64,000 bases of DNA, taken from assembly GCA_019322805.1 (NCBI GenBank), contig JAHWIC010000001.1:67347-131346 (forward strand). The letters are read 5' to 3'. Below the pieces are notes generated by a model. It did no database searches. It saw only the letters and a list, made by a program, of their open reading frames with translations, and had not been told where the DNA came from. Positions 1-64,000 of this stretch are shown piece after piece. Within the stretch, counting starts at the first letter, position 1. Each line of letters opens with the position of its first letter. The position numbers were made by a program, and so were the translations under genes. The stretch comes from Candidatus Woesearchaeota archaeon. Its GTDB lineage: Archaea; Nanobdellota; Nanobdellia; Woesearchaeales; JAHWIC01.

Positions 1-104
1 AGTAATAATTATTGCCTATTTTCTTTTTCCTGACAAACATTAGTCACCACAAATGATTAGAGTAGTCACCACATATTAAAGCTTTTCGCTTATCTGGGTT
101 GCGT

Positions 105-274
105 TGGTTAGCGTACTCAAAATCCTGGCTTCTAAATGTTAATGCTGACATTCCCCGTAAGTCTTGGAAATCCAAGGGATTTCTAAGATCTCAAAAATCT
201 ACGATTTTCGAGAGGACATCCCCCTTGTCAGCTACAAATATATTATAAGGGATTTTGCCTTAAGTACGCTAACC
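105..274. repeat. Perfect 12-bp inverted repeat (GGTTAGCGTACT / AGTACGCTAACC) flanking about 146 bp that contains internal hairpins (CTTGGaaatCCAAG; TCTCAAAAATC-tac-GATTTTCGAGA)
   Basis: Read directly: IR arms at 105-116 and 263-274, with internal palindromes at 153-168 and 189-213. Lies downstream of the rnhB 3' end. Confidence 0.4.
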
Positions 275-295
275 TTCATTTTCAACGCAGATTAT

Positions 296-952
296 CTAGA
301 ATGAGCCAAGCTTCTTTTGCTGGCTCTCTTTTATTATCTTTTTGTACGGCTGCCAGCTTTTTCTGAATATTTCAGGATATTTGCTGTAATTATCCTTAAC
401 AAACTTCTGAGTTGCCGGGTCAGAAGGATAGCCGGATCCTATTGGTTCCTTGATTTTGGATTGTAGTTTTTTTATTTCATTATCCCCGGTTACCTTAGCT
501 ATGATTGAAGCTGCTGCAACAATTGGATAGCGTTCTGCCCTATGCTCAGCGATTAATTCCATTTTCTTATTTTTGATGTATTTTTTCAGATATCTTGCGT
601 ATGCAGGAATATTTGGACTTGGACTATCAACTATGGCTTTATCAGGTTTTAATTCATTAATAATCTCTGCAGATTTTCTTGCTTCCAGCCAATTAAGGTT
701 TAGACCATCATTGCCTTGGACTGCTTTATCAATCTCTTTTGGTTCAATGATGATTATTTTGTATTTCATCAAAACCTTCTCTATCTTTTTCGCTAAAGAC
801 TCTCTTTGTTTGGAGGTTAATAATTTAGAATCTTTAACCTCTATTTTCCTTAATTCCTCTATCCTAATTTCATCAATCAAAGCTCCGCATATAACCAAAG
901 GTCCCACAACAGGACCGCGTCTTGCTTCATCAATGCCGCAGATTAGTGTCAT
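296..952 (-). CDS. rnhB: Ribonuclease HII
   Basis: 218-aa ORF. The N-terminus MTLICGIDEARRGPVVGPLV is typical of the RNase HII catalytic DEDD start, and the length fits archaeal RNase HII. Confidence 0.85.
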   Translation of the reverse strand: MTLICGIDEARRGPVVGPLVICGALIDEIRIEELRKIEVKDSKLLTSKQRESLAKKIEKVLMKYKIIIIEPKEIDKAVQGNDGLNLNWLEARKSAEIINELKPDKAIVDSPSPNIPAYARYLKKYIKNKKMELIAEHRAERYPIVAAASIIAKVTGDNEIKKLQSKIKEPIGSGYPSDPATQKFVKDNYSKYPEIFRKSWQPYKKIIKESQQKKLGSF

Positions 953-1004
953 AAATAGTTCTTTTAGGAATGTGCTTATTAATTTTTTTGTTTTTCATAT
1001 CAAA

Positions 1005-1016
1005 AACTTTATATAA
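1005..1016 (+). promoter_or_regulatory. Archaeal TATA-like box (CTTTATATAA) about 22 bp upstream of the ATG at 1038
   Basis: AT-rich TATA consensus at the spacing expected for a leaderless or short-leader archaeal promoter. Confidence 0.3.
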
Positions 1017-1037
1017 CCAATAAGCAAAAGAACTTCT

Positions 1038-2114
1038 ATGAAAAAGAAGGTGAATAAACACAAGAAGGTTGTCGAACACTCTAAAGGGATAAAGAAACTT
1101 TCTAAGAATATTGCTAAAAAACATCCCAAGAAGCACCTAAAAAAACGCTCCCACAAACACCATTCAATCTACCGTCTAAGAAAGATTACAAAGGATATAA
1201 GAAGGAGGCAGCCTAAGAAGGTCCAGCGAAAAAGAATAACAACCCCGAAAAAGGTTATTGAAAAACCAGAAAAAGATTATGATAAAGGACCAGAAACACC
1301 GGTATATCGCCATGAATATGTGAAAGAGTTTATTGAAAGGAGTACAAATGCTTATTATGGCGGCTTGTTCTCAAAAACCTATGACTTAGTCAGGGAGAAA
1401 CCAAAGATATTCTATAAAACCCTTGGTCTAGACTTATTGCTTTTGCTAATCCTTGTTTTAATATTTAGAGGAAGTATGAGATTTTTTCCAAAGGGCATTG
1501 TCTTATTTGATGTTTTTGGCAGTCTTTATGTTTTTGCAACGGCAATATTCTTCTTCTTATTTGGAATCTTGATTTACTCGCTAGAGAAGTGTAAAGTATT
1601 ACTAATCGTAGGGTCTATGCTTGAAGGCATCAAATTAAATCTTGAAAGGTTTGATAAGTTCTTTGTCCTTAACTGCATAACTATGGGGGTGTGGTTTTTA
1701 ATCTTTTTTATCATGTACGCCATTGCGTACATTGTTGAACCGCTAATGAAAGGGGTAATCTGGATAGTTTTTGCATTAATTTCTGTATTTATTTACTCTT
1801 TCATTAACATCAGCCATTGGTTATTTGCTCATGAACCAAAGTTCAGAAAAACAGTGAAGAGGGCCTTGATTATCTTGACAGATGGATTTGAGAAGTATGT
1901 TGGAATCTCCAGTTTGATGTTTAGTGTTGCAATAGTTTATTCATTGATTGCTTTTGGTATAGGATGGATACTTAAGCTGGCTGAGGGAAATATTGAGATT
2001 CATAAGAAGATTGCAGTAGTTATTGGAATAATAATTCTTTATGCAACCCTGGCATATAATAGGCTATGTTTTTATTTTGTTGTTAAAAAACTTAAGAATG
2101 AAATCAAAGATTGA
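1038..2114 (+). CDS. Hypothetical membrane protein with a highly basic Lys/Arg/His-rich N-terminal region
   Basis: 358-aa ORF. The N-terminus is about 120 aa rich in K/R/H, followed by multiple hydrophobic helices. No family recognised. Confidence 0.55.
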   Translation: MKKKVNKHKKVVEHSKGIKKLSKNIAKKHPKKHLKKRSHKHHSIYRLRKITKDIRRRQPKKVQRKRITTPKKVIEKPEKDYDKGPETPVYRHEYVKEFIERSTNAYYGGLFSKTYDLVREKPKIFYKTLGLDLLLLLILVLIFRGSMRFFPKGIVLFDVFGSLYVFATAIFFFLFGILIYSLEKCKVLLIVGSMLEGIKLNLERFDKFFVLNCITMGVWFLIFFIMYAIAYIVEPLMKGVIWIVFALISVFIYSFINISHWLFAHEPKFRKTVKRALIILTDGFEKYVGISSLMFSVAIVYSLIAFGIGWILKLAEGNIEIHKKIAVVIGIIILYATLAYNRLCFYFVVKKLKNEIKD

Positions 2115-3267
2115 TCCTATATGCGGAATGAAAGGTGCTATAAAGGCCCATGGCCATTATTTCTGCAGCGAGAACTGCATTAGGAAATATGAAGAAAAGT
2201 TTGAGATAAAGAAGCCATATTGTCCGACTTGCATGATAAAACAAAAAAAGTGGTACAAGGAAAGATTATTTATTGTGGCTGTAATTGCTACTTTATTGGT
2301 AACAGTCAGTTATCTTGTTCCTGCTTTAAACAACCTATACAATGCTTTCATTGATTATATAAAATTAATCTGGTGGGCAATACTCCTTGGATTGTTCTTA
2401 GGAGGAATTATTGATTATCTGGTTCCCTCAACATATATTGAGAAATATTTAGCAAGGCATAGAAAAAGAACTATCTTTTTTGCAGTGGTATTTGGCTTCT
2501 TGATGTCTGCTTGTTCTCATGGTATTCTGGCTATTGCAATGGAACTTTATAAAAAAGGTGCAAATACTTCTTCTGTAATTGCTTTTTTGTTAGCAAGTCC
2601 TTGGGCTAATCTGCCGATTACAATCCTCCTTTTTGGATTTTTTGGTGTTAAGGCTTTATTCCTGGTTGTTTTTGCTATAATAATAGCGATAATAACCGGG
2701 CTTATTTATCAGGTATTGGAAAGGAGGAAACTTGTTGAATGTGATAAATGCTCTGTAAAAGGTCATGATGCCAAATTAGAGGCTAAACTGAAAAATTTCT
2801 CTGTGTGGAAAGATATTAAAAAGAGATTCAAAAATTACAGGTTGAATTATGAAAATATCAAAGATACAGTAAAGGGAGTTGTATCTGGTTCCTGGTCTTT
2901 ATCAAAGATGGTGTTGTGGTGGATTCTGATAGGAATGACGCTTGCAAGCATTGCAAGAGCGTTTGTTCCTCACACATTTTTTATGCGCTTTATGGGCCCT
3001 ACTGTTTTAGGGCTTGTGGTTACTCTTATTCTCGCAACAATAATAGAGGTGTGCTCAGAAGGCTCTGCGCCACTTGCTTTTGAGATCTTTAAGCAGACAG
3101 CTGCTTTTGGGAACAGCTTTGTGTTTTTGATGGCTGGTGTTGCTACTGATTATACTGAAATTGGCCTTATCTGGACGAATATCGGCAAGAAAGCTGCCTT
3201 ATGGCTACCACTTATTACAGTCCCTCAGATAGTATTACTCGGATATCTGTTCAATCTTCTTCTATAA
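2098..3267 (+). CDS. Permease (DUF318/YraQ-like) with an N-terminal Cys/His metal-binding motif
   Basis: About 390 aa, multi-TM. The N-terminus PICGMKGAIKAHGHYFCSENC resembles YHS/TRASH-type metal-binding motifs. The start was moved to the ATG at 2098, which overlaps the upstream stop by 17 nt. Confidence 0.65.
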   Translation: MKSKIDPICGMKGAIKAHGHYFCSENCIRKYEEKFEIKKPYCPTCMIKQKKWYKERLFIVAVIATLLVTVSYLVPALNNLYNAFIDYIKLIWWAILLGLFLGGIIDYLVPSTYIEKYLARHRKRTIFFAVVFGFLMSACSHGILAIAMELYKKGANTSSVIAFLLASPWANLPITILLFGFFGVKALFLVVFAIIIAIITGLIYQVLERRKLVECDKCSVKGHDAKLEAKLKNFSVWKDIKKRFKNYRLNYENIKDTVKGVVSGSWSLSKMVLWWILIGMTLASIARAFVPHTFFMRFMGPTVLGLVVTLILATIIEVCSEGSAPLAFEIFKQTAAFGNSFVFLMAGVATDYTEIGLIWTNIGKKAALWLPLITVPQIVLLGYLFNLLL

Positions 3268-3320
3268 AGAAAACTTTAAAAACGCTATAGAAATCTCAAA
3301 CTCATCAAGGAGGTGTTAAA

Positions 3321-3472
3321 ATGAAAGTAAGTCTATGCGGCGGAGATAAATGCTGCCCTGCTGTTGAGGTAGGAAGAGATTCTGTAAAAATAGGAGAGAG
3401 GGGAAATATGTGCGTATTAAAGAAAAAAGAGTGGGATACTCTAAAGGAAAAGGTAATAAAAGGGGAGATTTA
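3321..3472 (+). CDS. Small Cys-rich protein (50 aa; MKVSLCGGDKCCPAVEV...), missing from the ORF track because it is under 60 aa
   Basis: An RBS-like AGGAGGTG sits 7 nt upstream. The ORF ends 2 nt before the glutaredoxin-like gene and contains four Cys in 9 residues. Confidence 0.4.
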
Positions 3473-3474
3473 AA

Positions 3475-3711
3475 ATGCCAACTGTAAAAGTGTACAGCAC
3501 TCCCGCCTGTCCATGGTGCCATAAAGCAAAGGATTTCTTAAAGCAGAATAAGATTGATTTTGAGGATTTTGATGTTTCTGCAAACGAAGGTGCAAGAAAA
3601 GAGATGATGGATAAATCAGGACAAATGGGTGTTCCTGTGATTGATATTGAAGGCAAAATCATTGTTGGGTTTGACCAGGAAGCTATAAAGAAAGCACTTA
3701 AATTAAAATGA
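3475..3711 (+). CDS. Glutaredoxin-like small redox protein (CPWC active site)
   Basis: 78 aa. MPTVKVYSTPACPWCHKAKDFL has the thioredoxin/glutaredoxin-fold CxxC motif. Confidence 0.75.
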   Translation: MPTVKVYSTPACPWCHKAKDFLKQNKIDFEDFDVSANEGARKEMMDKSGQMGVPVIDIEGKIIVGFDQEAIKKALKLK

Positions 3712-4556
3712 GTAAACTGGCAGGCGAGTTAGTTGAATTAATAAAACAAACATCAACAAGCTTGCCATCTGATGTTACTAAGTCTATAAGGTCTGCTAAA
3801 AATAAAGAGAAAAAGGGTTCTATTCCATCCTACATTCTGGACACGATTATAAAGAATATCAACCTGGCAAAGAAAGAATCGTTGCCAATATGCCAGGATA
3901 CTGGAACCCTTAATTTTTATGTTTATTACAACAAAAAGCATGACCAAAAGAAGATAAGGGATTCAATAATAAAAGCAGTTAAGCTCGCAACAAAAAAATA
4001 TTACCTAAGGCCAAATGCTGTTAATTCAATAACTAGCCATAATTCAGGCAATAATATTGGAATAAATATGCCTTCTATCAAGTTTGATGAATGGGATAAG
4101 AGCTATTTAAGGATTGATTTAATGCTTAAGGGTGGTGGTTCTGAGAATGTAAGCGCACAATACAAGCTGCCTGACACCAGGCTAAAAGCAAGCCGCGACT
4201 TTGATGGAATTAAGAAATGTGTTGTCGATGCTGTAAAAAGTGCTGGTGGAAAAGGTTGTGCTCCTGGTATAATAGGTATCTGCATTGGTGGTGACAGGGC
4301 TTATGGTTACGAGCATGCTAAGAAACAGTTATTTAGAAAACTGAATGATAAAAACAAGAATCCTAAACTGGCAAAGCTGGAAAAAGAACTCAGTAATGGA
4401 TTAAACAAACTAAATATTGGTCCTATGGGTCTTGGTGGAAAAACAACTGTATTAGGTGTAAAGATAGGCTCTTTGCATAGACATCCTGCTTGCTTTTTTG
4501 TTTCAATCGCTTATATGTGCTGGGCTTGTAGAAGGAGAAGTTTAATAATTAAGTAA
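3708..4556 (+). CDS. Fe-S hydro-lyase (class I fumarate hydratase / L(+)-tartrate dehydratase) alpha subunit
   Basis: 282 aa. The ICQDTGT motif and overall length are typical of FumA/TtdA alpha subunits. Confidence 0.8.
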   Translation: MSKLAGELVELIKQTSTSLPSDVTKSIRSAKNKEKKGSIPSYILDTIIKNINLAKKESLPICQDTGTLNFYVYYNKKHDQKKIRDSIIKAVKLATKKYYLRPNAVNSITSHNSGNNIGINMPSIKFDEWDKSYLRIDLMLKGGGSENVSAQYKLPDTRLKASRDFDGIKKCVVDAVKSAGGKGCAPGIIGICIGGDRAYGYEHAKKQLFRKLNDKNKNPKLAKLEKELSNGLNKLNIGPMGLGGKTTVLGVKIGSLHRHPACFFVSIAYMCWACRRRSLIIK

Positions 4557-4566
4557 TACATACAAT

Positions 4567-5115
4567 GTGTGTATCACAAAAATGGCAGTAAAACTAACAT
4601 TTCCAATCGAAAAAGAAGAAATAAGAAAGTTAAAGGTAGGAGACATAGTTTCCTTATCAGGAATAATTTATACTGCAAGAGATGCTGCACATAAGTATTT
4701 CTTTGAGAAAAAGCCAAAAGAATTCGTCAATAAATTAGCTGATTCTGCTATATACCATTGCGGACCGATTGTAAAGAAGAAAGGTAAGAAATATTCAATA
4801 GTTTCAGCAGGACCAACAACATCTATAAGAGAAGAGCCATACGAATGGAAGATAATAAGGGCTTACAAAGTCAGAGCAATCATTGGAAAAGGAGGTATGG
4901 GTATGAAAACGCAAGAAGCTTGTAAGAAATATGGCTGTATTTATCTTTCTGCAGTCGGTGGTGCAGCTGCTCTTTTGGCAAAAACAATAAAAAATGTAAT
5001 GAATGTTTACAAACTTGAATTTGGTATGCCAGAAGCTATATGGGAGTTGGATGTTAAGGATTTCCCTGCTATAGTTACAATGGACAGTAAAGGAAGGAGC
5101 TTACATAAAGAATGA
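4567..5115 (+). CDS. Fe-S hydro-lyase (class I fumarate hydratase / tartrate dehydratase) beta subunit
   Basis: About 180 aa, immediately downstream of the alpha subunit. GKGGMG...[11 protein letters not shown] is typical of the beta subunit. Confidence 0.75.
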
Positions 5116-6041
5116 AAAGAAAAAAGATAACTATTGTAGGTTCAGGAAATGTAGGGGCAACTGTTGCTCATTTGACTGCTTTGAAATGTCTTGGTAATGT
5201 TGTCTTAGTTGATATTATAGAAGGAGTACCTCAAGGAAAGGCTCTTGACATGTATGAGTCAAGCCCTATTGAGGGTTTTGATGGAGATGTAATTGGAACA
5301 AACAATTATGAAGACACAAAAGGCTCTGACATTGTTGTTATCACAGCAGGCATAGCGAGAAAACCTGGAATGAGCCGCGATGATTTATTGAAAACAAACA
5401 CAAAGATCATGAAGTCTGTTACTGAACAAGCAGCAAAATATTCTCCAAACGCTATACTCATCGTTGTCACAAATCCATTAGATGCTATGGTCTGGGTTGC
5501 TGCAGAGGTGAGCAAATTTCCTAAAAATAGGATAATAGGAATGGCTGGTGTCTTAGACTCAGCAAGGTTTAGGAGTTTTATTGCAAGAGAGATTAAGGTT
5601 TCTCCAAAAAAGGTAGAAGCTCTTGTCCTTGGTGGCCACGGTGATTCAATGGTCCCTCTGCCAGAATACTCGACTGTAGATGGAAGACCAATAACGGAAT
5701 TAATGAGCAAGGAAAAGGTAGAAGCGCTTGTTGAGCGTACAAGAAATGGCGGCGCAGAAATAGTTAGCTTGTTAAAGACAGGAAGTGCTTATTACGCCCC
5801 TGCTTCAGCTGTTGTTGAGATGATTGAAGCAATCCTAAAAGATAAAAAGAAGATTCTGCCATGCGCTGCATGGCTTGATGGCCATTATGATGTAAAAGGT
5901 TATTTCCTAGGTGTTCCTGTTAAACTAGGAAAGGATGGTGTTGAGGAAATAGTTGAACTTAACCTTGATAACCAAGAAAAGGAAGCATTTAAAAAGACAG
6001 TTAACCATGTAAAGGAACTGGTATCCAAGATAGAACTGTAA
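5112..6041 (+). CDS. mdh: Malate dehydrogenase (LDH/MDH family)
   Basis: 309 aa. The N-terminal [15 protein letters not shown] Rossmann motif and the LDH/MDH substrate-loop region are present. Confidence 0.85.
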
Positions 6042-6054
6042 AAAAGAGGTTGAG

Positions 6055-7302
6055 ATGGTTGAAACAGATTCTTTTAAGATGATACAGTCTTACGTGGAGA
6101 AAGCTGTAAAAATACTAAAACTAAACGGAAAGGTTCTTTCAATTCTAAGCAAACCTATGCTTGAAAAACACGTCTCAATACCTGTAAGGATGGATGATGG
6201 CAAAACAAAGGTTTTCAAAGGCTTTAGAGTCCAGTATAATAATGCGCATGGTCCAACTAAAGGTGGAATAAGATTTCATCCCAACGAAACAATAGACTCT
6301 ATGAGGGCATTAGCAGCCTGGATGACATGGAAATGTGCTGTTGTTGATATTCCTTTTGGTGGCTCAAAGGGCGGTGTAATTTGCAATCCAAAGAAACTTT
6401 CAAAAGGCGAATTGGAGAGATTAAGCAGAGGATATATAAGGGCAATTGCAGGATTCATAGGTCCCAAGATAGATATACCTGCTCCTGATGTTTACACAAA
6501 CCAGCAGATAATGGCATGGATGTATGATGAATACAGCAAAATAGTCGGCTATAATGAGCCAGCTGCCATAACAGGCAAGCCAATTGACCTTGGCGGCTCT
6601 TTAGGAAGAGAAGATGCTACCGCAAGAGGTGGTTTAATTGTTTTGGAAGAAGCTGCAAAACACCTTGATATTAATTTAGGCAATGCTAGTGTTGCTATCC
6701 ATGGTTTTGGGAATGTTGGTTATAATACTGCTGTTTTATTTAGGAGATTATTTGGAGGAAATATCTGCGCAGTATCTGACTCAAGAGGAGGTATTTTTAA
6801 TAAAAAGGGCTTAGATCCAGAAGCTGTTTTAAGGCATAAGCAAAGAACAAGCTCTGTTGTTGGCTTTCCAGGAGCTAAAAAAATAAGTAATGAGGCTCTG
6901 CTGACCTCAGATGTTGATGTGCTTATTCCAGCTGCAATAGAAAATGTAGTAACAAGAAAAAACGCAAAAAATATCAAAGCAAGCATTATAACAGAGCTTG
7001 CAAATGGGCCTACAACACCAGAAGCTGATAAGGTCCTTCACAAAAAGGATGTTTTTATTATACCTGACTTTTTATCTAATGCAGGCGGGGTGACTGTTTC
7101 TTATTTTGAATGGATTCAAGGCCTTACAAGAGAAAGATGGACAGAAGAAAAGGTACATATAGAATTACAAAAAAGGATGAAGGATGCTTTTAATGATGTC
7201 CTTAAAGCCTCACTAAAATATAAGGTTGATATGAGAACAGCTGCTTATATTGTTGCTATAGGGCATATTGCAGAAGTAATGAAGCTAAGAGGATGGTACT
7301 AA
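6055..7302 (+). CDS. gdhA: Glutamate dehydrogenase
   Basis: 415 aa. Conserved GDH motifs are present: GPTKGGIRFHP, DIPFGGSKGG and GFGNVG. Confidence 0.85.
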   Translation: MVETDSFKMIQSYVEKAVKILKLNGKVLSILSKPMLEKHVSIPVRMDDGKTKVFKGFRVQYNNAHGPTKGGIRFHPNETIDSMRALAAWMTWKCAVVDIPFGGSKGGVICNPKKLSKGELERLSRGYIRAIAGFIGPKIDIPAPDVYTNQQIMAWMYDEYSKIVGYNEPAAITGKPIDLGGSLGREDATARGGLIVLEEAAKHLDINLGNASVAIHGFGNVGYNTAVLFRRLFGGNICAVSDSRGGIFNKKGLDPEAVLRHKQRTSSVVGFPGAKKISNEALLTSDVDVLIPAAIENVVTRKNAKNIKASIITELANGPTTPEADKVLHKKDVFIIPDFLSNAGGVTVSYFEWIQGLTRERWTEEKVHIELQKRMKDAFNDVLKASLKYKVDMRTAAYIVAIGHIAEVMKLRGWY

Positions 7303-7871
7303 TACCTGGATTTCTTTTTTATCATATCTATAAAATATTGGTGCACCCTAGCATCTTCAGTGAGCTCGGGATGGAAGGTCGTGACCAAGATATCATCATG
7401 CTGCACCATCACTGGTTTTCCATCAAACCTTGCCAAGATTTTTACTCCGTTTGTTATTTCTAAGGTTGGAGCCCTGATGAATATTCCTTTGTAGTTTCCT
7501 ATCCCCTCTATTTCCAAGTCAGTCTCAAAACTATCTATTTGTCTGCCATAGTCATTTCTTTTTGCTGTGATATCTATCAACCTCAAACTTGACTGGTTGT
7601 TTGGCAGGATTGTTTTTGCAAGAACTATTGCACCAGCACAGGAGCCATAGATAGGCATTCCAATATGGTATTTCCTTGTTATCTCCTTATCAAGCTTGTA
7701 TTGCTTCATTAATTTACTTATAGTTGTTGATTCACCGCCGGGTATTATTAAACCATAAACATTATCAAGGTCATGGGGAAGCCTGACTTCAACAGGCTCA
7801 GCACCACATTTCATTAGCATCTCTTTGTGCTCTTTTACAGAACCTTGTAGCGCTAATACTCCTATCTTCAT
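7299..7871 (-). CDS. pdxT: Pyridoxal 5'-phosphate synthase glutaminase subunit PdxT
   Basis: MKIGVLALQGSVKEH is the class I glutamine amidotransferase PdxT start. The start was trimmed from the ORF-track start so it does not overlap pdxS. Confidence 0.85.
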   Translation of the reverse strand: MKIGVLALQGSVKEHKEMLMKCGAEPVEVRLPHDLDNVYGLIIPGGESTTISKLMKQYKLDKEITRKYHIGMPIYGSCAGAIVLAKTILPNNQSSLRLIDITAKRNDYGRQIDSFETDLEIEGIGNYKGIFIRAPTLEITNGVKILARFDGKPVMVQHDDILVTTFHPELTEDARVHQYFIDMIKKKSRY

Positions 7872-7878
7872 TTTAGAA

Positions 7879-8775
7879 TTACCAGCCCCTATCCTGCATC
7901 TTAACATTAAGATTTGATATTTCAAGACCTTTCATTGCTTCTCCAATTCCTTCAGAAACCCGGGCAATAATTGATGGGTCCTTGTAATGTGTTGTTGCTT
8001 CAACAATTGCTTTTGCTCTTTCCTTTGGATTGTTTGACTTAAATATACCTGAACCTACAAATATTCCGTCACAGCCAAGGTGCATCATTAGGGCTGCGTC
8101 AGCTGGTGTTGCAATTCCGCCAGCAGCAAAATTAACAACAGGAAGTCTTTGCAGCTCTCTTGTCTTGTGTACTAATTCAAGAGGAACTCCCATTTCCTTT
8201 GCCTGCGCTTTTAATTGGCTGTTTGAGATGTCTTTTAGTTTTCTTATTTGCTCGTTTAATGTTTTCATATGCTTTACTGCCTCTACAACATTCCCGGTTC
8301 CTGCTTCTCCTTTTGTTCTAATCATTGCTGCACCTTCATTGATTCTTCTTAAGGCTTCACCTAAGTCTCTGCAGCCGCATACAAATGGAACCTCGAACTT
8401 ATGCTTATCAACATGACATTTTTCATCAGCTGGCGTCAAGACCTCTGATTCATCAATATAATCAACACCTAATGATTCTAAGACTTGAGCTTCTGCAAAA
8501 TGGCCAATCCTGCACTTAGCCATAACTGGAATAGAAACAGCATTCATTATTTCCTTAATTTTCTTTGGATCAGCCATTCTAGCTACACCACCAGCTGCTC
8601 TGATGTCAGCAGGAACCCTTTCCAAAGCCATAACTGCAACAGCACCTGCTTTTTCAGCTATTCTGGCTTGTTCTGCATTAACAACATCCATAATAACCCC
8701 GCCTTTTAGCATGTCAGCTAGGCCTGTTTTTAGTTTATATGTTCCTTTCTGCACTTTATTGTTTTCAGTCGGCAT
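7879..8775 (-). CDS. pdxS: Pyridoxal 5'-phosphate synthase lyase subunit PdxS
   Basis: 298 aa. The (beta/alpha)8 PdxS signature ([18 protein letters not shown]) and the pdxS-pdxT arrangement are present. Confidence 0.9.
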
Positions 8776-8818
8776 TTCTGGTTTTGAAAAAAAGGTTTCA
8801 AATATAAATGTTTGCTTT

Positions 8819-9499
8819 TTACTTCTTTTTGCATATAAACATACAGTGGTCTTTCTGGTATGGCTCTAACTCCCTATAATCAATAATGGTAACTTCCTCC
8901 TCCAGCTGTTCCTTAACCTGCCTGAAAATCTGCTTCGGTTTTTTAGTTACATCAATGCTTCTTGCTTTTACTGCAAGTAATGCATAACCGCCTTTTTTTA
9001 GAAATAAATCAATATTCTTCAGGAAAATGTCAACCTGATTTTTTTGTGCAACATCCTGATATAAAACATCAGCTTGGCATACCTTATCTGCATAACTCAT
9101 TGGGTTGTTTGCGTCAGCTAAGACTGGTGCTATGTTTTTTCTAGCTTCGCAGACAAAGACTAGCTCGCGCATGACTCTTGGTGCTAAGTCCAAGGCAAAG
9201 ATGAATCCTTCCCTACCAACAATATCAGAAACATGGCTTACTGTTGTTCCTGTTGATGAGCCCAGGTAGAGTATTACATCACCAACTCTTATTCCTGTAT
9301 TAGGAGTTCCTTTTAAGATGCTTGCGGCTAACTTTGATTTCTGAGGGTTCCATTCGCGATATTCAACTCCTTCATCTTTGAAGGTTTTCTCGTCGTAAAC
9401 AGTTTTGCCGGGGGTTAGATTCTTAGTTAGCAAAATACTTCTTCTCTTTCCCATTTTTGTTTCATAGACCTCAAAGATTTTTGATTTGTTGACTTTCAT
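8819..9499 (-). CDS. flpA: Fibrillarin-like rRNA/tRNA 2'-O-methyltransferase
   Basis: 226 aa. The SAM-methyltransferase motif [14 protein letters not shown] is present, and the gene is downstream of nop5 in the canonical archaeal operon. Confidence 0.85.
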
Positions 9500-10392
9500 T
9501 TTTTGAACTTCTTTTCTAATTGTTTTCTTAATTTATCTCCAATTGGTTCTCCTTTGAAATAATCAACTTTAACACAGATGCTTATTTTATCAGCCAAACC
9601 TCTAGCAACTTTTCCTTGCTCTTTTTTCTTTGCTTGAGCTATTAGCTGGTGGCTGTATATTAGCCCATATTTTGGTGGCCTTGCACCTGTTTTCATATGC
9701 CTGAATAATGCTTTTTCAGCCCCTAATAACTGCACTGTGGAAGCAGGAAATTCCACCAAATGCTTTAATGAGCCAGCATGTTGGATTAATTTAGCTCCAA
9801 TTAAAGGGCCTGCAATTGCCAAAAGATTTGGGCAGACTCTTTTCATTACATTCTCGAGATATTCTTTTTGTTTTTCTTTTAGTTGGTATAAGTCTTTTAG
9901 TTGGTCAGCAAGAGCCATTATTGGCTTTGTGTCGTCTTTAGAAAGCTCTGCACCCATTGATTCTTCTTTTTTTATTCTTATTTCTTTTAACAATTCGTTT
10001 TTGCTCTTCTTTAATATTAATTCAACAAACTTTTCATGGCTTTGTATTGATTTTGAGAACTCAGGAAGATAATAGCTGTACCATTCCCTTAATCTTTTGA
10101 CTAAGGTGTTAGCTACTTTATCAATCTCCTCAATATTTGATATTGTTTGTATTATGAATAAATCGTCAGAAACAGCCTGCTTTATCTTCTGTTTTGTTAA
10201 TACTAGGTTGTTTTTGTAGAATTCCCTGAAATATTTCTTATTTTTTAATGATTGAAGTATTTTTTTCAATGATGCGTTATCAATCTCGATGGTTTGTTCG
10301 CTATTAATAAACAATTTCTCACTCTTAATTCCAAATTGTTCATCTAAAGTAAACGTTCCAATAATGTTTGTGAATTTATATTCTTTTGGCAT
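9496..10392 (-). CDS. nop5: Nop5/Nop56/58 family C/D box snoRNP protein (short archaeal form)
   Basis: 298 aa. The Nop domain (KALFRHMKTGARPPKYGLIYSHQLI) is present, and the gene overlaps flpA by 4 nt. Confidence 0.75.
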   Translation of the reverse strand: MPKEYKFTNIIGTFTLDEQFGIKSEKLFINSEQTIEIDNASLKKILQSLKNKKYFREFYKNNLVLTKQKIKQAVSDDLFIIQTISNIEEIDKVANTLVKRLREWYSYYLPEFSKSIQSHEKFVELILKKSKNELLKEIRIKKEESMGAELSKDDTKPIMALADQLKDLYQLKEKQKEYLENVMKRVCPNLLAIAGPLIGAKLIQHAGSLKHLVEFPASTVQLLGAEKALFRHMKTGARPPKYGLIYSHQLIAQAKKKEQGKVARGLADKISICVKVDYFKGEPIGDKLRKQLEKKFKK

Positions 10393-10480
10393 AGCTTTAA
10401 GGATTAAAGTCAGTCTTTTAAATATTTGTATTTAAAAGTGTCATAGAATGGGATCAATAGAAAGAATTCAATAAAAAATA

Positions 10481-10596
10481 ATTCTGAAAATTCCTCTTAG
10501 AACTACTGTAAAGGAATTTTCATCTACTTCTAGTTCTTAAGAAACAGAATAAGACGATTTTTGCTTTATAGTAGACTTAAGGCAAAAATCAGATTT
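10481..10596 (+). repeat. Copy A of a four-member intergenic double-hairpin element family (TCTGAAAATTCC...GGAATTTTCATC ... GATTTTTGC...GGCAAAAATCAGATT)
   Basis: Direct alignment with the copies at 40756, 53037 and 61964. The shared terminal and internal inverted motifs are present. Confidence 0.6.
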
Positions 10597-10670
10597 ATTA
10601 TTTTTCTAATTATATTTTTTATTGATTAAAAACAAAAACTTAATAAAAAAGCAAAATATAGTGAAAAACC

Positions 10671-10973
10671 ATGACCCTTATATACATAACCTGCAAAGAC
10701 AAGGCAGAAGCCAAAAAGATAGCAAGCTACCTTCTAAAGAAGAAATTAATTGCATGCGCTAATTTCTTTCCTATAAACAGCATGTATTGGTGGAAAAATA
10801 AGATAGTTGATGATAAAGAGTTCTTATTATTAGCAAAAACAGCAAAAAAGAACTGCAGCAAGGTAAGAAAAGAAGTCAAAAAGCTGCACAGCTATGAGAT
10901 ACCATGCATTCTAGAGATTGATGTTGATGGAAACAAAGAATTTATAGATTGGGTAGATAGAGTTACTATGTGA
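10671..10973 (+). CDS. cutA: Divalent-cation tolerance protein CutA
   Basis: 100 aa. The CutA1 fold signature is present (KLIACANFFPINSMYWWKNKIV...HSYEIPCILE). Confidence 0.8.
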   Translation: MTLIYITCKDKAEAKKIASYLLKKKLIACANFFPINSMYWWKNKIVDDKEFLLLAKTAKKNCSKVRKEVKKLHSYEIPCILEIDVDGNKEFIDWVDRVTM

Positions 10974-11897
10974 TTACTGCTCACAAAGCTTTTCTATTTT
11001 CTGAAACTCTTCGTCTGTGTGCTTCTGGATCAAATCAAGAATGGGCTTATTCTCTGGCTTGAATAGATGCTTAAATCTGCCCTGAGGCTTGATAAAGTCA
11101 ACAACAGGTTTTGGTTTTGAAGGCTTATAGTTTAGCTTGTACTTGCCATTCTCTATCTCATACAAAGGCCAGAAGTTGCTTTCTACAGCTAATTTAGCAA
11201 TCTCAATTGTCTTATCTGATGGAAATCTCCATCCAAGAGTGCATGGCTGCAAACAAACAAGAACAGCAGGACCATCTGCTTTGAATGCTTTCTCAGCCTT
11301 CATCGAAAGATCCATTAAGTTTGAAACAGATGCCTGAGCAACATAAGGAATATTGTGGGCAGCAACTATTTTAACGATATCCTTCTTGAATTCTTCCTTG
11401 CCTGGATGTACTTTTCCAGCTGGAGTTGTTGTTGTAGCTGCACCATAGGGTGTTGCCGAGCTTCTTTGTATGCCTGTGTTCATATAAGCTTCATTATCAT
11501 AAAGAAGATAAACCATCTTGTGGCCGCGCTCTAAAGCACCAGAAAGACTTTGGAAACCAATATCATATGTTCCGCCATCACCACCTATAGCTAACACCTT
11601 AATGTTCTTATCGCATTTGCCTTTTTTTGCAAGCACTTTCTTAGCAGCTTCCATTCCTGCACCAGTTGATGCAGAGTTTTCAAAAGCAGAGTGAATAAAA
11701 GGGATATTCCATGAGGTAAATGGATAAATAGTTGTAGTAACTTCCCAGCAGCCAGTTGCGCAACATGCAACAACAGGGTCGTCTGTGCTAGCTAGGACTG
11801 TTCTTACTATCGGAGGAATTCCACAGCCAGAGCATGTTCTGTGGCCTGGGACTATCTTTCTATCCTGCAATTTTACTGCTAATTGCTTGAAGTTCAT
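10974..11897 (-). CDS. porB: Pyruvate/2-oxoacid:ferredoxin oxidoreductase beta subunit (TPP-binding)
   Basis: 307 aa. The Cys cluster CSGCG and the TPP motif GGDGG are present, and it is the last gene of a porGDAB-like operon. Confidence 0.85.
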   Translation of the reverse strand: MNFKQLAVKLQDRKIVPGHRTCSGCGIPPIVRTVLASTDDPVVACCATGCWEVTTTIYPFTSWNIPFIHSAFENSASTGAGMEAAKKVLAKKGKCDKNIKVLAIGGDGGTYDIGFQSLSGALERGHKMVYLLYDNEAYMNTGIQRSSATPYGAATTTTPAGKVHPGKEEFKKDIVKIVAAHNIPYVAQASVSNLMDLSMKAEKAFKADGPAVLVCLQPCTLGWRFPSDKTIEIAKLAVESNFWPLYEIENGKYKLNYKPSKPKPVVDFIKPQGRFKHLFKPENKPILDLIQKHTDEEFQKIEKLCEQ

Positions 11898-13078
11898 TCC
11901 CTAACACCTATATATCTAACATCAGCTGAAACATTTCCAGCTAATAAATCGTTAAACACAGCTTCGATCTCTGACTCATAAATGTTCCTTCCTCCCAAGC
12001 CAAACACACAGCTTTGTAGTTTTGGCCTTAAATTGAAATCATAAAGTGTATTCTTGATTTCTCCAAACACAGGGGCGTTTGCTCCAAAGCTTTCTGACCT
12101 GTCCAAGACAGCAATTGCTTTGGCATTCTTCAAAGCTTCACCAACGTCTTTATAGAAGAAAGGCCTAAATACTCTTATCTTCAATAATCCAACCTTTTTT
12201 CCTTCTTTACGCATTTTATCTATAACTGTCTTTGTTGTTCCTGCAGTTGAATTCATAGTGATGATAATGGCATCAGCATCATCTAGGTTATATTTTTCAA
12301 TAGGTTCGTATATGTTACCAGTTATCTTTGAAAGCTCTTTTCCAACTTTCAAGAATACTTCCTTAGCATTCTCCATAGCAGGTATTTGTTGTCTTTTTGT
12401 TTCAAAATAATAATCCTGCAGCTCTAAAGGACCCATTGTAACAGGATCTTTAATATTTAACAACCATTTCTCTGGTTTATGCTCACCAACAAATTTCTTG
12501 ACAACCTTATCATCATAGATTGTTGTATTTGCAACACCATGTGATGTAATAAATCCATCCTGGCAGACCATTACAGGAAGCATTACATCAGGATGCTCTC
12601 CAAGCCTTACTGCTAATAATGTGTTTTCATAAACCTCTTGGTTATTCTCTGAGTAAATCTGTATCCATCCATGATCTCTGCAACCCATCGAATCAGAATG
12701 ATCACAATGGATATTAATTGGTGATGATAATGCTCTGTTAACAATATTCATTATAATGGGTAATCTTGAGCCAGAAGCAACGCCTAGTATTTCCCACATC
12801 AAAGCCAAGCCTGCTGAGGCCGTTGCTGTCATTGCACGAGCGCCTGCTGCACTCGCTCCAACGCAAACAGACATTGCTGAATGCTCTGATTCAACCCTTA
12901 CTAATTCTGTATCAACAATACCATCAGCAACAAATTCAGAGAATTTCTGCATAATTGCAGTTTGAGGTGTAATAGGAAAAGCTCCAACAACATCTGGATT
13001 AATCTGACGCATAGCTTCAGCAGCAGCTGCTGTTCCAGTGATTGCCTTTACTGTTTTGCCTATCTTTTTGTTAGCCAT
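11894..13078 (-). CDS. porA: Pyruvate:ferredoxin oxidoreductase alpha subunit
   Basis: 394 aa. Typical POR alpha length and conservation; overlaps porB by 4 nt. Confidence 0.85.
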   Translation of the reverse strand: MANKKIGKTVKAITGTAAAAEAMRQINPDVVGAFPITPQTAIMQKFSEFVADGIVDTELVRVESEHSAMSVCVGASAAGARAMTATASAGLALMWEILGVASGSRLPIIMNIVNRALSSPINIHCDHSDSMGCRDHGWIQIYSENNQEVYENTLLAVRLGEHPDVMLPVMVCQDGFITSHGVANTTIYDDKVVKKFVGEHKPEKWLLNIKDPVTMGPLELQDYYFETKRQQIPAMENAKEVFLKVGKELSKITGNIYEPIEKYNLDDADAIIITMNSTAGTTKTVIDKMRKEGKKVGLLKIRVFRPFFYKDVGEALKNAKAIAVLDRSESFGANAPVFGEIKNTLYDFNLRPKLQSCVFGLGGRNIYESEIEAVFNDLLAGNVSADVRYIGVRE

Positions 13079-13079
13079 T

Positions 13080-13382
13080 TTACTTTGTGAATTCCGCTTC
13101 TTCTTTCATCTGTATGCATTTAACAGGGCAAATATTAGCGCAAATACCGCAGCCCTTGCAATAATCAAGGTCAATGCCCTTTCTTTTGATATTTTTTTCA
13201 TCTCCTTCTGCCTTAATGCAATGCTCAGGACAGAGGATAACGCACTGCATGCAGTGAATACATTTGGAATCATCAACAATCGGCCTAAAGCTCCTCCAGT
13301 CGCCTGTTTTAAAGTGTCTAGAACTGCCTGCTTCTGTAATCATTCCTCCTATTGGAATCTCTTTCCAGGTTTTTGGCTTCAT
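13080..13382 (-). CDS. porD: Pyruvate:ferredoxin oxidoreductase delta subunit (2x[4Fe-4S] ferredoxin)
   Basis: 100 aa with two CxxCxxCxxxCP motifs. Confidence 0.8.
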   Translation of the reverse strand: MKPKTWKEIPIGGMITEAGSSRHFKTGDWRSFRPIVDDSKCIHCMQCVILCPEHCIKAEGDEKNIKRKGIDLDYCKGCGICANICPVKCIQMKEEAEFTK

Positions 13383-13945
13383 TCTATCTTAACCTCATCA
13401 TGAGCTTTCTTAACAGCATCAATAGTTGCCTTAGTTTTTTCTTCACCAAGCTTCTTCAAGAATTTGTGCTTTATACTCTCTTCAATTGCATCTAAGGTGA
13501 TGCAGTTAGTAGCCTTAATCAAAGCACCAATCATTGGTGTATTGGGCAGATTCTTTCCAACTGCACCAATTGATATCTTAGTTGCATCTACAACTCCGAC
13601 CTTGCCCTTAAAACCTGTCTTTTCGCGAACATAAGCAATATCTTTATCAGTGTTGACAAGTAAAATGCTTCCTTCATGCAGTCCTTCTGCAACTGCAGGA
13701 CTGAGTAATGTAGGATCAATTACAAGAACAACATCAGGATTAACTACTGGAGAAACGCCTTTTATCTCTTTATCAGAAATCTTTGTGTAAGCCTTCATAG
13801 GAGCTCCTGCTCTTTCTGGGCCGTACTCTGGAAAAGCCTGTATGTGCTTTCCTTTACTCATTGCAGCTTCTGCTATAAATTGAGAAGCAGTCTTTGCTCC
13901 CTGGCCACCTCTTCCATGAATCCTTATCTCAAATACCTCTTTCAT
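13379..13945 (-). CDS. porG: Pyruvate:ferredoxin oxidoreductase gamma subunit
   Basis: 188 aa. It is the first gene of the operon, and EIRIHGRGGQGAKTASQ is typical of the POR/KOR gamma subunit. Confidence 0.8.
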   Translation of the reverse strand: MKEVFEIRIHGRGGQGAKTASQFIAEAAMSKGKHIQAFPEYGPERAGAPMKAYTKISDKEIKGVSPVVNPDVVLVIDPTLLSPAVAEGLHEGSILLVNTDKDIAYVREKTGFKGKVGVVDATKISIGAVGKNLPNTPMIGALIKATNCITLDAIEESIKHKFLKKLGEEKTKATIDAVKKAHDEVKIE

Positions 13946-14004
13946 CTGATAAAACCAGAAATTCTGCTATTTATATATTTTTCCTTATAGCGTTAAACAA
14001 AAAC

Positions 14005-14056
14005 TTTTAGAAAGCAAAGCTTTCTAAACCATTTAGGAAAGCTTCGCTTTCCAAAA
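14005..14056. promoter_or_regulatory. Two adjacent palindromes sharing a GAAAGC half-site (TTTAGAAAGC-AAA-GCTTTCTAAA and AGGAAAGC-TTC-GCTTTCC) in the divergent por / ABC1-kinase promoter region, just upstream of a TATA-like GTTTATATAAA
   Basis: Read directly. The palindromes are perfect, with centres about 27 bp apart, and the TATA box lies at 14057-14067. Confidence 0.4.
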
Positions 14057-14091
14057 AGTTTATATAAACCAGATAGAGTATTACTACTTAG

Positions 14092-15762
14092 ATGAATATT
14101 AAAAAAGAGGTAAGAGATATAAGGAGATTACAGGATATTCTATTAGTTCTAGTTGAAAGTGGATTTGGTTATCTAATAAGCAAGATCAAGCTTAGTAGCC
14201 TTGTTCCATTTGGAAAACGGGTAAAGGCTAAGTTGAAGCCAAAGAAGAAAATAACAAATCCTGAGAGACTTAGGCTGACTTTTGAAAAGCTGGGACCAAC
14301 TTTCATTAAGTTTGGCCAGTTATTGAGTCTAAGACCTGATTTATTGCCAAAAGAGTATATACGAGAGCTTGGAAAACTGCAGGATAGGGTACCTCCATTT
14401 AGTTCTACAGAAGCGAAAAAGATTGTTGAACATGAGTTAGGCCCTATAAGTAAGCCCTTCTCAAAGTTCGAACCTAAACCAGTTGCTTCTGCTTCTATCT
14501 CCCAGGTGCATAAAGCAGTTTTGAAGAATAAGAAAACAGTTGCTGTAAAGATACGAAGACCCGGAGTAAGAAGTATTATGGAAACTGATATTGAGATAAT
14601 GATGCAGATAGCAAAGCTGATAGAAAAATATATTCCAAGATTAAGAAGATACAATCCCATTGCAATTGTTAATGAATTCCATGAATGGACTAAGCGCGAG
14701 CTAGACTTAAGAAAGGAAGCAAGAAATGCGCAAAGGTTCTATAATAATTTCAAAGGAAGCAAGAGCGTCTATATACCCAAGGTATACAAAGAATTATGCA
14801 CTAAAAAGGTATTTGTTTCTGAATTCATAGAAGCTATTGAACTTCATGATGTTAAGGATGTTAAAAGAAAAGGGCTAAACCTCAGTAAGATTATAAAGAA
14901 TGGTTATATGGCTCTGCTAACCCAGGTGTTTGAACATGGTTTTTTCCATGCTGATCCTCATCCAGGAAATATCCTGATAATGAAAGACAACCGCATAGCC
15001 TTTGTTGATTATGGCATTGTTGGTTACTTTGACGATAAGTTAAAGGAAAAGTCTATTGATATCATATATGGCATTGTCAAAGACGAGCCTGAAAGGGTTG
15101 TAAGTGCCCTCTTAGAGCTTGGAAGTGTCGGAAAAGAAGGAGTAGACATTGATTCTTTTGAGAGAGAAGTACAAGATGCGATTGAAGAGCTGCAGGGAGC
15201 TAGTTTGAGTGATGTAAAATTAAGTTTGGTTTTAGAAGAAGTGCTGGATATTGCATTAAAATATCGTGTAAAAATGCCCCTGGACTTTATATTATTTGGA
15301 AAAACAATTGTTACTTTAGAAGGGGTAGCGTTGGAGTATGACCCTGAATTCAAGATCATTGACACAACAAAGCCCTTTGTTGAAAGATTAATGCTCAAGG
15401 AAAAGCCAAAGTACTTTGTAAAAGATTTGATTTCAAGAACAACAAAATTAAAGGACAGCATAGTTTCTTTCCCGACTCAGACATACAGTGTATTAAAAAA
15501 ACTGCAGAAAGGGACTATAAGGTTTGGTATCGAGGATAGAGAGATAAGAAGGCTGGGTGTTGAAATAGATAAGTCGAGCGACAGGCTTGTTTATGGAATA
15601 GTTATTGCTGCACTTATCATAGCATCAGCATGGACAGTTAACATACCTGGCGGCCCAAGGATATGGGATATTCACTTTTTACCATTTAGTTTTTTGGTCT
15701 TTGCGCTTATTGTAAGCATTTTGCTGCTTATTTCAATACATAAAGAAAAAGAAATTGAATGA
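14092..15762 (+). CDS. ABC1/UbiB family atypical kinase with C-terminal TM helices
   Basis: 556 aa. ABC1-kinase motifs are present (SISQVHKA, FHADPHPGNILI, VDYGIVG). Confidence 0.8.
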   Translation: MNIKKEVRDIRRLQDILLVLVESGFGYLISKIKLSSLVPFGKRVKAKLKPKKKITNPERLRLTFEKLGPTFIKFGQLLSLRPDLLPKEYIRELGKLQDRVPPFSSTEAKKIVEHELGPISKPFSKFEPKPVASASISQVHKAVLKNKKTVAVKIRRPGVRSIMETDIEIMMQIAKLIEKYIPRLRRYNPIAIVNEFHEWTKRELDLRKEARNAQRFYNNFKGSKSVYIPKVYKELCTKKVFVSEFIEAIELHDVKDVKRKGLNLSKIIKNGYMALLTQVFEHGFFHADPHPGNILIMKDNRIAFVDYGIVGYFDDKLKEKSIDIIYGIVKDEPERVVSALLELGSVGKEGVDIDSFEREVQDAIEELQGASLSDVKLSLVLEEVLDIALKYRVKMPLDFILFGKTIVTLEGVALEYDPEFKIIDTTKPFVERLMLKEKPKYFVKDLISRTTKLKDSIVSFPTQTYSVLKKLQKGTIRFGIEDREIRRLGVEIDKSSDRLVYGIVIAALIIASAWTVNIPGGPRIWDIHFLPFSFLVFALIVSILLLISIHKEKEIE

Positions 15763-15772
15763 GGTGAGATAT

Positions 15773-16072
15773 ATGAATAAGATAATAAGAAATGCAATTC
15801 TGCTTGGATTGGGAGCTGCAAGCTTAACAAAGGAAAAAGTAGAGAAGACAGTAAAGGGCTTTGTTAAAAAGGGTAAGATAAACACTAAAGAAGGCAAAGC
15901 CTTGGTAAGGGCTCTTTTAGGGCAAGCTAAGAAAGAGAAAGCCAGGGTAAGCTCTTTATTAAAGACAGAAGGAAAGAAGCTGGTTAAGGAAGCTGAAACA
16001 GTGACTAAAAACGAAGTTAAGATATTAAAAGCCAGAATAGCAAAGCTTGAGAAAAAGGTAAAGAAGAGATAA
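15773..16072 (+). CDS. Small Lys-rich coiled-coil protein (phasin-like)
   Basis: About 100 aa of K/E-rich predicted helix. It overlaps the ABC1 kinase stop and may be translationally coupled. Start chosen at MNKIIRN. Confidence 0.45.
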   Translation: MNKIIRNAILLGLGAASLTKEKVEKTVKGFVKKGKINTKEGKALVRALLGQAKKEKARVSSLLKTEGKKLVKEAETVTKNEVKILKARIAKLEKKVKKR

Positions 16073-16744
16073 CTATCTTATTATCGTTCCTTTAAACTTT
16101 TTTCCTTTCAATAATTTCTCTAAATTTTTTAAATTCTTTCCAATAATAGCAACACTTAATTTAGATTTTTCAGCTTCTTTTGAAGCAATTGGATCAAATG
16201 GCATGTTAAGCCCTGCTTTCCATTTGCTGCCAACAAGTTTTCTGAGCCCTTTCCAGGTTGTTTCTTTTATTGGCTTCGCATTTTTGCTTTTTTTAGGGTC
16301 TTTGTCATAAACATAATCCACATTTGTCATATTAACGATTATCTTTGCTCCGAGATTTTTAGCTAATAAAACAGCATCATAATCAGTGCTCCATCCTGGT
16401 TTCCATCCGCCTGCTATCAACGCCTTCTTCTTTGACCTGATTTTTTTTGTGGGATCAATAATAAAGCAGGTATCTGCAATATTTCCAAAGATATTAACCA
16501 TTAAATCAGCATTGAGCCATGTTGCGTGTGTTCCTAACCAGTCAAGCTGTGTTTGGCTTACTTTAGAAACAGATGAAGCAGCTTTTTGATAATCACGAGC
16601 AAGCTTTCCGCCTCCACAGTAAATACCAAACCTATAGCTTTTTTTGACAAACTTTTCAATAAGAGACTTGAATCCCTTCAAAAATTTGATATCTACTTTA
16701 TCCGGGACTATTATTGAGCCGCCAAGGGATATAACAATTGTTTT
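16073..16744 (-). CDS. pyrH: UMP kinase (amino-acid kinase family, archaeal type)
   Basis: About 224 aa. Motifs include SLGGS, GGGKLARDY, WLNADLM, AGGWKPGWSTDYDA and NVDYVYDKDP. Confidence 0.75.
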   Translation of the reverse strand, partial: KTIVISLGGSIIVPDKVDIKFLKGFKSLIEKFVKKSYRFGIYCGGGKLARDYQKAASSVSKVSQTQLDWLGTHATWLNADLMVNIFGNIADTCFIIDPTKKIRSKKKALIAGGWKPGWSTDYDAVLLAKNLGAKIIVNMTNVDYVYDKDPKKSKNAKPIKETTWKGLRKLVGSKWKAGLNMPFDPIASKEAEKSKLSVAIIGKNLKNLEKLLKGKKFKGTIIR

Positions 16745-16748
16745 CATT

Positions 16749-17108
16749 TTACGCACCAATGCCAATAAATGTAACACCCATTATTATTAGCAAAATTCCA
16801 AGCCATTTGTATTTATTCATCTTCTCCTTTAAAAACTTTATTGATAAAAACGAGACCCAGATATATGTTACTGAAACAAGGGGATATAGGATTGAGAGCT
16901 CTCCACCACGAAGTGCTGCTATAAATAAGATAGTTCCAAGAATATATAAGCTAGTTCCACTAGTAATATAGTGGTTTTTTATCAAGAGCCTTGGATTTAA
17001 GGAAAATTTCTTTGAGCCTTTTTTCAAGAGTATTGGTCCAAATGAGCCAACTATTGTGCCTAAAACAACAAGTCCTGCCGCCCATAGTTCTGTTGGCATC
17101 TTACGCAA
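16749..17108 (-). CDS. EamA/DMT-superfamily 4-TM half-transporter
   Basis: 119 aa with four hydrophobic helices, paired with the upstream homologue. Confidence 0.55.
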   Translation of the reverse strand: MRKMPTELWAAGLVVLGTIVGSFGPILLKKGSKKFSLNPRLLIKNHYITSGTSLYILGTILFIAALRGGELSILYPLVSVTYIWVSFLSIKFLKEKMNKYKWLGILLIIMGVTFIGIGA

Positions 17109-17484
17109 CCTCTGTATAGCTTATTCCGTCTTTTTTGCTTCCAACACTTACAAGAATTACACCTGCAATTATAATAAAAATTCCAATCCACTTATACGCA
17201 TTCATTAACTCCCCTAAAAAGAATATTGATAAGAGAGATACCCATACATAACTTGTAGCAATGATAGGATAAAGCACAGTGACATCACCATGTCTTAAAG
17301 CAATAATCATTATTATTCCTGCAATCACATATATGATAAGGCCTGTTATTATTTGATAGTTTGTTATTATTCCATACAAACTAACCACAAGCTTGTTTGC
17401 TCCAAACTTGTATAATATCTGGGCTATTGAAGTTAGAAAAGTGCAAAGAATAATTAAACCAAATGCAAACGGTTTTGTCCTCAT
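17101..17484 (-). CDS. EamA/DMT-superfamily 4-TM half-transporter
   Basis: 127 aa. Its motif YKWIGIFIIIAGV parallels the partner's YKWLGILLIIMGV. Confidence 0.55.
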   Translation of the reverse strand: MRTKPFAFGLIILCTFLTSIAQILYKFGANKLVVSLYGIITNYQIITGLIIYVIAGIIMIIALRHGDVTVLYPIIATSYVWVSLLSIFFLGELMNAYKWIGIFIIIAGVILVSVGSKKDGISYTEVA

Positions 17485-17488
17485 TTTT

Positions 17489-19210
17489 TTATTGCTTCAA
17501 TAAGATTTCTATAACAGCAGCATATGCTGGCCTTGCTATGAATACTCCAATAGATACGCCAAAGATTGTGGTAAGAGCAAATCCTTTTAACAAACCAGCT
17601 CCAGCAGCCAATAGCGGAATCATTGCTACAACTGTTGTGAGATAAGCAACCAGGATTATTGAAAATGCATTTTTGATGCGCTCTTTCCAATTGAATATCT
17701 TTTTTGATTCTCCTCTCAGGGTTTCGTCAGTAATAACTATCTGATGATCAACACTAGTACCAACAACTATTATGATGCCTGCTATAGCTGCTAGGTCAAG
17801 ATTCCAGTTTGCAATTGCTGCAAACCCCAATAGTATCACAACTTCAGAAACACAAGTTACCATCATTGGGGTAACTATCTCTAGTTTTCTGTATCTTAAG
17901 AATACGACAATTACCACAATAAGTATTGCCAACAAACCTACAACTAATGCGTTTCTAACAAACTCTTCTCCAAGTATCGGGCTTATTGAGTCTGTCTTGA
18001 TTATATCTATCTTAACTGGTAAAGAGCCTGTGATAAGGATTGTCTGCAGCCTTTTCATGTTTTGCAGTGCATTTATAGCTGCTTCCTGCTTTGTCATGCC
18101 AACGCCAGAGCCGGAAATCTGTATGTCTGTAGTTGCACTGCCTCTTAATTCTGCGCCGATATTAAGTGCATCTACCTGTTTATCATCAAGGTATAAGTAT
18201 ATCTTTTCACTAAGATACTGCTGGTTATCCTCTGATAATATTTCCAAGTCAGCTGTTGCATCTGCCTGTCTTTGTGCAGCTTCCTGAGACAAGGCAATTG
18301 AAAACCTAAAACGGCAGTACCATGCATTGCCTGATCTTCCGCAGCCAGCTCTTGGGTCAATTCCTGAGCAGTCTGCTGACTTGCATACATAGGTTATATC
18401 CCTTCCGCCAATAAAAACAGTTTCATTCTTTATCTTTGCCTCGAATTTTCCCTGCTTAGCAAGAAGCTCTCTTACCTCTTCTTCATTTACCCCAGGCATT
18501 TCAACGAGGATGTACTGGTTTCCAGAAAGGTCTCCAGCTTTTCTTACAACAACGTCACTAAGGCCATATACATTCAGCCTTTCCTTCATGTTCTCTAGGA
18601 GCATATCAAGACTAGGCTCATCTAGTTTTGTCTCTGGCTGTAATAAAACTCTTGTGCCTCCTTGCAAATCAAGGCCTTTTCTTATATTGGTGTTTGGTGC
18701 TTTATAGACCCTCAAGCCAATGTCTTCTGCACCAAGTAAGATTGTTTTTGTCTTTGGAACAGTGATTATTCTTGATCTAGTTTCATTTACAGTAACTAAG
18801 CTGCCATTTATTGTCTTGTTTACAGGCACTATCTCTATAACTGTTTTTGTTTCTGTCTCGTTTAGCTCGATTGTTTTTGTTTTTTCTTTTACTGTAAGCT
18901 TATAAGTATCCTTATTTGTTGTTATCCTTACTATTCTTCCAGGTTCTAGATCTCCTATGCCTTTATAGTAATCCTCAACCGTCTTTATCGGAATATTGTT
19001 TACAGCAATGATGCGCTCTCTACTCATCGGAGCTATATTGGGGGTTGTGCTTTTTATTCCAGCTAAGTTAGCGGAACTATTAGATATGACATTTCTTATA
19101 GCAACTCCTTCTGCTTTGGGGTTTGGATGTATTGCTACTATAGCTAGAAGTATGAATATGAAAAGTACAATTACCCTCGTATTCTTGAATACTTTCTTAA
19201 TCCTGTGCAT
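17489..19210 (-). CDS. secD: Protein-export membrane protein SecD
   Basis: 573 aa. It has an N-terminal TM, a large periplasmic domain and a C-terminal 5-6 TM bundle. It lies downstream of secF, as in archaeal secFD operons. Confidence 0.75.
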   Translation of the reverse strand: MHRIKKVFKNTRVIVLFIFILLAIVAIHPNPKAEGVAIRNVISNSSANLAGIKSTTPNIAPMSRERIIAVNNIPIKTVEDYYKGIGDLEPGRIVRITTNKDTYKLTVKEKTKTIELNETETKTVIEIVPVNKTINGSLVTVNETRSRIITVPKTKTILLGAEDIGLRVYKAPNTNIRKGLDLQGGTRVLLQPETKLDEPSLDMLLENMKERLNVYGLSDVVVRKAGDLSGNQYILVEMPGVNEEEVRELLAKQGKFEAKIKNETVFIGGRDITYVCKSADCSGIDPRAGCGRSGNAWYCRFRFSIALSQEAAQRQADATADLEILSEDNQQYLSEKIYLYLDDKQVDALNIGAELRGSATTDIQISGSGVGMTKQEAAINALQNMKRLQTILITGSLPVKIDIIKTDSISPILGEEFVRNALVVGLLAILIVVIVVFLRYRKLEIVTPMMVTCVSEVVILLGFAAIANWNLDLAAIAGIIIVVGTSVDHQIVITDETLRGESKKIFNWKERIKNAFSIILVAYLTTVVAMIPLLAAGAGLLKGFALTTIFGVSIGVFIARPAYAAVIEILLKQ

Positions 19211-20255
19211 TTTTATGCTTTCTTCCCAGATAAATCCTTAGGATACCAACATTCTGTATCCATGTATTAATCATATCTACCAATAATCCTATCAAGAGTA
19301 TTGTCATTATCTGTCTGATTACCTCTGATTGTGTAAAGATTAAAGCAACTATGATTGCACAGATGGTTGTTGAGCTCATCATTAATCCTGTTTTCATTGC
19401 TCCAATAATTCTTTCAAGCACTGTGCCTTCTTTCCTTTTGACAACCTTTGTGCTTAGAAGTATATTTGTATCTACAGAATAACCAATCAACATAAGGAAT
19501 GCTGCTATTCCTGCTGTGCTTAGTTTCATTCCAATGAGGTTTGCAATTGCTAAAGTAACTATAATATCAGAGAATGCTGCTAGGATAACAGCCAAGCTTG
19601 TTATCGGCACTCTAAATGATATAAACACAACAATCCCCATAAACAAGAAAGCTATAAGCACTGCCCTTATTGTTTCCTTAAAGAAGCTTGCTCCTAATGC
19701 TGAGCCCATTACCTCAACGCTGTAACCCTCTTCTCCTAAAGTTACCTTTAGGCTTGTTTCAACTGATGAGACCAGCTTTTCTAAAGAGTCTTTTTCGATA
19801 TCTGCATCAATAACAATTCCAGAATATGCTCCAGCTTGTTTTAAAGCCCTAACTGAGACATCATTTGCTGGAAACTGCGATGATAGATAGATTTCCAGAG
19901 CTGATATGTCAATTTCTTTATCAAAAGGAACTGTAAGTGTTAAGCCGCCTTTAAGCGAGACATCACGGTTAATAAAGTCTCCAGTAGTTGATACCTTGAG
20001 TATAATTGAGAAAATTGCCAGGAGGAGGATCAAAAAAGGAATAATTAACAGTTTCTTATATTGTTTGTCGTAAATCTCTTTAATGCTGAGCCTCTTTTTT
20101 TCTTTGTGTTCGATATGCTTCTCAACCTTGTGTTCTTTGGGTGTTTCAGGCTCTTTTTTCTCTTCAACCTTGGTTTCTTCAGTAGGCTTTTCAGTAGTTT
20201 CCTTAGATTCTTCAGTAGATTTCTCAGTCTGTTCTTCTTTATGTTCTTCTTCCAT
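19197..20255 (-). CDS. secF: Protein-export membrane protein SecF (with a K/E-rich N-terminal extension)
   Basis: 352 aa. It has SecF-like topology and overlaps secD by 14 nt. Confidence 0.7.
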   Translation of the reverse strand: MEEEHKEEQTEKSTEESKETTEKPTEETKVEEKKEPETPKEHKVEKHIEHKEKKRLSIKEIYDKQYKKLLIIPFLILLLAIFSIILKVSTTGDFINRDVSLKGGLTLTVPFDKEIDISALEIYLSSQFPANDVSVRALKQAGAYSGIVIDADIEKDSLEKLVSSVETSLKVTLGEEGYSVEVMGSALGASFFKETIRAVLIAFLFMGIVVFISFRVPITSLAVILAAFSDIIVTLAIANLIGMKLSTAGIAAFLMLIGYSVDTNILLSTKVVKRKEGTVLERIIGAMKTGLMMSSTTICAIIVALIFTQSEVIRQIMTILLIGLLVDMINTWIQNVGILRIYLGRKHKNAQD

Positions 20256-20296
20256 TATTGAGAATAAGTGACTTTGGTTTATTTATTAATCTTATG

Positions 20297-22009
20297 CTAT
20301 TTGGATGCGGCTCTTACAAACCCATAGAATAATGGGGCTGGCTTTCCTAAGGCTGATTTAAACTCAGGATGTGCCTGCGTAGCTATGAAGAATTTTAATT
20401 TAGGCAATTCTATGAATTCCATCAACTTTGTACCATCTTCTCTGATATGCTGGCCAGAGAATACTAATCCCTTCTGTTGGAGCTGGTCAATAAATTTGGG
20501 ATTTACTTCATACCTATGCCTATGTCTTTCAAGTACAATATCATCTCCACTAAGCTTCCCTAACCTAAAACTTTGTGTTTTATCTGCTTTAAGTTGTTCT
20601 ATCTTTTCCTTATCTTCTTTTAATCTTCCAGTTTCCTTATAGAGCTGATAAATCCTAGTGCCTTTTTCCAGCTTTGCAGCATATGCTCCAAGCCTCATAG
20701 TTCCTCCGTAATCGCCTTTTTCCAGTATTTCTTTTTGTGTAGTCAATACATCAATGACTGGATACTGTGTTTTCTTATCATTCTCTGTTGTGTTTGCTCC
20801 TTTCATCTGTGCAATGTTCCTTGCGAATTCAACAACAGCAAGCTGCAGACCATAGCACAATCCTAGGAAAGGAACATTATTCTCTCGAGCATATCTTATA
20901 GCATCAATCTTCCCTTCAACACCACTTGAACCAAAACCACCTGGAATGATAATCCCTTTGTAGGATTTTAGCATCCTAGCAACATTGGAACCTTTCTCTA
21001 ACTTTTTTGCATCTATCCAATCAATTTCAACTCCAACATCTAAGGAGGAACCGGCGTGTATCAAGGATTCATTTATTGATATATAAGAGTCTTTTAGAGT
21101 GAAACTTCCTATATCTACATACTTGCCAACCATTGCAATCTTTGTCTTTTTCTTGGGAGCTATTATCCTTCCAACGAGTTTCTCCCATTCCTTGAAGCTT
21201 GGCTTCTTCTCTAGTTTCATCCTAAACTCAGACAGCATCTTTAATCCAAAATTCTCTTTTTCCAGGTCAAGAGGAATCCTGTATATCGTATCTATGTCCG
21301 GCTCAGATATTACATATTCTGAAGGAATATTCGCGTAAGTCTCAATCTTTTTCTTCCTGACATTATCTATAGGTTCTTTAGACCTGCATATGATAAAATC
21401 AGGAAAGATTCCATTTTCAGAAAGCATCCTTATTGCCTGCTGTGTTGGCTTGGTTTTCATCTCCCCCATATGACCTGGAGTTGGAAGATAAGTAACAAGA
21501 ACATAGATTATATTCTCTTTGCCTATTTCTCTCTCGAGTCTTTTCATGGCAAACAGGAATGCGATGTTTTCAAAATCTCCTATAGTCCCGCCTACTTCAA
21601 CAAGTGCAAAATCAAATCCATGAGAAGCATCTTTTATGCGATGTATAATCTCTTCAGGAATATGAGGTATGAATTGAACAGTCTTGCCAAGAAACTCTCC
21701 CTTTCTTTCTCTATCAATAACTGTCTTGTATATCTGACCAGTTGTTATGTTATTCTTCTTGGGAATATCTATACCTAGAAATCTTTCGTAATTTCCTAAA
21801 TCCTGATCTATTTCGCCACCATCATCAGTAACCCACACTTCACCATGCTCTGTGGGTCTTAATGTTCCTGCATCATAGTTTAAGTAAGGGTCTATTTTAA
21901 TCGCAGTTACTTTATAGCCATATTCCTTGAGAATCTTTCCTATTGAAGCTGTTGTAATGCCCTTTCCAACTCCAGAAATAACGCCGCCTGCTACAACTGT
22001 ATACTTAGT
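20297..22009 (-). CDS. pyrG: CTP synthase
   Basis: N-terminal synthetase motifs (MTKYTVVAGGVISGVGKGITTAS) and a C-terminal GATase domain (GLCYGLQ). Confidence 0.9.
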   Translation of the reverse strand, partial: TKYTVVAGGVISGVGKGITTASIGKILKEYGYKVTAIKIDPYLNYDAGTLRPTEHGEVWVTDDGGEIDQDLGNYERFLGIDIPKKNNITTGQIYKTVIDRERKGEFLGKTVQFIPHIPEEIIHRIKDASHGFDFALVEVGGTIGDFENIAFLFAMKRLEREIGKENIIYVLVTYLPTPGHMGEMKTKPTQQAIRMLSENGIFPDFIICRSKEPIDNVRKKKIETYANIPSEYVISEPDIDTIYRIPLDLEKENFGLKMLSEFRMKLEKKPSFKEWEKLVGRIIAPKKKTKIAMVGKYVDIGSFTLKDSYISINESLIHAGSSLDVGVEIDWIDAKKLEKGSNVARMLKSYKGIIIPGGFGSSGVEGKIDAIRYARENNVPFLGLCYGLQLAVVEFARNIAQMKGANTTENDKKTQYPVIDVLTTQKEILEKGDYGGTMRLGAYAAKLEKGTRIYQLYKETGRLKEDKEKIEQLKADKTQSFRLGKLSGDDIVLERHRHRYEVNPKFIDQLQQKGLVFSGQHIREDGTKLMEFIELPKLKFFIATQAHPEFKSALGKPAPLFYGFVRAASK

Positions 22010-22180
22010 CATAGCCACCAACCCCTAAAACAATTGTAGAATTAATGATCTGCAAACTTTCTGTTAGCTGCATTATACAAGTAGTTGACTTTTCATATAT
22101 AAAACTTTCTACAACGGGGGTTGTTGATTCTACACAACATTTAAATATTCGTTCTAGGATTTGTTCTGTAGGGGTTACCA

Positions 22181-23695
22181 ATGAAAAAAGGCTTTAGCAC
22201 AGAAAAATATCTGAAAATCCAGACAAAAGAGATAAAGGACAGAGTCGCTAAATTTGGGGAAAAGCTGTATCTTGAATTTGGGGGCAAGCTTTGCCATGAT
22301 TTTCATGCTGTAAGGGTCTTACCTGGTTATGAACCAGATACTAAGATAGAGGTTCTCAAGGCTTTAGGTGAGCAGATAGAAATTATCTATTGTATCAGCG
22401 CCAAGGATATCCAAAAAGGCAGGATACGCCATGACTTTGGACTGCCTTATGATAAACAGGTTATGAAGGATTTAAAAGATCTAAAAGAAAGGGGCCTTAG
22501 TATTTCTATTATTAACATAGCTTTGTTTAGCGGAGAAGAATCAGCTTTGCGTTTTAAGAGAAAGATGAAGAACTTTGGGTATAAGGTTTATACTCAACCT
22601 GTTATAGAAGGCTATCCTCATGACATTAAGAAAGTAGTTAGTGATAAAGGCTGCGGAAGCCAGACTTATATCCCTACATCTAAACCAATAGTAATAATAA
22701 CCGGCGCAGGTGGCGGCTCTGGCAAGATGGCTTTGTGCTTATCGCAGATGTATCATGACACAAAAAAAGGTGTTAATCCAGGTTATGCAAAATTCGAAAC
22801 ATTCCCCATCTGGAACTTGGATATAGACCACCCAATTAATGTTGCTTATGAAGCTGCAACTGCTGACTTAGGAGATATTAACATAGTTGACCCATTCCAC
22901 TTAAAACATTATAAGAAGACGGCTATAAATTACAACAGGGATATAGAAAATTTCGATATTATGAAACGCATAATGAATAAGATTGTTTCAAAAGATAATT
23001 ATGTCCGAAACTATAAATCTCCGACTGATATGGGGGTTAATATGGCTGGGTTTGCTATTACAGATGATAAGGTCTGCAGGGAAGCAGCAAAGCAAGAAAT
23101 CATAAGGAGATACTTTCGTTATAAGAAAGAATTACTGCTTGGAATAGAAAAACCTGAAACAGTTGAGAGAATAGAAATCCTGATGGAGAAACTAAAATTA
23201 AAGCCTGAGGATAGAAAGGTTGTAACTGCTGCTAGAAAGGCTGAAAAAGAAGCTAAAAAAACAGGCAAAGGAAATAAAGGCGTATATTGCGGAGCTGCAA
23301 TACAATTGCCGGATGGCAGAATAGTAACTGGCAAAAATTCTCCATTACTGCATGCTGAGTCAGCAGCAGTTATTAATGCTGTAAAAACACTGGCTAATGT
23401 AAAGGATAAAGCTGATCTTATCCCTTCAGAAATCCTGAAAAATATTAATATACTTAAGAAGGACGTGCTTAAGGGGGCTTCAGAAAGCTTGAATTTAGAT
23501 GAAACTCTGATAGCTTTAGCAATCAGTGCAAAATACAACAAAAACACAGAAAAATGCATCAAAATGTTAGGCAAACTCAATAATTGCGATATTCATGTTA
23601 CTTATCTGCCAAGCGAAGGAGATGATGTGGGTTTAATAAAGCTCAGGATGAATGTGACTACAGATGCGAAGCTGACTTTTAGGAATAATTCCTAG
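22181..23695 (+). CDS. UPF0371/DUF1846 family protein
   Basis: 504 aa. The family-typical N-terminus LYLEFGGKL...HAVRVLPGYEP is present. Confidence 0.7.
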   Translation: MKKGFSTEKYLKIQTKEIKDRVAKFGEKLYLEFGGKLCHDFHAVRVLPGYEPDTKIEVLKALGEQIEIIYCISAKDIQKGRIRHDFGLPYDKQVMKDLKDLKERGLSISIINIALFSGEESALRFKRKMKNFGYKVYTQPVIEGYPHDIKKVVSDKGCGSQTYIPTSKPIVIITGAGGGSGKMALCLSQMYHDTKKGVNPGYAKFETFPIWNLDIDHPINVAYEAATADLGDINIVDPFHLKHYKKTAINYNRDIENFDIMKRIMNKIVSKDNYVRNYKSPTDMGVNMAGFAITDDKVCREAAKQEIIRRYFRYKKELLLGIEKPETVERIEILMEKLKLKPEDRKVVTAARKAEKEAKKTGKGNKGVYCGAAIQLPDGRIVTGKNSPLLHAESAAVINAVKTLANVKDKADLIPSEILKNINILKKDVLKGASESLNLDETLIALAISAKYNKNTEKCIKMLGKLNNCDIHVTYLPSEGDDVGLIKLRMNVTTDAKLTFRNNS

Positions 23696-23699
23696 ATTT

Positions 23700-24266
23700 C
23701 TAGATAAACGCTCTGAACAATCCCTGGAAAAAGTGGAAACCGTCAAAGCCAGGTATTGGAAGCATATTGAAGACTGCTAAGAACAAGTTTAGTTTTCCCA
23801 TCGGAACTAATATGTTATGGTATTTTTTGAGAACATTATTCTTAACTGCTAATCTTATTAAGCCCCAAATCATGAAATTTGTTAATGGTCCTGCTAATGC
23901 AATCCAGGCTGAGGGTAATGCGGGCAATGGTGTATGAGCAACATAGCCACCAACAAAAAAAATCAAGGGGAAATTCATAGCTCTAAGAGCTATTACAATT
24001 GCATACATCAAGTAAGGCGCCTTAAGAACTGCAATTGCGCCATAAGACATTGCAACAAACTTATGCGCTAATTCGTGCAGAATAACAGCTGGTGCAGCAA
24101 TCATAGCAGCAAATTTAATATTTTCCCAGCCAAGGGATTTGCTAAAGTATTTTATTGGGTCATAGCCCTCGTGGGGTGTCCTCTTGAAAAATCCAGAGAA
24201 GATATAGCCTATGGCAAAGGTCATTATTATAATGTCTATGATTTCCATCGGTGTTATGAATGCCAT
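23700..24266 (-). CDS. Small site-2-protease-like (peptidase M50 family) membrane metalloprotease
   Basis: 188 aa. The HELAHK (HExxH) motif and the second motif NMLPIPGFDG lie within TM helices. Confidence 0.7.
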   Translation of the reverse strand: MAFITPMEIIDIIIMTFAIGYIFSGFFKRTPHEGYDPIKYFSKSLGWENIKFAAMIAAPAVILHELAHKFVAMSYGAIAVLKAPYLMYAIVIALRAMNFPLIFFVGGYVAHTPLPALPSAWIALAGPLTNFMIWGLIRLAVKNNVLKKYHNILVPMGKLNLFLAVFNMLPIPGFDGFHFFQGLFRAFI

Positions 24267-24326
24267 ACAGATATAAACAAAAACTTTATATTTAAGCTTT
24301 ACTAACTATGGTTTAGGGGTGGAACT

Positions 24327-24476
24327 ATGATTGGAATGACTGAAATCCTGGTTATATTGGCAATAGTGCTTATATTATTCGGACCTAAGAAATTACCAGA
24401 GCTAGCAAGGTCTATAGGAAAAGCTGTTAGGGAATACAAGAAAGGCCTAAGCTCTGATAAGAAGCCTAGAGGCTAA
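24327..24476 (+). CDS. tatA: Sec-independent translocase component TatA/E (49 aa), not in the ORF track
   Basis: MIGMTEILVILAIVLILFGPKKLPELARSIGKAV matches the TatA TM helix plus amphipathic helix. It sits directly upstream of tatC. Confidence 0.7.
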   Translation: MIGMTEILVILAIVLILFGPKKLPELARSIGKAVREYKKGLSSDKKPRG

Positions 24477-24504
24477 TTTTCTTCTGTAGAAAGGGGCGTA
24501 AGTA

Positions 24505-25203
24505 TTGAAAATGAAAGATGGGCCCATAATCGAGCATTTGGATGAATTAAGAAGCAGGTTAATTCCAGTTATCATTATTATTCTGGTATTCTTTGTTTTA
24601 GGAACCCTTGTTTCTGGAAAGGTCATTGATTTTGTAAATGACGATCTGATGAATGAGCACGTCAAATTGATCTCAATAACCCCTTTGGAGTTTATGTTGA
24701 CAAAAATAAAAGTAGGGCTTTTGGTTTCTGTGATCATCAGCAGCCCAGTGATTGTCTACCAGGCACTGACATTTGCAAAACCTGCCTTAAAAAAAAGGGA
24801 AAGATCTATGATGAGGTTTGTTCTTCCTTCATTTGTGCTGTTGTTCTTGATAGGCATTGCCTTTGCTTATTTTATCTTTTTACCAGTTGCAATATTCTTT
24901 CTAACCAGATTTTCTGAAGGTTTAATCTATAATCTATGGAGCATTAACCGGTTCTATTCATTTATCTTTGTAACCTGTTTAAGCGCTGGCCTGATTTTTC
25001 AGCTGCCTTTACTGATGTTGGTTTTGAAGAAATTGAATATTATTGATATTGAATTCTTAAAAACAAAAAGAAGCCATGTTTATGTTTCAATTTTTGTTTT
25101 GGCTGCGCTGCTTACTCCGCCGGATGTCGTTACTCAGGTTTTGATTGGACTGCCCTTGATTTTGTTGTATGAATTAAGTTTGGCTGTTATGAAGTTATTT
25201 TGA
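24505..25203 (+). CDS. tatC: Sec-independent translocase TatC
   Basis: 232 aa. The TatC-like N-terminus (IEHLDELRSRL) and six TM helices are present. Confidence 0.8.
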   Translation: MKMKDGPIIEHLDELRSRLIPVIIIILVFFVLGTLVSGKVIDFVNDDLMNEHVKLISITPLEFMLTKIKVGLLVSVIISSPVIVYQALTFAKPALKKRERSMMRFVLPSFVLLFLIGIAFAYFIFLPVAIFFLTRFSEGLIYNLWSINRFYSFIFVTCLSAGLIFQLPLLMLVLKKLNIIDIEFLKTKRSHVYVSIFVLAALLTPPDVVTQVLIGLPLILLYELSLAVMKLF

Positions 25204-25716
25204 ACCTTCAAAAGGAAACCTCGCCATCCTCAATCTGGCAGGTTCAGGAAGCCAGTCATGGGTTGTTACATTTACAGTTCGTAGAAATTCTAAAAGTTCT
25301 GTAAGTTGTTCTCGAGTTATGGTTCCGCTGTAGAAATGATAATTTTCTGAGTATGATCTGCTATCTGACCGTTTACTATATCTCTTAGAGAGTTCTGAAT
25401 CAATAACAGGAAAAGGAACATCAGCAAGCTCATCTTTAGGAAGCACATGACGATCCCCACGATTTAGGAGAGCATCAGAGGTTATTTTCTCAAGGTCACC
25501 AGATAGTCTTTGTGTTGCAGCAAACTCTTCTGAGCCGCGTTTTGTGTATGGTAACTTCCTACCAATATATAGAATAGCATTAATCCTACATGGAGTACCT
25601 TCATCTCCTGATATTTCATAATATAGCCTCATTTTGTCTCCAATTTCTCTAGAATTCACCCCTTTTGCAGATAGAAACCGAAATTTGTTTATAAAATTAT
25701 TCTTCCTCAAAAACAA
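25195..25716 (-). CDS. Hypothetical protein (173 aa), last gene of the AmmeMemoRadiSam-containing operon
   Basis: The ORF overlaps the upstream Memo-AMMECR1 gene by 20 nt. No family recognised. Its GC content appears slightly higher than neighbouring genes. Confidence 0.45.
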   Translation of the reverse strand: MFLRKNNFINKFRFLSAKGVNSREIGDKMRLYYEISGDEGTPCRINAILYIGRKLPYTKRGSEEFAATQRLSGDLEKITSDALLNRGDRHVLPKDELADVPFPVIDSELSKRYSKRSDSRSYSENYHFYSGTITREQLTELLEFLRTVNVTTHDWLPEPARLRMARFPFEGSK

Positions 25717-27175
25717 AAGCCTGGTAAGTGGAAACCTCTGTAGAAGTGTCCTGCCAGCAGTCTAAAGCCATTCCTCCTTTTCTGCACAGGCTTGATAAGA
25801 ACTGTTCTTTTTCAGGCAGCTGCTCCCATACCTGAGGCAGGTAAGTTGACTGGCGCCAGCCCTGTTTTAGAACAACACCATCCACCATGGGCCTTAATTT
25901 ATTTTTTAGGTCCTCGCCTGAGGAAAACCCTAATCTCTCTGGAACTGATAATACAGATATTTCTATGACAATATCCTCAAGTTCATCATAGGTTACTGGA
26001 TGAAACCTGCGGTCATTAACAGCTGCATTAACAGCATTATCCATAACACATTTGTACAACTCTTCCTGTGGGAGAATATGTCCGATGCATCCTCTGAGTT
26101 GATGATACTTGTTTAAGGTTGTAAAACAGCCCTGCACTTTCTTTAAAGCTGGAGTTAATTGAGTTTCATCAACCTTTGGCTTTTTTCCTTCTGTAAGGTA
26201 TTTTTCAAGTGTATCTCTTGCTAAAGTCAAAAGGATCTCTTGCTCATGTTTAGTTAACGGCTCTTTTTCTTCACCATAAAAAACAATTGCACTGTATCCT
26301 ACAACCCTTGATTTGTCTCCTGCAGTATCTCCGCTGTTTTTATAATCAATTATCTTTGCCTGCCAGTTTTTTTGCTTTGCAATATCCATCAGAATTAAGA
26401 TAGCATACAAGCTGCAAGCTTCGCAGTTTGTTGCTTCCCAAAAATCTAAGGCTTCAATACTGTTTATGCATGTTGTATCAAGGCTAACTGCTTCATCATA
26501 AGTATGATAATGCGAGAGGTCAGAGCTGATTACAATTAATGTATCATCGTCAACATATTCTGAAAGAATATCTGCTGCTTGCTGTATTTGGTCAAGGCTC
26601 AAGCCGCCAGTTACTAAAGGAATTATCTCAAAATCTGTTAGTTTTCTTTGCAGGAATGGGAGCTCTATCTCCAGTATATGCGCTGTATGTGCTTCAGGAA
26701 CATTAACAAACAAGCTGTTTTTTAGCAATTCCTTCGCTATCGAAGATACCTTAACCTCCCCTAAAGGGGTCTTATAATGAGTAAATTTTGGGACAGAAAT
26801 TCCCTGCACATTTACACCACTTACATGGTTTGTTCCTATCAGGATTACTCTCTTGTAATCTTTCTCCAGCCGGTTAAAACCCTGAGCTGCAACCTGTCCA
26901 GAATAGATATACCCTGCGTGAGGAACAATCAAAGCCTTAATTGAACCATCAATCTCAACCTCTCTAGCATTAGCAAGGTAATCATCAACGGTTTTTGTTA
27001 GTGTTAGTTTGTTTCCTGGGTACCAGGTTCCTGCAACCAATGGCTCGCGAACTATTTTTTCTTCAATTTCTTCCTGGTAGCTTGTTTTTTGTATTAATAC
27101 GAATAGGAAAATGATTAAGAAAAAAACAAATACTATCATATGCTCTTTTCTTATTTTTTCTTTTATTTTTTTCAT
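25697..27175 (-). CDS. Fused Memo-like (AmmeMemoRadiSam system protein B) + AMMECR1 (protein A) with an N-terminal signal anchor
   Basis: 492 aa. The N-terminal TM is MIVFVFFLIIFLFVLI. The Memo core is GTWYPG...VPHAGYIYSG. The C-terminal AMMECR1 motif is LRGCIGHILP. Confidence 0.75.
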   Translation of the reverse strand: MKKIKEKIRKEHMIVFVFFLIIFLFVLIQKTSYQEEIEEKIVREPLVAGTWYPGNKLTLTKTVDDYLANAREVEIDGSIKALIVPHAGYIYSGQVAAQGFNRLEKDYKRVILIGTNHVSGVNVQGISVPKFTHYKTPLGEVKVSSIAKELLKNSLFVNVPEAHTAHILEIELPFLQRKLTDFEIIPLVTGGLSLDQIQQAADILSEYVDDDTLIVISSDLSHYHTYDEAVSLDTTCINSIEALDFWEATNCEACSLYAILILMDIAKQKNWQAKIIDYKNSGDTAGDKSRVVGYSAIVFYGEEKEPLTKHEQEILLTLARDTLEKYLTEGKKPKVDETQLTPALKKVQGCFTTLNKYHQLRGCIGHILPQEELYKCVMDNAVNAAVNDRRFHPVTYDELEDIVIEISVLSVPERLGFSSGEDLKNKLRPMVDGVVLKQGWRQSTYLPQVWEQLPEKEQFLSSLCRKGGMALDCWQDTSTEVSTYQAFVFEEE

Positions 27176-27176
27176 T

Positions 27177-28364
27177 TTAAGTAAAAACCCCGGCTATTGG
27201 TTCATTGCAAAATTTGCATTTCCCATCAACAATATTGTTCTGTATTATGGTATAGCCTTTTCTTTCTATTAATACTTTACTACAGGATGGGCAGTAGGTG
27301 TTTGTTGCTTCATGTCCAGGAACATTTCCTATATATACAAACTTTATTCCTGTTTCCAAAGCAATATTCCTTGCTTGTTCCAGGGTTTTTACTGGAGTGT
27401 AAGGCAGATGGGTAAGCTTGTAATGCGGAACGAAGCGCGAGAAATGTAGAGGATAATCTTTGCCGAGGTTCTTTACAATCCATTCGCACATCTCTTTTAT
27501 CATATCCATATCGTCATTTATTGTTGGTATTACAAGGTTTGTTATTTCAAACCAGGTATTTTCATCCTTTAATGTCTTTAATGTGTTAAGTACTGTTTGT
27601 AAGTCACCAGAGCATATTTCGCTGTAAAGCTCCTCAGTAAAGTGCTTTAGGTCAACATTTGCTGCATCTAAGTGCTGGGCAAGATCCCTTAATGGTTTTT
27701 CATTCATATACCCCTGGGTTACCCATACATTTCTCAAGCCGTGTTTATGTGCGAGCTTTGCAGTATCATACATATATTCATAAAAGGCAATAGGCCCTGA
27801 ATAAGTATAAGCAATTGATTTTGTGTTATAGCGAATAGCTTCGCTTACAACCTGGTCAGGAAATAAATCATAATTATTTGTGTCCTCTGGTCTTTGCTGG
27901 CTTATAGTCCAGTTCTGGCAGTTTAGACATCTAAAGTTGCAGCCAGCAGTTGCTATTGAAAATATGCTTGTTGCTGGCAGGAAATGGTATAATGGCTTTT
28001 TCTCGATTGGGTCTATATGAACAGCACAGGGATTTCCATAAGACAAAGCATAAAGCTTTCCATTATGGTTTATTCTTGTCCTACAAAAGCTGCGCTGACC
28101 CGGAGCTAATAGGCATTTATTAGGGCAGAGCAGACACTGGACACTTTCGCCTTTCTTTGTATAATAAAAGCTTTCCTTAGACCATTTCCATAATTCTGTT
28201 GGAGCATCCTGTGAGACAACGCCTTTTGCTTTTTGCAGAAAGTATTTGTTTAAGAAATAGCCTCCTAAGCTTAGACCAGCTAAGCCTGTTAAACCATATT
28301 TGATAAAATCACGTCTATTAATTTTTTTGTTTAGAAAAGTTATTTCTTTCTCTTTTTTCTTCAT
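27177..28364 (-). CDS. AmmeMemoRadiSam system radical SAM enzyme with a twin-arginine-like N-terminus
   Basis: 395 aa. The N-terminus NRRDFIKYGLTGLAGLSLGG is followed by the Cys cluster CLLCPNKC. The radical SAM CNFRCLNC (CxxxCxxC) motif and a C-terminal Cys4 cluster are present. Confidence 0.8.
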   Translation of the reverse strand: MKKKEKEITFLNKKINRRDFIKYGLTGLAGLSLGGYFLNKYFLQKAKGVVSQDAPTELWKWSKESFYYTKKGESVQCLLCPNKCLLAPGQRSFCRTRINHNGKLYALSYGNPCAVHIDPIEKKPLYHFLPATSIFSIATAGCNFRCLNCQNWTISQQRPEDTNNYDLFPDQVVSEAIRYNTKSIAYTYSGPIAFYEYMYDTAKLAHKHGLRNVWVTQGYMNEKPLRDLAQHLDAANVDLKHFTEELYSEICSGDLQTVLNTLKTLKDENTWFEITNLVIPTINDDMDMIKEMCEWIVKNLGKDYPLHFSRFVPHYKLTHLPYTPVKTLEQARNIALETGIKFVYIGNVPGHEATNTYCPSCSKVLIERKGYTIIQNNIVDGKCKFCNEPIAGVFT

Positions 28365-30514
28365 TTTTTATTAAGGTACATTATTGTTCCGCTTATTAAA
28401 TTTAATGCCCCAATCAAAATACAAACCTTGACTATGCCAAGCAGAGGAATAAGTAATGTGCTAACTAAAATAGCACCTATACAAGCTCCAATAAAGTCTG
28501 ATGCATAAAGTATTCCTGCTGTATGTGCAACCTTTTTGAAATGAAGCTTTGCTGCTAAAGGAAACTCCATCCCAACAAGAATAGCCAGGATTAAAGTTAA
28601 TATTGGGAATGCGAATTGTGCACTAAGGAGTATTAGATTTTCATTTTTTATGTTTTTTAAGAGGATAAATATGACTGGTAAAAGGATTGAATATAACAGA
28701 ATTGAAAACTCGATCTTAACCAAGTCTTTGATTGATTTTTTCTTTAATGTTCTGTTCATATAATGAGAACCGAGTGCCAAGCCAAGCATAAACATCGTCA
28801 CTATCACACCAATCTTATGATAAACATAGCCATACAGAATCTGAAATCCAATCAAAATAATTACTTCCAAGGACGAGGCTGCAAAACCTGTTGTAAATAT
28901 TGCAAATGGAATTGGCTTTGTTTTCAGCAGATAAAGAATCACTAAGATTGCGAATATAATGAAGAATATTGAATAATTAACCTTAAAGTAAGATATCCAA
29001 TAAAGTAAGTGATAGAAGTAAGTTATCGGGTTAAGGTCCTTGTTTAAGGGAACATCTTCATTTATTGAATTTAACACTAAATTAATTCTGTCTTCTGTAA
29101 GTTTGCCAATGAGATAATACTTATTCACATAATCTGTTTGTATTGCTTTTTCCTCAATTTTTTCTGCAATATCATAGGTTAATTCCTTATCTGAAGCTAT
29201 GAAGAAATTTTCAGCATCGGGGATTATGATTATATTGGAAAAAACCTGCGATAAGGTTTTATACAAAGCTGAATTTGACTGCCTGACTTCTTTGCTCATA
29301 TAATTCTCAGCAGAACTTAAGCTTAAACTGATAACTGCATCATCATTTAATATTTGTTTTAATTCTTTAAAGAACTCAATTGTGTAAAATCTGTTGATTT
29401 GTGCTGTGCTTGGGTCTGGTAAGTCAATAATAACAATATCATATTTGTTATTTGTCTGCTTAACAAATAATCTTGCATCAATATTGTGGATTTTTATCTT
29501 TTCATTCTCTAAATTTGTTGTAAATCTTTTTCCAACATCAATTATTAATGGGTCTAATTCAATGTAATCAATATTATCAGGGTTGTACTTTAGTATTTCG
29601 TTCACTGTTCCTGAAACACCGCCAGAGATAAGAAGGATATTCTTTGGAGCTTCATGCTGTACCATTGCATAATGCACTGTTTCTTCATTAGCGATTGTGT
29701 TTTCTGTTGCGAACAGAGCAATTCCATTCTCAAAGAAGTTTAATTGGTCTGCAGTTTTAGTCACAACCAAGCTGCCATATCTTGAATTTTTATGAAATAA
29801 TAATTCCTGGCCTTTGTATTGCTGCTGGATTGATAATTTTTCCAAATCAACAGAGAAAAAACCAATAACCAATAACAAAAATAAAACAACAACCGAATAT
29901 TTCAGAATATTATTTTTAATAAATATTGACAGTAATAAAGCTGCTAATAAATTTAGAATCATAATAAACAAAGCCATCTGGAAGTGATTCAGGAAATAAA
30001 TCAGGATAAAGCTGAATAAGAAACCGCCCAGGATATCACCAATAGCATCAATAAAATAAACCTTGCCGATTGAGGCAGAATCCTTTTTTGTGGTAAAAAC
30101 ACAGCATGCAAGAATTAATAATGAGCCAGATATAATGCAGTAAGGAAGCAGTATTACAAATGATGAAAGGAAGATTCTTATTGCTCCAATTAATTCTCCT
30201 GGAAGGAAAATCAGATTTCTAAGATTCCTTATTATGAATATATGGAAGAACGGAAGAACTGCTATAATTATCTCTGAAATTATTAATAATCTAAATTTGT
30301 CCTTAACTTTTTCAATATACTTTCCTAAATAAGAGCCAATTCCTGTCAATAACAACCAGTTTCCAAGAATTATCCCAAAAACAAGCTCATTGCCGTAGAA
30401 AACAGTTAAGAACTCACGCATTATTGTGAGCTGAGTGATCATTGCAGATATGCCTAAGGCTGTTATTGCAAAGAACAATAGTTTCTCTCTTTTTGGGATG
30501 TTTTTGAAAAACAT
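28361..30514 (-). CDS. Polytopic membrane protein fused to a spermidine-synthase-like (PABS) domain
   Basis: 717 aa with about 8 N-terminal TM helices. The central segment LLISGGVSGTVNEILK...YIELDPLIIDV resembles the SpeE SAM-fold. Additional C-terminal TM helices follow. It overlaps the radical SAM gene by 4 nt. Confidence 0.7.
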   Translation of the reverse strand: MFFKNIPKREKLLFFAITALGISAMITQLTIMREFLTVFYGNELVFGIILGNWLLLTGIGSYLGKYIEKVKDKFRLLIISEIIIAVLPFFHIFIIRNLRNLIFLPGELIGAIRIFLSSFVILLPYCIISGSLLILACCVFTTKKDSASIGKVYFIDAIGDILGGFLFSFILIYFLNHFQMALFIMILNLLAALLLSIFIKNNILKYSVVVLFLLLVIGFFSVDLEKLSIQQQYKGQELLFHKNSRYGSLVVTKTADQLNFFENGIALFATENTIANEETVHYAMVQHEAPKNILLISGGVSGTVNEILKYNPDNIDYIELDPLIIDVGKRFTTNLENEKIKIHNIDARLFVKQTNNKYDIVIIDLPDPSTAQINRFYTIEFFKELKQILNDDAVISLSLSSAENYMSKEVRQSNSALYKTLSQVFSNIIIIPDAENFFIASDKELTYDIAEKIEEKAIQTDYVNKYYLIGKLTEDRINLVLNSINEDVPLNKDLNPITYFYHLLYWISYFKVNYSIFFIIFAILVILYLLKTKPIPFAIFTTGFAASSLEVIILIGFQILYGYVYHKIGVIVTMFMLGLALGSHYMNRTLKKKSIKDLVKIEFSILLYSILLPVIFILLKNIKNENLILLSAQFAFPILTLILAILVGMEFPLAAKLHFKKVAHTAGILYASDFIGACIGAILVSTLLIPLLGIVKVCILIGALNLISGTIMYLNKK

Positions 30515-30590
30515 CTTTAACTATTCTTTATTATAGAGGTATTTATATCTTTTGACAACTTTTATAAAACACCACCAATTCTTCCTTTTA

Positions 30591-30947
30591 ATGACAGAAC
30601 TTATCGCATGCTTATCATCAGGAAAAGGAACATGGGGTCATGTTTCCAGGCTGATTGATGGCCAGGAATGGGAAAAAGTCTTTCTAATAACTGATTCTTT
30701 TGGTAAAGAGAAGTTTGAGAAGAAAGGTAATGTTGAGTTTATTGTCATTGATCCAAACAAATTCCTGCCAGAGCTTGCTGAAGACATTAAAACACAACTA
30801 AAAGACAAAATAACTGGCTTAGAAGTTGGTGTAAACTTCATAAGTGGCTCTGGAAAAGAACATATGGCTCTTATGTCAGCTCTACAACAATTAGGAGTTG
30901 GTCTAAGACTAGTTGCATTAACAAAAGAAGGAATCAAAGAAGTTTAA
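30591..30947 (+). CDS. Hypothetical protein (about 118 aa)
   Basis: ORF chosen with its start at MTELIACLSSGKG. No family recognised. Confidence 0.4.
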   Translation: MTELIACLSSGKGTWGHVSRLIDGQEWEKVFLITDSFGKEKFEKKGNVEFIVIDPNKFLPELAEDIKTQLKDKITGLEVGVNFISGSGKEHMALMSALQQLGVGLRLVALTKEGIKEV

Positions 30948-31684
30948 GCTAATGGTTCTGGCTCTGATTTAACAACACCATAGAATTCTAACAATAATCT
31001 ATCAACATACCTTATAAGCTCGTAGCCATAACCATGTATCTCAATGCAGTTGCCTTTGAGATCAATCTTAGGTATTGGGGATTCTATTAAAGATATTATT
31101 GCATGTTCAGTGTTGCTGCAGTTTAATACTGGTCTTCCTTTGCATGCGCTGCAAGCTTCATAATCGCAGTCTCTATCACAAACTGCAATCACTTCATTTC
31201 CAAAGGCTGTGTTTAGGCTTTGAGTTAATTCTCCGACAGCTACAGCAATGTAAGTTAATTCCTTACCGAGAGGATCAAACGAGATGTAGATTGTAGTTGC
31301 GTTATTGAACTTATCATTAAGACCGCCATACAAAGGAATATCTTCTACGTCTTTAGGACCATAACGCAGAGGAACATTAACTAAAACTCCTTTTGACTGA
31401 ACCTGGAAATACCACATGCCGTCAAAATTAATAAAACTATGAGGGCCGTACATATAGCCTTGCTCTGGTTTAAGCTTACCTTGTATGTTTAATCTATGTG
31501 CATCTTCTATAGTCAAAACTTGTTCTTCTGATGGAATAACGTACCTTAACAATACAAAGATTAAGAATAATCCAACAATAGAAATTATAGCATAAAGGAG
31601 AACCTTATCCGATATCTGCTGTTCTTCAACCGCTTCTTCTTTTTTCTCTTTCTTTTCCTTTTTTGCAGTTTCCTTTGCTGTCAT
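30944..31684 (-). CDS. Hypothetical membrane-anchored extracytoplasmic protein with a Cys-rich C-terminal region
   Basis: 246 aa. It has a K/E-rich N-terminus, one TM helix, and 8 Cys in the C-terminal 80 aa. Confidence 0.5.
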   Translation of the reverse strand: MTAKETAKKEKKEKKEEAVEEQQISDKVLLYAIISIVGLFLIFVLLRYVIPSEEQVLTIEDAHRLNIQGKLKPEQGYMYGPHSFINFDGMWYFQVQSKGVLVNVPLRYGPKDVEDIPLYGGLNDKFNNATTIYISFDPLGKELTYIAVAVGELTQSLNTAFGNEVIAVCDRDCDYEACSACKGRPVLNCSNTEHAIISLIESPIPKIDLKGNCIEIHGYGYELIRYVDRLLLEFYGVVKSEPEPLA

Positions 31685-32253
31685 TTAATAATCCCCAATA
31701 TAGCATATAATAATCTATCTTTTATTTTAATAACATCCTCTCCCCTATAAGCTTCTGCTATAATGCAGTTTCCTTCCATATAAACCTTGGTTTCATTTGA
31801 TTTCTTGAAATACAGCACTGGAACATACATTGTCGCGTCATCGCAGGTTACTATTGGCCTGTTGAACTCATTTTCTGTTGTAAAGCCAGCCACAACAAAC
31901 ATATCAAAATTGCTCAGGCCTTGTGCTAAGGTATATTGAACTTTTGCAATGTATTCTGCATAATCATCATCTATGTCATAAGTTATATCAATTTCAACTG
32001 CGCTTAATCTTTGGGCTATTTCAGAATTCAAATCTATGTGCTCTACTTCTGTTGGATGATAATTAAACACAGCATGTTTGCCATTTATTTTGGTAGACCA
32101 CCCATCTGCTTCCTGAACAAAAGGAATTCCATTATATTCAACTTTTGGAGGTCCGCCTTTCCAAAGAAAACCCATTACACTTGTAACCAGGATGAATGCT
32201 ATAAACCCCATCATAAGGTTCTGCATCCTTTTGCTGTCTTTTTTCTTTTTCAT
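31681..32253 (-). CDS. Hypothetical signal-anchored extracytoplasmic protein
   Basis: 190 aa with an N-terminal TM. It overlaps the downstream ORF by 4 nt, which suggests an operon. Confidence 0.5.
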   Translation of the reverse strand: MKKKKDSKRMQNLMMGFIAFILVTSVMGFLWKGGPPKVEYNGIPFVQEADGWSTKINGKHAVFNYHPTEVEHIDLNSEIAQRLSAVEIDITYDIDDDYAEYIAKVQYTLAQGLSNFDMFVVAGFTTENEFNRPIVTCDDATMYVPVLYFKKSNETKVYMEGNCIIAEAYRGEDVIKIKDRLLYAILGIIK

Positions 32254-32419
32254 TATGAAAAAAGATTTGTGACTAGTATTTAAAATTTTGTTTTGCTTAA
32301 ATTAAAGCAAAACCGAAACCGAAAAGTATATATATTAGTATATATGAATAAAATTAGCAAATATTTGTTAATTATATATATTTTTATATATATATGGATA
32401 TTTGTATACTACTGACAAG

Positions 32420-32581
32420 ATGGCTAATAAAACAATACTCCAGTACCCCAACAAAAAGCAGTTTATGATTACTGTTCCTAAGGGACTTGTCTTGGCTAAA
32501 GGATGGAAGCGTGGCGACAAGCTGGAATTTGTTCTTAACAATAAAGGAGAGATCATAATAAGGAAAGTCAAAAATGAGTAA
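32420..32581 (+). CDS. AbrB/MazE/SpoVT-like swapped-hairpin mini-protein (53 aa), not in the ORF track
   Basis: MANKTILQYPNKKQFMITVPKGLVLAKGWKRGDKLEFVLNNKGEIIIRKV matches the AbrB-type DNA-binding fold pattern (vP..l....gw..GD.l). It overlaps the ABC ATPase start by 8 nt. Confidence 0.5.
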   Translation: MANKTILQYPNKKQFMITVPKGLVLAKGWKRGDKLEFVLNNKGEIIIRKVKNE

Positions 32582-33269
32582 AGACACTATAATCAAACTT
32601 GAGAATGTATGGAAGATTTATCAGATGGGTGATGTAAAGGTTAATGCTCTCAGGGGTCTTAGTCTCGAGGCAAGAAGAGGCGAGTTCATAGCTGTAATGG
32701 GTCCATCTGGTTCTGGTAAGAGTACCGCAGTAAACATGATTGGCTGCCTGGATATTCCAAGTAAAGGAAGGATCCTCCTTGAAGGAAAGGACATCTCAAC
32801 GCTTTCTGAATCTAAATTAGCTCAGATAAGAGGCCAAAAGATAGGATTTATTTTCCAGCAATTCAATCTTATTCCAACTTTGTCTGCTTTAGGAAATGTT
32901 ATGTTACCTATGATTTTTCAAGGCACGCCAGATGAAAAAAGGACAGAGAGGGCAAAAAAATTGTTAGGGCTTGTTGGGCTTGGTGATCGCATGGACCACA
33001 AACCTAATGAGTTGAGTGGGGGACAGCAGCAAAGGGTTGCGATTGCAAGGGCTTTAGCAAATGATCCTGATGTAGTATTAGCTGATGAGCCAACAGGAAA
33101 TCTTGACCAAGAAACTGGAAAGATGATTATGGAGTTTCTGGACAGGTTGCACCATAAGAAAGATAAGACAGTCATAATGGTCACGCATGATATTCATGTT
33201 GCAAAACATGCTCATAGGATAGAGTATCTTATAGACGGTCAGATAATAAAAAGAAAGAAGTTGAGGTGA
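32574..33269 (+). CDS. ABC transporter ATP-binding protein (MacB/LolD-like)
   Basis: 231 aa. Walker A (GPSGSGKST), the ABC signature (LSGGQQQRVAIARAL) and Walker B (VVLADEPTGNLD) are present. Confidence 0.85.
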   Translation: MSKDTIIKLENVWKIYQMGDVKVNALRGLSLEARRGEFIAVMGPSGSGKSTAVNMIGCLDIPSKGRILLEGKDISTLSESKLAQIRGQKIGFIFQQFNLIPTLSALGNVMLPMIFQGTPDEKRTERAKKLLGLVGLGDRMDHKPNELSGGQQQRVAIARALANDPDVVLADEPTGNLDQETGKMIMEFLDRLHHKKDKTVIMVTHDIHVAKHAHRIEYLIDGQIIKRKKLR

Positions 33270-33274
33270 AATAA

Positions 33275-34495
33275 ATGAAAAGAATAAGCATAATTGGTTT
33301 GGTGATATTGGTAATAGGGATTTTTCAGGTTTTAGGATATACTGAAAATGATATCCCTTATCTGTATATCTCTGAAACAAAGTATGAGCCATATCCTGCA
33401 GAGCCAGGAGGGTATTTTGATTTGTGGCTAAACGTCCAGAACAAAGGGAGGGATGCCACAGGGCTTATGTTCAAGCTTGAGCCTGAGTTTCCATTTTCCT
33501 TGGATCCTGGCGAAACAGCTGAAAGGAATTTCGGGAAAATCCTCTCAGGCCAAAGCGTATTAGTGCATTATAGGGTAAGGGTCAGCCCTAATGCGGTAGA
33601 AGGCAGTAATAAACTAAAGTATTTGTTCAAATCAAAAAGTTATGAGGACTGGAATGAAGCAAGCATATCTATAATGATAAAAACGCATGACATCCTGCTT
33701 GCTATCACAGAAATAGAAACAAACCCAAAAAAGATTCGGCCTGGAAAAACAGGCTCAATTGAGATTGGATTAAAGAATATGGCAGATTCCTTGATAAAGG
33801 ATCTAAAAGCCCGTTTAATTCTTGGCGGAGTTCCACTTGCACCAATAGGGGCAACAAATGAAAAGATGGTCCAGAGAGTTGATTCTAATGAAGAGTTGAC
33901 AGTCAAATTCACTGTTATGGCTGAGCCTGATGCTACAGCAGACATCTATAAGCTTCCATTAGAGCTGGAATATGCTGATGAGCTTGGGAACAATTACAAC
34001 AGAAACAACACAATAAGTGTCATTATTGGAGATGTTCCTGATTTAGCAGTAAACCTTGATAGTTCAACTATTTACAAAGCAGGGACAGTTGGAGAAATCG
34101 TAGTCAAATTCGTCAACAAAGGCCTAACTGATGTAAAGTTCCTTAATGTTAAAATAAAACCAGGAGAGGGCCACGAAGTAATATCACCTGAAGAGGTTTA
34201 TGTAGGGAACATAGACTCTGATGACTACGAAACCGCTGAGTTCAAATTGTTTGTAAGCAAGGCAAACGGCGAAGCTAAGATACCTCTTACAATAGAATAC
34301 ATGGATGCGAACAATGACGAATACACGAAGCTTGTTGAGCTTAGTCTGCCATTATACGGCTCTAGAGAAGCAAAGCAGTTTGGATTCGCAAAAGGCGGTG
34401 GATTTGGCGGGATTCTAATAACTATCATAATAGTAGCTGTTGCTGTCTTTGGTTATAAAAAGTGGAAGAAAAGAAAGGCTAAAAAGCAACAATGA
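33275..34495 (+). CDS. Secreted, C-terminally TM-anchored beta-rich protein (CARDB/DUF11-like) associated with the ABC/FtsX system
   Basis: 406 aa with an N-terminal signal. The C-terminal region GGGFGGILITIIIVAVAVFGY followed by KKWKKRKAKK forms a membrane anchor. Confidence 0.5.
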   Translation: MKRISIIGLVILVIGIFQVLGYTENDIPYLYISETKYEPYPAEPGGYFDLWLNVQNKGRDATGLMFKLEPEFPFSLDPGETAERNFGKILSGQSVLVHYRVRVSPNAVEGSNKLKYLFKSKSYEDWNEASISIMIKTHDILLAITEIETNPKKIRPGKTGSIEIGLKNMADSLIKDLKARLILGGVPLAPIGATNEKMVQRVDSNEELTVKFTVMAEPDATADIYKLPLELEYADELGNNYNRNNTISVIIGDVPDLAVNLDSSTIYKAGTVGEIVVKFVNKGLTDVKFLNVKIKPGEGHEVISPEEVYVGNIDSDDYETAEFKLFVSKANGEAKIPLTIEYMDANNDEYTKLVELSLPLYGSREAKQFGFAKGGGFGGILITIIIVAVAVFGYKKWKKRKAKKQQ

Positions 34496-35715
34496 TTAAG
34501 GATTATTTTGTATATATTTTGAATAATCTTAGGAATCGTAAGCTTCGTAGCTGGCTTACTATGATAGGCATATTCGTAGGAATAGCTGCTGTTGTAGCTT
34601 TGATCGGTTTAGGAGAAGGTATGAGAAATGCGATAATGGGGCAGTTTGGTTTCTTAGGAACAGATATTTTAGCTGTTATGGCCTCAGGCGGGATGGGCCC
34701 TCCTGGAACAGGGGTTATTGATTCACTGACAGACAAAGAGTTAGATGCAATCAAGAGAGTCCCGGGGGTAGAAGGTGCAGCTGGGAGAATAATGGAATCA
34801 GTAAAGATTGTTTTTAATAGAAAGGCTAGTTTTGCTTCTGCACTTAGCATGCCTGATGGAGAAGGAAGGGAAATAATTGAGCATGTTATGAACATGGAAG
34901 CACAGAAAGGAAGGCTTTTAGAGGATGGAGACAAGAATGTTGTTTTCTTGGGATCAGTGTTTTATGAAGAGGATAATGTTTTTGGCAAAGTTATTGTTCC
35001 AGGATCCAAAATTGAAGTATTAGACAAGGAATTCAAGGTCATTGGGATAATGGACAAAAAAGGCAATCAGGCGCTGGACAGTGCTCTGTTTATGAATGAA
35101 GATTATCTTAGAGAGTTGGTTGACAGACCCGGGGATGATTATGATATAATTGGTGTGAGATTTGATGAAAATGCGGATGTAAATAAGATCAAAGAAGATA
35201 TCGAAAAGAGATTAAGAAAGATAAGGGATGTAAAAGAAGGAGAGGAAGATTTCTCAGTTCAAACTCCTCAATCTGTAATGGAGAATGTTAATTCAGTAAT
35301 CCTGGGGGTTCAAATATTTGTCTATATAATTGCTACAATCTCTATTTTAGTTGGAGGAATCGGGATTATGAATACGATGTATACAACAGTTGTCGAAAGA
35401 ACAAAAGAAATAGGCATAATGAAATCAATTGGAGCTAAAAACCAAACAGTCTTTTCACTATTCTTTATTGAATCTGGGTTCTTAGGAATAGTTGGAGGTC
35501 TTATAGGAATGGTATTGGGTGTTTTAGCAGCAACAGGCCTAGCATTTATTGGCAGGCTTGTATTGAAATCAGAACTTATAGCAGCCCATTTTCCCATGGG
35601 TTTGATTATTGGAGCATTATTATTTTCATTTGTGGTTGGTTCATTTTTCGGGACATTGCCTGCAATGCGGGCTTCAAGACTGAATCCGGTAGATGCCCTC
35701 AGATACGCGAAATGA
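34492..35715 (+). CDS. ABC transporter permease, FtsX/MacB-like
   Basis: 407 aa. It has an N-terminal TM, a large extracytoplasmic domain and a C-terminal 3-TM FtsX domain. Confidence 0.75.
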   Translation: MIKDYFVYILNNLRNRKLRSWLTMIGIFVGIAAVVALIGLGEGMRNAIMGQFGFLGTDILAVMASGGMGPPGTGVIDSLTDKELDAIKRVPGVEGAAGRIMESVKIVFNRKASFASALSMPDGEGREIIEHVMNMEAQKGRLLEDGDKNVVFLGSVFYEEDNVFGKVIVPGSKIEVLDKEFKVIGIMDKKGNQALDSALFMNEDYLRELVDRPGDDYDIIGVRFDENADVNKIKEDIEKRLRKIRDVKEGEEDFSVQTPQSVMENVNSVILGVQIFVYIIATISILVGGIGIMNTMYTTVVERTKEIGIMKSIGAKNQTVFSLFFIESGFLGIVGGLIGMVLGVLAATGLAFIGRLVLKSELIAAHFPMGLIIGALLFSFVVGSFFGTLPAMRASRLNPVDALRYAK

Positions 35716-35716
35716 A

Positions 35717-36934
35717 ATGATAAAAGACATATTAAAATATTCAATATCGAACTTATGGAATAGGAAGCTTAGAAGTTTTCTTACAATACTTTCTATTCTT
35801 ATAGGAATAACTGCTATTTTTGCTTTGGTTAGTTTTGGCCAAGGAATTAATTCGTATATGGAGAGTTTTGGACAGGAGATGGGAACAGACAAAATAATGG
35901 TGATGCCTAAGGATTACCTTTCTGCGATGGAGGGGAGCAACATCTTACTTTCAGAGGATGATCTCGATTTTTTTAAGAAGATGAAGGGTATTGATGAAGC
36001 AGCAGGAATGAAGTTTGCATCTGCTAAAGTTAAATTCAAGGATTTCAGAGAGAAGTATCCATTTGTTATTGGTTTTTCTACAGAAAGCGGTGAAAAAAGA
36101 TTAATAGAAGAAATGTTTGGTGGGATAGGGATTGAAAAAGGAAGAGCTTTGAAAAAAGGGGATGTTCTAAAAGCTACTGCAGGTTATAGCAACAGTGTTC
36201 CGAACAAGATGTTTAAGAAACCTGTTTCTGTCGGGGATAGCGTTGAGATAAATGATGTTAAAGTTGAAGTGGTTGGATTTTATGAGGAGATAGGAAGTCC
36301 TACAGATGATGCCCAGTATTATATTTCAGAAGAGGGGTTCGAAGAAATATTTGGAGAGATGGATTACTATATGGTTCTTTTAAGAGTTGCTCCTGACCAA
36401 GATGTACCAACCTTGGCGGATAGAATAAAAGAAAAATTCAGGAAGCGTAGAGGTCAAAAAGAAGGAGAAGAAGATTTTTCTGTTGAGACTTATGAACAGA
36501 TGATGGAAACATTCACCAATGTGATACTGGTATTAAATGGAATATTGGTTATGGTAGCTCTGATCTCAATAATTGTTGCAGCTGTTAATATTATGAACAC
36601 GATGTATACATCAATATTAGAAAGAACTAATGAAATTGGAGTAATGAAATCAATTGGTGCAAAAAATAGATTTATTTTACTCATATTTATGATGGAATCT
36701 GGAATCCTTGGGCTTATAGGGGGTTCAATTGGCATAGGATTTGGTTATGTAATTGCACAATTTGGAGGGCTTATAGCAAGAAATGCTGGTCTTGGAATGT
36801 TAAGGCCAGCTTACCCGCTTTGGTTAATAATTGGATGCTTGTTATTTGCATTTGTTGTTGGATCTGGTTCTGGTTTATTGCCGTCCATACAAGCTTCCAG
36901 GCTAAATCCTGTCGACGCTTTGAGGTATGAATGA
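35717..36934 (+). CDS. ABC transporter permease, FtsX/MacB-like (paralog)
   Basis: About 405 aa with the same architecture. Its C-terminus ASRLNPVDALRYE parallels the paralog's ASRLNPVDALRYAK. Confidence 0.75.
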   Translation: MIKDILKYSISNLWNRKLRSFLTILSILIGITAIFALVSFGQGINSYMESFGQEMGTDKIMVMPKDYLSAMEGSNILLSEDDLDFFKKMKGIDEAAGMKFASAKVKFKDFREKYPFVIGFSTESGEKRLIEEMFGGIGIEKGRALKKGDVLKATAGYSNSVPNKMFKKPVSVGDSVEINDVKVEVVGFYEEIGSPTDDAQYYISEEGFEEIFGEMDYYMVLLRVAPDQDVPTLADRIKEKFRKRRGQKEGEEDFSVETYEQMMETFTNVILVLNGILVMVALISIIVAAVNIMNTMYTSILERTNEIGVMKSIGAKNRFILLIFMMESGILGLIGGSIGIGFGYVIAQFGGLIARNAGLGMLRPAYPLWLIIGCLLFAFVVGSGSGLLPSIQASRLNPVDALRYE

Positions 36935-36988
36935 AATGAGTACCTCCAAAGCTACGAATGATAATGAGTATGCTTTGAGGTATGAATA

Positions 36989-38365
36989 ATGCGCAGAGAC
37001 TTAACTAATGGCAGTGTAACCAAGAATATTCTCCATCTAGCATGGCCTATGATGGTTGCTTTTACTCTGCATGTAGGCTTTAATCTTATTGATACAATCT
37101 TTGTAGGAAGGTATAGCGCTTTAGCTCTTGCATCTATCTCTATAACCTTTCCTGTGATATTCCTGATAATAGCGCTTGCATCTGGTGTTGGTATAGGGGT
37201 TACATCGTTTATAGCAAGGCTGATTGGTGCAAAGAAGGTCAACAAAGCTAAAGACGTTGCAAAGCACGGCTTGATTTTAGCTTTTTTTATGTGGATATTC
37301 TTTGTTGTTGCTGGTTTGGCTTTTGCAAAACCCTTGTTTATGTTTTTAGGAGCAGAAGGAGAGATATTGTCTATGTCCCTCAAATATGCTTATACTATAT
37401 TTATTGGAAGCTTCTTTATGTTCTTTGCATTTATCGGCAATAGCATTCTAAGAGGAGAAGGTGATACAAAAACTCCGATGAAGATAATGGCGCTTGCCAC
37501 TGTCGTAAATATCATCCTCGATCCCCTTATGATATTTGGTTTATGGGTTTTTCCTGAACTGGGTATATTTGGTGCTGCTCTTGCAACAGTTATTGCAAGA
37601 TCAATCTCTGCATTTGTTATCCTGGGGTACTTATTTAAGGGAAATGCCCTGGTTAAACTGGATTTTAAACTTCCTAAATTCGATTTCAGAATAATCAAAG
37701 AGATATTCGAAGTAGGAATTCCTGCTTCATTGTCGCAGTCTGTTATGTCCCTCGGAATGTTCTTTATGATGAAGATAGTATCATTTTTTGGACCTTACGC
37801 AATTGCAGCTTATGGCCTTTTAGGAAGGCTTGATTCTGTTGCAATCTTGCCCGCACTTGGCATAGGTTCTGCTGTCATCACTATTGTTGGCCAGAACGTA
37901 GGCGCAAAGAAGTTTGACAGGGCAGAAGGAACAGTGTGGAAATCTGGTTTATTAGCAGCTGTTTTTATGGAATGCGTTGGAATAATATTCTTTATTATGC
38001 CCAGATTGTGGATAACTATCTTCAATAAACACCCGGACATCATCAGCTATGGGGTAAGTTATTTACGAATAGTTTCCTTAACTTATGCCTTCATTGGATT
38101 AGGCATTATTATTGGAGCTGCTTTCCAGGGAGCAGGCAAAGGATATCCTTCCTTAATGTTAACGATTATAAGGTTGTTTGTCTTAAATATTCCTTTAGCA
38201 CTTATCTTCGCATTTGTACTGGGTTTAGGCCTTGAAGGTGTGTGGATGGGGATTATGACGTCAATTATACTATCAGGCATTATTAGCGCTGTCTGGTTTA
38301 AGCTTGGAACCTGGAAGAAAGGAAAACATATACCAGTAGAGATGCCAGAAGGGATAGAAGGCTAG
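36989..38365 (+). CDS. MATE family efflux transporter
   Basis: 458 aa with 12 TM helices and a MATE-like N-terminus. Confidence 0.8.
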   Translation: MRRDLTNGSVTKNILHLAWPMMVAFTLHVGFNLIDTIFVGRYSALALASISITFPVIFLIIALASGVGIGVTSFIARLIGAKKVNKAKDVAKHGLILAFFMWIFFVVAGLAFAKPLFMFLGAEGEILSMSLKYAYTIFIGSFFMFFAFIGNSILRGEGDTKTPMKIMALATVVNIILDPLMIFGLWVFPELGIFGAALATVIARSISAFVILGYLFKGNALVKLDFKLPKFDFRIIKEIFEVGIPASLSQSVMSLGMFFMMKIVSFFGPYAIAAYGLLGRLDSVAILPALGIGSAVITIVGQNVGAKKFDRAEGTVWKSGLLAAVFMECVGIIFFIMPRLWITIFNKHPDIISYGVSYLRIVSLTYAFIGLGIIIGAAFQGAGKGYPSLMLTIIRLFVLNIPLALIFAFVLGLGLEGVWMGIMTSIILSGIISAVWFKLGTWKKGKHIPVEMPEGIEG

Positions 38366-39300
38366 GTTTTCATCTTATTGAGATATGTGCATAACTTTGC
38401 TGTAATTTCTTTTTTCAATTTCTTGTCTAGCTTTAATCCGTCTAAATCAGAATAATCTATCTTAGGCAACTTAGTTAATGTTCCAGTGAATTTTCTATTT
38501 GCTTTTTTTGCCTCTTCTTCAATTATTTTTGCATACTTTGAATTGAATAATTTAATTGACGGGAATTTTGTTACAGCATCTGCTCCAGCCTTTAGCAATA
38601 GATGGATTTCGTCTAAGTGAGTTAACCAGGAACCAACAACAATTTGGGTTTTAGGGAAGTTTTGTCGTGTTAATTTGATCCATTCTGCATAATATTCTTT
38701 TGTAACTGGCTTTACTTTCTCAAAAACAGTGTTTTTCTGCGGCTTTAATCTGTAGAAAGTGATTTTGTTTATTTTATTCATTTTAATGAATCTTCTTAAT
38801 AATAAAAAATCATTGATTGTTTCTCCTAAACCCAGGATTAAGGTCATCGCTTTTTTTAATGCAAGCTTATCGCATAGCCTGAACATTGATTCTATTTCTT
38901 TTATTGGCTTTGAAGGGCATACTTTATCGTGTATCCCTGGATTTATGCATTCAACAGCGCCGCAAACACCTTCAATATAAGGCTTAAATAATTTCAAATC
39001 GTTTCCTTTTATCACTCCTATATTCAACCATGGTTTTTCACCATAAATCTTCTTAATAGCCTTAATCACAAAAAATAATTCATCAGTTGTATAGCTTTCG
39101 TACCCTCCTGAAAGGAATTCTATCTTCCATCCAAGTTTCTTGCATAAGAATGCCTCAGCTAGGATAGAAGCCGTACTGCGGCGAGCTTTTCTTGGGTTTT
39201 TAATCAAACCCTTCTGCGTTGACATGTAGCAGAACTTGCAGTCCCCTTTTGCGCAGTACCAGCTAAGGAAAATGGCTCTTTCGAAATGAGTTGTGTTCAT
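38362..39300 (-). CDS. Radical-SAM-like protein (BioB/HydE/PylB-like fold) with a non-canonical CX4CX2C cluster motif
   Basis: 312 aa. It carries CAKGDCKFC near the N-terminus and a GGYES glycine-rich motif. No specific family recognised. Confidence 0.5.
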   Translation of the reverse strand: MNTTHFERAIFLSWYCAKGDCKFCYMSTQKGLIKNPRKARRSTASILAEAFLCKKLGWKIEFLSGGYESYTTDELFFVIKAIKKIYGEKPWLNIGVIKGNDLKLFKPYIEGVCGAVECINPGIHDKVCPSKPIKEIESMFRLCDKLALKKAMTLILGLGETINDFLLLRRFIKMNKINKITFYRLKPQKNTVFEKVKPVTKEYYAEWIKLTRQNFPKTQIVVGSWLTHLDEIHLLLKAGADAVTKFPSIKLFNSKYAKIIEEEAKKANRKFTGTLTKLPKIDYSDLDGLKLDKKLKKEITAKLCTYLNKMKT

Positions 39301-39335
39301 GTTAAGTTTGGAAATTGACCTGATTTAAAAGATTT

Positions 39336-39372
39336 TGGTGGAGGAAGGGGGTGGGAGGGCGGGGATATCCCC
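39336..39372 (+). promoter_or_regulatory. G-rich tract (GGTGGAGGAAGGGGGTGGGAGGGCGGGG) followed by the perfect palindrome GGGGATATCCCC in the divergent region between the radical-SAM-like gene and corA
   Basis: Read directly. The tract stands out as very GC-rich in an AT-rich genome. Confidence 0.3.
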
Positions 39373-39376
39373 TTAA

Positions 39377-40429
39377 ATGTTTACTCTAGAATTATCAGCA
39401 AAGTTTAAATATGATAAAGCGTTGAATAGGCATATGATTACTTTATTTGTATATGACAAAAAAAAGAAGGGACTGGTAAAAAACGCCAATCTTAAGAATC
39501 TAAATAAATTTATTTCCAAAAAGGGATACCTGGTATGGGTTGACTTTCAAGAACCAACTGATGCTGATTATAAGATTCTGGAAAATGTATTTGGATTCCA
39601 TCCATTAAGTATCGAAGATTGCAAGAGCGTTACGCCAATACCTAAGATAGATGAATTTGATAATTATATCTTCCTGATATTCCACAGAGTTGTTTACGAC
39701 AAGGAAAAAGAAGATATAGCTGTCAAGGAGATGGACTTCTTTTTGGGAAAGAATTATTTGGTTAGTCTGCATGAAGGCCCGTCTTCGAGCATCAGTAAAC
39801 TAAAAGACAAGATCAACTCTAGGCCGGTTTTCATGGGATACGGAGCTGATGTTATTATGCATGGAATCATAGACCTATTCACAGAAAAATACATCCCGAT
39901 AGTGAATTATATGACAGGAGAGATAGAGAGGATTGAGGATAAGGTCATTGCCAAGCGAACCGCAAGGACTATGCAGAAGATAGTCAAGTTAAAAAGAAAT
40001 GTTTCAGAGTTTAAGAGGAGTATACTGCCTCAGAGGGATATCATAAGCAAGCTTGCGCACCGCAAATTCAAGTTTATTTCAGAAAGATCAGAGATGTATT
40101 ACATGGACATCCTCGATAATATTGTATGGGTTCACGCTAATCTGGAGTCAAACCGAGAAATGCTAACCAGTATTTTTGATGCCCATCTATCGATATCGTC
40201 CAACAAGATGAACGAGACATCAAACAACATGAACAAGATCATGCAACGGTTGACTATTGTTGCGACAATCTTCATGCCCCTGACATTCGTAACAGGTATC
40301 TACGGTATGAACTTCAGGAATATGCCTGAGTTAACATGGCAGTTTGGTTATTTTGGTTCTCTTGGTTTGATGCTTGTGATCGGCCTTGGAATGTTCTTCT
40401 ATTTCAGGAAGAAGCAGCTGCTTGAATAA
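39377..40429 (+). CDS. corA: Magnesium transporter CorA
   Basis: 350 aa. The GIYGMNF signature precedes the C-terminal TM pair. The true start may be the internal Met at 39434. Confidence 0.85.
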   Translation: MFTLELSAKFKYDKALNRHMITLFVYDKKKKGLVKNANLKNLNKFISKKGYLVWVDFQEPTDADYKILENVFGFHPLSIEDCKSVTPIPKIDEFDNYIFLIFHRVVYDKEKEDIAVKEMDFFLGKNYLVSLHEGPSSSISKLKDKINSRPVFMGYGADVIMHGIIDLFTEKYIPIVNYMTGEIERIEDKVIAKRTARTMQKIVKLKRNVSEFKRSILPQRDIISKLAHRKFKFISERSEMYYMDILDNIVWVHANLESNREMLTSIFDAHLSISSNKMNETSNNMNKIMQRLTIVATIFMPLTFVTGIYGMNFRNMPELTWQFGYFGSLGLMLVIGLGMFFYFRKKQLLE

Positions 40430-40430
40430 A

Positions 40431-40522
40431 AGCCCCGAGGGAGAGTTGCACTCCCGACCTTCGCTTTTCCTTTAATATAAATCAATACGAGAGCGACGCA
40501 CTAGCTACTGTGCTACCGGGGC
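40431..40522 (-). tRNA. tRNA-Thr (anticodon CGU) with a roughly 19-nt intron at canonical position 37/38
   Basis: Manual fold on the minus strand. The acceptor stem is GCCCCGG/TCGGGGC, the D-arm is GCAC-AGTAGCTA-GTGC, the anticodon stem is TCGCT/AGCGA with loop CTCGTA|intron|A, and the T-stem is GGGAG/CTCCC. The T-loop TGCAACT is atypical. Confidence 0.55.
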
Positions 40523-40527
40523 AGAAT

Positions 40528-40689
40528 TTATTTGAGTTGTTTTAGTAAATCTTCTTTCTTTGGAAGCTTCTTCTGGCATTCAGGGCAGACTAGATATTTC
40601 TTATTGCTTCCTGGTTTTTTTATGTAAGTACCTACGACCTTCTTCAGGAATGTCTCTTCAATCTTCTTTTTACAAATCTCGCATTTCAT
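40528..40689 (-). CDS. Small zinc-ribbon protein (53 aa; CxxC...CxxC), not in the ORF track
   Basis: MKCEICKKKIEETFLKKVVGTYIKKPGSNKKYLVCPECQKKLPKKEDLLKQLK has two CxxC pairs. Confidence 0.45.
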   Translation of the reverse strand: MKCEICKKKIEETFLKKVVGTYIKKPGSNKKYLVCPECQKKLPKKEDLLKQLK

Positions 40690-40755
40690 AAAAGAATATA
40701 ATCAAGGCTGGTTTATAAATATTTAGAATTTGGTAATTGAATAATAAAAATAATT

Positions 40756-40885
40756 AATCTGAAAATTCCTTTCAACCGCATGTAATCTGAATTTTCATCC
40801 ACATAATTCCCTTTTAGCTAGAGTATAAAGGAACAACAGCGGATGATTTTTGCCTTAGCCAAAGGAATAAAGCAAAAATCAGATT
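40756..40885 (+). repeat. Copy B of the intergenic double-hairpin element family
   Basis: It begins AATCTGAAAATTCC, continues through TGAATTTTCATCC and CCCTTTTAGCTAGAGTATAAAGGAA, then GGATGATTTTTGCC, and ends AGCAAAAATCAGATT. It is followed by an A/T-rich TTTTATTGATT flank. Confidence 0.6.
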
Positions 40886-40973
40886 GATTTTTATTTTTTA
40901 TTGATTATTTTTTATTGATTTTAGACTCAATAAACAATAATATTTATTAATCGAGGAATAAAACCAAGTAACT

Positions 40974-42731
40974 ATGACCAGAATAGCTGTTATTGAGAAG
41001 GAGAAGTGCAACCCTCATGGCTGCGGTAATTACCTTTGCATTAGGCTGTGCCCCATTAACAGGACAGGCCAAGAATGCATTGTTGAGGGTGAAGATAAAA
41101 AGCCTAAGATAGATGAAACTCTATGCACTGGCTGCGGAATATGCCAGAACAGGTGTCCTTTTGAAGCTATTTCAATCATAAATCTTCCTGAAGAGCTTAC
41201 TAAGGATCCAATACATCAATACGGCAAAAATGGTTTTCACCTATGGAACCTGCCAACACCCATCTTTGGAAAGGTTGTTGGTTTAGTTGGAAGGAATGGC
41301 ATTGGTAAGTCAACTGCCATTAAGATTCTAGCAAGCATTCTAAAGCCAAATCTTGGAAAAGAGGAAGGAGAAGCAGGTTATGATGGCTTAATTGAATACT
41401 TTAAAGGAACTGAAGCACAATTATTCTTTGAAAAATTAAAAAATGAAGAAATTAGGGTAAGCTTTAAGCCACAGCAGGTTGATCTTATACCAAAAGCTGA
41501 GAAGGGAAAGGTAAGAAAGCTTTTGGAAAAGGTTGATGAAAAGAAAGAGCTTGATAAGACCGCAAAACTACTTGGGATTGACAAAATACTTGATAATGAC
41601 ATAAAAAAGATCTCTGGTGGTGAATTGCAAAGAGTTGCAATTGCTGCAACTGTTTTGAAAAAAGCAAATCTGTATATCTTTGACGAGCCAACTTCTTACC
41701 TTGATATCAAACAGAGATTAAAGATAAGCAAATTCATACGCAGCTTAGCTGATGAAAATACAGCAGTTTTAGTGGTTGAGCATGACCTGATAATTCTTGA
41801 TTATATGACTGATATGGTTCATCTGATGTATGGTAAGCCGTCTGTCTACGGTATTGTCAGCTTGCCAAAGACAACCAAAGCTGGAATTAATGTTTATTTA
41901 TCAGGTTTTATAAGAGAAGAAAACATCAGGTTTAGGGATTATGCTATAAAATTTGAGGAAAGGCCTCCAATAAAGGCAAAAGAAGCAGTATCAATCACTT
42001 CATGGAATGGTGTTGAAAAGAAATTAGGCAAATTCAATCTTAAAGCTGATGAAGGTGGTGTGCAGAGAAAGGATATTGTTGGTGTTCTAGGAGAGAATGG
42101 AATTGGTAAAACCAGTTTTGTTAAGATTTTGGCAGAAGAAATAAAGCCGGATAAAGGAGGGATTACAAAAAAAGTAAAGGTTTCTTACAAACCACAATAC
42201 CTTGAAGCAACTTCTGATGAATTGGTTGCTACTGTTTTGAAAGATGCTATTAGTACATATTCTAACCAGATAATAAATCCTTTAGAAATCAAACCATTAT
42301 TAACGAGAAAGGTAAATGAGCTTAGTGGCGGTGAATTGCAGCGTGTTTCAATTGCACTTGCCTTATCGCAACAAGCTGATCTGTTTTTGTTAGATGAACC
42401 ATCTGCTTACCTTGATATTGAACAGAGGCTTATTGTTTCAAAGGTCATAAGAAACCTAATGGAGGAAAAAGGAAAATCAGCTTTAGTTGTTGATCACGAT
42501 TTATTATTCCTTGATTATCTTTCCAAGAAATTAATGGTTTTTGAAGGCGAGCCAGCTGTGCATGGTGAAGCAAAAGGTCCGTTTGCAATGGAAGAAGGAA
42601 TGACTATGTTTTTGAAGGATCTCAATATTACTTTCAGGCGTGATGAAGAGAATAAAAGGCCAAGAGCAAATAAACCTGATTCTGTCAAGGATAGGGAGCA
42701 GAAAAAGAAAGGTAAATACTATTATTCTTAG
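40974..42731 (+). CDS. abce1: Ribosome-recycling ATPase ABCE1 (RNase L inhibitor homolog)
   Basis: 585 aa. The N-terminal 2x[4Fe-4S] domain (CNPHGCGNYLCIRLCP...CTGCGICQNRCP) is followed by twin ABC cassettes. Confidence 0.9.
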   Translation: MTRIAVIEKEKCNPHGCGNYLCIRLCPINRTGQECIVEGEDKKPKIDETLCTGCGICQNRCPFEAISIINLPEELTKDPIHQYGKNGFHLWNLPTPIFGKVVGLVGRNGIGKSTAIKILASILKPNLGKEEGEAGYDGLIEYFKGTEAQLFFEKLKNEEIRVSFKPQQVDLIPKAEKGKVRKLLEKVDEKKELDKTAKLLGIDKILDNDIKKISGGELQRVAIAATVLKKANLYIFDEPTSYLDIKQRLKISKFIRSLADENTAVLVVEHDLIILDYMTDMVHLMYGKPSVYGIVSLPKTTKAGINVYLSGFIREENIRFRDYAIKFEERPPIKAKEAVSITSWNGVEKKLGKFNLKADEGGVQRKDIVGVLGENGIGKTSFVKILAEEIKPDKGGITKKVKVSYKPQYLEATSDELVATVLKDAISTYSNQIINPLEIKPLLTRKVNELSGGELQRVSIALALSQQADLFLLDEPSAYLDIEQRLIVSKVIRNLMEEKGKSALVVDHDLLFLDYLSKKLMVFEGEPAVHGEAKGPFAMEEGMTMFLKDLNITFRRDEENKRPRANKPDSVKDREQKKKGKYYYS

Positions 42732-42801
42732 TTGTGTAGCCAAGGCATAAGTGTAGGGGCGGGACAATCAGTTAGTTGTGCACTGGTGGGGAGGCTCTAA
42801 G

Positions 42802-42822
42802 CTTAATCACGAAGTGATTAAG
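42802..42822. terminator. Perfect 9-bp inverted repeat (CTTAATCAC-gaa-GTGATTAAG) at the convergent junction of abce1 and the DUF99 gene
   Basis: Read directly. It overlaps the 3' end of the minus-strand CDS. Confidence 0.3.
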
Positions 42823-43381
42823 CGTTTCCCTTACTTTCTCCTCTTACAACACCAGCGGCAATCAAATGGGCTACTCTTATAGGCTCTGGCAGCAAAGAAT
42901 GAGTGCAGGTTATTCTCAAAATTTGCTTTGCCTGCTCTAAAGTCAGGCCATTCAGTTGAACATAGATTTTTCCTATTTTATGCACTGGACCTGCTTTTTG
43001 GATTAATTTATATTTATGAGATTTGTTTAGTTTTTTAAGTGCTGATTCAATTCTCTTGAAATCAGGCATTCTCCTGATTACAACAAGAACAGGAATCCTT
43101 GTTTTTTTGTGCAGTTTCTCAACATCAACAATATTAAACCCGCCTAAAGCAATGCCATCAAGGATTATGCACTGTAATTGGGGCTTGAATTTGCTTTTAT
43201 TGACCATTCTAATTAATTTAGAGGTAGAATTATTGCCATCAACAGCTATTTTTGTTGATAAAAGACCATCAATCCAGGACCCACCGCGAAACATTGTACC
43301 TACAACTAGAACATTGCCCTTTTTGAACTTGTTAAAAGGTGCATCATCAATGCCTATGATACGTATTTCTTTCTTGTACAT
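42818..43381 (-). CDS. UPF0215/DUF99 family protein
   Basis: 187 aa. The family-typical N-terminus is IRIIGIDDAPF...VVGTMFRGGSWIDG. Confidence 0.65.
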   Translation of the reverse strand: MYKKEIRIIGIDDAPFNKFKKGNVLVVGTMFRGGSWIDGLLSTKIAVDGNNSTSKLIRMVNKSKFKPQLQCIILDGIALGGFNIVDVEKLHKKTRIPVLVVIRRMPDFKRIESALKKLNKSHKYKLIQKAGPVHKIGKIYVQLNGLTLEQAKQILRITCTHSLLPEPIRVAHLIAAGVVRGESKGNA

Positions 43382-43438
43382 AGTTATCCTATAGAGATAG
43401 TAATACTTATATATAAGGTTTATTTCTTAATTCTCAAT

Positions 43439-45268
43439 ATGTGCGGCATAGTAGGTTATATTGGGGGGAAAGATGCAGCACCTATCCTCTTGAAAGGGCT
43501 GAAAAACCTGGAGTACAGAGGCTATGATTCAGCAGGAATAGGTACTGTAAGCGAGAAAAAGATTCTGATAGAAAAAGATATAGGAAAGATAGATGAGGTA
43601 GAAAAAAAAGTTAATCTTTCTGCAATTAGCGGCAATATAGGCATTGCGCATTCAAGGTGGGCAACACATGGACCTGTAACAAAAGGGAATGCACATCCGC
43701 ATACTGACTGCGATGATAAAATAAGCATCGTACATAATGGTATCATTGAAAACTACAAGGAATTAAAGAATAAGCTACTTGAAAAAGGCCATAAGTTCAA
43801 GTCAGAAACAGATACAGAGATTATTGTACATCTAATTGAAGATTATTATAAAGGCAACCTAAGAGAAGCTGTAATCAAGGCATTAAAGCACCTTGAAGGC
43901 TCTTATGCATTAGGGATTATCTGCACTGAAGAGAATAAACTGGTTGCAGCAAGAAAAGAAAGCCCATTAGTTATTGGTGTTGGCAATAAAGAACAGTTTA
44001 TTGCATCTGATATTCCTGCTATCCTTCACTTAACAAAAAATATCATATTCTTAGAAGATGGGGAGGTTGCTGAATTAGATGGAGAAAATGTTGCTGTTGT
44101 TAATCTTGAAGGAAAAGAAATCAAAAAAGAGGTAACTAAAATCAACTGGACTGCTTCAATGACTGAAAAATTAGGATTTCCTCATTTCATGCTTAAGGAA
44201 ATTCACGAGCAGCCAAGGGCAATAGAAGAAACAGTTATGGGAAGGATATCAAATAGCGATGTAAATATTGCAAAAGAGTTGAAATTAAGTGATGAATACA
44301 TAAAAAAGATTGACAGGATCATAATGGTAGCATGCGGAACAAGCTGGCATGCTAGTATTGTTGGAGAGTTTATGCTTGAAGAGCTCACTGGAATTCCTGT
44401 TGAGGTTGAGTATGCTTCTGAGTTTAGGTACAGAAATCCAGTGGTCAAAAAGAATGATTTGGTAATTGCCATAAGCCAATCAGGAGAAACAGCTGATACA
44501 TTGGCTGCTCTAAGAGAAGCTAAAAGAAAAGGCGCTAAGATATTATCAATCTGCAATGTTTTTGGAAGCTCTATAGAGAGGGAGTCTGATGTTACACTTT
44601 ACACCCATGCTGGCCCTGAGATTGGGGTTGCGTCAACAAAGGCATTTACATGCCAGCTTATTGTCTTATACTTGATAACTCTGCATTTTGGAAAGGTATT
44701 AGGCGTCCTACCTAAAGAGCAGATTAAAAACAGGATAAGAGATTTAAGAAAATTACCTCTACAGATGCAGGCTATACTCGAAGAACAAAAAAGTAATGTT
44801 GAGCTGCATGCAAAAAAATTCTATAAGAAAAAGAATGCATTGTACATGGGCAGAGGAATAAATTACCCTATTGCACTTGAAGGAGCACTAAAGCTGAAAG
44901 AGGTTTCATATATTCATGCAGAGGGCTACCCAGCTGCGGAGATGAAGCATGGTCCTATTGCGTTGATTGACAAAGATATGCCTGTTGTTTGCATAGCTCC
45001 GCAAGACCATAGAACTTACAAGAAAGTAACCAGCAATATGGAAGAGGTTCGTTCAAGAGGAGGAATCATAATTGCTATAGCGACGAAAGGAGACAAGGAT
45101 ATAAAGAAGGTTGCTGACCATACATTTTATATACCAGAAAACTCATACATTTTAACACCAGTACTTGCTGTTATTCCGTTGCAGTTGTTCGCTTATTACA
45201 TTGCTCGGGACTGTGGAAGAGATATTGATAAGCCAAGGAATCTTGCAAAAAGTGTTACAGTTGAGTAA
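43439..45268 (+). CDS. glmS: Glutamine--fructose-6-phosphate aminotransferase (glucosamine-6-phosphate synthase)
   Basis: 609 aa. It has the MCGIVGY N-terminal nucleophile and two SIS domains, and ends in VE. Confidence 0.9.
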   Translation: MCGIVGYIGGKDAAPILLKGLKNLEYRGYDSAGIGTVSEKKILIEKDIGKIDEVEKKVNLSAISGNIGIAHSRWATHGPVTKGNAHPHTDCDDKISIVHNGIIENYKELKNKLLEKGHKFKSETDTEIIVHLIEDYYKGNLREAVIKALKHLEGSYALGIICTEENKLVAARKESPLVIGVGNKEQFIASDIPAILHLTKNIIFLEDGEVAELDGENVAVVNLEGKEIKKEVTKINWTASMTEKLGFPHFMLKEIHEQPRAIEETVMGRISNSDVNIAKELKLSDEYIKKIDRIIMVACGTSWHASIVGEFMLEELTGIPVEVEYASEFRYRNPVVKKNDLVIAISQSGETADTLAALREAKRKGAKILSICNVFGSSIERESDVTLYTHAGPEIGVASTKAFTCQLIVLYLITLHFGKVLGVLPKEQIKNRIRDLRKLPLQMQAILEEQKSNVELHAKKFYKKKNALYMGRGINYPIALEGALKLKEVSYIHAEGYPAAEMKHGPIALIDKDMPVVCIAPQDHRTYKKVTSNMEEVRSRGGIIIAIATKGDKDIKKVADHTFYIPENSYILTPVLAVIPLQLFAYYIARDCGRDIDKPRNLAKSVTVE

Positions 45269-45278
45269 AAATCAAAGA

Positions 45279-45336
45279 TTTTTACTCCAGAAAATTGAGA
45301 TGTGAAGAATTGAACTCAATTTTCGTTGAGTAAAAG
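45279..45336. terminator. Nested inverted repeat (TTTTTACTC ... GAAAATTGAG-15nt-CTCAATTTTC ... GAGTAAAAG) between glmS and the GNAT gene, flanked by a direct repeat GTTGAGTAAAA
   Basis: Read directly. There is a perfect 10-bp inner IR and a 9-bp outer IR, and the direct repeat sits at 45260-45270 and 45326-45336. Confidence 0.35.
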
Positions 45337-45345
45337 AGGTGCAAA

Positions 45346-45813
45346 ATGCAGTTCAGAAAAGCCGCTTCAAAAGACGCAAAAGGAATTGCTAATGTTCTTG
45401 TTCATAGTTATAATATTAAAGATATAAAAGAGGGAGTAGCAGCTTTTAAGGAAGAGGTTGCAAAGAAATACAATTATATTCTTGCCGTTGATAAAGGCAA
45501 GGTGGTTGGCTTAACAACATGGCAGGTTCATGGTTTGCCAAAACACCAGCTTTGTGAGCTTGATAGAATAGCTGTTCTTCCAGAATATAGAGGAAAAGGA
45601 GTTTCAAAAAAGCTGTTTGCTGCTTTAGTTAAGGCTGCTAAAGCGGAATACAAGAAACATGGATCAAAGCTTAGAAAGTTATACTTACTGACCCATGCCT
45701 CAAACATAAGAGCTCATAAGTTCTATGAAAAACTAGGATTTAAGCACGAAACTACTTTAAAAGGTCATTATTACAAAAAAGAAGATGAGTGGGTTTATTC
45801 TATGTTTTTTTAG
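45346..45813 (+). CDS. GNAT family N-acetyltransferase
   Basis: 155 aa. The acetyl-CoA-binding motif is RGKGVSKKLFAALVKAA. Confidence 0.7.
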   Translation: MQFRKAASKDAKGIANVLVHSYNIKDIKEGVAAFKEEVAKKYNYILAVDKGKVVGLTTWQVHGLPKHQLCELDRIAVLPEYRGKGVSKKLFAALVKAAKAEYKKHGSKLRKLYLLTHASNIRAHKFYEKLGFKHETTLKGHYYKKEDEWVYSMFF

Positions 45814-46612
45814 CCTGGCCAAATTCGCCAATCTTCCTCACAAAACTCAAGAAACCAGTGTGGCCTATGCCGCGAGTCTGCGGCCTTACCTTTCTGCCAT
45901 CAATTTCCCAGTTGCGCTTTATGATTTCCATTGTTCTTTCATGGACAAGATTATTGAATTTGTTTACTTCATTTACAAAGTCACTTGCTTGTGTGATTGA
46001 AGGACTGTAGGAAACAATAAAACCACCAATCTTTAATGCTTTTTCTGCAGGAATAATTGCATTCCATGGCGCAGGCAGGTCAAGTGTTACTAAATCAACA
46101 TCTTTTTCATCAATTCCTTTGTTAACATCTTTCTTTTTTATCTTAAGATTCTTTAAATCAAGGAAATCCTTGTTTTTCTTAGCAATCTTAAAGAAATCAT
46201 CCCTTATCTCATAGGTTGTTACTTCTTTGCAAAAATAAGCTAGATAACAAGCCAAAGCTCCCGAGCCAGCGCCAGCATCTACAATATGGCTGTTCTTGTT
46301 CACACCAGTATAAGAAAGAATAACACCAATATCCTTTATAGATATTATCTGTGCTTCACGCTCTATTCTTTTGTAATCATCTAAAAAGCTAGTTGTAAAT
46401 ATTGAGAATTTCTTCTTTGTGTTTGTCTCAACTATTGAGCCGTCTTTTTTCTTAAGCTCTTTTTTTGCTATAACTCCATCTGCGCAGTGGAAATCCTTAT
46501 TTAGGTCGGAAACAAAATAAGCCCTAGCTTTATCTACTAGAACTGTTTTGCCAATGTCTTTGACAAATTCCTTTCTTTCTTTTTTTATTAGCAATTTTCT
46601 TGTTGGTTTCAT
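45800..46612 (-). CDS. trmI: tRNA (adenine-N1)-methyltransferase TrmI/Gcd14-like
   Basis: 270 aa. The SAM motif VDAGAGSGALACYLAY and a Gcd14-like N-terminal domain are present. Confidence 0.65.
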   Translation of the reverse strand: MKPTRKLLIKKERKEFVKDIGKTVLVDKARAYFVSDLNKDFHCADGVIAKKELKKKDGSIVETNTKKKFSIFTTSFLDDYKRIEREAQIISIKDIGVILSYTGVNKNSHIVDAGAGSGALACYLAYFCKEVTTYEIRDDFFKIAKKNKDFLDLKNLKIKKKDVNKGIDEKDVDLVTLDLPAPWNAIIPAEKALKIGGFIVSYSPSITQASDFVNEVNKFNNLVHERTMEIIKRNWEIDGRKVRPQTRGIGHTGFLSFVRKIGEFGQAKKT

Positions 46613-46635
46613 CTTTGCATCTCCTGAATTTTGGA

Positions 46636-46775
46636 TGGGCCTGACGAGACTTTCGTGCCATAATTGCTCCGCAATTAACGGCGTTCGAACTCGCGATCTA
46701 CAGCTTAGAAGGCTGTCGCCTTATTTGCCTGAGCTAGCGAAGGCCCGCTTGCTCACCAGGCTAGGCTACAGGCCC
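46636..46775 (-). tRNA. Candidate tRNA-Arg (anticodon UCU) interrupted by two non-canonical introns (about 31 nt in the D-loop and about 34 nt in the T-loop near position 59/60)
   Basis: Manual fold on the minus strand. The acceptor stem is GGGCCTG/CAGGCCC, the D-stem is GCCT/AGGC, the anticodon stem is ACAGC/GCTGT with loop CTTCTAA, and the T-stem is GCGAG/CTCGT with loop TTCGAA. The spliced product is a canonical 75-nt cloverleaf. Confidence 0.5.
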
Positions 46776-46814
46776 TTAAGTAGTAGAGAAGAAAAAGCTC
46801 ATTTATAAATATTG

Positions 46815-46940
46815 TTAATTAGCGCCCCACTCTTCAGAGTGTTGAGTGCATTTCTTCTTGTTTTCCCAGTAAACCCAGCATTCTCTGCCGAATTTTTCCC
46901 ATTTAGCGCATCCTTCACAGCATTTAGGTGTGTCTGCCAT
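46815..46940 (-). CDS. Small Cys-rich protein (41 aa; MADTPKCCEGCAKWEKFGRECWVYWENKKKCTQHSEEWGAN), not in the ORF track
   Basis: The ORF ends 5 nt upstream of the top6A start, and the protein has 5 Cys. Confidence 0.35.
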   Translation of the reverse strand: MADTPKCCEGCAKWEKFGRECWVYWENKKKCTQHSEEWGAN

Positions 46941-46944
46941 CTTA

Positions 46945-48027
46945 TTAAGGTAACCATGTTTTAGGATTTTTAAGTTTTTTGGGCAAATAGTCAGAGATTA
47001 CGAAATTTAAGCCGTGCTTTGCTAATGCTTGCTGCTCTGCTCTTACTTTCATGTTAACAAGCTGCTTTATTGCTTTCTGCCATTCTTTATGGTGCTGTAC
47101 AAAAGGGTCATTCTTAACAGCATCTTTTCCCCTCTTAATATCAACCTCTTTCAGAGGGTGTGTTGGCAGCTTATAATCAACAATATCTTGTGGAGTTATT
47201 CCGATAAAGCTTGCATTTGGAACGCAGAAGAATTCATTTATATGGGCTGCATTACCAGAACCTACTTTCAATGTCCTATAGATATTAAAGAAACCATATG
47301 GATCTCCGTCAGTAAATACGTAAACTGGCAACTTCCTCTCGTCACTCAACCTTCTAATAAACCTACGACAGGCCCTTGTAGGAACTCCTCCCAGGCTGAT
47401 GAGAATGCAATTAGCCTTTTTCCAATACTTATGCTTAACTAACCTCTGGAACATACCTGCTGTCTCTATAGCCAGAATAAACTTGGCATTTGTCTGGAAC
47501 TTAAGATGCTCAATTGAAATAGGAATTGAATAAGCACCAGAGCCGAATTTGGTGCAGTCAATCTTTATCTCTTTCTTGGTCTCTGGGTCGCGGTCAATAA
47601 CAATTAATTTGCCAGCTATCTCCCCTCCTTTTTCTTCTGGTATAAAGCCGAGCTGCTCTCTATTAACCATCATCATTGATTCTACGTCATCCATCACTGT
47701 ATCTGATTCTGGCTGTTCCTTGAACATTGCTTCTGCCCAGTTTTTGCTTACATAGTATGCTTCTCTCTTTGTTGCAATATCATCTGTAACAATAAGCTGT
47801 TTAGATAGAGCCATCATTCGCAAAGTTTGAGCAAATGTTTTTACTGTTCCCGCTGTCAAGGTTCTTCCTTTGGTTTTACCTAGCAACTCAAAATAGCCAT
47901 CCTTTGGGTCATACTTAACATTTGATAAGGATCGCAAAGGCATCTTTAACTCTGGCTGTTTTTTCTTTTTTATCTTATCATAAACACCGGTTGCAATCTC
48001 TTTTATCTTTTCAACTACTTTTGTCAT
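46945..48027 (-). CDS. top6A: DNA topoisomerase VI subunit A (Spo11-like)
   Basis: 360 aa. The Toprim motif FTDGDPYG and a CAP/winged-helix domain are present. Confidence 0.85.
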   Translation of the reverse strand: MTKVVEKIKEIATGVYDKIKKKKQPELKMPLRSLSNVKYDPKDGYFELLGKTKGRTLTAGTVKTFAQTLRMMALSKQLIVTDDIATKREAYYVSKNWAEAMFKEQPESDTVMDDVESMMMVNREQLGFIPEEKGGEIAGKLIVIDRDPETKKEIKIDCTKFGSGAYSIPISIEHLKFQTNAKFILAIETAGMFQRLVKHKYWKKANCILISLGGVPTRACRRFIRRLSDERKLPVYVFTDGDPYGFFNIYRTLKVGSGNAAHINEFFCVPNASFIGITPQDIVDYKLPTHPLKEVDIKRGKDAVKNDPFVQHHKEWQKAIKQLVNMKVRAEQQALAKHGLNFVISDYLPKKLKNPKTWLP

Positions 48028-48028
48028 T

Positions 48029-49708
48029 TTATTCAGTTAGTTTAGTTTGTTTTTCCTTGCCTTTAGGCTCTTCTTCAGCTGGTTCTTGCTCGGGTTCTTC
48101 TTTTCCAAAAGTTGCAAGCTCTTCATCATAATCAGGATTATCTACTCCAATCTTCTCTAATTGGCCACGATGCTTCTCTAAAATCTGTTTTAATAATTTT
48201 TCAGTTTTATCCACGTCTTTTATGCCTATGAGTTCCTTTAATGCTGCAGTTACATGGGGTATGTAAGTAGAGATATAATCCCTTCTCTTTGTCTCGGATA
48301 ATATCCTTCTTTTTTTATGGACATACATGGATAATTTTCTTCCACACTCCTGTAAAGCAAGCTTTATTTCCTTTATTATCTCAGGATAGTGTGCAATTGC
48401 CTCTTTGCTTTCAGAAGTGAATGGAACCCAGACAGAGCCTATGTGGACTGCGATTGTGACTGGTCCTTGAGGTAAAGCGCCGCTTGACTGGCTTAAGCCA
48501 TAGCTGCGCCAGTTTGTGGCGACAATCGATTTATTGACTGAACAAGCACCTTGCTGGTAAAGCAATGGCACTCGATTAGCAAATCTAAGCAATCTAACAG
48601 AACCTTCTGCATTTTGCTCGCCACCATAAGCAACTCCAGCCTCAATAACAAATGGATTTCCTCTGTATACAGCTGCTGGTCTTGTGGTAGTAGCATAAAA
48701 TTCTGCATTTATTTCCTTCCTCAAACCTTTTTCCAAAAGGTTAGCACCAATTGGGCTTATGCAGTCAGTAGGTGGAGCAATTATCTTTGTTTTGTTTATA
48801 CCTTCCATCAGCTTTTCAGCCATTTCCCTGGTTACTTCGCGAGGCTTTGTGTTAGGAAGTAAAGCTGCATTCTCACATATTGATTTAGCAGTGCCAGAAC
48901 CGACGCGGGAGAATTCATTTGTTAAGAATGATTGCAAAGTGCGAGATTCAGTTGACTTAAGCATCCTCATCAAAACACCAAGTTCAACACCATAAGGATG
49001 TGGTTTGATTTCCTTTGGCTGTGGGGGGACTTTATCAGAAGCCCTGGCAAATATGAATTGTTCTGCTTTTGGGTTTGTATAAGTCAGAGTAACATGGGGA
49101 TTGACTATTGCAGTTTGTTTGATATACTGGTCAATGCTTTGGTCTCCCTTTTGGTAAGTTCCTTCTAAGTCAAGTTCTATTTTTGTGCCGCGTTCACTTT
49201 TCCATTCAATTTCTTCCTCTTTTATTATATCTGGTTTATTCTTCACTGTATCAATCTTAAGCTCATAATAATGTGCAGGTTGGTTTGGAGAGATTCTAGA
49301 GGTTATTCTTGCTGGCCTTCCGGTTGTTAATTGGGAGTATAAAACAGAAGCAGAGATGCCAATGCCTTGCTGGCCGCGGCTTTGGCTTAGCTTAAAGAAT
49401 TTTGAGCCGTAAAGCAACCTAGCAAATATGTGAGGTATTTGTTTTTTTACTATTCCAGGGCCATTGTCCTCAACAATAACCCTAAAACGGTCATTGCCCA
49501 TGTCAATGACTTCAACAGAAATCTCAGGCAAAACACCCCCTTCTTCGCATGCATCAAGGCTGTTGTCAACTGCTTCCTTTATTGTAGTCATAAGGGCTTT
49601 TCTTTTATTATCAAATCCCAAAAGATGCCTGTTTCTCTCAAAAAACTGGGCAACGCTGATTTCACGTTGTTTTTTTGCCAATTCCTCTGCTATAGGCTCT
49701 TTCTCCAT
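48029..49708 (-). CDS. top6B: DNA topoisomerase VI subunit B (GHKL ATPase)
   Basis: 559 aa. The Bergerat-fold N-box (EAVDNSLDA), the G-box (DNGPGI) and the transducer domain are present. The gene lies immediately upstream of top6A. Confidence 0.85.
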
Positions 49709-49709
49709 C

Positions 49710-50249
49710 TTAGATTCCTAGCTGCTCTCTTTTTAAGTCCCTTCTTTTTTTCTCCAGCCATTTATAAACATTTGCATGTGTCGAACCTTTGAGTAAAGAT
49801 GTTACTGCCTGCCTTGCAAGGCTGACTGATTCTGAAGGGCCTATGATAGAGATTGTTTTACCATAAACTGATATACTGGATTCTGTCAATTCCTCTATTA
49901 GTTTCCTTGATTTTCCTTCTTTTCCTATAACGCGGCCTTTTAATCTAACCATAGAATTTTTTGTTTTAACATATTCGGCTATTTCTATTATCTCCAAAAC
50001 AAAATCCTGCTTAAGCAAAAGCTTTGCAATATCTGGATTAAAGCCGCGGCCTATAGCCTTTACTAATTCTCTTGCGGTGTACAAACCTAAGGCATCTTTG
50101 CCAGAAATAAAAACATCGCCTTCTCTTGAGTCAACCTTTATTTGTGTTTTTGTATGTTCTTCTAAATCCTTCTTTGATTCTCCATTCTTCCCAATCAGAA
50201 CAGCAACCCTTTCTTTTGGGATCCTCAATTCATACATAAATTCTTCCAT
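49710..50249 (-). CDS. KH-domain RNA-binding protein (archaeal Dim2/Pno1-like)
   Basis: 179 aa with two KH GxxG motifs ([11 protein letters not shown] and [11 protein letters not shown]). It lies downstream of the RIO kinase. Confidence 0.7.
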
Positions 50250-50261
50250 GGTGGCGATAGT

Positions 50262-50993
50262 TTAGGGTTTTGGTGAAGGTTTTTTAAGTATTTCGTCTTT
50301 TATCTGGCTTTCATCTATCTTTAAGCCAAGTTTTCTGAAAAATGTTGAAATGTTCTTTATGTCACGATCTAGATATTCTTCTGCATATGGATTTTTTAAT
50401 GTTGTACATTGTGAAAAATCTATGAAAACTGGTTTTTCATTAAAGTTAAGGATATTAAAAGCTGATAAATCAGCATGGACTAAGCCGGCGTTATGCAGCT
50501 TTTTCATTTGGGATATTATATCTGCCAAGAATTTCTTTGGATTTTTTGGTTCTTTGTCTTTCAGCCTTGGAGCAATCTCACCGCCAGAACCAATAAATTC
50601 CAAAACAAGGACATTATTTAAGAAAGCTATTGGTGTCGGAACACGGATGTTTGCTTCCCTGGCTTTAAGCAGGTTTCTATACTCACGCTGAGTCCATGCA
50701 AAGATGACTTTGCGTTTCTTTGCTTTCAATGATAAAAACCTAGGATCAACTTTAAGATAATCATACATTCTGTTAAAGTCGCATGTTTCCAAGCGGTAGA
50801 TCTTAACCATAACCCTGCCTGTTTTTGTTTTTGCGGAAAATATATTTGCTTCTTTGCCGATTGATATTGGGCTTTCCAAGCCTTCAAAGTAACCCCTGGT
50901 TATTAATCTATATAATGTGCGGTTTGTAAATTCATCAAATACGCTGTGCATTACCTTGAATTTATCTTTTGGTTTTCTTGGATATTTAGGCAT
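50262..50993 (-). CDS. RIO-type serine/threonine kinase (Rio1-like)
   Basis: 243 aa. The motif ISIGKEANIF and the catalytic LVHADLSAFNIL are present, and there is no Rio2 winged-helix N-terminal domain. Confidence 0.8.
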   Translation of the reverse strand: MPKYPRKPKDKFKVMHSVFDEFTNRTLYRLITRGYFEGLESPISIGKEANIFSAKTKTGRVMVKIYRLETCDFNRMYDYLKVDPRFLSLKAKKRKVIFAWTQREYRNLLKAREANIRVPTPIAFLNNVLVLEFIGSGGEIAPRLKDKEPKNPKKFLADIISQMKKLHNAGLVHADLSAFNILNFNEKPVFIDFSQCTTLKNPYAEEYLDRDIKNISTFFRKLGLKIDESQIKDEILKKPSPKP

Positions 50994-51149
50994 ACAAAAA
51001 AAATAAGAAACAGGGGTATATAAAGGTTTATTATTTACTGCTGATACTACTTTAAAATAGTATCAAAACCGAAACATTTAAATATAAGTTCTACTTTATA
51101 ATAGTAACACGAAAGGGTGGTGAGATTTACGCCTTTTTTTCAATATTGA

Positions 51150-51310
51150 ACCATAACAAGGTTTTACAATCAAGCTAAACACCTCTTTTCCCCGTTAATG
51201 CCCCACAAGGGCGTTTTCGGGGTTTTACAATCAAAATAAGCTCATAATCACCTCTTTTTCCCTGGTGAGGGTTTCGCAAGAGACTCTCGCTGGGGTTTTA
51301 TAATCACTAA
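51150..51310 (+). repeat. About 70-bp degenerate tandem repeat (x2.5) with units ending GGGGTTTTA(C/T)AATCA(A/C), each containing GC-rich hairpins
   Basis: Read directly. GGTTTTACAATCAA starts at about 51151 and 51223, and GGTTTTATAATCAC at about 51293. CACCTCTTTT(T)CCC recurs at 51179 and 51249. Confidence 0.4.
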
Positions 51311-51730
51311 TTATAATCAATAGGTTATTCTCTATAAAATAGCCACAAAACCAAATGTTTTTATACTTGGATACCCTAATGATATTGTTATGCATTGATT
51401 GCGTAACGAAGCCCGTCACGAGAGTACTCAATGGAGCTGACGGCAATGCCAAGCAATGAGCTTGGGGGTTAGTGTTTCGGGCTACAATCCATTAAATGAC
51501 GATTAAAACATAAATAGAGCAAGCATTAAGCGTTTCATCATTATTATTCATTGATTTGACCTTTAAATTGGAAACAAAAAGCAATTTGACCTATGTTGGT
51601 CAAAAAAGCTAAATAGATTTAGGAGCTTGTTCTATTTGTGATGTGGGGAGAAGCTAATGATCATCAATTCATTTATTGTAGTGAGATGTAGTTCAGCTTC
51701 TTCTTAGACTAATGTTCCGGAGGGATTAAA

Positions 51731-53005
51731 ATGGGAAAAGTTAGTATAGTAAGTGCAAAATACATTATTCACGCAACTATCGATATAGAAGGAGTTGTTG
51801 ACAGACCTGATGTAATTGGTGCTATTTTTGGACAAACAGAAGGTTTGCTTGGTTCTGAATTAGAGCTTAGAGAGCTGCAAAGATCTGGCAGAATAGGAAG
51901 AATTGAGGTAAATGTTGATGTAAAATCCGGCAAGACACAAGGAACAATAGTTATTCCTTCTTCTTTGGATAAAGCTGAGACATCTATAGTTGGTGCTGCT
52001 TTAGAGATTATTCAAAGGATAGGGCCTTGCAATGCTAAGATAAAGGTTAGCAATATTGAAGATGTGAGAGTCAGCAAAAGAAGCTTTGTTATAGAAAGGG
52101 CAAAAGAATTGTTGAAAAAGATGACAGAAACAGTTTTGCCTGATAGCCAAGAGCTTGCTGATGAGGTTGCCTACTCAGTTAGAGTTATGGAAATACAAGA
52201 ATATGGCAAAGACCGCTTACCAGCAGGCCCAGCAATTGATGAGTCTGATGAGATTGTTGTTGTTGAAGGCAGAGCTGATGTTATTAACCTGCTAAAGCAT
52301 GGAATCAAGAATGGGATAGCAATGAATGGAACGTCAGTTCCGCAAACAATTATAGACCTAAGCAAGAAAAAGGTTATAACTGCTTTTGTTGATGGTGATA
52401 GAGGTGGAAATTTAATCCTAAAACAGCTGACAATTGTTGCTGATATTGATTATGTAACAAGAGCTCCGGATGGAAAAGAAGTAGAGGAAATAACGAAAAA
52501 GGAAATTCACAAGGCTTTAAGAAGCAGGATATCTGGTGAACAGGCAAAATTAGAGTTAGGAAAAGAACTTGAGAGAATATCTGAAGTTAGAAGGCCACAA
52601 CTGCAACAGCGTTTCCAGCCAAGACATGCTGCACCTTCTGCTCCTCAGACTGTGACTACTCCACGACCTGGTACTTCATTTTCGCAGAAGTTTGTGAAGA
52701 AAACACAAGCTACACCTGAAGAAAAAAAGGTTTTCAATGACATGCTTGAGAACCTGATTGGAACTAGGGGAGCTCATGTGCTTGACTCTAAACTAAATAT
52801 CCTGGGAAAAGTGCCTGTCTCTGAACTGCAGGCAACAATAACAAGCTTAGGCAAAGGAATACATGCTATTGTCTTTGATGGTGTTATAGACAGGGACCTT
52901 GCAAAAACTGCTGAGAGAACAGGAATAAGATATTTGGTTGGCATGGATTCAAAAGTAAAGCCAAATGAAACTAGAGTGAGTGTTCTAACAGTAAATGATC
53001 TTTAG
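51731..53005 (+). CDS. dnaG: Archaeal DnaG-type primase (Toprim)
   Basis: 424 aa. The N-terminal archaeal DnaG region (VVDRPDVIGAIFGQTEGLLG) and the Toprim motifs (VVVEGRADV, DGDRGG) are present. Confidence 0.85.
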   Translation: MGKVSIVSAKYIIHATIDIEGVVDRPDVIGAIFGQTEGLLGSELELRELQRSGRIGRIEVNVDVKSGKTQGTIVIPSSLDKAETSIVGAALEIIQRIGPCNAKIKVSNIEDVRVSKRSFVIERAKELLKKMTETVLPDSQELADEVAYSVRVMEIQEYGKDRLPAGPAIDESDEIVVVEGRADVINLLKHGIKNGIAMNGTSVPQTIIDLSKKKVITAFVDGDRGGNLILKQLTIVADIDYVTRAPDGKEVEEITKKEIHKALRSRISGEQAKLELGKELERISEVRRPQLQQRFQPRHAAPSAPQTVTTPRPGTSFSQKFVKKTQATPEEKKVFNDMLENLIGTRGAHVLDSKLNILGKVPVSELQATITSLGKGIHAIVFDGVIDRDLAKTAERTGIRYLVGMDSKVKPNETRVSVLTVNDL

Positions 53006-53036
53006 TTTTTTCTTTAATTTTTATTTTTAAAAAATA

Positions 53037-53166
53037 AATCTGAAAATTCCTTCCACAACCACTGGAAGGGAATTTTCATCTGCTTTCTTCCCTTTAAGCT
53101 AGAGTATAAAGGAAGTACAGAAGATGATTTTTGCTTTCAGTGGGGAATAAAGCAAAAATCGGATTT
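53037..53166 (+). repeat. Copy C of the intergenic double-hairpin element family
   Basis: It begins AATCTGAAAATTCC, and hairpin 1 is extended (CCTTCCAC/ACTGGAAGG). It continues through GGAATTTTCATC, CCCTTTAAGCTAGAGTATAAAGGAA and GATGATTTTTGC, and ends AGCAAAAATCGGATT. Confidence 0.6.
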
Positions 53167-53219
53167 ATTATTTCTTTAATTGATTTTTTTAAATTGATTT
53201 AAGGCGAAAATAACTTTTT

Positions 53220-54584
53220 TTAACTTACGATATCCAAAGAAAGTGTAGTCCCGCATTCTGGAAGAGAGTTTAGATAGCAGAACCTATTCTTTATTATCTC
53301 TGCAGCTTGTGTGCCTGTGAACTTCAGCTGGTTGTTTATTACATATGCAGGATATGTAGTGATTGCGAATGCTCTTTCAAGGCCGATTTCGTCTGCCTTT
53401 TCCACTACATGCCTGTTGATAGTTATCTGGTCGCCAAATAAGTTTGAAACTTCTTTCATACTGTTATCCATTATTGTTGTGTCTTGGCCAGCTTTCACAA
53501 ACAAGTCTATTGTAGCTGGTTTTGACAGCTTGGTAAAGAAATAATTTGAACCAGAAGCAGTTGGATTAACAAGGTAATTGTCTCCACTCTTTACTAATGC
53601 TCTCTTGAATTTATCGAATTTCATTGTTTCGTTTATTTCGGAGCCGAATACATACGCTGGCAGTACATTTACTCCCAGTTCATTGATCAGTAACCTTCCT
53701 GCAGGAGAGTTTGCATCAACCAATGTGCCTTTTATTCCAGGGAACAGCTGCTTTAGGATATTAAGCATTCTTGATGTATCACAACTTCCACAGGTCCTGT
53801 CATTTATGATCGTTAATTCCACTTCCAAAGGTTCAAGGAACTCGCAGGCTGCTTCTTCTGTGCCTGGCTCTATACAGATGCCTACTTTGCCTGTTTCTAT
53901 GCAGTCTTCATCAGCTGAACAAACTGGTATGAATTCTTCTTCTAGTATAACATCCGGACCTATGTCTGTAGTGGTCGGCGCTCTTTTTATAAGAAGGTAT
54001 AGAATAATGATTGCTATTAATCCTATTATCCTCATGGTTTTTCTGTTTATTTTTATAGGGGTTATCTCTTCTTCAGAATCAGCTTCTTCTTTCTGTTCAA
54101 CTGTTTTCTTAGGCTTTGGCTTCTCTTCTTTTGGTTCTGGTTTGCTTTGAGGCTTCTTTTCCTCAGCCTTTTTTTCTTCCTTAAGTTTTTCCTTGGCCTC
54201 TTCTTTTCTTGTTTCAGAAACCTTGGCTTCCTTAAAATTTTTTGCTGGCTTTTTTTCAACTAACTTCTGTTCTTCTAACTCCTCCAGCTCCTTAGAAACC
54301 CAGTCTTCCTGTTTCTTGGATTCTTTTTCTGCCTCTTTCTCTACTTCATCAAGTATATGATTAGCTGTTTCTTTCTTTTCTTCCCCATAACCCTTTATAT
54401 CATCAGTAGTTAATTCCTCATATTTTTCTTCTATTCTAACTCCAAGCTCATCAAGCCTTTTTTCTATCCTCCTTTTTCCCTTCTCGTATTCCTCTTCCGA
54501 GATTATATTTGCCTCTAGGCTCTCTTTTAAGAACCTTAATTCCTTTTCCAAGCGTTCTTTTTCATCGTCCATTTTATTCAGCAA
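53220..54584 (-). CDS. Membrane-anchored protein with a long K/E-rich cytoplasmic coiled-coil and an extracytoplasmic Cys-rich thioredoxin-fold-like domain (CGSC)
   Basis: 454 aa with a single TM (IIGLIAIIILYLLI). The CGSC CxxC motif and additional Cys pairs are present. Confidence 0.5.
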   Translation of the reverse strand: MLNKMDDEKERLEKELRFLKESLEANIISEEEYEKGKRRIEKRLDELGVRIEEKYEELTTDDIKGYGEEKKETANHILDEVEKEAEKESKKQEDWVSKELEELEEQKLVEKKPAKNFKEAKVSETRKEEAKEKLKEEKKAEEKKPQSKPEPKEEKPKPKKTVEQKEEADSEEEITPIKINRKTMRIIGLIAIIILYLLIKRAPTTTDIGPDVILEEEFIPVCSADEDCIETGKVGICIEPGTEEAACEFLEPLEVELTIINDRTCGSCDTSRMLNILKQLFPGIKGTLVDANSPAGRLLINELGVNVLPAYVFGSEINETMKFDKFKRALVKSGDNYLVNPTASGSNYFFTKLSKPATIDLFVKAGQDTTIMDNSMKEVSNLFGDQITINRHVVEKADEIGLERAFAITTYPAYVINNQLKFTGTQAAEIIKNRFCYLNSLPECGTTLSLDIVS

Positions 54585-55626
54585 TCAGCCTGTTTATTAT
54601 TAAATCGAATTCTGATTGTTCCTTTATAAGGTCATTCTCATCAAAGTAACCTGCTCCTGTCCTAACGTATTTACAGCCAAAAATAAATGCTGGCACTTCT
54701 AATGATGGATTAATTTTTTTGAATATTGCTACCTCTGATTTTGGTATTGAACCTTCCTTTTCACCAGTTAGTTTATTATCTCCTGTATCAAGCTCCCAGC
54801 TGTATGCGATTATGTCTTTGTTAGATACATATGGTTCTACTGTTGATATAAATATTTCCTCAACCCAGGCACATTGCTCGCATCTTGATGTTGTAAACAA
54901 TCTGATAATTGGTTTGCCGTCTTCTTTACATACCTCTTCATCAGTTATTTTAAATGTATCTACTCCAAAGAATATCTCTACATCTGATTCACTTTTTAAT
55001 TCTTCAACATAATCAAGGAATGCTTCCTCTTGTTTTTGGGATAAAAGCATCATTTCAATCTGGTCCCGGACTTCTTCCAGCGAAAGTCCGCTGTCTTTTG
55101 CTCCAGATTCCTCATAATAATCCCTTATCTCTTTTTCTTTAACTTCAATGTCGCTTAGTGCAGTTTCATTTAGCAGATTTAATATAATTAATTGGGTTTT
55201 ATAGTATTCCCTTAATTCAGCCCGGCTTATGCCTTGCTGCTTAAGTCTTGATTCGAATTCTTTCTCAGTCATCCCGCTTTGGGTGATGACTGTGTTTATA
55301 ATACCATCTACCTCTTCATCAGTCACTGTAATTTGTTTTTTTGATGCTTCTTGAAGCAGCAATTTCTCGTTTATTTTCTGGTCTAGAATATCATTTTTGG
55401 TTATTATGCCTTGATAGGTAGGTGGAAGTTGGGCATAAAGCTCTTCTATCTCTGAGTAAGTTATGACCTCACCATTGACTACTGCAGCTATCTTGCTGCT
55501 TTCCTGGAATTTATCAAATAAAGTATAAATAAGCGCAATGAGAATTACCAACCCAAGAATCAGCCCGATATAAACCTTAACCTTGCTCTTCTGTTTCTTT
55601 GACTTTTTTTTCACCAAACTTGCCAC
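54574..55626 (-). CDS. Signal-anchored extracytoplasmic protein with a SurA-N-like chaperone region and a thioredoxin-like CxxC (CEQC) domain
   Basis: 350 aa with an N-terminal TM. It overlaps the downstream gene by 11 nt. Confidence 0.45.
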   Translation of the reverse strand: MASLVKKKSKKQKSKVKVYIGLILGLVILIALIYTLFDKFQESSKIAAVVNGEVITYSEIEELYAQLPPTYQGIITKNDILDQKINEKLLLQEASKKQITVTDEEVDGIINTVITQSGMTEKEFESRLKQQGISRAELREYYKTQLIILNLLNETALSDIEVKEKEIRDYYEESGAKDSGLSLEEVRDQIEMMLLSQKQEEAFLDYVEELKSESDVEIFFGVDTFKITDEEVCKEDGKPIIRLFTTSRCEQCAWVEEIFISTVEPYVSNKDIIAYSWELDTGDNKLTGEKEGSIPKSEVAIFKKINPSLEVPAFIFGCKYVRTGAGYFDENDLIKEQSEFDLIINRLIAE

Positions 55627-55739
55627 CCTTTAGATTTACTCCTCTGGAAGAGAAAAAATATACCAATAGATAAATCTTTCTAATTTTATTCACTACCGAA
55701 TGGTTTCTATAAAGGTTTATATGAAATTCGAGTAAGTTT

Positions 55740-57080
55740 GTGTATATGGCTTATGATATTGTTATTGGAAGGAGTGAAGCTGATAGAAAGAAGATTGGAA
55801 CTCTTGGGGCAATCTTTCTTGGCAAACATTATGTACAGATGGGGCAGACTGTTAGTTTATCAAGTAAGATATTTATGGACCTAACTGGAAGCCATGCTGT
55901 CTTTCTTTGCGGCAAAAGAGGTTCCGGCAAGTCATACACAATGGGGGTCATAGCAGAAGGAATGGCTGATTTGCCTTCTGAGATTAAGAATAATATCTCT
56001 GTTATAATGCTTGACACAATGGGCATTTACTGGACAATGAAGTATCCTAACCAGAAGCCTAAGGAGCAGGAATTGTTAAGGCAGTGGGGTCTTGAGTCAA
56101 AAGGGCTTAATATTACGATTTTTACGCCCAAAGGTTATTTCAAGGCTTACAAAGACAAGGGAATTCCCACAGATTTTCCATTCTCAATTAAAACAAGTGA
56201 GCTTGATGTAAGTGACTGGTGTATTACTTTTGGAACCAAGCAAAACGAGCCAATGGGTGTGTTAATCGAAAGAACTATTGAAACCCTGAAGGAACAAGGA
56301 AAGAGCTATGGAATTAAGGATATGATCGCTACTTTGCATAAGGATGAGCGCACAAAGCAGGAGGTTAAGGATGCTTTGGAGAACAGACTGCTTGGCGCTG
56401 ATAAATGGGGTTTATTTGATAAAGAAGGTACACCTCTTAATGATTTAGTTATTGGCGGACAAGTTACTGTTTTGGATGTAAGCTGCTATGCTACAATGCC
56501 TGGCGCTGGAAATTTAAGGGCCTTGGTTATTGGCCTTGTAGCAGAGAAACTGTTTATACAGAGGATGTTAGCAAGAAAAGAGGAGGAATTTGCCTCAGTC
56601 GAGAGGACAATACATTATGCTGAAGAAGAGGAAGAAGGCAAAGAAAAAAAGAAAGAGCCTCTTGTTTGGCTTGTTGTAGATGAAGCTCATGAGTTTCTGC
56701 CGCGTGAAGGGGAGACAGCTGCTTCAAGACCCTTGATTATTATCCTAAGAGAAGGCAGACAGCCTGGAATTTCGTTGATTCTAGCAACACAACAGCCGGG
56801 TAAAATCCATACTGATGTTATGACACAATCGGATATAATGATATCACATAGACTAACAGCCCAGGTTGATGTAGAAGCCCTAGGAATGTTGATGCAGAGT
56901 TATATGCGTGGTGGTTTGGACAAAGAGATTAATGCGTTGCCAAGATTAAAGGGCTCTGCCTTGATATTTGATGATAATAATGAAAAATTATATCCGATGA
57001 GAGTTCGTCCTAGATTTACATGGCACGGCGGTGAGTCAGCTTCTGCATTAGTAGAGAAAAAGAAGGTCTTTGAGTTCTAA
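55740..57080 (+). CDS. P-loop ATPase of the HerA/FtsK (DUF87/AAA-like) superfamily
   Basis: 446 aa. Walker A (GKRGSGKS), Walker B (LVVDEAHEF) and the C-terminal motif ILATQQPGKI are present. Confidence 0.6.
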   Translation: MYMAYDIVIGRSEADRKKIGTLGAIFLGKHYVQMGQTVSLSSKIFMDLTGSHAVFLCGKRGSGKSYTMGVIAEGMADLPSEIKNNISVIMLDTMGIYWTMKYPNQKPKEQELLRQWGLESKGLNITIFTPKGYFKAYKDKGIPTDFPFSIKTSELDVSDWCITFGTKQNEPMGVLIERTIETLKEQGKSYGIKDMIATLHKDERTKQEVKDALENRLLGADKWGLFDKEGTPLNDLVIGGQVTVLDVSCYATMPGAGNLRALVIGLVAEKLFIQRMLARKEEEFASVERTIHYAEEEEEGKEKKKEPLVWLVVDEAHEFLPREGETAASRPLIIILREGRQPGISLILATQQPGKIHTDVMTQSDIMISHRLTAQVDVEALGMLMQSYMRGGLDKEINALPRLKGSALIFDDNNEKLYPMRVRPRFTWHGGESASALVEKKKVFEF

Positions 57081-57095
57081 CAAACTCTGACCCGT

Positions 57096-57114
57096 CAAAA
57101 ATCTGCGATTTTTG
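57096..57114. terminator. Palindrome CAAAAATC-TGC-GATTTTTG at the convergent gene junction, with T-tracts on both strands
   Basis: Read directly. It is closely related to the palindrome at 189-213. Confidence 0.35.
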
Positions 57115-57140
57115 AAGTCTTTGAATTATAAAAGAAAAAA

Positions 57141-57353
57141 TTATCTCCTTATTTCTAACTGCCCTTCTGCTGGTGCATAAGTCATTGATATCAATGAAGC
57201 TACAAACATCAATATAAAGAACAGCACAAAAGTAAAGCCCCATGTTGAATTCCTAGGATAAACATATACTATTGATATCAAAAAACCAACAATTGCTGTA
57301 AGCATAAATCCGCTGGATAAAGGAACTACATTTATTTCTTTTTTCTTTGCCAT
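57141..57353 (-). CDS. Small two-TM membrane protein (70 aa)
   Basis: ORF with two hydrophobic helices. No family recognised. Confidence 0.35.
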   Translation of the reverse strand: MAKKKEINVVPLSSGFMLTAIVGFLISIVYVYPRNSTWGFTFVLFFILMFVASLISMTYAPAEGQLEIRR

Positions 57354-57390
57354 AATATCACCGCTTTTTTAAGTTAAATTAATCTTAGAG

Positions 57391-58479
57391 CTATTTAAAC
57401 TTTACGAAATTTAAGCTGTCAACTTTCATTCTTGCTTCAGCTGTTTTCCTTTCAAAGTCATTCATGAATTTTGTCATTAACTCGCAAGCATGCTTTTTAT
57501 CATCGCCGCAGGTTAGTTTTCCTGCTTTGCATTCATCATAGATTTTCTTTAATTCCTTATCGTCTTCTATCAAATGCTGCTTGTATAACTCAAATATCAT
57601 GCATTTCTCCGGTTCACCGCCTAGCTTTTTTTGTTCTTCGACAGTGTCCCTGCCGCCTGTTTTTGCTCGCATCAGTTTTTTAGCTACTTTTTTTGGGTCT
57701 TCTGGCAAGTCAATGCAGCTTTCAGGTTTTGACTTTGACATCTTTAATGAGCCATCCAAGCTAGGAGTGAATTTATGATAAAGGCCGGCAGGCAAAAAGA
57801 ATTTTTTGTCTTTCATCCTTCTGGCGGCATCTCTTGTAAGCCTTATATGCGGGTCCTGGTCAACACCAACTGGGATTACACCAGGCATTTGCTCCTCTAA
57901 TTGAGGATATAGAATATCTCCGATCTGTGTTAAAGCAGAAACAATCCTTGAAGGGTCTGCCAGGCCGTAAACAGCCCTGAACTCATTTAAGGTTATTCTG
58001 TTTGAAGCTTCATAAGCTAATTTTATCACATCCTTGTTTTCTGATTGGAAATAGAAAATTGTTTTCTTAGGGTCCAATCCTAAGGCTAAGTAAGATGGAA
58101 TCTGGAATTCCAAAGCATTCTTCCTTGCTTCCTTTAAACTTACCCCCCTAGCAGCTGCTGATTCTAAATCAGCTACTAAACAAAATGTCTTTGCGCCTTG
58201 TTTCTGGAAATAAGCAATATTTTCAACAACCATCTTTGTTCCAAAATGTACTTTTTGTGCTGTAGGCATTATTCCTGATAGAACATAGAATTTCTTTTTT
58301 TCTTTCATTGCTTTAAGAACAGGTTTCATGTCACGTTCTGCGAAAATGACTCCGCGACGCATTAATCTGTTTGGAGCAGGATAATTGTCAGGGTTAAAAC
58401 TATCTAAACCAAAATCCTTGATTATTTTTGTATAATCCTCTACCAGTTCTGAGCCGTATGGGTCAATTATTTTTGTCAT
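57391..58479 (-). CDS. trpS: Tryptophan--tRNA ligase (archaeal/eukaryotic type)
   Basis: 362 aa. The class I motifs are present (HIGH-like region, GVDQDPHIRLTRD, KMSKS). Confidence 0.85.
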   Translation of the reverse strand: MTKIIDPYGSELVEDYTKIIKDFGLDSFNPDNYPAPNRLMRRGVIFAERDMKPVLKAMKEKKKFYVLSGIMPTAQKVHFGTKMVVENIAYFQKQGAKTFCLVADLESAAARGVSLKEARKNALEFQIPSYLALGLDPKKTIFYFQSENKDVIKLAYEASNRITLNEFRAVYGLADPSRIVSALTQIGDILYPQLEEQMPGVIPVGVDQDPHIRLTRDAARRMKDKKFFLPAGLYHKFTPSLDGSLKMSKSKPESCIDLPEDPKKVAKKLMRAKTGGRDTVEEQKKLGGEPEKCMIFELYKQHLIEDDKELKKIYDECKAGKLTCGDDKKHACELMTKFMNDFERKTAEARMKVDSLNFVKFK

Positions 58480-59279
58480 TTTGTAGCGTTTTTCATTAAC
58501 TTAATATAATTTTCAATCTTCTTTAGCATGATTCTTTTATTTTTCAGATTCTTTTCAATTATTTTTACAACTGCACTTCCAACAATTGCTCCATCAGCTC
58601 CTGCTTTTAGAAGAGCCTTAATATGCTCTGGTTTTTTTATTCCAAAACCAACGCATAATGGCAACTTTGTTTTTGGCCTTATTCTCTTTAGTAATTTTAA
58701 AGTGCTTGTTTCTAATTTTTCTCTTGCTCCTGTTACACCTAATCTTGAAACAACATAAACAAATCCTTTTGTTTTGCTAGCAATTTTCTTTAACCTTTTA
58801 TTATCAGTTAATGGGCTTACAATAAATATTGTATCGACCTTTGCTTTTCTTGCTGCTTTTATGTACGGGTCTGCTTCTTCTATTGGCAAATCAGCAACTA
58901 AAACAGAATCAACGCCTGCATTAGCTGCGTCTTTGTAAAACTTATCAATTCCTCGTTGATAAATCAGGTTAGTGTAAGTTAAAAGTCCAATCGGAATTTT
59001 GTCATTAATTTTTCTTATTTGTTTTGCAAAATTGAAATTTCTATCTGTATTAACCCCTGCTTTTAATGCCCTAACACCAGCTGTTTGTATTGTTGGGCCA
59101 TCTGCAATGGGCTCTGAAAAAGTGAATCCTAATTCAAGTATATCTGCGCCAGCATTGATTATTGTTTTAATTATTTCTAAGCTTAACTTATAGTTTGGAT
59201 CTCCAGCTACTACAAACGGAACTAATGCCTTTTCCTTATTTTTCTTTAGTTTCTTGAATGTTTTTTTGTATCTGCTCAT
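58476..59279 (-). CDS. trpA: Tryptophan synthase alpha chain
   Basis: 267 aa. The TrpA signature [18 protein letters not shown] is present. Confidence 0.85.
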
Positions 59280-60487
59280 ATCTTAACTCCCATCTCTTTT
59301 GCGGCATGAACAACATCCTTATCTCCTCTGCCAGATAAATTAACAATCACTAATTTGTTCTTAAAGCGTTTAGCATTCTTTACTAAATAAGCAACAGCAT
59401 GTGCTGATTCTAAAGCTGGAATAATGCCTTCTTCATCACTTAATAATTTGAAAGCATCAAGGCACTCCTGGTTTGTTGCATATGAGTACTCTGCTCTTTT
59501 TAATTCCCTGAGATGTGTGTGCTCAGGACCAACTGCGCAATAATCCAAGCCTGCTGATACTGAATGGGTGTTGTATATCTGGCCGTATTTATCCTGCAAA
59601 ACATAAGTGAATGTACCGTGAATTACTCCGGGTCTTCCTATCTTTTTATCTGCAAACCTTGCTGCATGCCTTCCGGATGTAATTCCTGTTCCGCCTGCTT
59701 CTACTCCAATTAATGTTACTTTTTTGTCTTTAAGGAAAGCTTTGAATATTCCAAGCGCATTACTTCCACCGCCAACACAAGCGATAATTGCATCTGGCAG
59801 CTTGCCCTCTACTGCAAGTATTTGTTTTTTTGCTTCTTTTCCTATTACTGACTGGAAATGTGCTACCATGCTTGGATAAGGGTGAGGTCCTAAAACACTT
59901 CCAAGCAGATAATGTGTTGTTTCAACACTTGAAGTCCAGTCACGCAAAGCCTGATTAATTGCATCCTTTAGTGTTTTTGAGCCTGTTGTAACAGGAATAA
60001 CCTTTGCTCCAAGCAGCTTCATCCTGAAAACATTAAGCTTTTGACGCTCAATATCAACAGTACCCATGTAAATATCGCGCTCTAAACCAAGTTTTGCAGC
60101 TGCTGTTGCAACAGCAACTCCATGCTGGCCAGCTCCTGTTTCTGCTATAATCCTTGTCTTTCCCATGTATTTTGCAAGTAAAGCCTGGCCAAGTGCATTG
60201 TTTATCTTATGAGCACCTGTATGAGCCAGGTCTTCTCTTTTTAGATAGATTTTACAGCCAAGTTTTTTGCTTAATCTTGGGCAATAAGTCAAAGGTGTTG
60301 GTCTTCCAACGTAATTCTTGAACAAGTCATTAAGCTCTTTATTGAATTTTTTATTATTCCTGTATCTATTAAAAGCTGCTTGCAACTCTTTTACAGCTGG
60401 CATCAATGTTTCTGGAACAAAAACACCGCCGTACTTCCCAAATCTTCCTTTTTTCATTTCAAATTCTCCGAATTTGTAATGCACCAA
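59276..60487 (-). CDS. trpB: Tryptophan synthase beta chain
   Basis: 403 aa. The PLP lysine region ([13 protein letters not shown]) and GRFGKYGG are present. Confidence 0.9.
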
Positions 60488-60502
60488 AAATGCGAAGCAT
60501 TT

Positions 60503-61150
60503 TTAAGTGCATTTTTTTGCTCTTTGAATGAATTTTTCAAGCTTGATTGGATCTTTCTTCCCTGGTTTTGCTTTTACTCCGCTATTTGTATCAACTGCAA
60601 ATGGCTCTACTTTTTCAATTGCAATCCCAACATTCGTCGGAGTCAAACCACCGGCTAAAAATACCTTGCATTTTACTGATTTAACTATTTTTCTGCTAAT
60701 CTCCCAGTTATGAACTACCCCTGTTCCGCCGAGTTTGCCTTTTGCTTTTGTATCGAGCAAGATATAATCAACATATTTCCCGTATTTTTTAGCTTGCTCT
60801 ATTGCTGATTCATCTTCCACATGAATTGTTTTTGTGAGCTTTGTCTTTGGAAGTGCTTTTCTTATTTTTCCAATGACCTTTAAGTCAACCTTTGGATTAT
60901 GAAGCTGAATTATCTCTGGTTTTATCTCCTTTGCAAGCTCGATTATCTCTTTTGCCTTGTCTAAGTAAGTCACTAAAACTGATCGTGACTCTAAAGGCAG
61001 CCTTTTTATGAGCTTTTTTGCCTCTTCTCTTGTGATTGAATCTTCTGAAAAATCAACCTCTACTATGAAACCCAAAAAATCTGCACCAAGCTCAGCTGCT
61101 CTGAATGCATCATGCTCATTTGTGTTTCCGCAGATCTTTACTTTAGTCAT
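60503..61150 (-). CDS. trpF: Phosphoribosylanthranilate isomerase
   Basis: 215 aa. The (beta/alpha)8 TrpF motifs KICGNT and FLAGGLTPTNV are present. Confidence 0.8.
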   Translation of the reverse strand: MTKVKICGNTNEHDAFRAAELGADFLGFIVEVDFSEDSITREEAKKLIKRLPLESRSVLVTYLDKAKEIIELAKEIKPEIIQLHNPKVDLKVIGKIRKALPKTKLTKTIHVEDESAIEQAKKYGKYVDYILLDTKAKGKLGGTGVVHNWEISRKIVKSVKCKVFLAGGLTPTNVGIAIEKVEPFAVDTNSGVKAKPGKKDPIKLEKFIQRAKKCT

Positions 61151-61790
61151 TTGCAGCTTCTCTTAATTTTTTTATTGTTCCTACACGGTCTTCTTTGCCA
61201 AATATTGCACTTCCTGCAACAAAAACATTTGCGCCTGCTTTTGCTGCTTTTCCTATTGTCTCTTCATTAATTCCTCCATCAATCTCTATGTCAAGCTCTG
61301 GCTTTAATTTTCTCAGTTCTTCTACCTTAGGCAACACATCTGGAATAAACTTCTGTCCTGGATAGCCAGGGTTTACTGACATAATCAAAACCATACCGAC
61401 ATCATCAATATATTGCTTTATTTTATCCAAGGGTGTTGGAGGATTTATTGAAATTCCTACTTTGATTCCCTTGCTTCTTATTAATTCAAAGGCTTCTTTT
61501 ATATCATCCTTGCATTCCTCATGTATTGTTATTATTTTAGCACCAGCATCTGCATAATCTTCTATAAATCCGTCTTTAATAGGATGTTTAACCATTAAAT
61601 GGACATCTTTTGGAAGCTTTGAGCTTACTGCTTTGATCTCTTCTGCCTTGAATGTCTTTGGAGGAACAAACTTTCCGTCCATTATATCAACGTGTATTAA
61701 ATCTGCAACTGGCTCTATTTCATTCACTTCTTCCTGCAATTTTTCTTTTTTTGCAGATAATATTGATGGTGCGATTTTTATTTTTGGCAT
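61143..61790 (-). CDS. rpe: Ribulose-phosphate 3-epimerase
   Basis: 215 aa. The motif IAPSILSA...HVDIMDGKFVP is present. It overlaps trpF by 8 nt. Confidence 0.85.
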   Translation of the reverse strand: MPKIKIAPSILSAKKEKLQEEVNEIEPVADLIHVDIMDGKFVPPKTFKAEEIKAVSSKLPKDVHLMVKHPIKDGFIEDYADAGAKIITIHEECKDDIKEAFELIRSKGIKVGISINPPTPLDKIKQYIDDVGMVLIMSVNPGYPGQKFIPDVLPKVEELRKLKPELDIEIDGGINEETIGKAAKAGANVFVAGSAIFGKEDRVGTIKKLREAAND

Positions 61791-61963
61791 TTTATTATCA
61801 ATTTATTTTATCACTAGGTTTATGATACGCATGCACAATTAGTTGTGCATTTGCTTGTTTTTATTACCTTAAATCATCATTTAATAACAATTATTCAACG
61901 AAAAATGCTGACGCATTTTTCTAGTGTAGTAAATTATTTTATAATTTATACACAATCCGAAAA

Positions 61964-62150
61964 TTCCTTTCACAACCAAGTTAAAGGTTATAGTAAGCGA
62001 AATTATATAAGCAATAGTTTCGCTTACTAAATAGTAAACGCAATCTTTCATAAAATAGTTGCGTTTACTAAATTTTCATCCGCTTTCTTTCCTTTAGCAA
62101 TGACTGTGGATGATTTTTGCCTTAACGTGGGTATCAAGCAAAAATCAGAT
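61964..62150 (+). repeat. Copy D of the intergenic double-hairpin element family, carrying a roughly 75-bp insertion of two perfect hairpins; it sits between trpC and rpe
   Basis: It begins AATCCGAAAATTCC. The insertion holds TAGTAAGCGAAA/TTTCGCTTACTA at 61991-62029 and AGTAAACGCAA/TTGCGTTTACT at 62033-62069. It continues through AATTTTCATCC and GGATGATTTTTGCC and ends AGCAAAAATCAGATT. Confidence 0.6.
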
Positions 62151-62228
62151 TGTTGCCGAGTGAAACGAGCGCAACTAAGGAATCTCTGATTCCTGTTTAT
62201 TTTTCTTCTATTGATCCTTTTTTATTGA

Positions 62229-62990
62229 TTATTTTATTAATTCTTTAATCTTCTTCTTTATATTAGTTGATTCCATTAATGATGTTCCAATTAATATTGC
62301 GTTAACCTTTCCTCTAACCTTTTTAACATCAGATCTTTTGCTAAAACCTGATTCTGAAACAATTATATTACATTCTGGAATCTTTTTTACTAATTTTAAT
62401 GTAGTATTCAAATTAACTTTCAATGTTTTAAGGTTTCTATTATTGATCCCAATAATTCTTGCTTTTGCATTAAGGGCTTTTTTCAGTTCCTTATCATTAT
62501 GAACCTCAACAAGGCAGTCCATAGTGTATTTATCAGCTATTTTAATGAACTTTGATATTTTTTCTTTTGGTAAGAGCCTTGCTATCAATAATATTGCATC
62601 AGCACCGTAATGCCTTGATTCATAAACCTGGTATTCATCAATAATAAAGTCCTTTCTAAGCACCGGTATCTTTGTTGCTTTTCTTGCCTGGTTCAGGAAT
62701 TGAGGCAAACCAGCAAAAAACATGCAGTCTGTTAACACAGATATTGCTGCTGCTCCTGCTTTCTCATACTCTTTAGCAATCCTTGAAGGGTGGATTCTTT
62801 TCATTATAATCCCTTTTGATGGCGAGGCAGCCTTTATCTCTGCAATAAGGCTTATGTCCCTAGCAGTTATTGCTTTTGCGAAATTCCTATTAGATTTTTT
62901 CAGCTTAGATTTAAAGCTGCTTAAAGGACAATATTTCTTGCTTTGCTTTACTTCCAGCTTCTTATTTTTTATAATTTTATCTAATACCAT
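62229..62990 (-). CDS. trpC: Indole-3-glycerol phosphate synthase
   Basis: About 253 aa with IGPS motifs (IAEIKAASPSKG, LVEVHN). Confidence 0.8.
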   Translation of the reverse strand: MVLDKIIKNKKLEVKQSKKYCPLSSFKSKLKKSNRNFAKAITARDISLIAEIKAASPSKGIIMKRIHPSRIAKEYEKAGAAAISVLTDCMFFAGLPQFLNQARKATKIPVLRKDFIIDEYQVYESRHYGADAILLIARLLPKEKISKFIKIADKYTMDCLVEVHNDKELKKALNAKARIIGINNRNLKTLKVNLNTTLKLVKKIPECNIIVSESGFSKRSDVKKVRGKVNAILIGTSLMESTNIKKKIKELIK

Positions 62991-63021
62991 TTTAATCATG
63001 AAACAAGCAACCAAGATATGA

Positions 63022-64000
63022 TTACTTGTTTTTATTTGTCCAGTCTATTAACTGATTTAATTTTTCCAGTGCTTTACCAGAATCAATAGAATCCTTTGCA
63101 ATGTCTATGCCATTCTGTATGCTGTCTGCTTTGCCTGCAACATAAAGAGCAGTGCCTGCATTTAGCAAAACAACATCTCTTTTTGGACCTTTTTCTTCTC
63201 CTTTCAATATGCTTAGTATTATTTTCTTATTATCTTCAGGAGTGCCTCCTTTAATTGCTCCTAAACCAGCGAGCTTAATACCAAAGTCTGTTGGTTTTAC
63301 TTTGTAGGTTGTTACATGTTTGCCTTTTACTTCAGAAACCTTTGTTTCGGCTTCTAAAGTCATCTCATCCAAACCATTGCCATGAACAACAACAGCATGT
63401 TTAACTCCTAATAAGCCTAAAACCTCTGCTAAAGGTTCTGTCAGTTTCTCATCAAAAACACCCATTAATTCATAAGGTGCTTCAGCTGGATTTGTTAAAG
63501 GACCTAGGATATTGAAAACAGTTCTTACAGCAAGCTCTTTTCTTGGGCCAATTGCGTATTTCATTGCTCCATGGAACTTAGGAGCAAACATATATCCAAT
63601 TCCAACTTCACTTATGCATTTCTCAACCTGTTTTGGCTCCAGCATTATATTAACACCTAAAGCAGTTAGAACATCAGCTGAACCGCATTTGCTTGAAACG
63701 CCCTTGTTGCCGTGCTTAGCAACTGGAACACCTGCACCGGCTACAACAAAAGCAGCTGCAGTTGATATATTGAATGTTCCTGATTTATCTCCGCCAGTGC
63801 CGACAACATCAACAAGTTGATCAGAATTCTTTGGCTTGATTCTTGATGCTTTCTGCCTCATTACTTTTGCACAAGCTGTTATTTCCTCAATCGTTTCTCC
63901 TTTTAATCTTAAAGCTATGAGAAAGCCTGCAATCTGAGCATCAGTTGCTTTTCCGCTCATGATCTCATTCATTACCTCTTCAGCTTCTTTCAGCTTAAGA
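63022..64000 (-). CDS. trpD: Anthranilate phosphoribosyltransferase (N-terminus runs past the window edge)
   Basis: TrpD motifs are present ([27 protein letters not shown]). The ORF is still open at position 64000. Confidence 0.8.

Follow-up and report, generated by a model that had tools for sequence, protein, structure and literature searches.

The question raised by this locus is what kind of genetic entity is represented by four similar, strongly structured sequences lying within 64,000 nucleotides of a Candidatus Woesearchaeota archaeon (DPANN; the whole stretch is referred to here as the window). A sequence-only reading of this DNA had left the choice between a MITE-like mobile element and a family of structured small-RNA genes or regulatory hairpins. 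The evidence described below favors the mobile option, in that the four sequences probably represent a non-autonomous, MITE-like mobile repeat, with stems that are still constrained after insertion. A profile of the family finds exactly four sites in the window (E = 4e-17 to 4e-27), and the motif AGCAAAAATCRGATT, with two or fewer mismatches, occurs six times against an expectation of 1.16, a count reached by none of 100 shuffles. The ordered motifs that had been described are present in the alignment of all four copies, and each copy is indeed located between open reading frames.

The core of the repeat is ~110-131 bp long (up to ~200 bp with nested modules) and, in structure predictions, can fold as single-stranded DNA, RNA, or an extruded cruciform into a four-way junction with zero unpaired junction bases. 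The junction comprises a 7-bp outer stem (AATCTGA/TCAGATT), an arm H1 (AAATTCC(TTT)/(AAA)GGAATTT), an inner stem (TCATC(Y)/(R)GATGA) that closes an exchangeable central hairpin, and an arm H2 (TTTTTGC/GCAAAAA). The folds of the copies are stronger than those of shuffled sequences both as RNA (z = -2.3 to -5.8) and as DNA (z = -2.4 to -9.1). The earlier description of each copy as two related hairpins in inverted orientation does not survive this analysis, since the shared words AATCTGA and TCATCC make up both strands of the junction's outer and inner stems, and the H1 (AAATTCC) and H2 (TTTTTGC) stems are consistently different across all copies. The core is bordered by an A-run on the left and, on the right, by T-runs and zero to four outward-facing WATTGAT units, corresponding to the A/T-rich, TTATTGATT-type flank that had been noticed before. 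The outer stem words, prolonged by the A-run on one side and the T-run on the other, constitute a terminal inverted repeat, and T-runs are found on both strands (left-flank reverse complement, TAATTTTTT; right flank, TATTTTTTTT). The variable flank units leave the true termini of the repeat uncertain.

All four window copies lie on the + strand. The core of copy A (10481-10595; 115 bp) runs from an ATTCTGA/TCAGATT outer stem through H1 and an inner stem carrying a short GTTCTTAAGAAAC central hairpin to H2, with a left flank (10451-10480) containing the inverted units ATCAATAG and ATTCAAT followed by the A-run AAAAAATA, and a right flank (10596-10627) containing a T-run and an ATTGATT unit. The orthologous Nop56|CutA spacers of the related metagenome-assembled genome Woesearchaeota YT1_182 (L045) and of relatives L046, L047, and L048 are also filled, indicating that copy A is an old, common insertion. 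The number of flank units varies among these orthologs, as seen from a 25-nt left unit block of copy A that is missing from YT1_182, and the right flank has one unit in L047 and three in L045. Copy B (core 40756-40885; 130 bp) contains a long central hairpin module (CCCTTTTAGCTAGAGTATAAAGG) and a right flank (40886-40920) with T-runs and two TTATTGATT units; its CorA|RLI spacer is filled in YT1_182 (L021) by a copy with 68 of 70 stem positions identical and a different central module. Copies A and B are the older ones, common to relatives at ~80% nucleotide identity.

The core of copy C (53037-53165; 129 bp; DNA fold z = -6.1) is predicted to form a four-way junction as RNA or single-stranded DNA, and the extended H1 pairing reported for it (CCTTCCA/TGGAAGG) is real. 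The inserted block at this site (approximately 53031-53219) begins with an A-run, continues through the core, and ends in a right flank that carries two AATTGATT units and a distal tail. It is bracketed on both sides by TTTTTAA, a candidate target-site duplication, although the low complexity of the A/T flanks leaves its borders uncertain by a few bases. Copy D (core 61954-62151; 198 bp) includes a nested two-hairpin insert of ~83 nt (61988-62070; hairpins TAGTAAGCGAAA..TTTCGCTTACTA and TAGTAAACGCAA..TTGCGTTTACTA) that interrupts H1 on its 3' strand, with AAAGG before it and AATTTTC after it. The refined boundaries of the first three copies are nearly those given earlier, but copy D had been started 10 nt late, its 5' AATCCGA lying at 61954. 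A 45-nt accessory module (62152-62196; GTTGCCGAGTGAAACGAGCGCAAC TAAGGAATCTCTGATTCC TGT) abuts its TCAGATT, followed by a right flank (62197-62228) in which a T-run and two TATTGAT units reach the trpC stop codon (62229-62231). The additional spacer DNA that separates copy D from the rpe start (61791-61953) is absent in relatives and contains further small hairpins (GTGTA..TACAC; AAAATGC-GTCA-GCATTTT; ATGCACAA-CTA-TTGTGCAT).

The search for further copies that had been proposed for this repeat yielded ~85 distinct copies in total from YT1_182, CP070655.1, and metagenome loci, none of which contains an open reading frame; the repeat is short, non-coding, and multi-copy. The search with the H2 pattern gave 34 distinct copies, with exact matches at 27 loci in YT1_182 and one locus in CP070655.1, while the same exact pattern across 185,579 genomes gave six chance matches only. 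The H1 pattern matched 60 metagenome loci and added 49 distinct copies (sediment metagenomes). At least 31 distinct copies are present in YT1_182, and the density is ~60 copies per Mb (4 copies in 64 kb in the window). As far as sampled, the family is restricted to one Woesearchaeota clade. All of the copies surveyed for context are intergenic (34 of 34), and all four classes of neighbor orientation are represented (12, 7, 7, and 6), with divergent gene starts flanking 6 of 32 copies. Many copies begin 20-60 nt past stop codons, and gene starts can be as near as 20-40 nt from the left end. The uniform orientation seen in the window (four of four; ~1 in 8 by chance) is not a property of the family, as copies in opposite orientation occur a few kb apart (within 4 kb) at loci L036 and L108.

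Comparison with relatives, also proposed earlier, identified empty counterparts of sites C and D. In filled/empty alignments, four relatives whose DnaG is 85-91% identical have no copy at site C, and their spacer there measures 22-58 nt compared with 214 nt in the window. At site D, the trpC stop overlaps the rpe start (TAATG) in relatives L109, L110, and L111, so that the insertion is the derived state and the whole 438-nt window spacer represents an insertion into an operon junction. Five further filled/empty pairs were found among related loci (L011/L095, L054/L011, L074/L026, L077/L020, and L087/L031), one of them at an ATGA gene overlap (L077/L020) and another between a Shine-Dalgarno sequence and its ATG (L087/L031). 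Presence/absence polymorphism of this type at orthologous sites is characteristic of MITEs, and the MITE-like option of the earlier reading is thus supported by ~85 intergenic copies in all neighbor orientations, by empty sites C and D, and by the five additional pairs. Candidate target-site duplications range from ~1 to ~19 bp (e.g., about 1 bp for L077/L020 and, at site D, ~12-19 bp resembling TTRATRAAATAA) and are blurred by the A/T-rich flanks and 15-25% divergence. Among the filled/empty pairs, no constant tetra- or pentanucleotide or other fixed word was found 5' of the insertion sites.

The repeats also receive insertions themselves. The nested insert of copy D is found again in the non-syntenic copies L025:2479-2678 and L107, where its position is unchanged, and the 45-nt accessory module occurs six times, each flush with a TCAGATT end, including an inverted occurrence at the opposite end of the element in L032. 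The GCACAAYTARTTGTGC hairpin is also present beside copies in L018 and L054. L046 and the window provide a clean filled/empty pair for one small hairpin module, which was inserted without detectable duplication. Accessory hairpin modules are located at junctions, helix feet, or ends and never in loops, and secondary insertions have occurred repeatedly at the GGATGATTTTT position, in one case of an 850-bp segment that bears a gene and has a 13-bp direct repeat on its flanks. A 176-aa open reading frame inside a split copy belongs to no recognizable family, and inspection by eye of the nested-module junctions in L031 and L046 revealed no apparent canonical 3-4-3 bulge-helix-bulge (BHB intron) motif. 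Together with the truncated copy carried by L111, these comparisons show that the repeat reaches new sites, operon junctions among them, and that its copies become nested and decay or truncate.

The fate of the copies after insertion is what makes the repeat unusual, since its stems are conserved long afterwards. Among orthologous copies, identity is 90% in the stems (623/690), 61% in the loops (146/239), and 62% in the central module (189/303), compared with ~60% (54-66%) at four-fold degenerate sites of the flanking genes. At the sequence level, this shows that the stems have been constrained after insertion, with the loops and central module drifting at the neutral rate. Pairing is kept in 92% of cells, and compensatory changes are seen in H2 (T-A to G-C in 8 of 79 copies), in the inner stem (U-A/C-G, 28 versus 21), and in H1 (T-A to A-T). 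Covariation is sparse, being confined to three to four pairs, with a RNAalifold covariation term of -0.11 kcal/mol. As the stems are nearly invariant in sequence, the earlier inference that selection acts on structure and not on primary sequence is not supported in that form. The uneven concentration of variation in loops resembles functional structured RNAs and counts against a MITE, and the 90% stem identity of old copies, unlike that of a purely selfish, inactive MITE, points to function in situ or to gene conversion. In some orthologous copies, loop or central modules have been exchanged, in keeping with gene conversion between copies.

Given this constraint, it is conceivable, though somewhat unlikely, that the four-way-junction core is itself a functional module under purifying selection at each locus, either a new structured RNA or a site at which proteins bind, or recombination occurs, in a structure-specific way, with the GGATGATTTTT junction also being the place where hairpin modules and gene cassettes land and with spread occurring perhaps without a classical transposase. 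The more specific proposal of an independently transcribed family of small-RNA genes, in which a ~120-nt cloverleaf-like RNA with its own promoter and oligo-T terminator was duplicated around the genome and the stems form the RNA core or a protein platform, is considered unlikely. It would account for strongly constrained stems and free loops at orthologous loci, for pairs kept by compensatory changes, for T-runs after the core, and for accessory modules placed like RNA expansion segments (junctions, helix feet, and ends), and an A/T-run on the - strand 21-25 nt upstream of the core lies at roughly the distance of an archaeal TATA box. However, the + strand has no upstream motif at a fixed distance, neighboring genes can start as near as 20-40 nt from the left end, and the flank units vary in number and spacing even among orthologs. 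Mismatches compatible with G·U pairing are equally common on both strands (58 versus 67) and thus point to no transcribed strand, and the neutral evolution of the loops means that they are not guide sequences. Landing in operon junctions and between a Shine-Dalgarno sequence and ATG is, moreover, the behavior of mobile DNA. In favor of an RNA, the junction words CUGA (5') and GAUGA (mid-element), present on both strands, recall the k-turn core of box D and box C. Archaeal box C/D sRNAs have the order C (RUGAUGA), guide, D', C', guide, D (CUGA) within ~50-70 nt, and their guides are complementary to rRNA or tRNA; this identity was rejected because both words are placed inside fully Watson-Crick stems and the variable segments are neutral. 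A scan of the whole window against Rfam at gathering scores gave no matches, in agreement with the earlier failure to name a known family, and with a permissive E-value the best scores for copies B and C were 19-23 bits against cut-offs of 63-80. A tRNA or tmRNA was likewise rejected, as ARAGORN finds none in the window.

Mobility could alternatively be of the IS200/IS605 type, with a single-stranded hairpin element (PATE or REPIN-like) whose H1 and H2 are read as left and right ends by a Y1 HUH transposase (TnpA or RAYT) for peel-and-paste transfer during replication. Two hairpins with invariant stems and free loops, at least one nested module inserted without detectable duplication (L046 versus the window), and the strand common to the four window copies all agree with such a mechanism, as does the accessory module at either end of the element, whose constant position flush with TCAGATT suggests sequence-specific targeting. 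This origin is nevertheless improbable to a high degree, since the main element is terminally inverted-symmetric, as IS200/IS605 ends are not, H1 and H2 are unlike on the same strand and do not form an inverted pair of a single REP, copies of opposite orientation can lie within 4 kb of each other (L036, L108), and insertions have no constant 5' tetra- or pentanucleotide. A non-exhaustive look at ~0.6 Mb of fetched sequence noticed no Y1 or TnpB gene. Least plausible is a DNA-level binding or cruciform site for a host protein (chromosome organization, insulator or terminator, or recombination hotspot), in which double-stranded stem sequences are recognized and spread is secondary. Stem conservation beyond the needs of pairing and the lack of strand asymmetry fit such a site, as do the repeated secondary insertions at the GGATGATTTTT position (including the 850-bp segment) and a GA/TC step common to the four arms that permits 2-bp branch migration, as in a Holliday junction. 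However, the compensatory changes indicate that intrastrand pairing matters beyond the duplex sequence, binding alone does not explain gain at new loci, and no candidate protein is known.

For the preferred MITE-like repeat, movement would presumably occur in trans, by an enzyme reading the invariant stems or the termini. Neither the 64-kb window nor the ~0.6 Mb of fetched loci yielded an autonomous partner or a transposase with the same termini, and the only multi-copy open reading frames near copies are CBS-domain paralogs. Inserted copies may persist because the structured core, with T-runs in both directions, is tolerated or even used as intergenic punctuation, putatively as a bidirectional terminator-like or transcript-stabilizing structure or as a protein-binding site.

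Comparable repeats are found in bacteria. Correia/CREE (Neisseria), ERIC/IRU (enterobacteria), and RUP, BOX, and SPRITE (Streptococcus pneumoniae) are ~100-200 bp, non-coding, intergenic, terminally inverted, multi-copy sequences with strong folds that show insertion polymorphism among strains, mutual nesting (BOX/RUP/SPRITE clusters), modularity (BOX), and documented promoter, terminator, and RNase-target effects (PMC10969869). The Woesearchaeota repeat resembles them in size, copy behavior, nesting, and modularity, but differs in its archaeal (DPANN) host, in a predicted four-way-junction core with invariant stems and neutral loops instead of a simple long hairpin, in the lack of a TA or other clear target-site duplication and of a known partner IS, and in the continued constraint on old copies. 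Archaeal MITEs described to date are deletion derivatives of identifiable IS elements with matching terminal inverted repeats. Like those of Sulfolobus (SM-type), Halobacterium, and Haloquadratum, the present repeat is probably non-autonomous, and it resides in an archaeal genome; unlike them, it has no parent IS in the window and the ~0.6 Mb of fetched loci. REPINs, mobilized by RAYT, are two inverted copies of one ~25-bp REP, with stems conserved because a protein reads them (as also in the biology of IS608), and PATEs lack terminal inverted repeats and insert without duplication 3' of a fixed tetra- or pentanucleotide. The repeat shares with both an extragenic location and paired hairpins per unit. 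A REPIN unit was rejected because H1 and H2 are different sequences within one four-way junction and the shared words belong to its outer and inner stems, and an IS200/IS605-derived PATE because of the terminal symmetry and the absence of a fixed 5' word; neither a TnpA gene in the loci examined nor a RAYT (IS200-like Y1) gene among the multi-copy or adjacent open reading frames of the fetched loci was found. Bidirectional intrinsic terminators are similar in having a stable structure followed by T-runs on both strands, and many copies follow stop codons by 20-60 nt, but 6 of 32 copies separate divergent gene starts, a position that calls for no terminator. For termination in archaea, oligo-T is believed to be the main requirement. 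The repeat is a new family of a familiar kind, with no Rfam match and with the published MITE census compared by density alone. That automated census reported one Woesearchaeal genome to be among the archaea richest in MITEs (105 per Mb; PMC11602168), a value of the same order of magnitude as the 4 copies per 64 kb of the window.

If the repeat is only a MITE, its description adds a routine entry to the catalogue and cautions annotators against calling structured repeats small-RNA genes by default. It is also a practical marker, with insertions that are polymorphic at the strain level in a lineage for which metagenomes are the only source. The genomes of DPANN archaea are very small and densely packed with genes, and few mobile elements have been recognized in them; a repeat at ~60 copies per Mb that enters operon junctions and Shine-Dalgarno/ATG spacers must shape the separation and expression of transcription units. 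The 90% stem identity of old copies, against a neutral level of ~60%, makes the core a concrete candidate, open to testing, for a regulatory structure that has been co-opted or for a new motif recognized at the RNA or protein level.

Alignment of all four copies in the window confirms a four-copy family sharing the motif order that the sequence-only reading had described, and refines their cores, all on the + strand, to 10481-10595 (copy A), 40756-40885 (copy B), 53037-53165 (copy C), and 61954-62151 (copy D, which carries an insert of ~83 nt within hairpin 1). The earlier coordinates are broadly correct, except that copy D had been started 10 nt too late. The sequence AGCAAAAATCRGATT has six matches in the window versus 1.16 expected, a number reached in 0 of 100 shuffles, and a family profile search of the window returns exactly these four sites (E = 4e-17 to 4e-27). 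Each copy lies between ORFs, as do all 34 first-round copies. No known family had been named for the element, and Rfam likewise gave no match, either for the whole window at gathering scores or in permissive searches of copies B and C; a tRNA or tmRNA reading was discarded, none being detected in the window. The window genes flanking the copies are archaeal (aNOP56, RLI, archaeal DnaG, and CutA), and the close homologues of the window DnaG are labelled Candidatus Woesearchaeota.

The anatomy of the element was derived from alignments of 31 simple copies and later of 79 copies, in both of which base pairing of the core can give a four-way junction whose junction bases are all paired. Its helices are the outer stem (AATCTGA/TCAGATT), arm H1 (AAATTCC(TTT)/(AAA)GGAATTT, with a loop of 12 nt), the inner stem (TCATC(Y..)/(..R)GATGA, which closes a central hairpin of several interchangeable types), and arm H2 (TTTTTGC(YTT)/(AAR)GCAAAAA, with a loop of 11-12 nt). 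The initial description as two related modules in inverted orientation is not upheld, as AATCTGA and TCATCC are strands of the outer and inner stems, respectively, and H1 and H2 differ in sequence. A GA/TC step at the junction is common to all four arms, meaning that two base pairs can migrate between arms, and RNAalifold lengthens H1 and H2 by these migratable pairs. The minimum free energy folds of copies A and C suggested that the loops are complementary to each other, forming a long hairpin or kissing loops; this was rejected as a family feature because most copies, and the ortholog of copy A, lack such complementarity. The left flank is A-rich at positions -10 to -1 (consensus AAAAAWTA), while the right flank is TATTTTTTTT-like at +1 to +12 and has another T-run, at +21 to +25. 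Units consisting of a T-run and WATTGAT number 0-4 on the right side and are often inverted on the left; their number varies even between orthologous copies, and two are already present at one empty site. Nearly all units in the window lie in spacers holding the element, which rules out a general intergenic signal; candidate origins are the element's flank, its target, or a remnant.

Copies beyond the window are numerous. When the exact H2 pattern was scanned over 185,579 species (one genome each), 27 loci were found in a single MAG of a related Woesearchaeota archaeon, YT1_182; CP070655.1 had one locus, and six bacterial sites were obvious chance matches. Looser matching then gave 34 distinct copies, and the exact H1 pattern matched 60 metagenome loci in a few sediment data sets, adding 49 distinct copies. 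These counts are lower bounds, since variant copies escape exact patterns (e.g., the YT1_182 ortholog of copy A, which carries GAGTTTTGC/GCAAAACTC). The exact H1 pattern had 0 matches in IMG/VR, and a viral origin was rejected. Fetched loci with family copies or matching sites are designated L plus a number. The four window copies share one orientation, as had been noted, but L036 and L108 rule out orientation bias as a trait of the family. Three YT1_182 copies lie 33-100 nt from tRNA genes (Ile, Thr, and Pro; L018:3477-3572, L005:3847-3919, and L026:1629-1704), too few for an association. The CP070655.1 locus (L022), from a 1.14-Mb sequence labelled 'Candidatus Omnitrophota bacterium bin81 chromosome', holds a typical copy of the archaeal element beside a gene for an archaeal-type RtcB, and is syntenic (78-84% identity) with a metagenome contig of the same clade (L067); its bacterial label may be a taxonomic mis-assignment.

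The MITE-like interpretation offered from the sequence gains support from this multi-copy distribution and from empty sites in relatives. At site C, downstream of DnaG, the distance from the DnaG stop to the convergent downstream gene is 22-58 nt in four relatives (DnaG 85-91% identical) versus 214 nt in the window, and the window's extra DNA consists of the element and its flanks. At site D, the trpC stop and rpe start overlap (TAATG) in relatives with TrpC 78% and 71% identical, versus a spacer of 438 nt in the window, occupied by copy D together with two accessory modules and additional hairpins. The filled state is the derived one at site D, because a precise deletion recreating the start/stop overlap is implausible. 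The fetched loci supply five more filled/empty pairs; in L077/L020 the insertion falls within an ATGA overlap, and in L087/L031 it separates a GGAGGT Shine-Dalgarno sequence from the ATG. Site A (the Nop56|CutA spacer) is filled in every relative examined, including an organism lacking C and D, and site B (CorA|RLI) is filled in YT1_182, indicating old insertions at A and B and recent ones at C and D. Over a collinear stretch of 20 kb, the window and YT1_182 share 79.7% identity, and each has a single copy there. Candidate target-site duplications are a TTTTTAA bracketing the site C block and a TTRATRAAATAA-like repeat of 12-19 bp that may bracket the block at site D; at L077/L020 any duplication is at most 1-2 bp. 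Multi-copy ORFs near copies include no transposase candidate, only CBS-domain paralogs. First-round copies occupy all classes of neighbour-gene arrangement (12, 7, 7, and 6 copies), and L111 holds a half copy without H2.

A separate feature near site C is the 737-nt non-coding region between the RIO1 kinase gene and dnaG (50994-51730), which has a mean column identity of 84% among relatives, far above that of coding DNA, and includes a block of >100 nt around 51410-51495 that is virtually invariant. Within the region, two strong hairpins lie in tandem, each with CACCTCTTTT(T)CCC before it and GGGGTTTTAYAATCA after it, and the + strand of the region folds better (z = -5.5). It had no Rfam match even at E = 1, and probably represents unannotated structured RNA, either a single species or several, or else a region resembling an origin.

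Copies also house, or directly abut, several other two-hairpin modules, whose positions are fixed. One, TGTCRGAAA...TTTCTGARCACG...AAAAACC..GGTTTT (~80-88 nt), occupies two fixed positions in the H2 arm, GGATG^ATTTTTGC (L031, L049, and L064) and GCAAA^AATCAG (L046, 1149-1236, and L092/L101); L046 and window copy A form a clean filled/empty pair for this module, without target duplication. Another comprises two similar tandem hairpins (TAGTAARCGMAA..loop..TTKCGYTTACTA) and interrupts H1 in its 3' strand, the insertion point being identical in three copies that are not syntenic (window 61988-62070 in copy D, L025:2479-2678, and L107 near 2965-3113). A 45-nt module (GTTGCCGAGTGAAACGAGCGCAAC TAAGGAATCTCTGATTCC) is always flush with the TCAGATT end in its six copies (window 62152-62196, L029, L032, L075, L085, and L095); in L032 it is inverted, at the element's opposite end. 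Its placement suggests end-specific targeting. At L027:4268-5255, an 850-bp segment bounded by a 13-bp direct repeat (GCAGATGATTTTT) interrupts a copy at GATGATTTTT and carries a 176-aa ORF without a Pfam, NCBIfam, or PDB match; a 526-aa UVR-motif gene (1.7 kb) immediately adjoins it, and the matching site in a relative (L057:4795-4930) holds an intact element alone. Judged from such arrangements, family elements may mark hotspots for gene gain. The hairpin (T)GCACAAYTARTTGTGCA recurs beside copies at unrelated loci (the window spacer 61791-61953 and the flanks in L018 and L054), and the same spacer contains a terminator-like hairpin, AAAATGC-GTCA-GCATTTT.

Selection on structure rather than primary sequence, as originally proposed, was an overstatement. 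Standard pairs fill 92% of cells on the four-way structure, most pairs being invariant, and true covariation in the 79 copies is confined to four pairs: H2 pair 78/109 (T-A in 68 copies, G-C in 8, and intermediates in 3), inner pair 45/72 (U-A in 28, C-G in 21), H1 pair 11/36, and outer pair 5/112. In RNAalifold, covariation contributes -0.11 kcal/mol. Pairing is thus maintained, but the stems are conserved as sequence, and the covariation argument is not supported. Across ten orthologous pairs of copies, the stems are 90% identical (623/690), compared with 61% for loops (146/239) and 62% for central modules (189/303); four-fold degenerate sites in the flanking genes are 59% identical (464/784) between the window and YT1_182, and the range over eight further orthologous locus pairs is 54-66%. 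The stems have therefore clearly been constrained after insertion. Loops and central modules drift at about the neutral rate and cannot be guide sequences; a guide or antisense role of the loops was discarded on these grounds (61% in orthologs versus ~60% at neutral sites and 58% between unrelated paralogous loops). In pairs that keep locus-specific loops (site B, L012/L103, and L045/L047), stems are 93-97% identical, making conversion from another copy unlikely there. Where the loop or central type differs between orthologous copies (window A versus L045, L009/L100, and L019/L068), exchange between copies or site re-occupation is indicated. As a purely selfish, inactive MITE would lose its stems, copies either act in situ or are homogenised.

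The folding of the copies surpasses that of shuffled sequence both as RNA (z = -2.3 to -5.8) and as DNA (z = -2.4 to -9.1). Two of the three main rivals are a family of sRNA genes and a protein-binding or cruciform DNA site. The sRNA alternative, possible but less probable, lacks any strand or promoter signal. G·U-type mismatches in the 79 copies are equally frequent on the + strand (58) and the - strand (67), so that no single transcribed strand is indicated, and comparing G·U with C·A mismatches gave no clue to which strand would encode a putative RNA; no promoter was found at a fixed distance upstream of the core on the + strand, and all that the - strand offers is an A/T-run at -21 to -25, which is ambiguous. 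The CUGA/GAUGA words are not arranged as a box C/D, hammerhead, or BHB motif would require, and these readings were dismissed. The remaining main rival, a single-strand element of the IS200/IS605 or REPIN type, does not show the defining features of those elements.

The best-supported interpretation is a family of mobile repeats that are MITE-like and non-autonomous and, as far as sampled, confined to a Woesearchaeota clade. It is a new family of a familiar kind, without a match in Rfam; its size, modularity, nesting, and copy behaviour recall those of the bacterial Correia, ERIC, BOX, RUP, and SPRITE elements (PMC10969869). An automated census places one Woesearchaeal genome among the most MITE-dense archaea (105 per Mb; PMC11602168). 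T-runs come after the structure on both strands, and a stop codon lies 20-60 nt before many copies, an arrangement that would fit a bidirectional terminator-like or transcript-stabilising role; the 6 of 32 copies between divergent gene starts bear against a terminator. The most intriguing feature of the family is that a four-way-junction core is conserved in situ within an archaeal genome that is very compact.

Follow-up and report, generated by a model that had tools for sequence, protein, structure and literature searches.

AMMECR1 and Memo, both tied to human disease, are conserved all the way from archaea to humans, and neither has a defined biochemical function. Together with a radical SAM enzyme they make up the AmmeMemoRadiSam system, and we know of no established function for its canonical form. 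AMMECR1 has also been reported to be the strongest single Pfam marker of an anaerobic lifestyle, being present in 3.4% of aerobes versus 50.7% of anaerobes (PMC13386939). Here, a 64-kb stretch of DNA from Candidatus Woesearchaeota (DPANN), the whole of which we call the window, was found to carry a compact three-gene operon at 25697-30514 on the minus strand. Its products score above the cut-offs of TIGR04337, TIGR04336 and TIGR04335 and are encoded together, which bears out the membership of the system claimed in the original prediction. That prediction had also listed four overlapping minus-strand genes; all four ORFs are present, but the operon is a cassette of three. The locus comprises:

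24327-24476, plus strand: tatA, 49 aa, identified from its sequence and from tblastn matches to tatA beside related systems
24505-25203, plus strand: tatC, 232 aa, convergent with the operon (PF00902, 199.8 bits; TIGR00945, 179.2 bits, cut-off 132.7)
25195-25632, minus strand: orphan ORF, 145 aa from ATG 25632 (173 aa, 25195-25716, if started at TTG 25716)
25697-27175, minus strand: gene 3, a 492-aa Memo-AMMECR1 fusion (system proteins B and A; TIGR04336 and TIGR04335)
27177-28364, minus strand: gene 2, a 395-aa AmmeMemoRadiSam-type radical SAM enzyme (TIGR04337)
28361-30514, minus strand: gene 1, 717 aa, named "fused MFS/spermidine synthase" by NCBI
30526-30548, minus strand: candidate archaeal promoter with TATA-like A+T-rich elements ATATAAAT and CTATAATAAAG, read from the sequence

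The stop of gene 1 and the start of gene 2 overlap by 4 nt (ATGA), and a 1-nt spacer separates gene 2 from gene 3 (TAA-a-ATG), in keeping with two of the overlaps first given (4 and 0-1 nt); the third, of 20 nt, exists only with the TTG start of the orphan ORF. Genes 1-3 are probably co-transcribed and translationally coupled. The TATA-like elements lie 12-34 nt 5' of the gene 1 ATG, and a transcript from this candidate promoter would be leaderless or short-leader. Both tat genes are real, directly follow the operon on its downstream side and lie nearer than the ~700 bp formerly claimed: the stop codon of tatC falls within the 3' end of the 173-aa ORF, 494 nt from the Memo-AMMECR1 stop. The orphan ORF is probably a real gene, with an in-frame codon score (0.176) like that of real genes. 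Public gene calls, a GGAG 6-10 nt upstream of ATG 25632 and the sole database match all favor Met29 as its start, making a length of 145 aa more likely than 173 aa; from this ATG, a 64-nt gap with no overlap separates it from the Memo-AMMECR1 gene. A search of 1.84 billion representatives returned only the ORF itself, profile searches gave no family match, and none of 101 related loci had a counterpart. The ORF is species-specific and outside the conserved system; neither its proposed membership of the operon nor its co-occurrence with the system in other genomes held up.

The gene 2 protein scores 387.9 bits against TIGR04337 (cut-off 220), and an identical protein from a Woesearchaeota archaeon carries the AmmeMemoRadiSam radical SAM name in NCBI. 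Three of its features bear on localization:

28224-28364, minus strand: Tat-type leader/anchor, aa 1-47, from motif, profile scores and AF2
28299-28319, minus strand: N-R-R-D-F-I-K, aa 16-22, followed by 17 uncharged residues
27918-27941, minus strand: CxxxCxxC radical SAM cluster motif, C142/C146/C149, in invariant alignment columns

The leader consists of a K/E-rich n-region, the twin-arginine motif, a Gly/Ala/Ser/Thr-rich h-region and a basic c-region, with no AxA cleavage site visible in the window protein; AF2 models a single helix at residues 17-47, followed by a low-confidence linker. The twin-arginine-like motif noticed originally (RRDFIK) is kept among orthologs, as xRRxF[LI]K occurs in 105 of the 120 closest homologs, with KR or RK in most others. 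A position-specific alignment gives the consensus K-I-[ST]-R-R-[DE]-F-[IL]-K, a motif that some 110 of the 120 homologs conserve; its two arginines are present in 101 and 109 of 112 sequences. Against the Tat-signal model TIGR01409 the window N-terminus is marginal (16.8 bits, curated cut-off 16.7) and it falls below the gathering score of Pfam TAT_signal PF10518 (17.5 vs. 22.7 bits), while five of nine other orthologous N-termini tested reach the TIGR01409 cut-off. The N-termini from Desulfobacterales are reminiscent of the Rieske Tat anchor, which stays uncleaved, and some leaders match the Rieske Tat-signal model (22.8 bits). The h-regions are only weakly hydrophobic, with a median Kyte-Doolittle value of 1.70 and 52% G/A/S/T, as against 3.44 and 13% for the Memo-AMMECR1 anchors of the same lineages (Mann-Whitney p = 2.6e-35), which is the classical contrast between Tat and Sec signals at the level of sequence. 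The enzyme is also the sole credible Tat-motif ORF in the 64-kb window. From these sequence features we strongly infer that the radical SAM enzyme bears a genuine Tat-type leader. Orthologs from four Nitrospirota loci and from locus L093 have no N-terminal extension at all.

In the gene 3 protein, TIGR04336 (238.9 bits, cut-off 26) and TIGR04335 (198.4 bits, cut-off 99) both match within 492 aa, so that the A and B components are indeed fused, as had been proposed:

27089-27175, minus strand: Sec-type N-terminal signal anchor, aa 1-29, MKKIKEKIRKEH followed by MIVFVFFLIIFLFVLI, from hydropathy and homologs
26279-27049, minus strand: Memo domain, aa 43-299 (TIGR04336)
25709-26236, minus strand: AMMECR1 domain, aa 314-489 (TIGR04335)

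The transmembrane anchor predicted ahead of these domains is well founded, with a best 13-residue Kyte-Doolittle hydropathy of 3.67 and a hydrophobic N-terminus following a K/R-rich start in 103 of 113 homologs; public gene calls begin the protein at M13. In bacterial orthologs the leader is of the cleavable Sec type and in several of them includes a lipobox, which some archaeal orthologs have as well. Fusions of ~500 aa occur in 46 related loci, and the stand-alone Memo of one signal-less system has no hydrophobic leader.

The gene 1 protein had been described as a membrane protein with a spermidine-synthase-like domain. It is polytopic and matches PF01564 (Spermine_synth) at residues 275-438, and is more exactly an MFS transporter with an inserted SpeE-fold domain:

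29852-30493, minus strand: transmembrane helices 1-7, aa 8-221, the MFS N-bundle plus an extra outward-leading helix (AF2, charge counts, structural neighbors)
28991-29845, minus strand: SpeE-fold domain, aa 224-508, on the predicted extracytoplasmic face (alignment, AF2, charge counts)
28373-28975, minus strand: transmembrane helices 8-14, aa 514-714, an extra return helix plus the MFS C-bundle (AF2, charge counts, structural neighbors)

AF2 gives 7 + 7 helices, including two six-helix bundles whose predicted structure has the MFS fold, and family-averaged K+R counts are ~23 in predicted inside loops and ~4.7 in outside loops; the SpeE-fold domain is therefore predicted to be inserted between helices 7 and 8 and to face outside. 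The structural neighbors of the MFS part are lipid transporters (LtaA 6s7v, SPNS2, a triacylglyceride transporter) and, equally, amine or cation transporters (VMAT2, VAChT, FLVCR), and its transmembrane helices carry several conserved acidic residues. Four of 120 orthologs have a C-terminal PF12801/CX3CP module, a NapH/NosR-like membrane module.

In the SpeE-fold domain SGGVSGT replaces GGGDGGV, while E319, D346 and D364-x-x-D367-P are kept. The Asp of GGGDGG holds dcSAM by its aminopropyl amine and keeps SAM out, and in SPDS the D103I substitution eliminates aminopropyl transfer and gives methyl transfer instead (PMC3725402). At this position 52 of 52 close homologs have V, I or A, and none of 57 wider orthologs has D; relative to plant SPDS, the domain shows D103 to V, V106 to T and Q79 to N. 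Aminopropyltransferase equivalog models are far from their cut-offs (NF002956, 211.5 vs. 472; NF002010, 106 vs. 260; TIGR00417, 90.9 vs. 249.6). With the dcSAM-binding Asp missing family-wide as well, the aminopropyltransferase role once suggested for this domain is unlikely; since the dcSAM aspartate is lacking, SAM is judged from sequence the more likely cofactor. D364 and D367 supply the catalytic, amine-binding D-x-x-D in the window and the archaeal clade, at positions where most bacterial orthologs have N/E. Asn takes the place of the first catalytic Asp in the majority of bacterial orthologs, so that ligand binding might be all that the domain does.

The neighborhood proved to be conserved in relatives, as the earlier reading required. 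Of 49 informative loci, 43, from DPANN, Altiarchaeota and at least six bacterial phyla, have an MFS/SpeE-like gene no more than 3.5 kb from that of the Tat-type radical SAM enzyme (42 on the same strand), and in 38 of the 49 Memo-AMMECR1 is close by. Conservation around the Tat-type enzyme extends to just three gene families, with no lipid-biosynthesis gene among them. Beside signal-less radical SAM paralogs the MFS/SpeE-like gene was found at 0 of 13 loci, a small control set retrieved with one Bacteroidales query, while the same scan found it at two loci with window-clade enzymes, L087 (Tat-type) and L093 (no leader); the two types of enzyme separate in an NJ tree. tatC or tatAC adjoins the system at four archaeal and two bacterial loci, one of the archaeal ones having PF02416 at the position homologous to tatA. 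Four Nitrospirota loci and L093 keep the MFS/SpeE-like gene beside a leaderless radical SAM gene, and those four also keep a lipoprotein-type Memo-AMMECR1; therefore, the three proteins need not share a compartment. Cultured Mangrovibacterium marinum DSM 28823 carries the full cassette. Since both motif and neighborhood recur across phyla, neither is due to chance, as judged from the genomes compared.

Motif, fold and charge arguments suggest that the parts of this system lie outside the cytoplasm, and the Sec or lipobox leaders of Memo-AMMECR1 orthologs and the recurring tatAC neighbors point the same way; none of the refuting conditions set out with the original prediction spoke against it. 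We consider it likely, with a probability of roughly two in three, that the locus encodes an extracytoplasmic AmmeMemoRadiSam variant with a transporter supplying substrate or SAM. The radical SAM enzyme would receive its Fe-S cluster(s) while still cytoplasmic, be exported in the folded state by the adjoining TatAC and, since its leader has no visible cleavage site, probably remain tethered through it. Memo-AMMECR1 would be inserted by Sec through its N-terminal anchor, with both catalytic domains outside. The SpeE-fold domain of the 14-helix MFS protein, placed between two extra helices, would hence also sit outside. The MFS part may move a small cationic molecule, either the substrate or SAM, across the membrane, and the outward domain would most likely be an N-methyltransferase or other alkyl-transferase that acts on an amine using SAM. 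Radical SAM, Memo and AMMECR1 could carry out the same radical reaction as the cytoplasmic forms, with a target that is exported or exposed at the membrane. Neither SAM nor a low-potential reductant is, to our knowledge, available outside the membrane; electrons might come from outside or through the membrane, and the CX3CP-module fusions of a few orthologs would fit such a route. A bolder version, to which we give somewhat less than an even chance, is that this would be the first radical SAM system operating outside the cytoplasmic membrane, in which the radical SAM enzyme is exported by Tat, Memo-AMMECR1 is secreted and an MFS transporter presents a SAM-binding domain on the outside. That domain would imply a dedicated route for SAM or substrate to the outer face, with electrons arriving through the membrane. 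The module would occur widely among strict anaerobes, in groups ranging from DPANN to Bacteroidota, Desulfobacterota, Verrucomicrobiota and Omnitrophota, and would make or edit an envelope or extracellular molecule.

An alternative differing from this extracytoplasmic reading only in substrate is that a membrane lipid or lipid-linked carrier is acted on, the MFS part flipping it in the manner of LtaA, Spns or MFSD2A, the external domain methylating or alkylating an amine head group, and radical SAM, Memo and AMMECR1 working on the same lipid from whichever face. The lipid transporters among the structural neighbors agree with this, and a membrane substrate could be reached both by an exported radical SAM enzyme and by the cytoplasmic one of Nitrospirota. 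Burroughs and colleagues are also said to have linked Memo contexts to isoprenoid modification in 2019. However, VMAT2, VAChT and FLVCR are neighbors to the same degree, the acidic transmembrane residues suit a cationic solute, and no conserved lipid-biosynthesis gene lies nearby, and we regard a lipid substrate as somewhat unlikely.

Improbable is a system working on the cytoplasmic face, in which the N-termini would simply tether the proteins to the membrane, or would retain a vestigial Tat motif that serves chaperone or cofactor proofreading, like that of NarG, and catalysis would occur inside. Radical SAM chemistry requires SAM and a low-potential donor, both present there; the Nitrospirota cassettes have a leaderless, presumably cytoplasmic enzyme, and the window leader lacks an AxA site and has marginal Tat HMM scores. 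However, K/R-rich n-regions ahead of the hydrophobic segments predict an N-in/C-out orientation for both proteins, the whole n-h-c Tat architecture is conserved rather than a remnant, and the cleavable Sec or lipoprotein leaders of bacterial Memo-AMMECR1 cannot leave the domain inside. The MFS fold with 7 + 7 helices likewise places the SpeE-fold domain outside, and adjacency to tatAC is recurrent.

The need for cofactors outside would disappear if the enzyme were a single-turnover activase like the pyruvate formate-lyase activating enzyme, exported with its cluster and perhaps bound SAM, and installing a stable radical or one-off modification on an outside protein partner, possibly the Memo-AMMECR1 fusion; a single turnover needs no continuous external supply of SAM or electrons, and the cofactor paradox would be resolved without SAM export. 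Its closest solved or curated relatives are indeed glycyl-radical activases (PFL-AE 3c8f, TIGR02493, YjjW), but the match is weak (29 bits), no glycyl-radical-enzyme domain or conserved target gene was found, and the obligatory MFS/SpeE-like partner is left unexplained, so that we find this very doubtful. An accidental neighborhood, with the 717-aa protein serving polyamine metabolism as an ordinary spermidine synthase bound to the membrane, is scarcely credible: the PF01564 match and database names of "spermidine synthase" are outweighed by equivalog scores of 211 vs. 472 (NF002956) and 91 vs. 250 (TIGR00417), the missing dcSAM-binding Asp and the overlapping start and stop codons of genes 1 and 2, and comparison of gene order largely refutes it (43 of 49 loci in Archaea and at least six bacterial phyla, but missing beside signal-less paralogs).

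An exported, transporter-linked variant would narrow the search for the substrate of the system to molecules that pass through the membrane or reside in it. Exported parts and a transporter partner suggest oxygen-sensitive radical chemistry outside the cytoplasm, and raise the question of how SAM and low-potential electrons reach an Fe-S radical enzyme there. That tiny-genome DPANN keep the cassette with tatAC alongside suggests a role in the cell surface or a symbiotic lifestyle, and the cultured M. marinum isolate makes genetics and fractionation feasible.

Among known systems, the PFL activating enzyme and other glycyl-radical activases include the nearest solved structure and the nearest characterized families by sequence, but similarity is weak, and the enzyme described here has extra N- and C-terminal Cys motifs and no glycyl-radical enzyme partner. 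With Tat-exported or anchored Fe-S proteins (Rieske with its uncleaved Tat anchor, NapG, HybA) it shares an S/T-R-R-x-F-L-K-type leader, an Fe-S cofactor and, in the window, the probable lack of a cleavage site; the passenger, however, is a radical SAM enzyme, and a literature search found no description of a Tat-exported one. Unlike NF037959 fused MFS/spermidine synthases and PRK03612-type aminopropyltransferases, the transporter is a 14-helix MFS protein with its domain inserted between helices 7 and 8 rather than appended, has V/I/A for the GGGDGG Asp throughout and does not reach aminopropyltransferase thresholds. Putrescine N-methyltransferase, which arose by a cofactor switch from spermidine synthase, shares two of the three SPDS-converting substitutions (D103 to a hydrophobic residue, V106 to T), and the archaeal clade keeps the DxxD; however, the SpeE-fold domain has no specific sequence kinship to plant PMTs, residue 79 is N and not T, the DxxD positions are N/E in many of the bacterial orthologs, and the activity is putative. 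Canonical AmmeMemoRadiSam is the closest relative, with three adjacent domains well above cut-offs here, the CxxxCxxC and flanking Cys motifs kept, and 36-49% identity between its signal-less radical SAM members and the enzyme described here. In contrast to the canonical form, A and B are here fused behind a Sec anchor or lipoprotein leader, the radical SAM enzyme bears a Tat leader, and the MFS/outward SpeE-fold partner, which signal-less systems lack, is obligatory.

All four minus-strand ORFs of the original prediction were present and consecutive in the ORF listing, with tatA and tatC convergent with the operon. Export genes cluster beside it within 17489-25203, where CTP synthase and DUF1846 genes are interspersed among them:

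28361-30514, minus strand, MFS/SpeE-like gene (717 aa)
27177-28364, minus strand, AmmeMemoRadiSam-type radical SAM (rSAM) gene (395 aa)
25697-27175, minus strand, Memo-AMMECR1 fusion gene (492 aa)
25195-25716, minus strand, fourth ORF (173 aa)
24505-25203, plus strand, tatC
24327-24476, plus strand, tatA
23700-24266, small M50-family intramembrane protease-like gene
17489-20255, secD- and secF-like genes

The MFS/SpeE-like and rSAM genes overlap at start and stop as ATGA, a 1-base spacer separates the rSAM and Memo-AMMECR1 genes, and two TATA-like elements in an A+T-rich stretch 12-34 nt 5' of the operon's first ATG fit a single candidate archaeal promoter. An Rfam scan of 24200-31000, covering the operon and its surroundings, returned no credible non-coding RNA. 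Profile searches assigned the 395-aa protein to TIGR04337, the AmmeMemoRadiSam radical SAM enzyme (387.9 bits against 220), recognized TIGR04336 (Memo, system protein B) and TIGR04335 (AMMECR1, protein A) fused in the 492-aa protein, and identified a PF01564 Spermine_synth domain in the 717-aa polytopic protein, which passes NF037959, "fused MFS/spermidine synthase" (74.7 bits against 40). On the operon's other side, positions 30552-32253 hold three ORFs of 131 aa (plus strand), 246 aa and 190 aa (both minus strand, each with an N-terminal hydrophobic segment), none of which has a Pfam or NCBIfam match or is kept near related cassettes. An unrelated second radical SAM superfamily protein (312 aa; PF04055, 35.5 bits) is encoded at 38362-39300 (minus strand), with MatE transporter and CorA genes on either side.

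The fourth ORF, which had been placed in the operon, was ruled out as a system component: exhaustive phmmer searching of 1.84 billion representative proteins retrieved only the ORF itself, as a 145-aa product from Met29, tblastn found 0 matches in 101 related loci, and Pfam and NCBIfam searches returned no family. The ORF sits between the operon and tatC and reaches 173 aa if started from an upstream TTG; started at Met29 (25632-25195, minus strand; ATG at 25632, GGAG upstream), it is clear of the Memo-AMMECR1 gene. Since its codon statistics are typical of genuine genes, it is probably a real, lineage-specific orphan gene.

A locus scan with the rSAM alignment as query, limited to one genome per species, yielded 80 loci spanning DPANN and Altiarchaeota archaea as well as Bacteroidota, Ignavibacteriota, Desulfobacterota, Nitrospirota, Verrucomicrobiota, Omnitrophota, Clostridia, and other bacteria. 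All-against-all clustering of their 2,312 ORFs showed that three families alone recur in most loci, i.e., the rSAM, an MFS/SpeE-like protein of ~715 aa, and a Memo-AMMECR1 fusion of ~500 aa. Other recurrent clusters were antisense shadows of these genes or scattered neighbours (including a response-regulator-like family and an ABC ATPase), and no conserved ferredoxin, SAM synthetase, lipid or other additional gene family emerged among these ORFs. In the 49 informative loci (≥3.5 kb of flank on each side), the proposed association of the SpeE-like membrane gene with the rSAM held in 43, where the two lay within 3.5 kb of each other (same strand in 42, directly upstream in 38), and AMMECR1 lay within 6.5 kb in 38. 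As a control, a metagenome scan was performed with a signal-less rSAM paralog from the Bacteroidales locus L029 as query. Among its 21 loci, the MFS/SpeE-like gene occurred in 0 of the 13 signal-less loci with enough flank and in both loci with a window-clade rSAM (L087, with a Tat-type leader, and L093, leaderless). A neighbour-joining tree of the catalytic cores set the signal-less enzymes apart from the leader-bearing, MFS-linked ones. Genes for tatC or tatAC stand beside the cassette in the window, in L002, L004, L011, and L102 (archaea), and in L044 and L065 (bacteria). The three genes are very likely to be functionally linked, and the presumably exported AmmeMemoRadiSam system is a broad conserved module, not a local oddity.

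The twin-arginine-like motif first noticed on the rSAM was borne out in its relatives: xRRxF[LI]K occurs within the first 60 residues of 105 of the 120 closest homologs (56-67% identity), and most of the others carry KR or RK. The position-specific consensus, K-I-[S/T]-R-R-[E/D]-F-[I/L]-K, is by its sequence a textbook Tat motif. The h-region that follows is weakly hydropathic (median best-window value 1.70; 52% G/A/S/T), whereas in the same lineages Memo-AMMECR1 has N-terminal segments of strong hydrophobicity (3.44; 13% G/A/S/T; Mann-Whitney p = 2.6e-35), and this difference, between weak, G/A/S/T-rich and strong hydrophobicity, is a recognised contrast of Tat and Sec targeting sequences. 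Scored with TIGR01409, a Tat-signal model whose cut-off is 16.7 bits, the N-terminus of the window rSAM barely qualified at 16.8 bits. Five of nine orthologous N-termini passed more clearly, and several Desulfobacterales leaders are akin to the uncleaved Tat anchor of Rieske proteins. The AlphaFold2 model of the rSAM, of moderate confidence (pLDDT 71.5) and relied on for the N-terminal helix and linker alone, has a single helix at 17-47, followed by a low-confidence linker and the catalytic domain. No other credible ORF with a Tat motif was found in the 64-kb window.

Two further observations concern leaders. In Bacteroidota and Ignavibacteriota loci (L003, L009, L010, L013, and others), the motif is consistently K-R, e.g., N-K-R-Q-F-I-K, often followed by a Cys-containing stretch such as LGSCAC, and this putative lipobox suggests that these rSAMs may be Tat-dependent lipoproteins. 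Two Syntrophaceae/Deltaproteobacteria loci, L072 (3457-4515, minus strand) and L075 (11303-12397, minus strand), encode a second, different radical-SAM-like protein (352-364 aa) that starts with a T-R-R-D-F-I-K/R Tat-type leader. Its gene is oriented divergently to that of the AmmeMemoRadiSam-type enzyme, and no NCBIfam family matched it above threshold; Tat-leader radical SAM proteins may extend beyond one family.

The Memo-AMMECR1 fusion begins with a K/R-rich start and a strongly hydrophobic segment in 103 of 113 close homologs. Some archaeal members contain lipobox-like ...GC motifs, and the leaders of bacterial orthologs are of the classical cleavable Sec type, several with a lipobox (e.g., L-x-G-C in Nitrospirota). 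In the N-terminal coding region of the window gene (27089-27175, minus strand), public gene calls place the start at Met13 (480 aa), and an ATG further upstream, 1 nt past the rSAM stop, extends the protein by MKKIKEKIRKEH. This longer form is the likelier one, since MKKIKEKIRKEH supplies a positively charged n-region like that of most homologs. L029 serves as an internal control, in that the stand-alone Memo beside its signal-less rSAM gene lacks a hydrophobic N-terminus. Within L029 (3934-7316), this signal-less pair (335-aa rSAM and 296-aa Memo) lies directly upstream of exported-type Memo-AMMECR1, MFS/SpeE-like, and Tat-type rSAM genes, an arrangement that reads as cytoplasmic and exported systems in tandem. 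We estimate the probability that the window's system sits outside the cytoplasm at roughly 70%.

The main caveat to a shared compartment for the three proteins comes from cassettes with a leaderless enzyme. Nitrospirota (Thermodesulfovibrionales) loci L035, L040, L043 (9989-10963), and L047 retain both the MFS/SpeE-like gene and a Memo-AMMECR1 with a lipobox, and L093 has the MFS/SpeE-like gene; in all five the rSAM is a 324-aa protein without an N-terminal leader, which in Nitrospirota begins straight at the catalytic core. These enzymes nest beside the leader-bearing clade in the neighbour-joining tree. Either the leader was lost and the enzyme acts inside, or the three proteins act sequentially on a target that crosses the membrane; such cassettes favour a substrate that is transportable or embedded in the membrane over an extracellular protein fixed in place. 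With regard to a system outside the cytoplasm, four of the 120 closest MFS/SpeE-like proteins (P0174, P0181, P0184, and P0198; ~955-971 aa) are extended at the C-terminus by a membrane module that contains PF12801 (Fer4_5) and two CX3CP motifs. One of these proteins is encoded in a full cassette next to tatC-tatA (L102, 2677-5592), while the variant at L103 (8001-10871) stands alone. The module resembles that of NapH and NosR, which hand electrons to periplasmic enzymes, and by this analogy the fusion, though rare, would fit outward electron delivery.

The AlphaFold2 model of the 717-aa protein, built with a 52-sequence alignment (pLDDT 90.9, pTM 0.89), consists of seven helices, a globular domain at 224-508, and seven further helices. 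Since both termini and the central loop of MFS transporters are cytoplasmic, helices 7 and 8 are predicted to form an extra hairpin that would hold the inserted domain on the outer side. This placement agrees with Lys+Arg counts averaged over the family (~23 in predicted inside loops against ~4.7 in short outside loops).

Identity as an ordinary spermidine synthase was rejected, and the aminopropyltransferase-like reading of the original prediction is doubtful: every aminopropyltransferase equivalog model scored far under its cut-off on the 717-aa protein, and GGGDGGV reads SGGVSGT in alignment to human and other spermidine synthases, the Asp position being V, I or A in 52 of 52 close homologs and Asp in 0 of 57 wider orthologs. 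In spermidine synthase, decarboxylated SAM is bound through its aminopropyl amine by the Asp of GGGDGG, which repels the SAM carboxylate; in a plant enzyme, a D103I change replaces aminopropyl transfer by putrescine N-methyltransferase activity, which V106T raises, and for the Thermotoga enzyme the equivalent D101I costs ~2000-fold in kcat (PMC3725402). Both changes, D to a hydrophobic residue and V to T, are present in the window protein. Its ribose-binding Glu and adenine-binding Asp are invariant, and a D-x-x-D pair is present across the archaeal clade and is mostly N/E in bacterial orthologs. We infer that the inserted domain may be a SAM-using methyl- or alkyltransferase, or at least SAM-binding, and not an aminopropyltransferase; we lean toward use of SAM, not decarboxylated SAM. 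Several conserved acidic residues in the transmembrane helices would suit, without proving, transport of a cation, for example SAM or an amine, and it is rather unlikely that the transporter supplies SAM itself.

The original observation and most of its interpretation stand. In full-text literature searches we found neither this variant nor any Tat-exported radical SAM enzyme, nor AMMECR1 or Memo linked to spermidine synthase, MFS, isoprenoids, periplasm or Tat; an earlier description may exist. Burroughs et al. in 2019 reportedly described extended Memo gene contexts and mentioned isoprenoid modification. Structures of AMMECR1 and Memo are on record without assigned chemistry, and there is no solved structure of an AmmeMemoRadiSam rSAM, the nearest being pyruvate formate-lyase activating enzyme (29 bits). 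The three core domains belong to the AmmeMemoRadiSam system proper; the differences from its canonical form are the export or anchor signals on every component, the fusion of A and B, and the obligatory MFS partner.

Follow-up and report, generated by a model that had tools for sequence, protein, structure and literature searches.

The window, by which we mean the whole 64,000-nt stretch of DNA that was analysed, has a G+C content of 36.8% and encodes topoisomerase VI A (Topo VI-A) and B, a RIO kinase, a KH-domain protein, fibrillarin and Nop5, among others. On its minus strand, at 46636..46775, lies a 140-nt segment closed by a perfect 7-bp acceptor stem followed by an A, as the original prediction for this DNA had described. 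From its sequence, its fold and spliced alignment this segment is the whole coding region of a pre-tRNA-Arg(UCU), running from G1 to the discriminator A73, and the minus strand from 46775 to 46636 reads GGGCCTGTAGCCTAGCCTGG-tgagcaagcgggccttcgctagctcaggcaa-ATAAGGCGACAGCCTTCTAAGCTGTAGATCGCGAGTTCGAA-cgccgttaattgcggagcaattatggcacgaaag-TCTCGTCAGGCCCA. Once a 31-nt and a 34-nt segment are excised, what is left is a canonical 75-nt tRNA-Arg(UCU).

Gene structure

The gene comprises three exons and two introns, all on the minus strand. Exon 1 (46756..46775; 20 nt, GGGCCTGTAGCCTAGCCTGG), delimited by spliced alignment and by the register of the bulge-helix-bulge (BHB) motif, carries the 5' strand of the acceptor stem, U8, A9, the 5' strand of the D-stem and the D-loop as far as G18 G19. 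Intron 1 (46725..46755; 31 nt, TGAGCAAGCGGGCCTTCGCTAGCTCAGGCAA) then interrupts the D-loop between Sprinzl positions 19 and 20. Exon 2 (46684..46724; 41 nt, ATAAGGCGACAGCCTTCTAAGCTGTAGATCGCGAGTTCGAA), recognised by a partial match to the Rfam tRNA model (27.4 bits) and by orthologue alignment, contains A20, the 3' strand of the D-stem, the anticodon arm, the variable loop, the 5' strand of the T-stem and T-loop positions 54-59. Its anticodon TCT (46707..46709; UCU, positions 34-36), identified from the sequence and by ARAGORN, has U33 and A37 on either side. Intron 2 (46650..46683; 34 nt, CGCCGTTAATTGCGGAGCAATTATGGCACGAAAG) lies in the T-loop, at Sprinzl 59/60, and like intron 1 is defined by spliced alignment, fold and BHB register. 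Exon 3 (46636..46649; 14 nt, TCTCGTCAGGCCCA), placed by sequence and spliced alignment, supplies U60, the 3' strands of the T-stem and acceptor stem, and A73. Both intron positions were verified by blastn with the intron sequences.

The acceptor stem GGGCCTG/CAGGCCC pairs at 7/7 positions. The D-stem (GCCT/AGGC), the anticodon stem (ACAGC/GCTGT, with loop CTTCTAA) and the T-stem (GCGAG/CTCGT, with loop TTCGAAT), which the original prediction had also listed, are each present in the sequence. The spliced 75-nt product has A20, U33, the anticodon UCU, A37, the T-loop UUCGAAU and A73, its mature D-loop being AGCCUGGAUA (= AGCCTGGATA) with A20 and the conserved GGAUA. The conserved tRNA nucleotides U8, A14, G18 G19, U33, G53 U54 U55 C56, A58 and C61 are all found in it. 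No CCA is encoded; TCC directly follows the discriminator.

Promoter, neighbouring genes and codon demand

An archaeal TATA box, TTTATAAA, is recognisable from its sequence at 46802..46809 on the minus strand, -34..-27 from G1, which is the usual archaeal promoter distance. Wherever the sequence of an orthologue extends at least 35 nt upstream, it too has a TATA-like hexamer, beginning somewhere from -30 to -40 and for the most part from -30 to -37. Between this promoter and Topo VI-A is a minus-strand open reading frame (46815-46940) for a Cys-rich protein of 41 residues, MADTPKCCEGCAKWEKFGRECWVYWENKKKCTQHSEEWGAN, with no Pfam match. L001 has a small open reading frame of this kind at the corresponding position, as L048, L050 and L034 apparently do too (partial sequence; CCxGC...W...CW.YWE.KK.C..HSE), and it probably encodes a conserved small metal-binding protein. 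On the plus strand, an open reading frame at 46548..46808 (86 aa, TTG start) was rejected as spurious because it overlaps the tRNA gene.

Downstream, a gene for a tRNA methyltransferase of the GCD14/TrmI family (PF08704, identified by Pfam) occupies 45800-46612 on the minus strand; its start lies 23 nt beyond the tRNA, and a GGAG stands 8 nt ahead of the ATG. The tRNA gene of the window lacks an oligo-T terminator and, since just those 23 nt, with no T-run in them, separate it from the methyltransferase gene, co-transcription of the two is possible. The nearest relative, L004, has the same order, with the tRNA followed by 23 nt including GGAG and then a GCD14/TrmI-family gene. The GCD14/TrmI family makes m1A58, and its expected target, T-loop position 58, adjoins the 59/60 intron. 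In most orthologues a T-run or another tRNA gene comes next, 3' of tRNA-Arg. The neighbouring tRNA gene (GCGGAGGTGCCCAAGCGGCTAAGG...) lies a few nucleotides 3' of tRNA-Arg in L037, L048, L021, L007, L078 and others; that of L037, at 3515-3587, scores 59.1 bits with Rfam, and that of L078 is itself seemingly interrupted at two places. In the window this slot is taken by the TrmI-family gene.

Among 727 arginine codons in 53 open reading frames of the window, AGA accounts for 50% and AGG for 35% (85% together), implying that a tRNA with the anticodon UCU is in high demand. Since AGA is the commonest arginine codon, tRNA-Arg(UCU) is probably essential.

Precursor fold and splice sites

The unconstrained minimum-free-energy fold of the 140-mer is a cloverleaf with two intron hairpins that extend the D-loop and the T-loop. 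Its energy is -60 kcal/mol, compared with -46.4 +/- 4.0 kcal/mol for shuffled sequences (z = -3.44), and 0/200 shuffles are as stable. In the archaeal BHB motif (hBHBh', with hBH and HBh' as its relaxed forms) a 4-bp helix separates two bulges of 3 nt that lie on opposite strands, and each bulge is cut 2 nt in. A 4-bp central helix is found at both junctions, where the original prediction had proposed looking for BHB or relaxed motifs, and the TTCG/CGAA helix that it had noticed beside intron 2 is the central BHB helix of that intron.

In intron 1 the central helix (H) pairs exon GCCU (nt 15-17a) with intron AGGC, 4/4. The 5' bulge, GG↓U (the arrow marking the cut), lies between H and a 4-bp helix h', GAGC/GCUC, beyond which the strands pair again as AGCG/CGCU. 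On the 3' side the cut, AA↓A, falls either in a 5x1 internal loop beside the D-stem or in a 3-nt bulge closed by two A-U pairs. With (H, h', h) = (4, 4, 2) the intron is thus of the HBh' type, relaxed at its 3' site. In intron 2 the central helix pairs exon UUCG (54-57) with intron CGAA, again 4/4; the 3' bulge, AG↓U, is stacked directly on the 5-bp T-stem. Opposite the 5' bulge, AA↓C, stands a single unpaired A, ahead of a hairpin of 10-11 bp. Here (H, h', h) = (4, 0, 5), giving the hBH type, relaxed at the 5' site. The strict 3-4-3 motif is therefore departed from at one site in each intron, 3' of intron 1 and 5' of intron 2. This combination of one strict and one relaxed site per intron points to a broad-specificity endonuclease that tolerates both HBh' and hBH substrates. 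A Pfam search found no splicing endonuclease (EndA) or RtcB among the 53 window open reading frames of at least 150 aa, so that the enzyme and its specificity are taken here from the literature.

The same geometry extends across the orthologues. Splice positions were set by homology to intronless genes; where several placements gave an identical spliced product, the one with the strongest central helix was chosen, at the price of a slight bias. We then took the exon tetranucleotide that ends 2 nt ahead of each 5' cut and compared it with the intron tetranucleotide placed likewise with respect to the 3' cut. The central helix in this register is complete (4/4) in 36 of 51 introns and 3/4 in 14 more, so that the register is kept in 50/51. 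When the 3' partner was slid by 1 to 4 nt, at most two introns reached 4/4, and shuffled introns gave a mean of 1.2 and a maximum of 4.

Other kinds of intron were also considered. Self-splicing group I or group II introns were rejected: the introns are 31 and 34 nt long, as against a ribozyme core of several hundred nucleotides, and Rfam gave no group I or group II match at E <= 10, where the tRNA and two chance hits were all that appeared. A C/D-box sRNA within the introns was likewise rejected, since by eye neither intron was seen to combine a C box (RUGAUGA) with a D box (CUGA).

The boundaries of intron 1 need particular comment. The original prediction had given two introns of about 31 and 34 nt; both lengths stand, as do the boundaries of intron 2, but those of intron 1 were 3 nt off. 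The cut had been placed after the D-loop, and both orthologue alignment and BHB register put the true site 3 nt further 5'. With the cut originally proposed, exon 1 of the same gene would end ...GGUGA and exon 2 would start AGGC, giving a D-loop AGCCUGGUGA (= AGCCTGGTGA) and a mature tRNA that reads ...CCUGGUGAAGGC... and not, as with the corrected cut, ...CCUGGAUAAGGC.... The 75-mer cloverleaf of the original prediction is called tRNA-Arg(tct) by ARAGORN, as is the corrected 75-mer. We nevertheless consider that splice highly unlikely. GGATA stands at this place in the D-loop in 33/33 spliced orthologues, the four intronless genes among them, and in the intronless L070, L065 and L037 the junction of exons 1 and 2 is unbroken, reading ...AGYCTGG↓ATAAGG.... 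Because the orthologues read GGATA in the D-loop, intron 1 is tgagc...ggcaa (46755..46725) and not the segment 3 nt downstream. Spliced alignment by dynamic programming also places the gap at 19/20, and the GG↓U...AA↓A cut is the only one that falls 2 nt beyond the helix GCCU/AGGC, like the cuts of the other 50 introns. The earlier cut would, moreover, put U in place of A20, and A20 is a major identity element for arginyl-tRNA synthetase.

Orthologues and covariation

The closest relatives of the Topo VI-A protein, with 74-94% identity, come from metagenome-assembled genomes labelled Candidatus Woesearchaeota, Nanoarchaeia or Nanoarchaeota. Searches by blastn with the middle exon found an orthologous tRNA gene downstream of Topo VI-A in some 35-40 of 80 Topo VI-A loci. 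A generic 75-nt tRNA-Arg(UCU) was aligned with each region by dynamic programming that allowed gaps of free length; in the window this spliced alignment opened a 31-nt gap at Sprinzl 19/20 and one of 34 nt at 59/60. Six loci were left out of the automated statistics, four as mis-parsed (L011, L069, L024 and L013) and two because the contig or the extracted region stopped short within them (L034 and L050). The four mis-parsed genes were re-parsed by hand for the covariation analysis, L013 (76 nt) then being dropped from the alignment.

Among 30 cleanly parsed genes (29 orthologues and that of the window), four have no intron (L070, L065, L037 and L054), ten have one, ten have two and six have three. 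The introns occupy the sites 15/16, 19/20, 28/29, 37/38 and 59/60, together with a single 20a/21 intron in L009. The 59/60 site is filled in about 20 loci (the window and about 19 others) and the 19/20 site in 13, namely the window and 12 others with introns of 20-92 nt, one of the 12 being L001, a suspected chimera. Intron lengths range from 14 to 92 nt across the orthologues, and the intron sequences are unrelated apart from their BHB ends, whereas the exons are conserved. In the nearest relative, L004 (94% Topo VI-A identity), the introns are at the same two sites as in the window. L004 keeps the hairpin of intron 2, one G-C pair of the window being C-G there as judged by eye, and its T-stem differs from that of the window at several positions with pairing retained.

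We suggest that the gene is one snapshot of a fast, ongoing gain and loss of BHB introns in Woesearchaeales, with 0-3 introns at five main sites, a proposal to which we give even odds. The long (85-92 nt) 19/20 introns of L001 (~427-516), L078 (~4093-4185) and L026 share an internal GACTCCTAG...GGAGTC element, and in the D-loop intron of L001 the beginning of exon 2 is, in addition, partly repeated (ATAGGCGAC). Such long introns may represent a nested or compound intron, or the remnant of a duplication.

The stems covary. In an alignment of 33 spliced sequences (A1), 99.9% of 693 stem cells are paired and 13 of the 21 pairs are changed on both sides. None of 500 shuffles reached the observed values, and slid controls were 27-49% paired. 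The two halves of the acceptor stem, 126 nt apart in the gene of the window, covary as GGGCCUG/CAGGCCC, GGACCCG/CGGGUCC and GGGUGUG/CACACCC, implying that the separated pieces act as one RNA. The covariation indicates purifying selection on the spliced product.

These comparisons bear on three other explanations of the locus. The first is that it is a decaying or disabled pseudogene with two insertions, with decoding left to another copy elsewhere in the genome. The 64-kb window is all of the genome that was seen, so that a second copy is possible, and standard callers do not recognise the gene. On the other hand, the exons are intact with every stem pair kept, the insertions are exactly in BHB register, the promoter is conserved and the stems covary across the orthologues. 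The two-intron layout is shared with L004, whose T-stem differs and yet pairs, and AGA and AGG make up 85% of the arginine codons. We therefore regard a pseudogene as unlikely.

An assembly artefact, in which parts of tRNA genes from different strains were joined into a metagenomic chimera, is still more remote. Chimeras at this conserved gene do occur, as L001 appears to illustrate: this contig is 99.4% identical to the window over 1432 nt from exon 2 onwards and is unrelated upstream. In the window, by contrast, the acceptor halves match at 7/7 bp, the layout is the same as in the independent genome L004, and the succession Topo VI-A, small open reading frame, tRNA and TrmI is that of its relatives. 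In L001 itself (1-640; JGI 3300027901, Ga0209427_10157493), which carries a 90-nt D-loop intron, two positions of the 5' exon, GCGCCCG..., fail to pair with the 3' half of the acceptor stem. L001 was probably formed by the chimeric joining of metagenomic sequences at the conserved exon, a real recombinant being less likely.

Finally, a chance cloverleaf-like sequence or a different non-coding RNA has in its favour the sub-threshold Rfam score of the unspliced sequence and nothing else. The original prediction had named a match to another known non-coding RNA as a possible refutation, and there is none, the best alternative Rfam families having E = 2.7 and E = 6.6. This explanation is made scarcely credible by the conservation of the orthologues, by the covariation and by the 69-73 bits that intronless orthologues score as tRNAs.

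We conclude, with a probability of roughly 0.9, that the minus strand from 46775 to 46636 is a functional tRNA-Arg(UCU) gene belonging to a member of the Woesearchaeota (DPANN), and that two non-canonical BHB introns split it. The reading first put forward, of a tRNA-Arg(UCU) with one intron in the D-loop and one in the T-loop, is thus borne out by orthologues with and without introns, by covariation, by the BHB motifs at both junctions and by the TATA box. What the analysis establishes is how the gene is built, where its splice sites lie (by homology), the geometry of the BHB motifs, the covariation and the presence of a promoter motif.

Detection by tRNA search programs

It had been anticipated that standard callers would easily miss this gene, and they do. 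ARAGORN finds no tRNA in the 64-kb window; run without introns, in canonical-intron mode or in a permissive low-score mode, it misses the gene each time. The permissive mode makes extra calls, taken to be spurious, of which one is within the Topo VI-A open reading frame. At gathering thresholds Rfam gives no match at the gene; in E-value mode its tRNA family (RF00005) scores the unspliced gene at 27.4 bits, below the gathering score of 29, and covers the middle exon alone. Three intronless orthologues that were scanned score 68.7-72.8 bits against the same gathering score; intronless orthologues differ from the spliced window tRNA at about 8-14 of 75 positions. The two-intron gene of L004 is missed by Rfam, like that of the window. 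In the set of 30 parsed genes (29 orthologous loci among L004-L083, and the window), the intron mode of ARAGORN calls Arg(tct) in 4/4 intronless genes and in 7/10 with one intron. It recognises 0/16 of those with two or three introns, some being miscalled as Pro, Pyl or Ile. Counts of tRNA genes from such callers will therefore be too low for these genomes.

A permissive Rfam scan of the window detects one other tRNA-like locus, at 40431-40522 on the minus strand, which is not an arginine tRNA. It is a second interrupted tRNA, scoring 48.1 bits with the Rfam tRNA model in E-value mode and having a 19-nt insert in the anticodon loop; the gathering-mode Rfam run and the default ARAGORN search returned nothing there. 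Our best reading is a tRNA-Thr(CGU) with a 37/38 intron. Ser(cga), as called by ARAGORN, does not fit the 5-nt variable loop. The T-loop, UGCAACU, has G at position 55, where U is near-universal, and the BHB central helix is just 2/4. No orthologue of this tRNA was found in the Topo VI-A loci compared.

Discussion

How might such a precursor be matured? For the transcription, cleavage and ligation of this gene, and for the type of its endonuclease, we infer the following scheme. Transcription would start some 25-30 nt downstream of the TATA box, possibly reading through into the GCD14/TrmI-family gene, and the precursor would fold into a cloverleaf core with two protruding hairpins. In each hairpin four exon and four intron nucleotides would form the 4-bp helix, setting the splice sites 2 nt into the bulges, at GG↓U and AA↓A for the 19/20 intron and at AA↓C and AG↓U for the 59/60 intron. 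The archaeal splicing endonuclease EndA would cut these four sites, and an RtcB-type ligase would join exons 1, 2 and 3 (20, 41 and 14 nt). The ends would be trimmed by RNase P and RNase Z and, because no CCA is encoded, a CCA-adding enzyme would be expected to supply it. The mature tRNA would then decode AGA, the commonest arginine codon.

Multi-intron tRNAs in DPANN archaea, Woesearchaeota included, are already known (Kaneta et al. 2018, PMC5829648; Fujishima et al. 2011, PMC3239211). Several DPANN lineages have an α4-type EndA with an L3 loop, distinct from the ε2 type (PMC5829648). An L3-loop EndA occurs in diverse DPANN lineages, Woesearchaeota among them, and in such lineages tRNA genes are more often disrupted, in some cases by multiple introns (Kaneta et al. 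2018, PMC5829648). The incomplete tRNA sets of DPANN genomes point to undetected disrupted genes (PMC5829648), and the gene described here is one of this kind. That survey included one Woesearchaeota genome (Ca. Woesearchaeota archaeon RBG_13_36_6) and used tRNAscan-SE 2.0 (PMC5829648), whereas here one orthologous gene is followed through about 35 genomes. In the papers on archaeal tRNA introns that were consulted we did not find described either the comparative picture of 0-3 introns at five main sites of one orthologous gene in Woesearchaeales or the D-loop 19/20 site. Both are extensions and not surprises, and they leave current understanding unchanged while adding a well-documented case. 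There is also a practical consequence. Since ARAGORN and the Rfam gathering threshold both miss this gene, annotations, completeness estimates and codon-capacity estimates for DPANN genomes will under-count tRNAs unless multiple introns are allowed.

In Thermoproteales and some other archaea, tRNA genes have up to three introns at non-canonical sites that include 59/60 (PMC4090602, PMC4033280). The resemblance is close, in that the Thermoproteales (Pyrobaculum, Thermofilum, Caldivirga; Sugahara et al. 2007/2008) likewise have multiple BHB introns with relaxed hBH/HBh' sites and a presence that varies between related genomes (PMC4090602, PMC4033280). There are differences, however. The Thermoproteales are hyperthermophilic crenarchaea with an (αβ)2 EndA, whereas the present gene comes from a mesophilic member of the DPANN with AT-rich DNA. 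The positions given in PMC4090602, in a list that ends 'etc.' and whose numbering conventions differ, do not include the D-loop site 19/20. Intron transposition, described for Thermoproteales, has left no sign here, since a search of the window and 83 loci found no intron copies elsewhere beyond the identical contigs L001-L003.

A two-intron tRNA had been taken at the outset as a clue to lineage, and the window does come from a member of the Woesearchaeota, a DPANN archaeon. Another parallel is ARMAN-2 (Ca. Micrarchaeum acidiphilum), also of the DPANN, which has a 59/60 hBH intron like intron 2 and a tRNA-Pro(GGG) with two introns (PMC3239211), although it belongs to a phylum other than Woesearchaeota. 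Its pre-tRNA-Cys(GCA) with the 59/60 hBH intron is cleaved in vitro by its ε2 EndA (Fujishima et al. 2011, PMC3239211). The α4 architecture has long been taken to cut strict BHB motifs only. If the endonuclease acting on the present gene is of the α4 type with an L3 loop, its HBh' and hBH substrates would test whether it is the loop or the subunit architecture that sets the breadth of specificity. The orthologue series provides natural substrates in which strict and relaxed sites stand side by side, and it can be used to study both the origin of broad specificity in DPANN endonucleases and the speed of tRNA intron turnover.

Follow-up and report, generated by a model that had tools for sequence, protein, structure and literature searches.

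A candidate cluster of structured RNA elements in the intergenic gap upstream of dnaG in Woesearchaeota

What occupies the long intergenic gap between the divergent RIO kinase and dnaG genes (Table 1) of this Candidatus Woesearchaeota contig? The gap, which a first-pass annotation of the sequence had noted as the longest non-coding stretch of the window (the whole 64-kb stretch of DNA analysed here), measures 737 bp (50994–51730), with runners-up of 581 and 544 bp by a crude ATG-only gene call. On its left, the genes for topoisomerase VI A and B, a KH protein and the RIO kinase form a minus-strand run up to 50993. On its right lies the gene for DnaG, which is a primase and also a subunit of the archaeal exosome. 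The best explanation overall is that the gap probably holds a compact plus-strand cluster of transcribed structured RNA elements, with putative biochemical roles. As read from the sequences, a promoter block (P) is followed by a putative small RNA (A), whose unit consists of single-stranded AUCACCUCUUUUU, a stable hairpin and a U tract; tandem duplication of this unit in the window lineage evidently produced the "70-bp repeats". A second predicted promoter leads into B, a 76-nt kink-turn rod, and on through hairpins C and D to dnaG.

Table 1. Coordinates of the gap elements and of the genes that border them (window numbering)
Feature	Position	Strand	Description
RIO kinase	ATG at 50993	minus	left border of gap
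TATA box of leaderless RIO kinase gene	51015..51030	minus	AAACCTTTATATA ~30 nt before ATG; from sequence reading
Promoter block P of RNA A	51044..51112	plus	box 1 51047-51065, BRE/TATA 51070-51085, box 2 51091-51109
5' segment of RNA A, decayed third module	51111..51172	plus	ends GGUUUUACAAUCA; TGGTGAGATTTACGC resembles 5' arm of module 2
Module 1 ("type 1")	51174..51233	plus	AAACACCUCUUUU, hairpin 51190-51222, U tract; model R2 39.5 bits
Module 2 ("type 2")	51243..51306	plus	AUCACCUCUUUUU 51247-51259, 16-bp GCAA-loop hairpin 51260-51295, UUUU; model R2 75.6 bits
TATA box of B transcript	51358..51365	plus	window lineage: 45 nt before GCCCG, hairpin P0 between
Hairpin P0	51387..51407	plus	GUUAUGCA-UUGAU-UGCGUAAC; predicted fold
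RNA B, 76-nt rod	51411..51486	plus	P1, P1b, loop, P2, kink-turn, P3, P4, 3' ACA 51484-86
Element C	51509..51640	plus	long-range helix AUAGAGCAAGC with GCUUGUUCUAU; encloses G-free UUCAUCAUUAUUAUUCAUU and apex hairpin 51585-51604
Element D	51645..51707	plus	purine-rich Shine-Dalgarno-like 5' arm 51645-55 pairs with CU-rich 3' arm 51695-51704
Upstream ORF in D	51657-51707	plus	16 codons, MIINSFIVVRCSSASS
dnaG Shine-Dalgarno GGAGGG and start codon	51719..51733	plus	sequence reading
Archaeal DnaG	from 51731	plus	right border of gap

The repeats are as the annotation described them, 2.5 tandem units of about 70 bp, which are two modules and a decayed third: GGTTTTAYAATCA is present in three exact copies (51160, 51221, 51294) and nowhere else in the window, and TAAnCACCTCTTTT(T)CCC occurs twice. 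Tandem Repeats Finder did not report the array (51150–51310) because the copies are too diverged. GC-rich stem-loops had also been proposed within the repeats, and 51140–51320 indeed contains two GC hairpins and folds with z = -6.4 versus shuffled sequence; the GC-rich segment farther downstream, folded on its own, is unexceptional (z = -0.2). The short minus-strand ORF in this region (51231–51452, 73 aa) was rightly suspected to be spurious, because it is broken in L083, L085, L087 and L059. A CRISPR array was considered and rejected: the spacings are 61 and 73 nt, there are indels inside the "repeat", and conservation falls on the flanks of covarying hairpins. A dispersed repeat was also rejected, the modules and B being found at one locus per genome stretch. 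Elsewhere in the window, gaps longer than 500 bp lie at 10393–10973 and 40430–40973 (crude ATG-only gene call), where Rfam is empty at the gathering threshold, and a 41-bp tandem repeat (2 copies, 80% match) occupies 61990–62073 inside a 438-bp gap (61791–62228). The genes at 40974–42731, a homologue of the ribosome-recycling ATPase ABCE1/RLI, and at 55746–57080, a HerA-like (DUF87) ATPase, are ordinary.

No known RNA family accounts for these elements. Rfam 15 gave 0 matches in the window at the gathering threshold, so that none of the RNase P, SRP, C/D or riboswitch families raised in the annotation was matched, and a search at E values up to 10 returned nothing on A or B. No Rfam C/D family rose above noise (best E 3.6 and 6, outside A and B), and the B kink-turn has AAUGAG and UGGAGC as its strands, versus the terminal C (RUGAUGA) and D (CUGA) boxes of a C/D box sRNA, which also has C' and D' boxes. 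A tRNA scan found none in the window, and Rfam and tRNA scans of 14 related loci yielded just two tRNAs, elsewhere in those loci; a search for rRNA genes found none in any of the loci collected. Literature searches recovered no description of gap RNAs A, B, C or D.

Conservation of the gap was assessed in 86 related loci; 80 GTDB species representatives and 5 closer relatives were fetched through DnaG. Three blocks were recovered by blastn in most of the 86: P (51044–51109), module 2 (51245–51305) and the GC-rich segment (51409–51489), the last at 80–96% identity across relatives. DnaG itself is only 65–76% identical in most relatives, despite the conserved gap blocks. The RNA elements are kept in ~80 Woesearchaeota/Nanoarchaeota genomes, where P and the modules travel together adjoining the divergent RIO gene, and the GC-rich block sits 150–350 nt upstream of dnaG. 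The P-A unit is inverted in two genomes, and in several others unrelated genes of 100–320 aa are inserted between the P/module group and the GC-rich block (L030 1766–2641, L041 2036–2590, L047 2063–2649, L064 1696–2661, L067 2261–2668, L012 2267–2572). The 3' side of A may be an insertion hot spot, or the inserted ORFs may use read-through from the A promoter. The annotation's proposal of a non-coding RNA locus is borne out by the retention of three blocks in ~80 genomes, by covariation, by G.U pairs on the plus strand only, and by the elements' own BRE/TATA promoters. One contig, L002, has a DnaG identical to that of the window, and its DNA is identical from ~51265 rightwards through dnaG; left of this point (L002:~455) to the contig end it is only ~80% identical. 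This switch inside module 2 looks like a recombination breakpoint between strains, judging from the two sequences.

RNA B lies within the GC-rich segment (51408–51495) that the annotation had read as a structured small RNA with nested stems. The segment is real and highly conserved, but its conserved fold does not contain the proposed stems (GTCA/TGAC and CCAAGC/GCTTGG): most relatives have GCAAGC or UCAAGC in place of CCAAGC, and the pairing that is conserved joins distant bases. An alignment of 67 distinct sequences (96 columns) has P1 as GCCCGU/ACGGGC, with a sixth pair that varies among U-A, C-G, A-U and G-C, P1b as CAC/GUG, and P2 in variants such as CUCAA/UUGGG, CCAAA/UUUGG and CCCAUGG/CCUGGG; P4 is variable, with 45-nt insertions in four genomes. 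The invariant internal loop reads GAGAGUA (51420–26) on the 5' side and GGUUA (51467–71) on the 3' side, the latter (A/G)GUUA across the family. Beyond it, 5' ..GA-GCU opposes AGC-AAU-GA.. (GA 51434–35; bulge AAU 51455–57; GA 51458–59), a combination of GA/GA with a 3-nt bulge that fits the kink-turn rule, and the C-stem of the kink-turn covaries. Under this fold, 89% of cells are paired, versus 31–38% in slid controls, and in 12 pairs both bases change. In shuffles, the observed values were unreached on four of five measures, the fifth (further pair types) being reached in 51/500, and RNAalifold independently recovered stems P1, P1b, P2 and P4. Model R1 scored B at 102.8 bits, its only match above noise in the window (next 12.7 bits, E 0.42), and found exactly one copy in 81 of the 86 loci, always upstream of dnaG and in the same orientation. 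Of the five loci with no R1 match, four (L004, L036, L046, L048) have too little or no upstream DNA. Among 100 unrelated metagenome loci, R1 found no B copy except at the orthologous locus L146. In L024, L033, L066 and others, an AAACAnnTTTATATA box stands ~30 nt before GCCCG, and where there is an extra hairpin P0 the BRE/TATA box precedes that hairpin by about this distance. An expanded P0 of ~70 nt, with its own kink-turn-like GA/GA motif and an ..ACA end, is found in ~16 other lineages.

The modelled architecture of B appears H/ACA-like, and the RNA would be expected to bind L7Ae at its kink-turn. It may be released from the dnaG leader as a pseudouridylation guide of H/ACA type, or serve that leader as a protein-binding 5' domain. 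It is possible, if on balance unlikely, that B is a genuine single-hairpin H/ACA guide (double-hairpin with the expanded P0) directing Cbf5 to a conserved rRNA or tRNA uridine. The dimensions of its lower part agree with the rule for archaeal guides of a lower helix of >=7 bp and a loop of 5–11 nt per strand (PMC2377435): P1 has 6 bp and P1b 3 bp with a 2-nt bulge, the loop strands are 7 and 5 nt, and an upper stem leads to the kink-turn. The invariant loop is what would be expected of a guide to a conserved target, and ACA is found in ~50 of the 67 sequences (~75%), GCA, UCA or CCA taking its place in the remaining quarter, which speaks against a guide. The distances fit less well. From pocket to G.A pairs there are 5 Watson-Crick and 2 non-canonical layers, or 7 versus the rule of 5–6 bp, and 6 only if the invariant C26-G69 is counted in the pocket; ACA lies 17 nt from the pocket top (15 without the bulge), versus 14–15 nt for ANA. 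Both the 7-layer and the 17-nt distance are non-functional in Pyrococcus (PMC2377435), but sR-h45 of H. volcanii is functional with its ACA at 17 nt, and ACA is not always required (PMC7075261). Two further observations count against a guide: B is fused to the dnaG leader in every genome, and the predicted target, 5'-UAACY-U-N-UACUCUC-3', is absent from the window and from the 16S, 23S and 5S rRNA and three tRNAs of E. coli. Helix H69 and other rRNA targets, sought in E. coli rRNA, gave no match. Mimicry of 16S 1399–1407 (GCCCGUCAC) by B was not significant by shuffling, and a 12-nt complement of B to E. coli 23S 713–724, made up of stem bases and variable columns, was judged to be chance.

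Between B and dnaG lie two further conserved structures. The C helix, 10–35 nt after B, joins (AGCAUU)AGAACAAGC to GCUUGUUCU(AAAUGC) across the family; minimum-energy folding pairs its arms in 67 of 77 sequences, and compensatory variants are found in L007, L020, L028, L038, L039 and L069. The 5' arm drifts by A-to-G changes that retain G.U pairs, and the enclosed G-free stretch is UCAU-rich. The palindrome at 51585–51604 pointed out in the annotation exists, as the apex hairpin of this longer RNA helix, and shows compensatory substitutions in relatives. In 35 of 38 sequences, D pairs its Shine-Dalgarno-like arm (GAGGAAGCU or AGAAGGAG) with its CU-rich arm (AGCUUCUUCU or CUCCUUCU); covariation is seen in the inner helix. 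Roughly 30 of these 38 carry an upstream ORF of 11–19 codons that begins MFI(N) or MII and stops at the 3' arm; in one clade this ORF has no AUG. The window's dnaG leader folds with z = -4.3, and the GGAGG of dnaG is the only one before any gene start in the window (crude ATG-only gene call). There is no room for a promoter between B and C; the simplest reading is accordingly a single transcript that runs from B through C and D to dnaG. D could control dnaG translation by masking or unmasking the Shine-Dalgarno-like and CU-rich arms around the short upstream ORF.

The upstream half of the cluster begins with P, which is ~80% identical across 39 loci with the consensus ACYACTnTAAAATRGT .. CGAAAGATTTATATA .. 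GTTCTAYTATAnARTAGTAACA. Boxes 1 and 2 are direct repeats of a 16-nt box, set 44 nt apart and flanking the BRE/TATA. Box 1 was also considered as an RNA hairpin, which was rejected, and since its Y/R positions do not covary, the boxes are DNA motifs. Promoter spacing and U tracts place the probable ends of the gap RNAs, with transcription of RNA A inferred to start near 51108–51112, at AACA. In L060, L073 and L079 the 5' segment of RNA A varies or is missing, and the RNA begins 0–10 nt before the motif, so the segment is dispensable. The TATA box stands at a constant distance. In the window, A extends from P to ~51306. Its U tracts are short (3–4 U), and A may therefore be read through.

Many relatives have a single module, whereas the window lineage has type 1, type 2 and the decayed upstream copy. 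All 59 distinct modules (59/59) fold as AUCACCUCUUUUU (or AAACACCUCUUUU) followed by a 12–16 bp hairpin with a GCAA or UUCG loop and then UUU. Pairing holds in 97.4% of cells across 36 type-2 modules, and at 9 of 14 pairs both bases change. G.U pairs are common, and only the plus strand has them; the opposite strand would carry A.C mismatches at these places. In the module 1 hairpin, the window and L002 differ at two pairs, C-G to U-A in one and G.U to A-U in the other. Model R2 finds only modules 1 and 2 in the 64 kb, and a terminator scan also picks up module 2. A minus-strand reading of the modules (GAGGUGAU plus AUG) was rejected, as the ATG is not conserved and the G.U pairs are restricted to the plus strand.

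The single-stranded AUCACCUCUUUUU motif differs by one change from the 3'-tail (anti-Shine-Dalgarno) sequence of 16S rRNA. Compared with E. coli 16S 1531–1541 (AUCACCUCCUU), AUCACCUCUUU is identical at 10 of 11 positions, a match that is marginal by shuffling (p ~0.075), and, if one G.U pair is allowed, the motif could base-pair to Shine-Dalgarno sequences of the GGAGGUGAU type. Such a sequence is used by only some genes of the window, and no window mRNA has complementarity to the motif beyond that of a generic Shine-Dalgarno sequence. If A acts as a free small RNA, its exposed motif would copy the 16S rRNA 3' tail and occupy whatever binds that tail. The likeliest partners would be the Shine-Dalgarno sequences of mRNAs, making A a trans-acting translational repressor; a tail-binding KH protein is an alternative.

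A-type modules also occur beyond Woesearchaeota. An exact-motif scan was run on metagenomes and then on IMG/VR, and most of the metagenome matches are chance. About 25 metagenome loci have a TATA box, a 21–23 nt spacer, 5'-AUCACCUCUUUUUCCCCAGGAGAGGC, a longer hairpin and CCCAGGGUUU. They do not adjoin RIO, KH or dnaG, and one is Pacearchaeota- or Nanoarchaeota-like by its HisRS; adjacency to RIO/KH as a universal feature of A was rejected, as it holds in Woesearchaeota only. The IMG/VR scan returned about ten genuine modules, in head-tail viral contigs, with a TATA box, AUCACCUCUUUUUCCC, a hairpin and a U tract. The module lies 43–57 nt after the terminase large-subunit gene in L218, L220 and L237 (probably also L210), and upstream of the portal gene in L210, L218, L220, L227 and L231; two viral portal genes, which begin 62–74 nt past the motif, lack a Shine-Dalgarno sequence. 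L218 and L231 have a second element further downstream, (U)UCACCUCCCUGUGUUUUUGGG plus a hairpin, and L220 encodes at 4260–6725 a portal-MuF fusion with a C-terminal intein/Hint-like domain (Pfam Intein_splicing, Vint; weak). A speculative and rather improbable proposal is that A-type RNAs make up a family not described before, present in Woese- and Pacearchaeota-like archaea and in their head-tail viruses, with a 5' end that mimics the 16S 3' tail. They would sequester Shine-Dalgarno sequences or KH/Dim2 proteins, shifting translation away from Shine-Dalgarno-led mRNAs, and viruses would exploit their own copy before portal genes that have no Shine-Dalgarno sequence.

Alternatively, the A modules may be cis-acting transcription elements: a strong promoter would give a short RNA that terminates at the hairpin and U tract, and only with the help of a factor would polymerase read through, gating the viral portal/structural genes, variable host genes, or B-dnaG. 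We consider this unlikely, although several observations are consistent with it. The module resembles an intrinsic terminator, the viral modules head the structural gene block, and tandem modules would give stepwise attenuation. Furthermore, many host and viral loci have an ORF within 20–70 nt of the end of A and no obvious promoter between the two, which fits a cis-acting leader as well as it fits a free RNA. However, in L024, L033 and L066 the B promoter directly follows A, and A therefore stands alone there. Moreover, the 15-nt motif is invariant and the hairpin sequence is free, and a plain terminator needs no such motif. We know of no archaeal read-through factor of this kind (N- or Q-like).

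A partner in the form of a protein, as opposed to mRNA, is suggested by the neighborhood of the locus. Archaeal Dim2 and bacterial Era KH domains bind GAUCACCUCC, and Dim2/Nob1-type factors recognize the 16S 3' end. The KH protein of the window, encoded 750 bp from element A, matches Pfam KH_PNO1_2nd and KH_KRR1_2nd, and in Woesearchaeota the RIO-KH operon and A invariably point away from each other. A could therefore be a decoy that titrates or delivers this Pno1/Dim2-like protein, and possibly Nob1 too, but Pacearchaeota-like and viral members have no RIO/KH neighbor, and we regard such a decoy as improbable. That the gap is a replication origin or its remnant, with the repeats as initiator-binding sites beside an AT-rich unwinding stretch, is extremely improbable: this longest non-coding stretch adjoins a primase gene and has AT-rich parts and a palindrome, but cumulative skew has no inflection, none of 20 window proteins tested is Orc1/Cdc6 (in line with the annotation's own remark that the window lacks such a gene), the repeats are direct and form hairpins with one-strand G.U pairs instead of inverted origin-recognition boxes, the palindrome covaries as an RNA stem, and in other genomes the blocks are found apart from, or inverted with respect to, one another.

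The preferred reading, a cluster of structured RNA elements, can be set beside several known systems. The A motif shares its sequence with the 16S 3' tail (the 10/11 match above), but stands at the 5' end of a 60–90 nt RNA before a hairpin, whereas the rRNA tail is a 3' end after helix 45. In bacterial small RNAs of the RsaE/RoxS type, C/U-rich seeds mask ribosome-binding sites. Like these, A has its own promoter, a hairpin resembling a terminator, a U tail, and a short single-stranded seed rich in pyrimidines; unlike them, it is archaeal and its seed is a full anti-Shine-Dalgarno sequence, and its specificity would therefore be global. To our knowledge, no Hfq-type partner has been described for an archaeal RNA of this kind. 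The 6S leader of lambda PR' and nut boxA/boxB are antitermination sites, and A resembles them as a promoter-proximal short RNA that ends at a hairpin and U tract before viral structural genes, with a CUCUUU core followed by a hairpin; the viral A element differs in lying after terL and not before the late operon, and the boxA match is only 6 nt. B, for its part, resembles the archaeal H/ACA RNAs Pab91 and sR-h45 in hairpin size, in its lower stem, loop and upper stem, in the apical kink-turn, in GA at 24–25 of the 5' strand, and mostly in the 3' ACA (PMC2377435, PMC7075261). It departs from them in an upper stem one to two layers too long, in the 17-nt ACA distance, and in being part of an mRNA leader.

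DPANN archaea have tiny, packed genomes with almost no described regulatory RNA, and this locus provides at least two new candidate RNA families with comparative support, A and B with the dnaG leader, as candidates for RNA family databases. If the proposal for A is true, a small RNA that copies the anti-Shine-Dalgarno tail, common to cells and viruses, would represent a new route of translation control or hijack. In the dnaG leader, the conserved kink-turn RNA would tie RNA-protein machinery to control of a replication/exosome gene.
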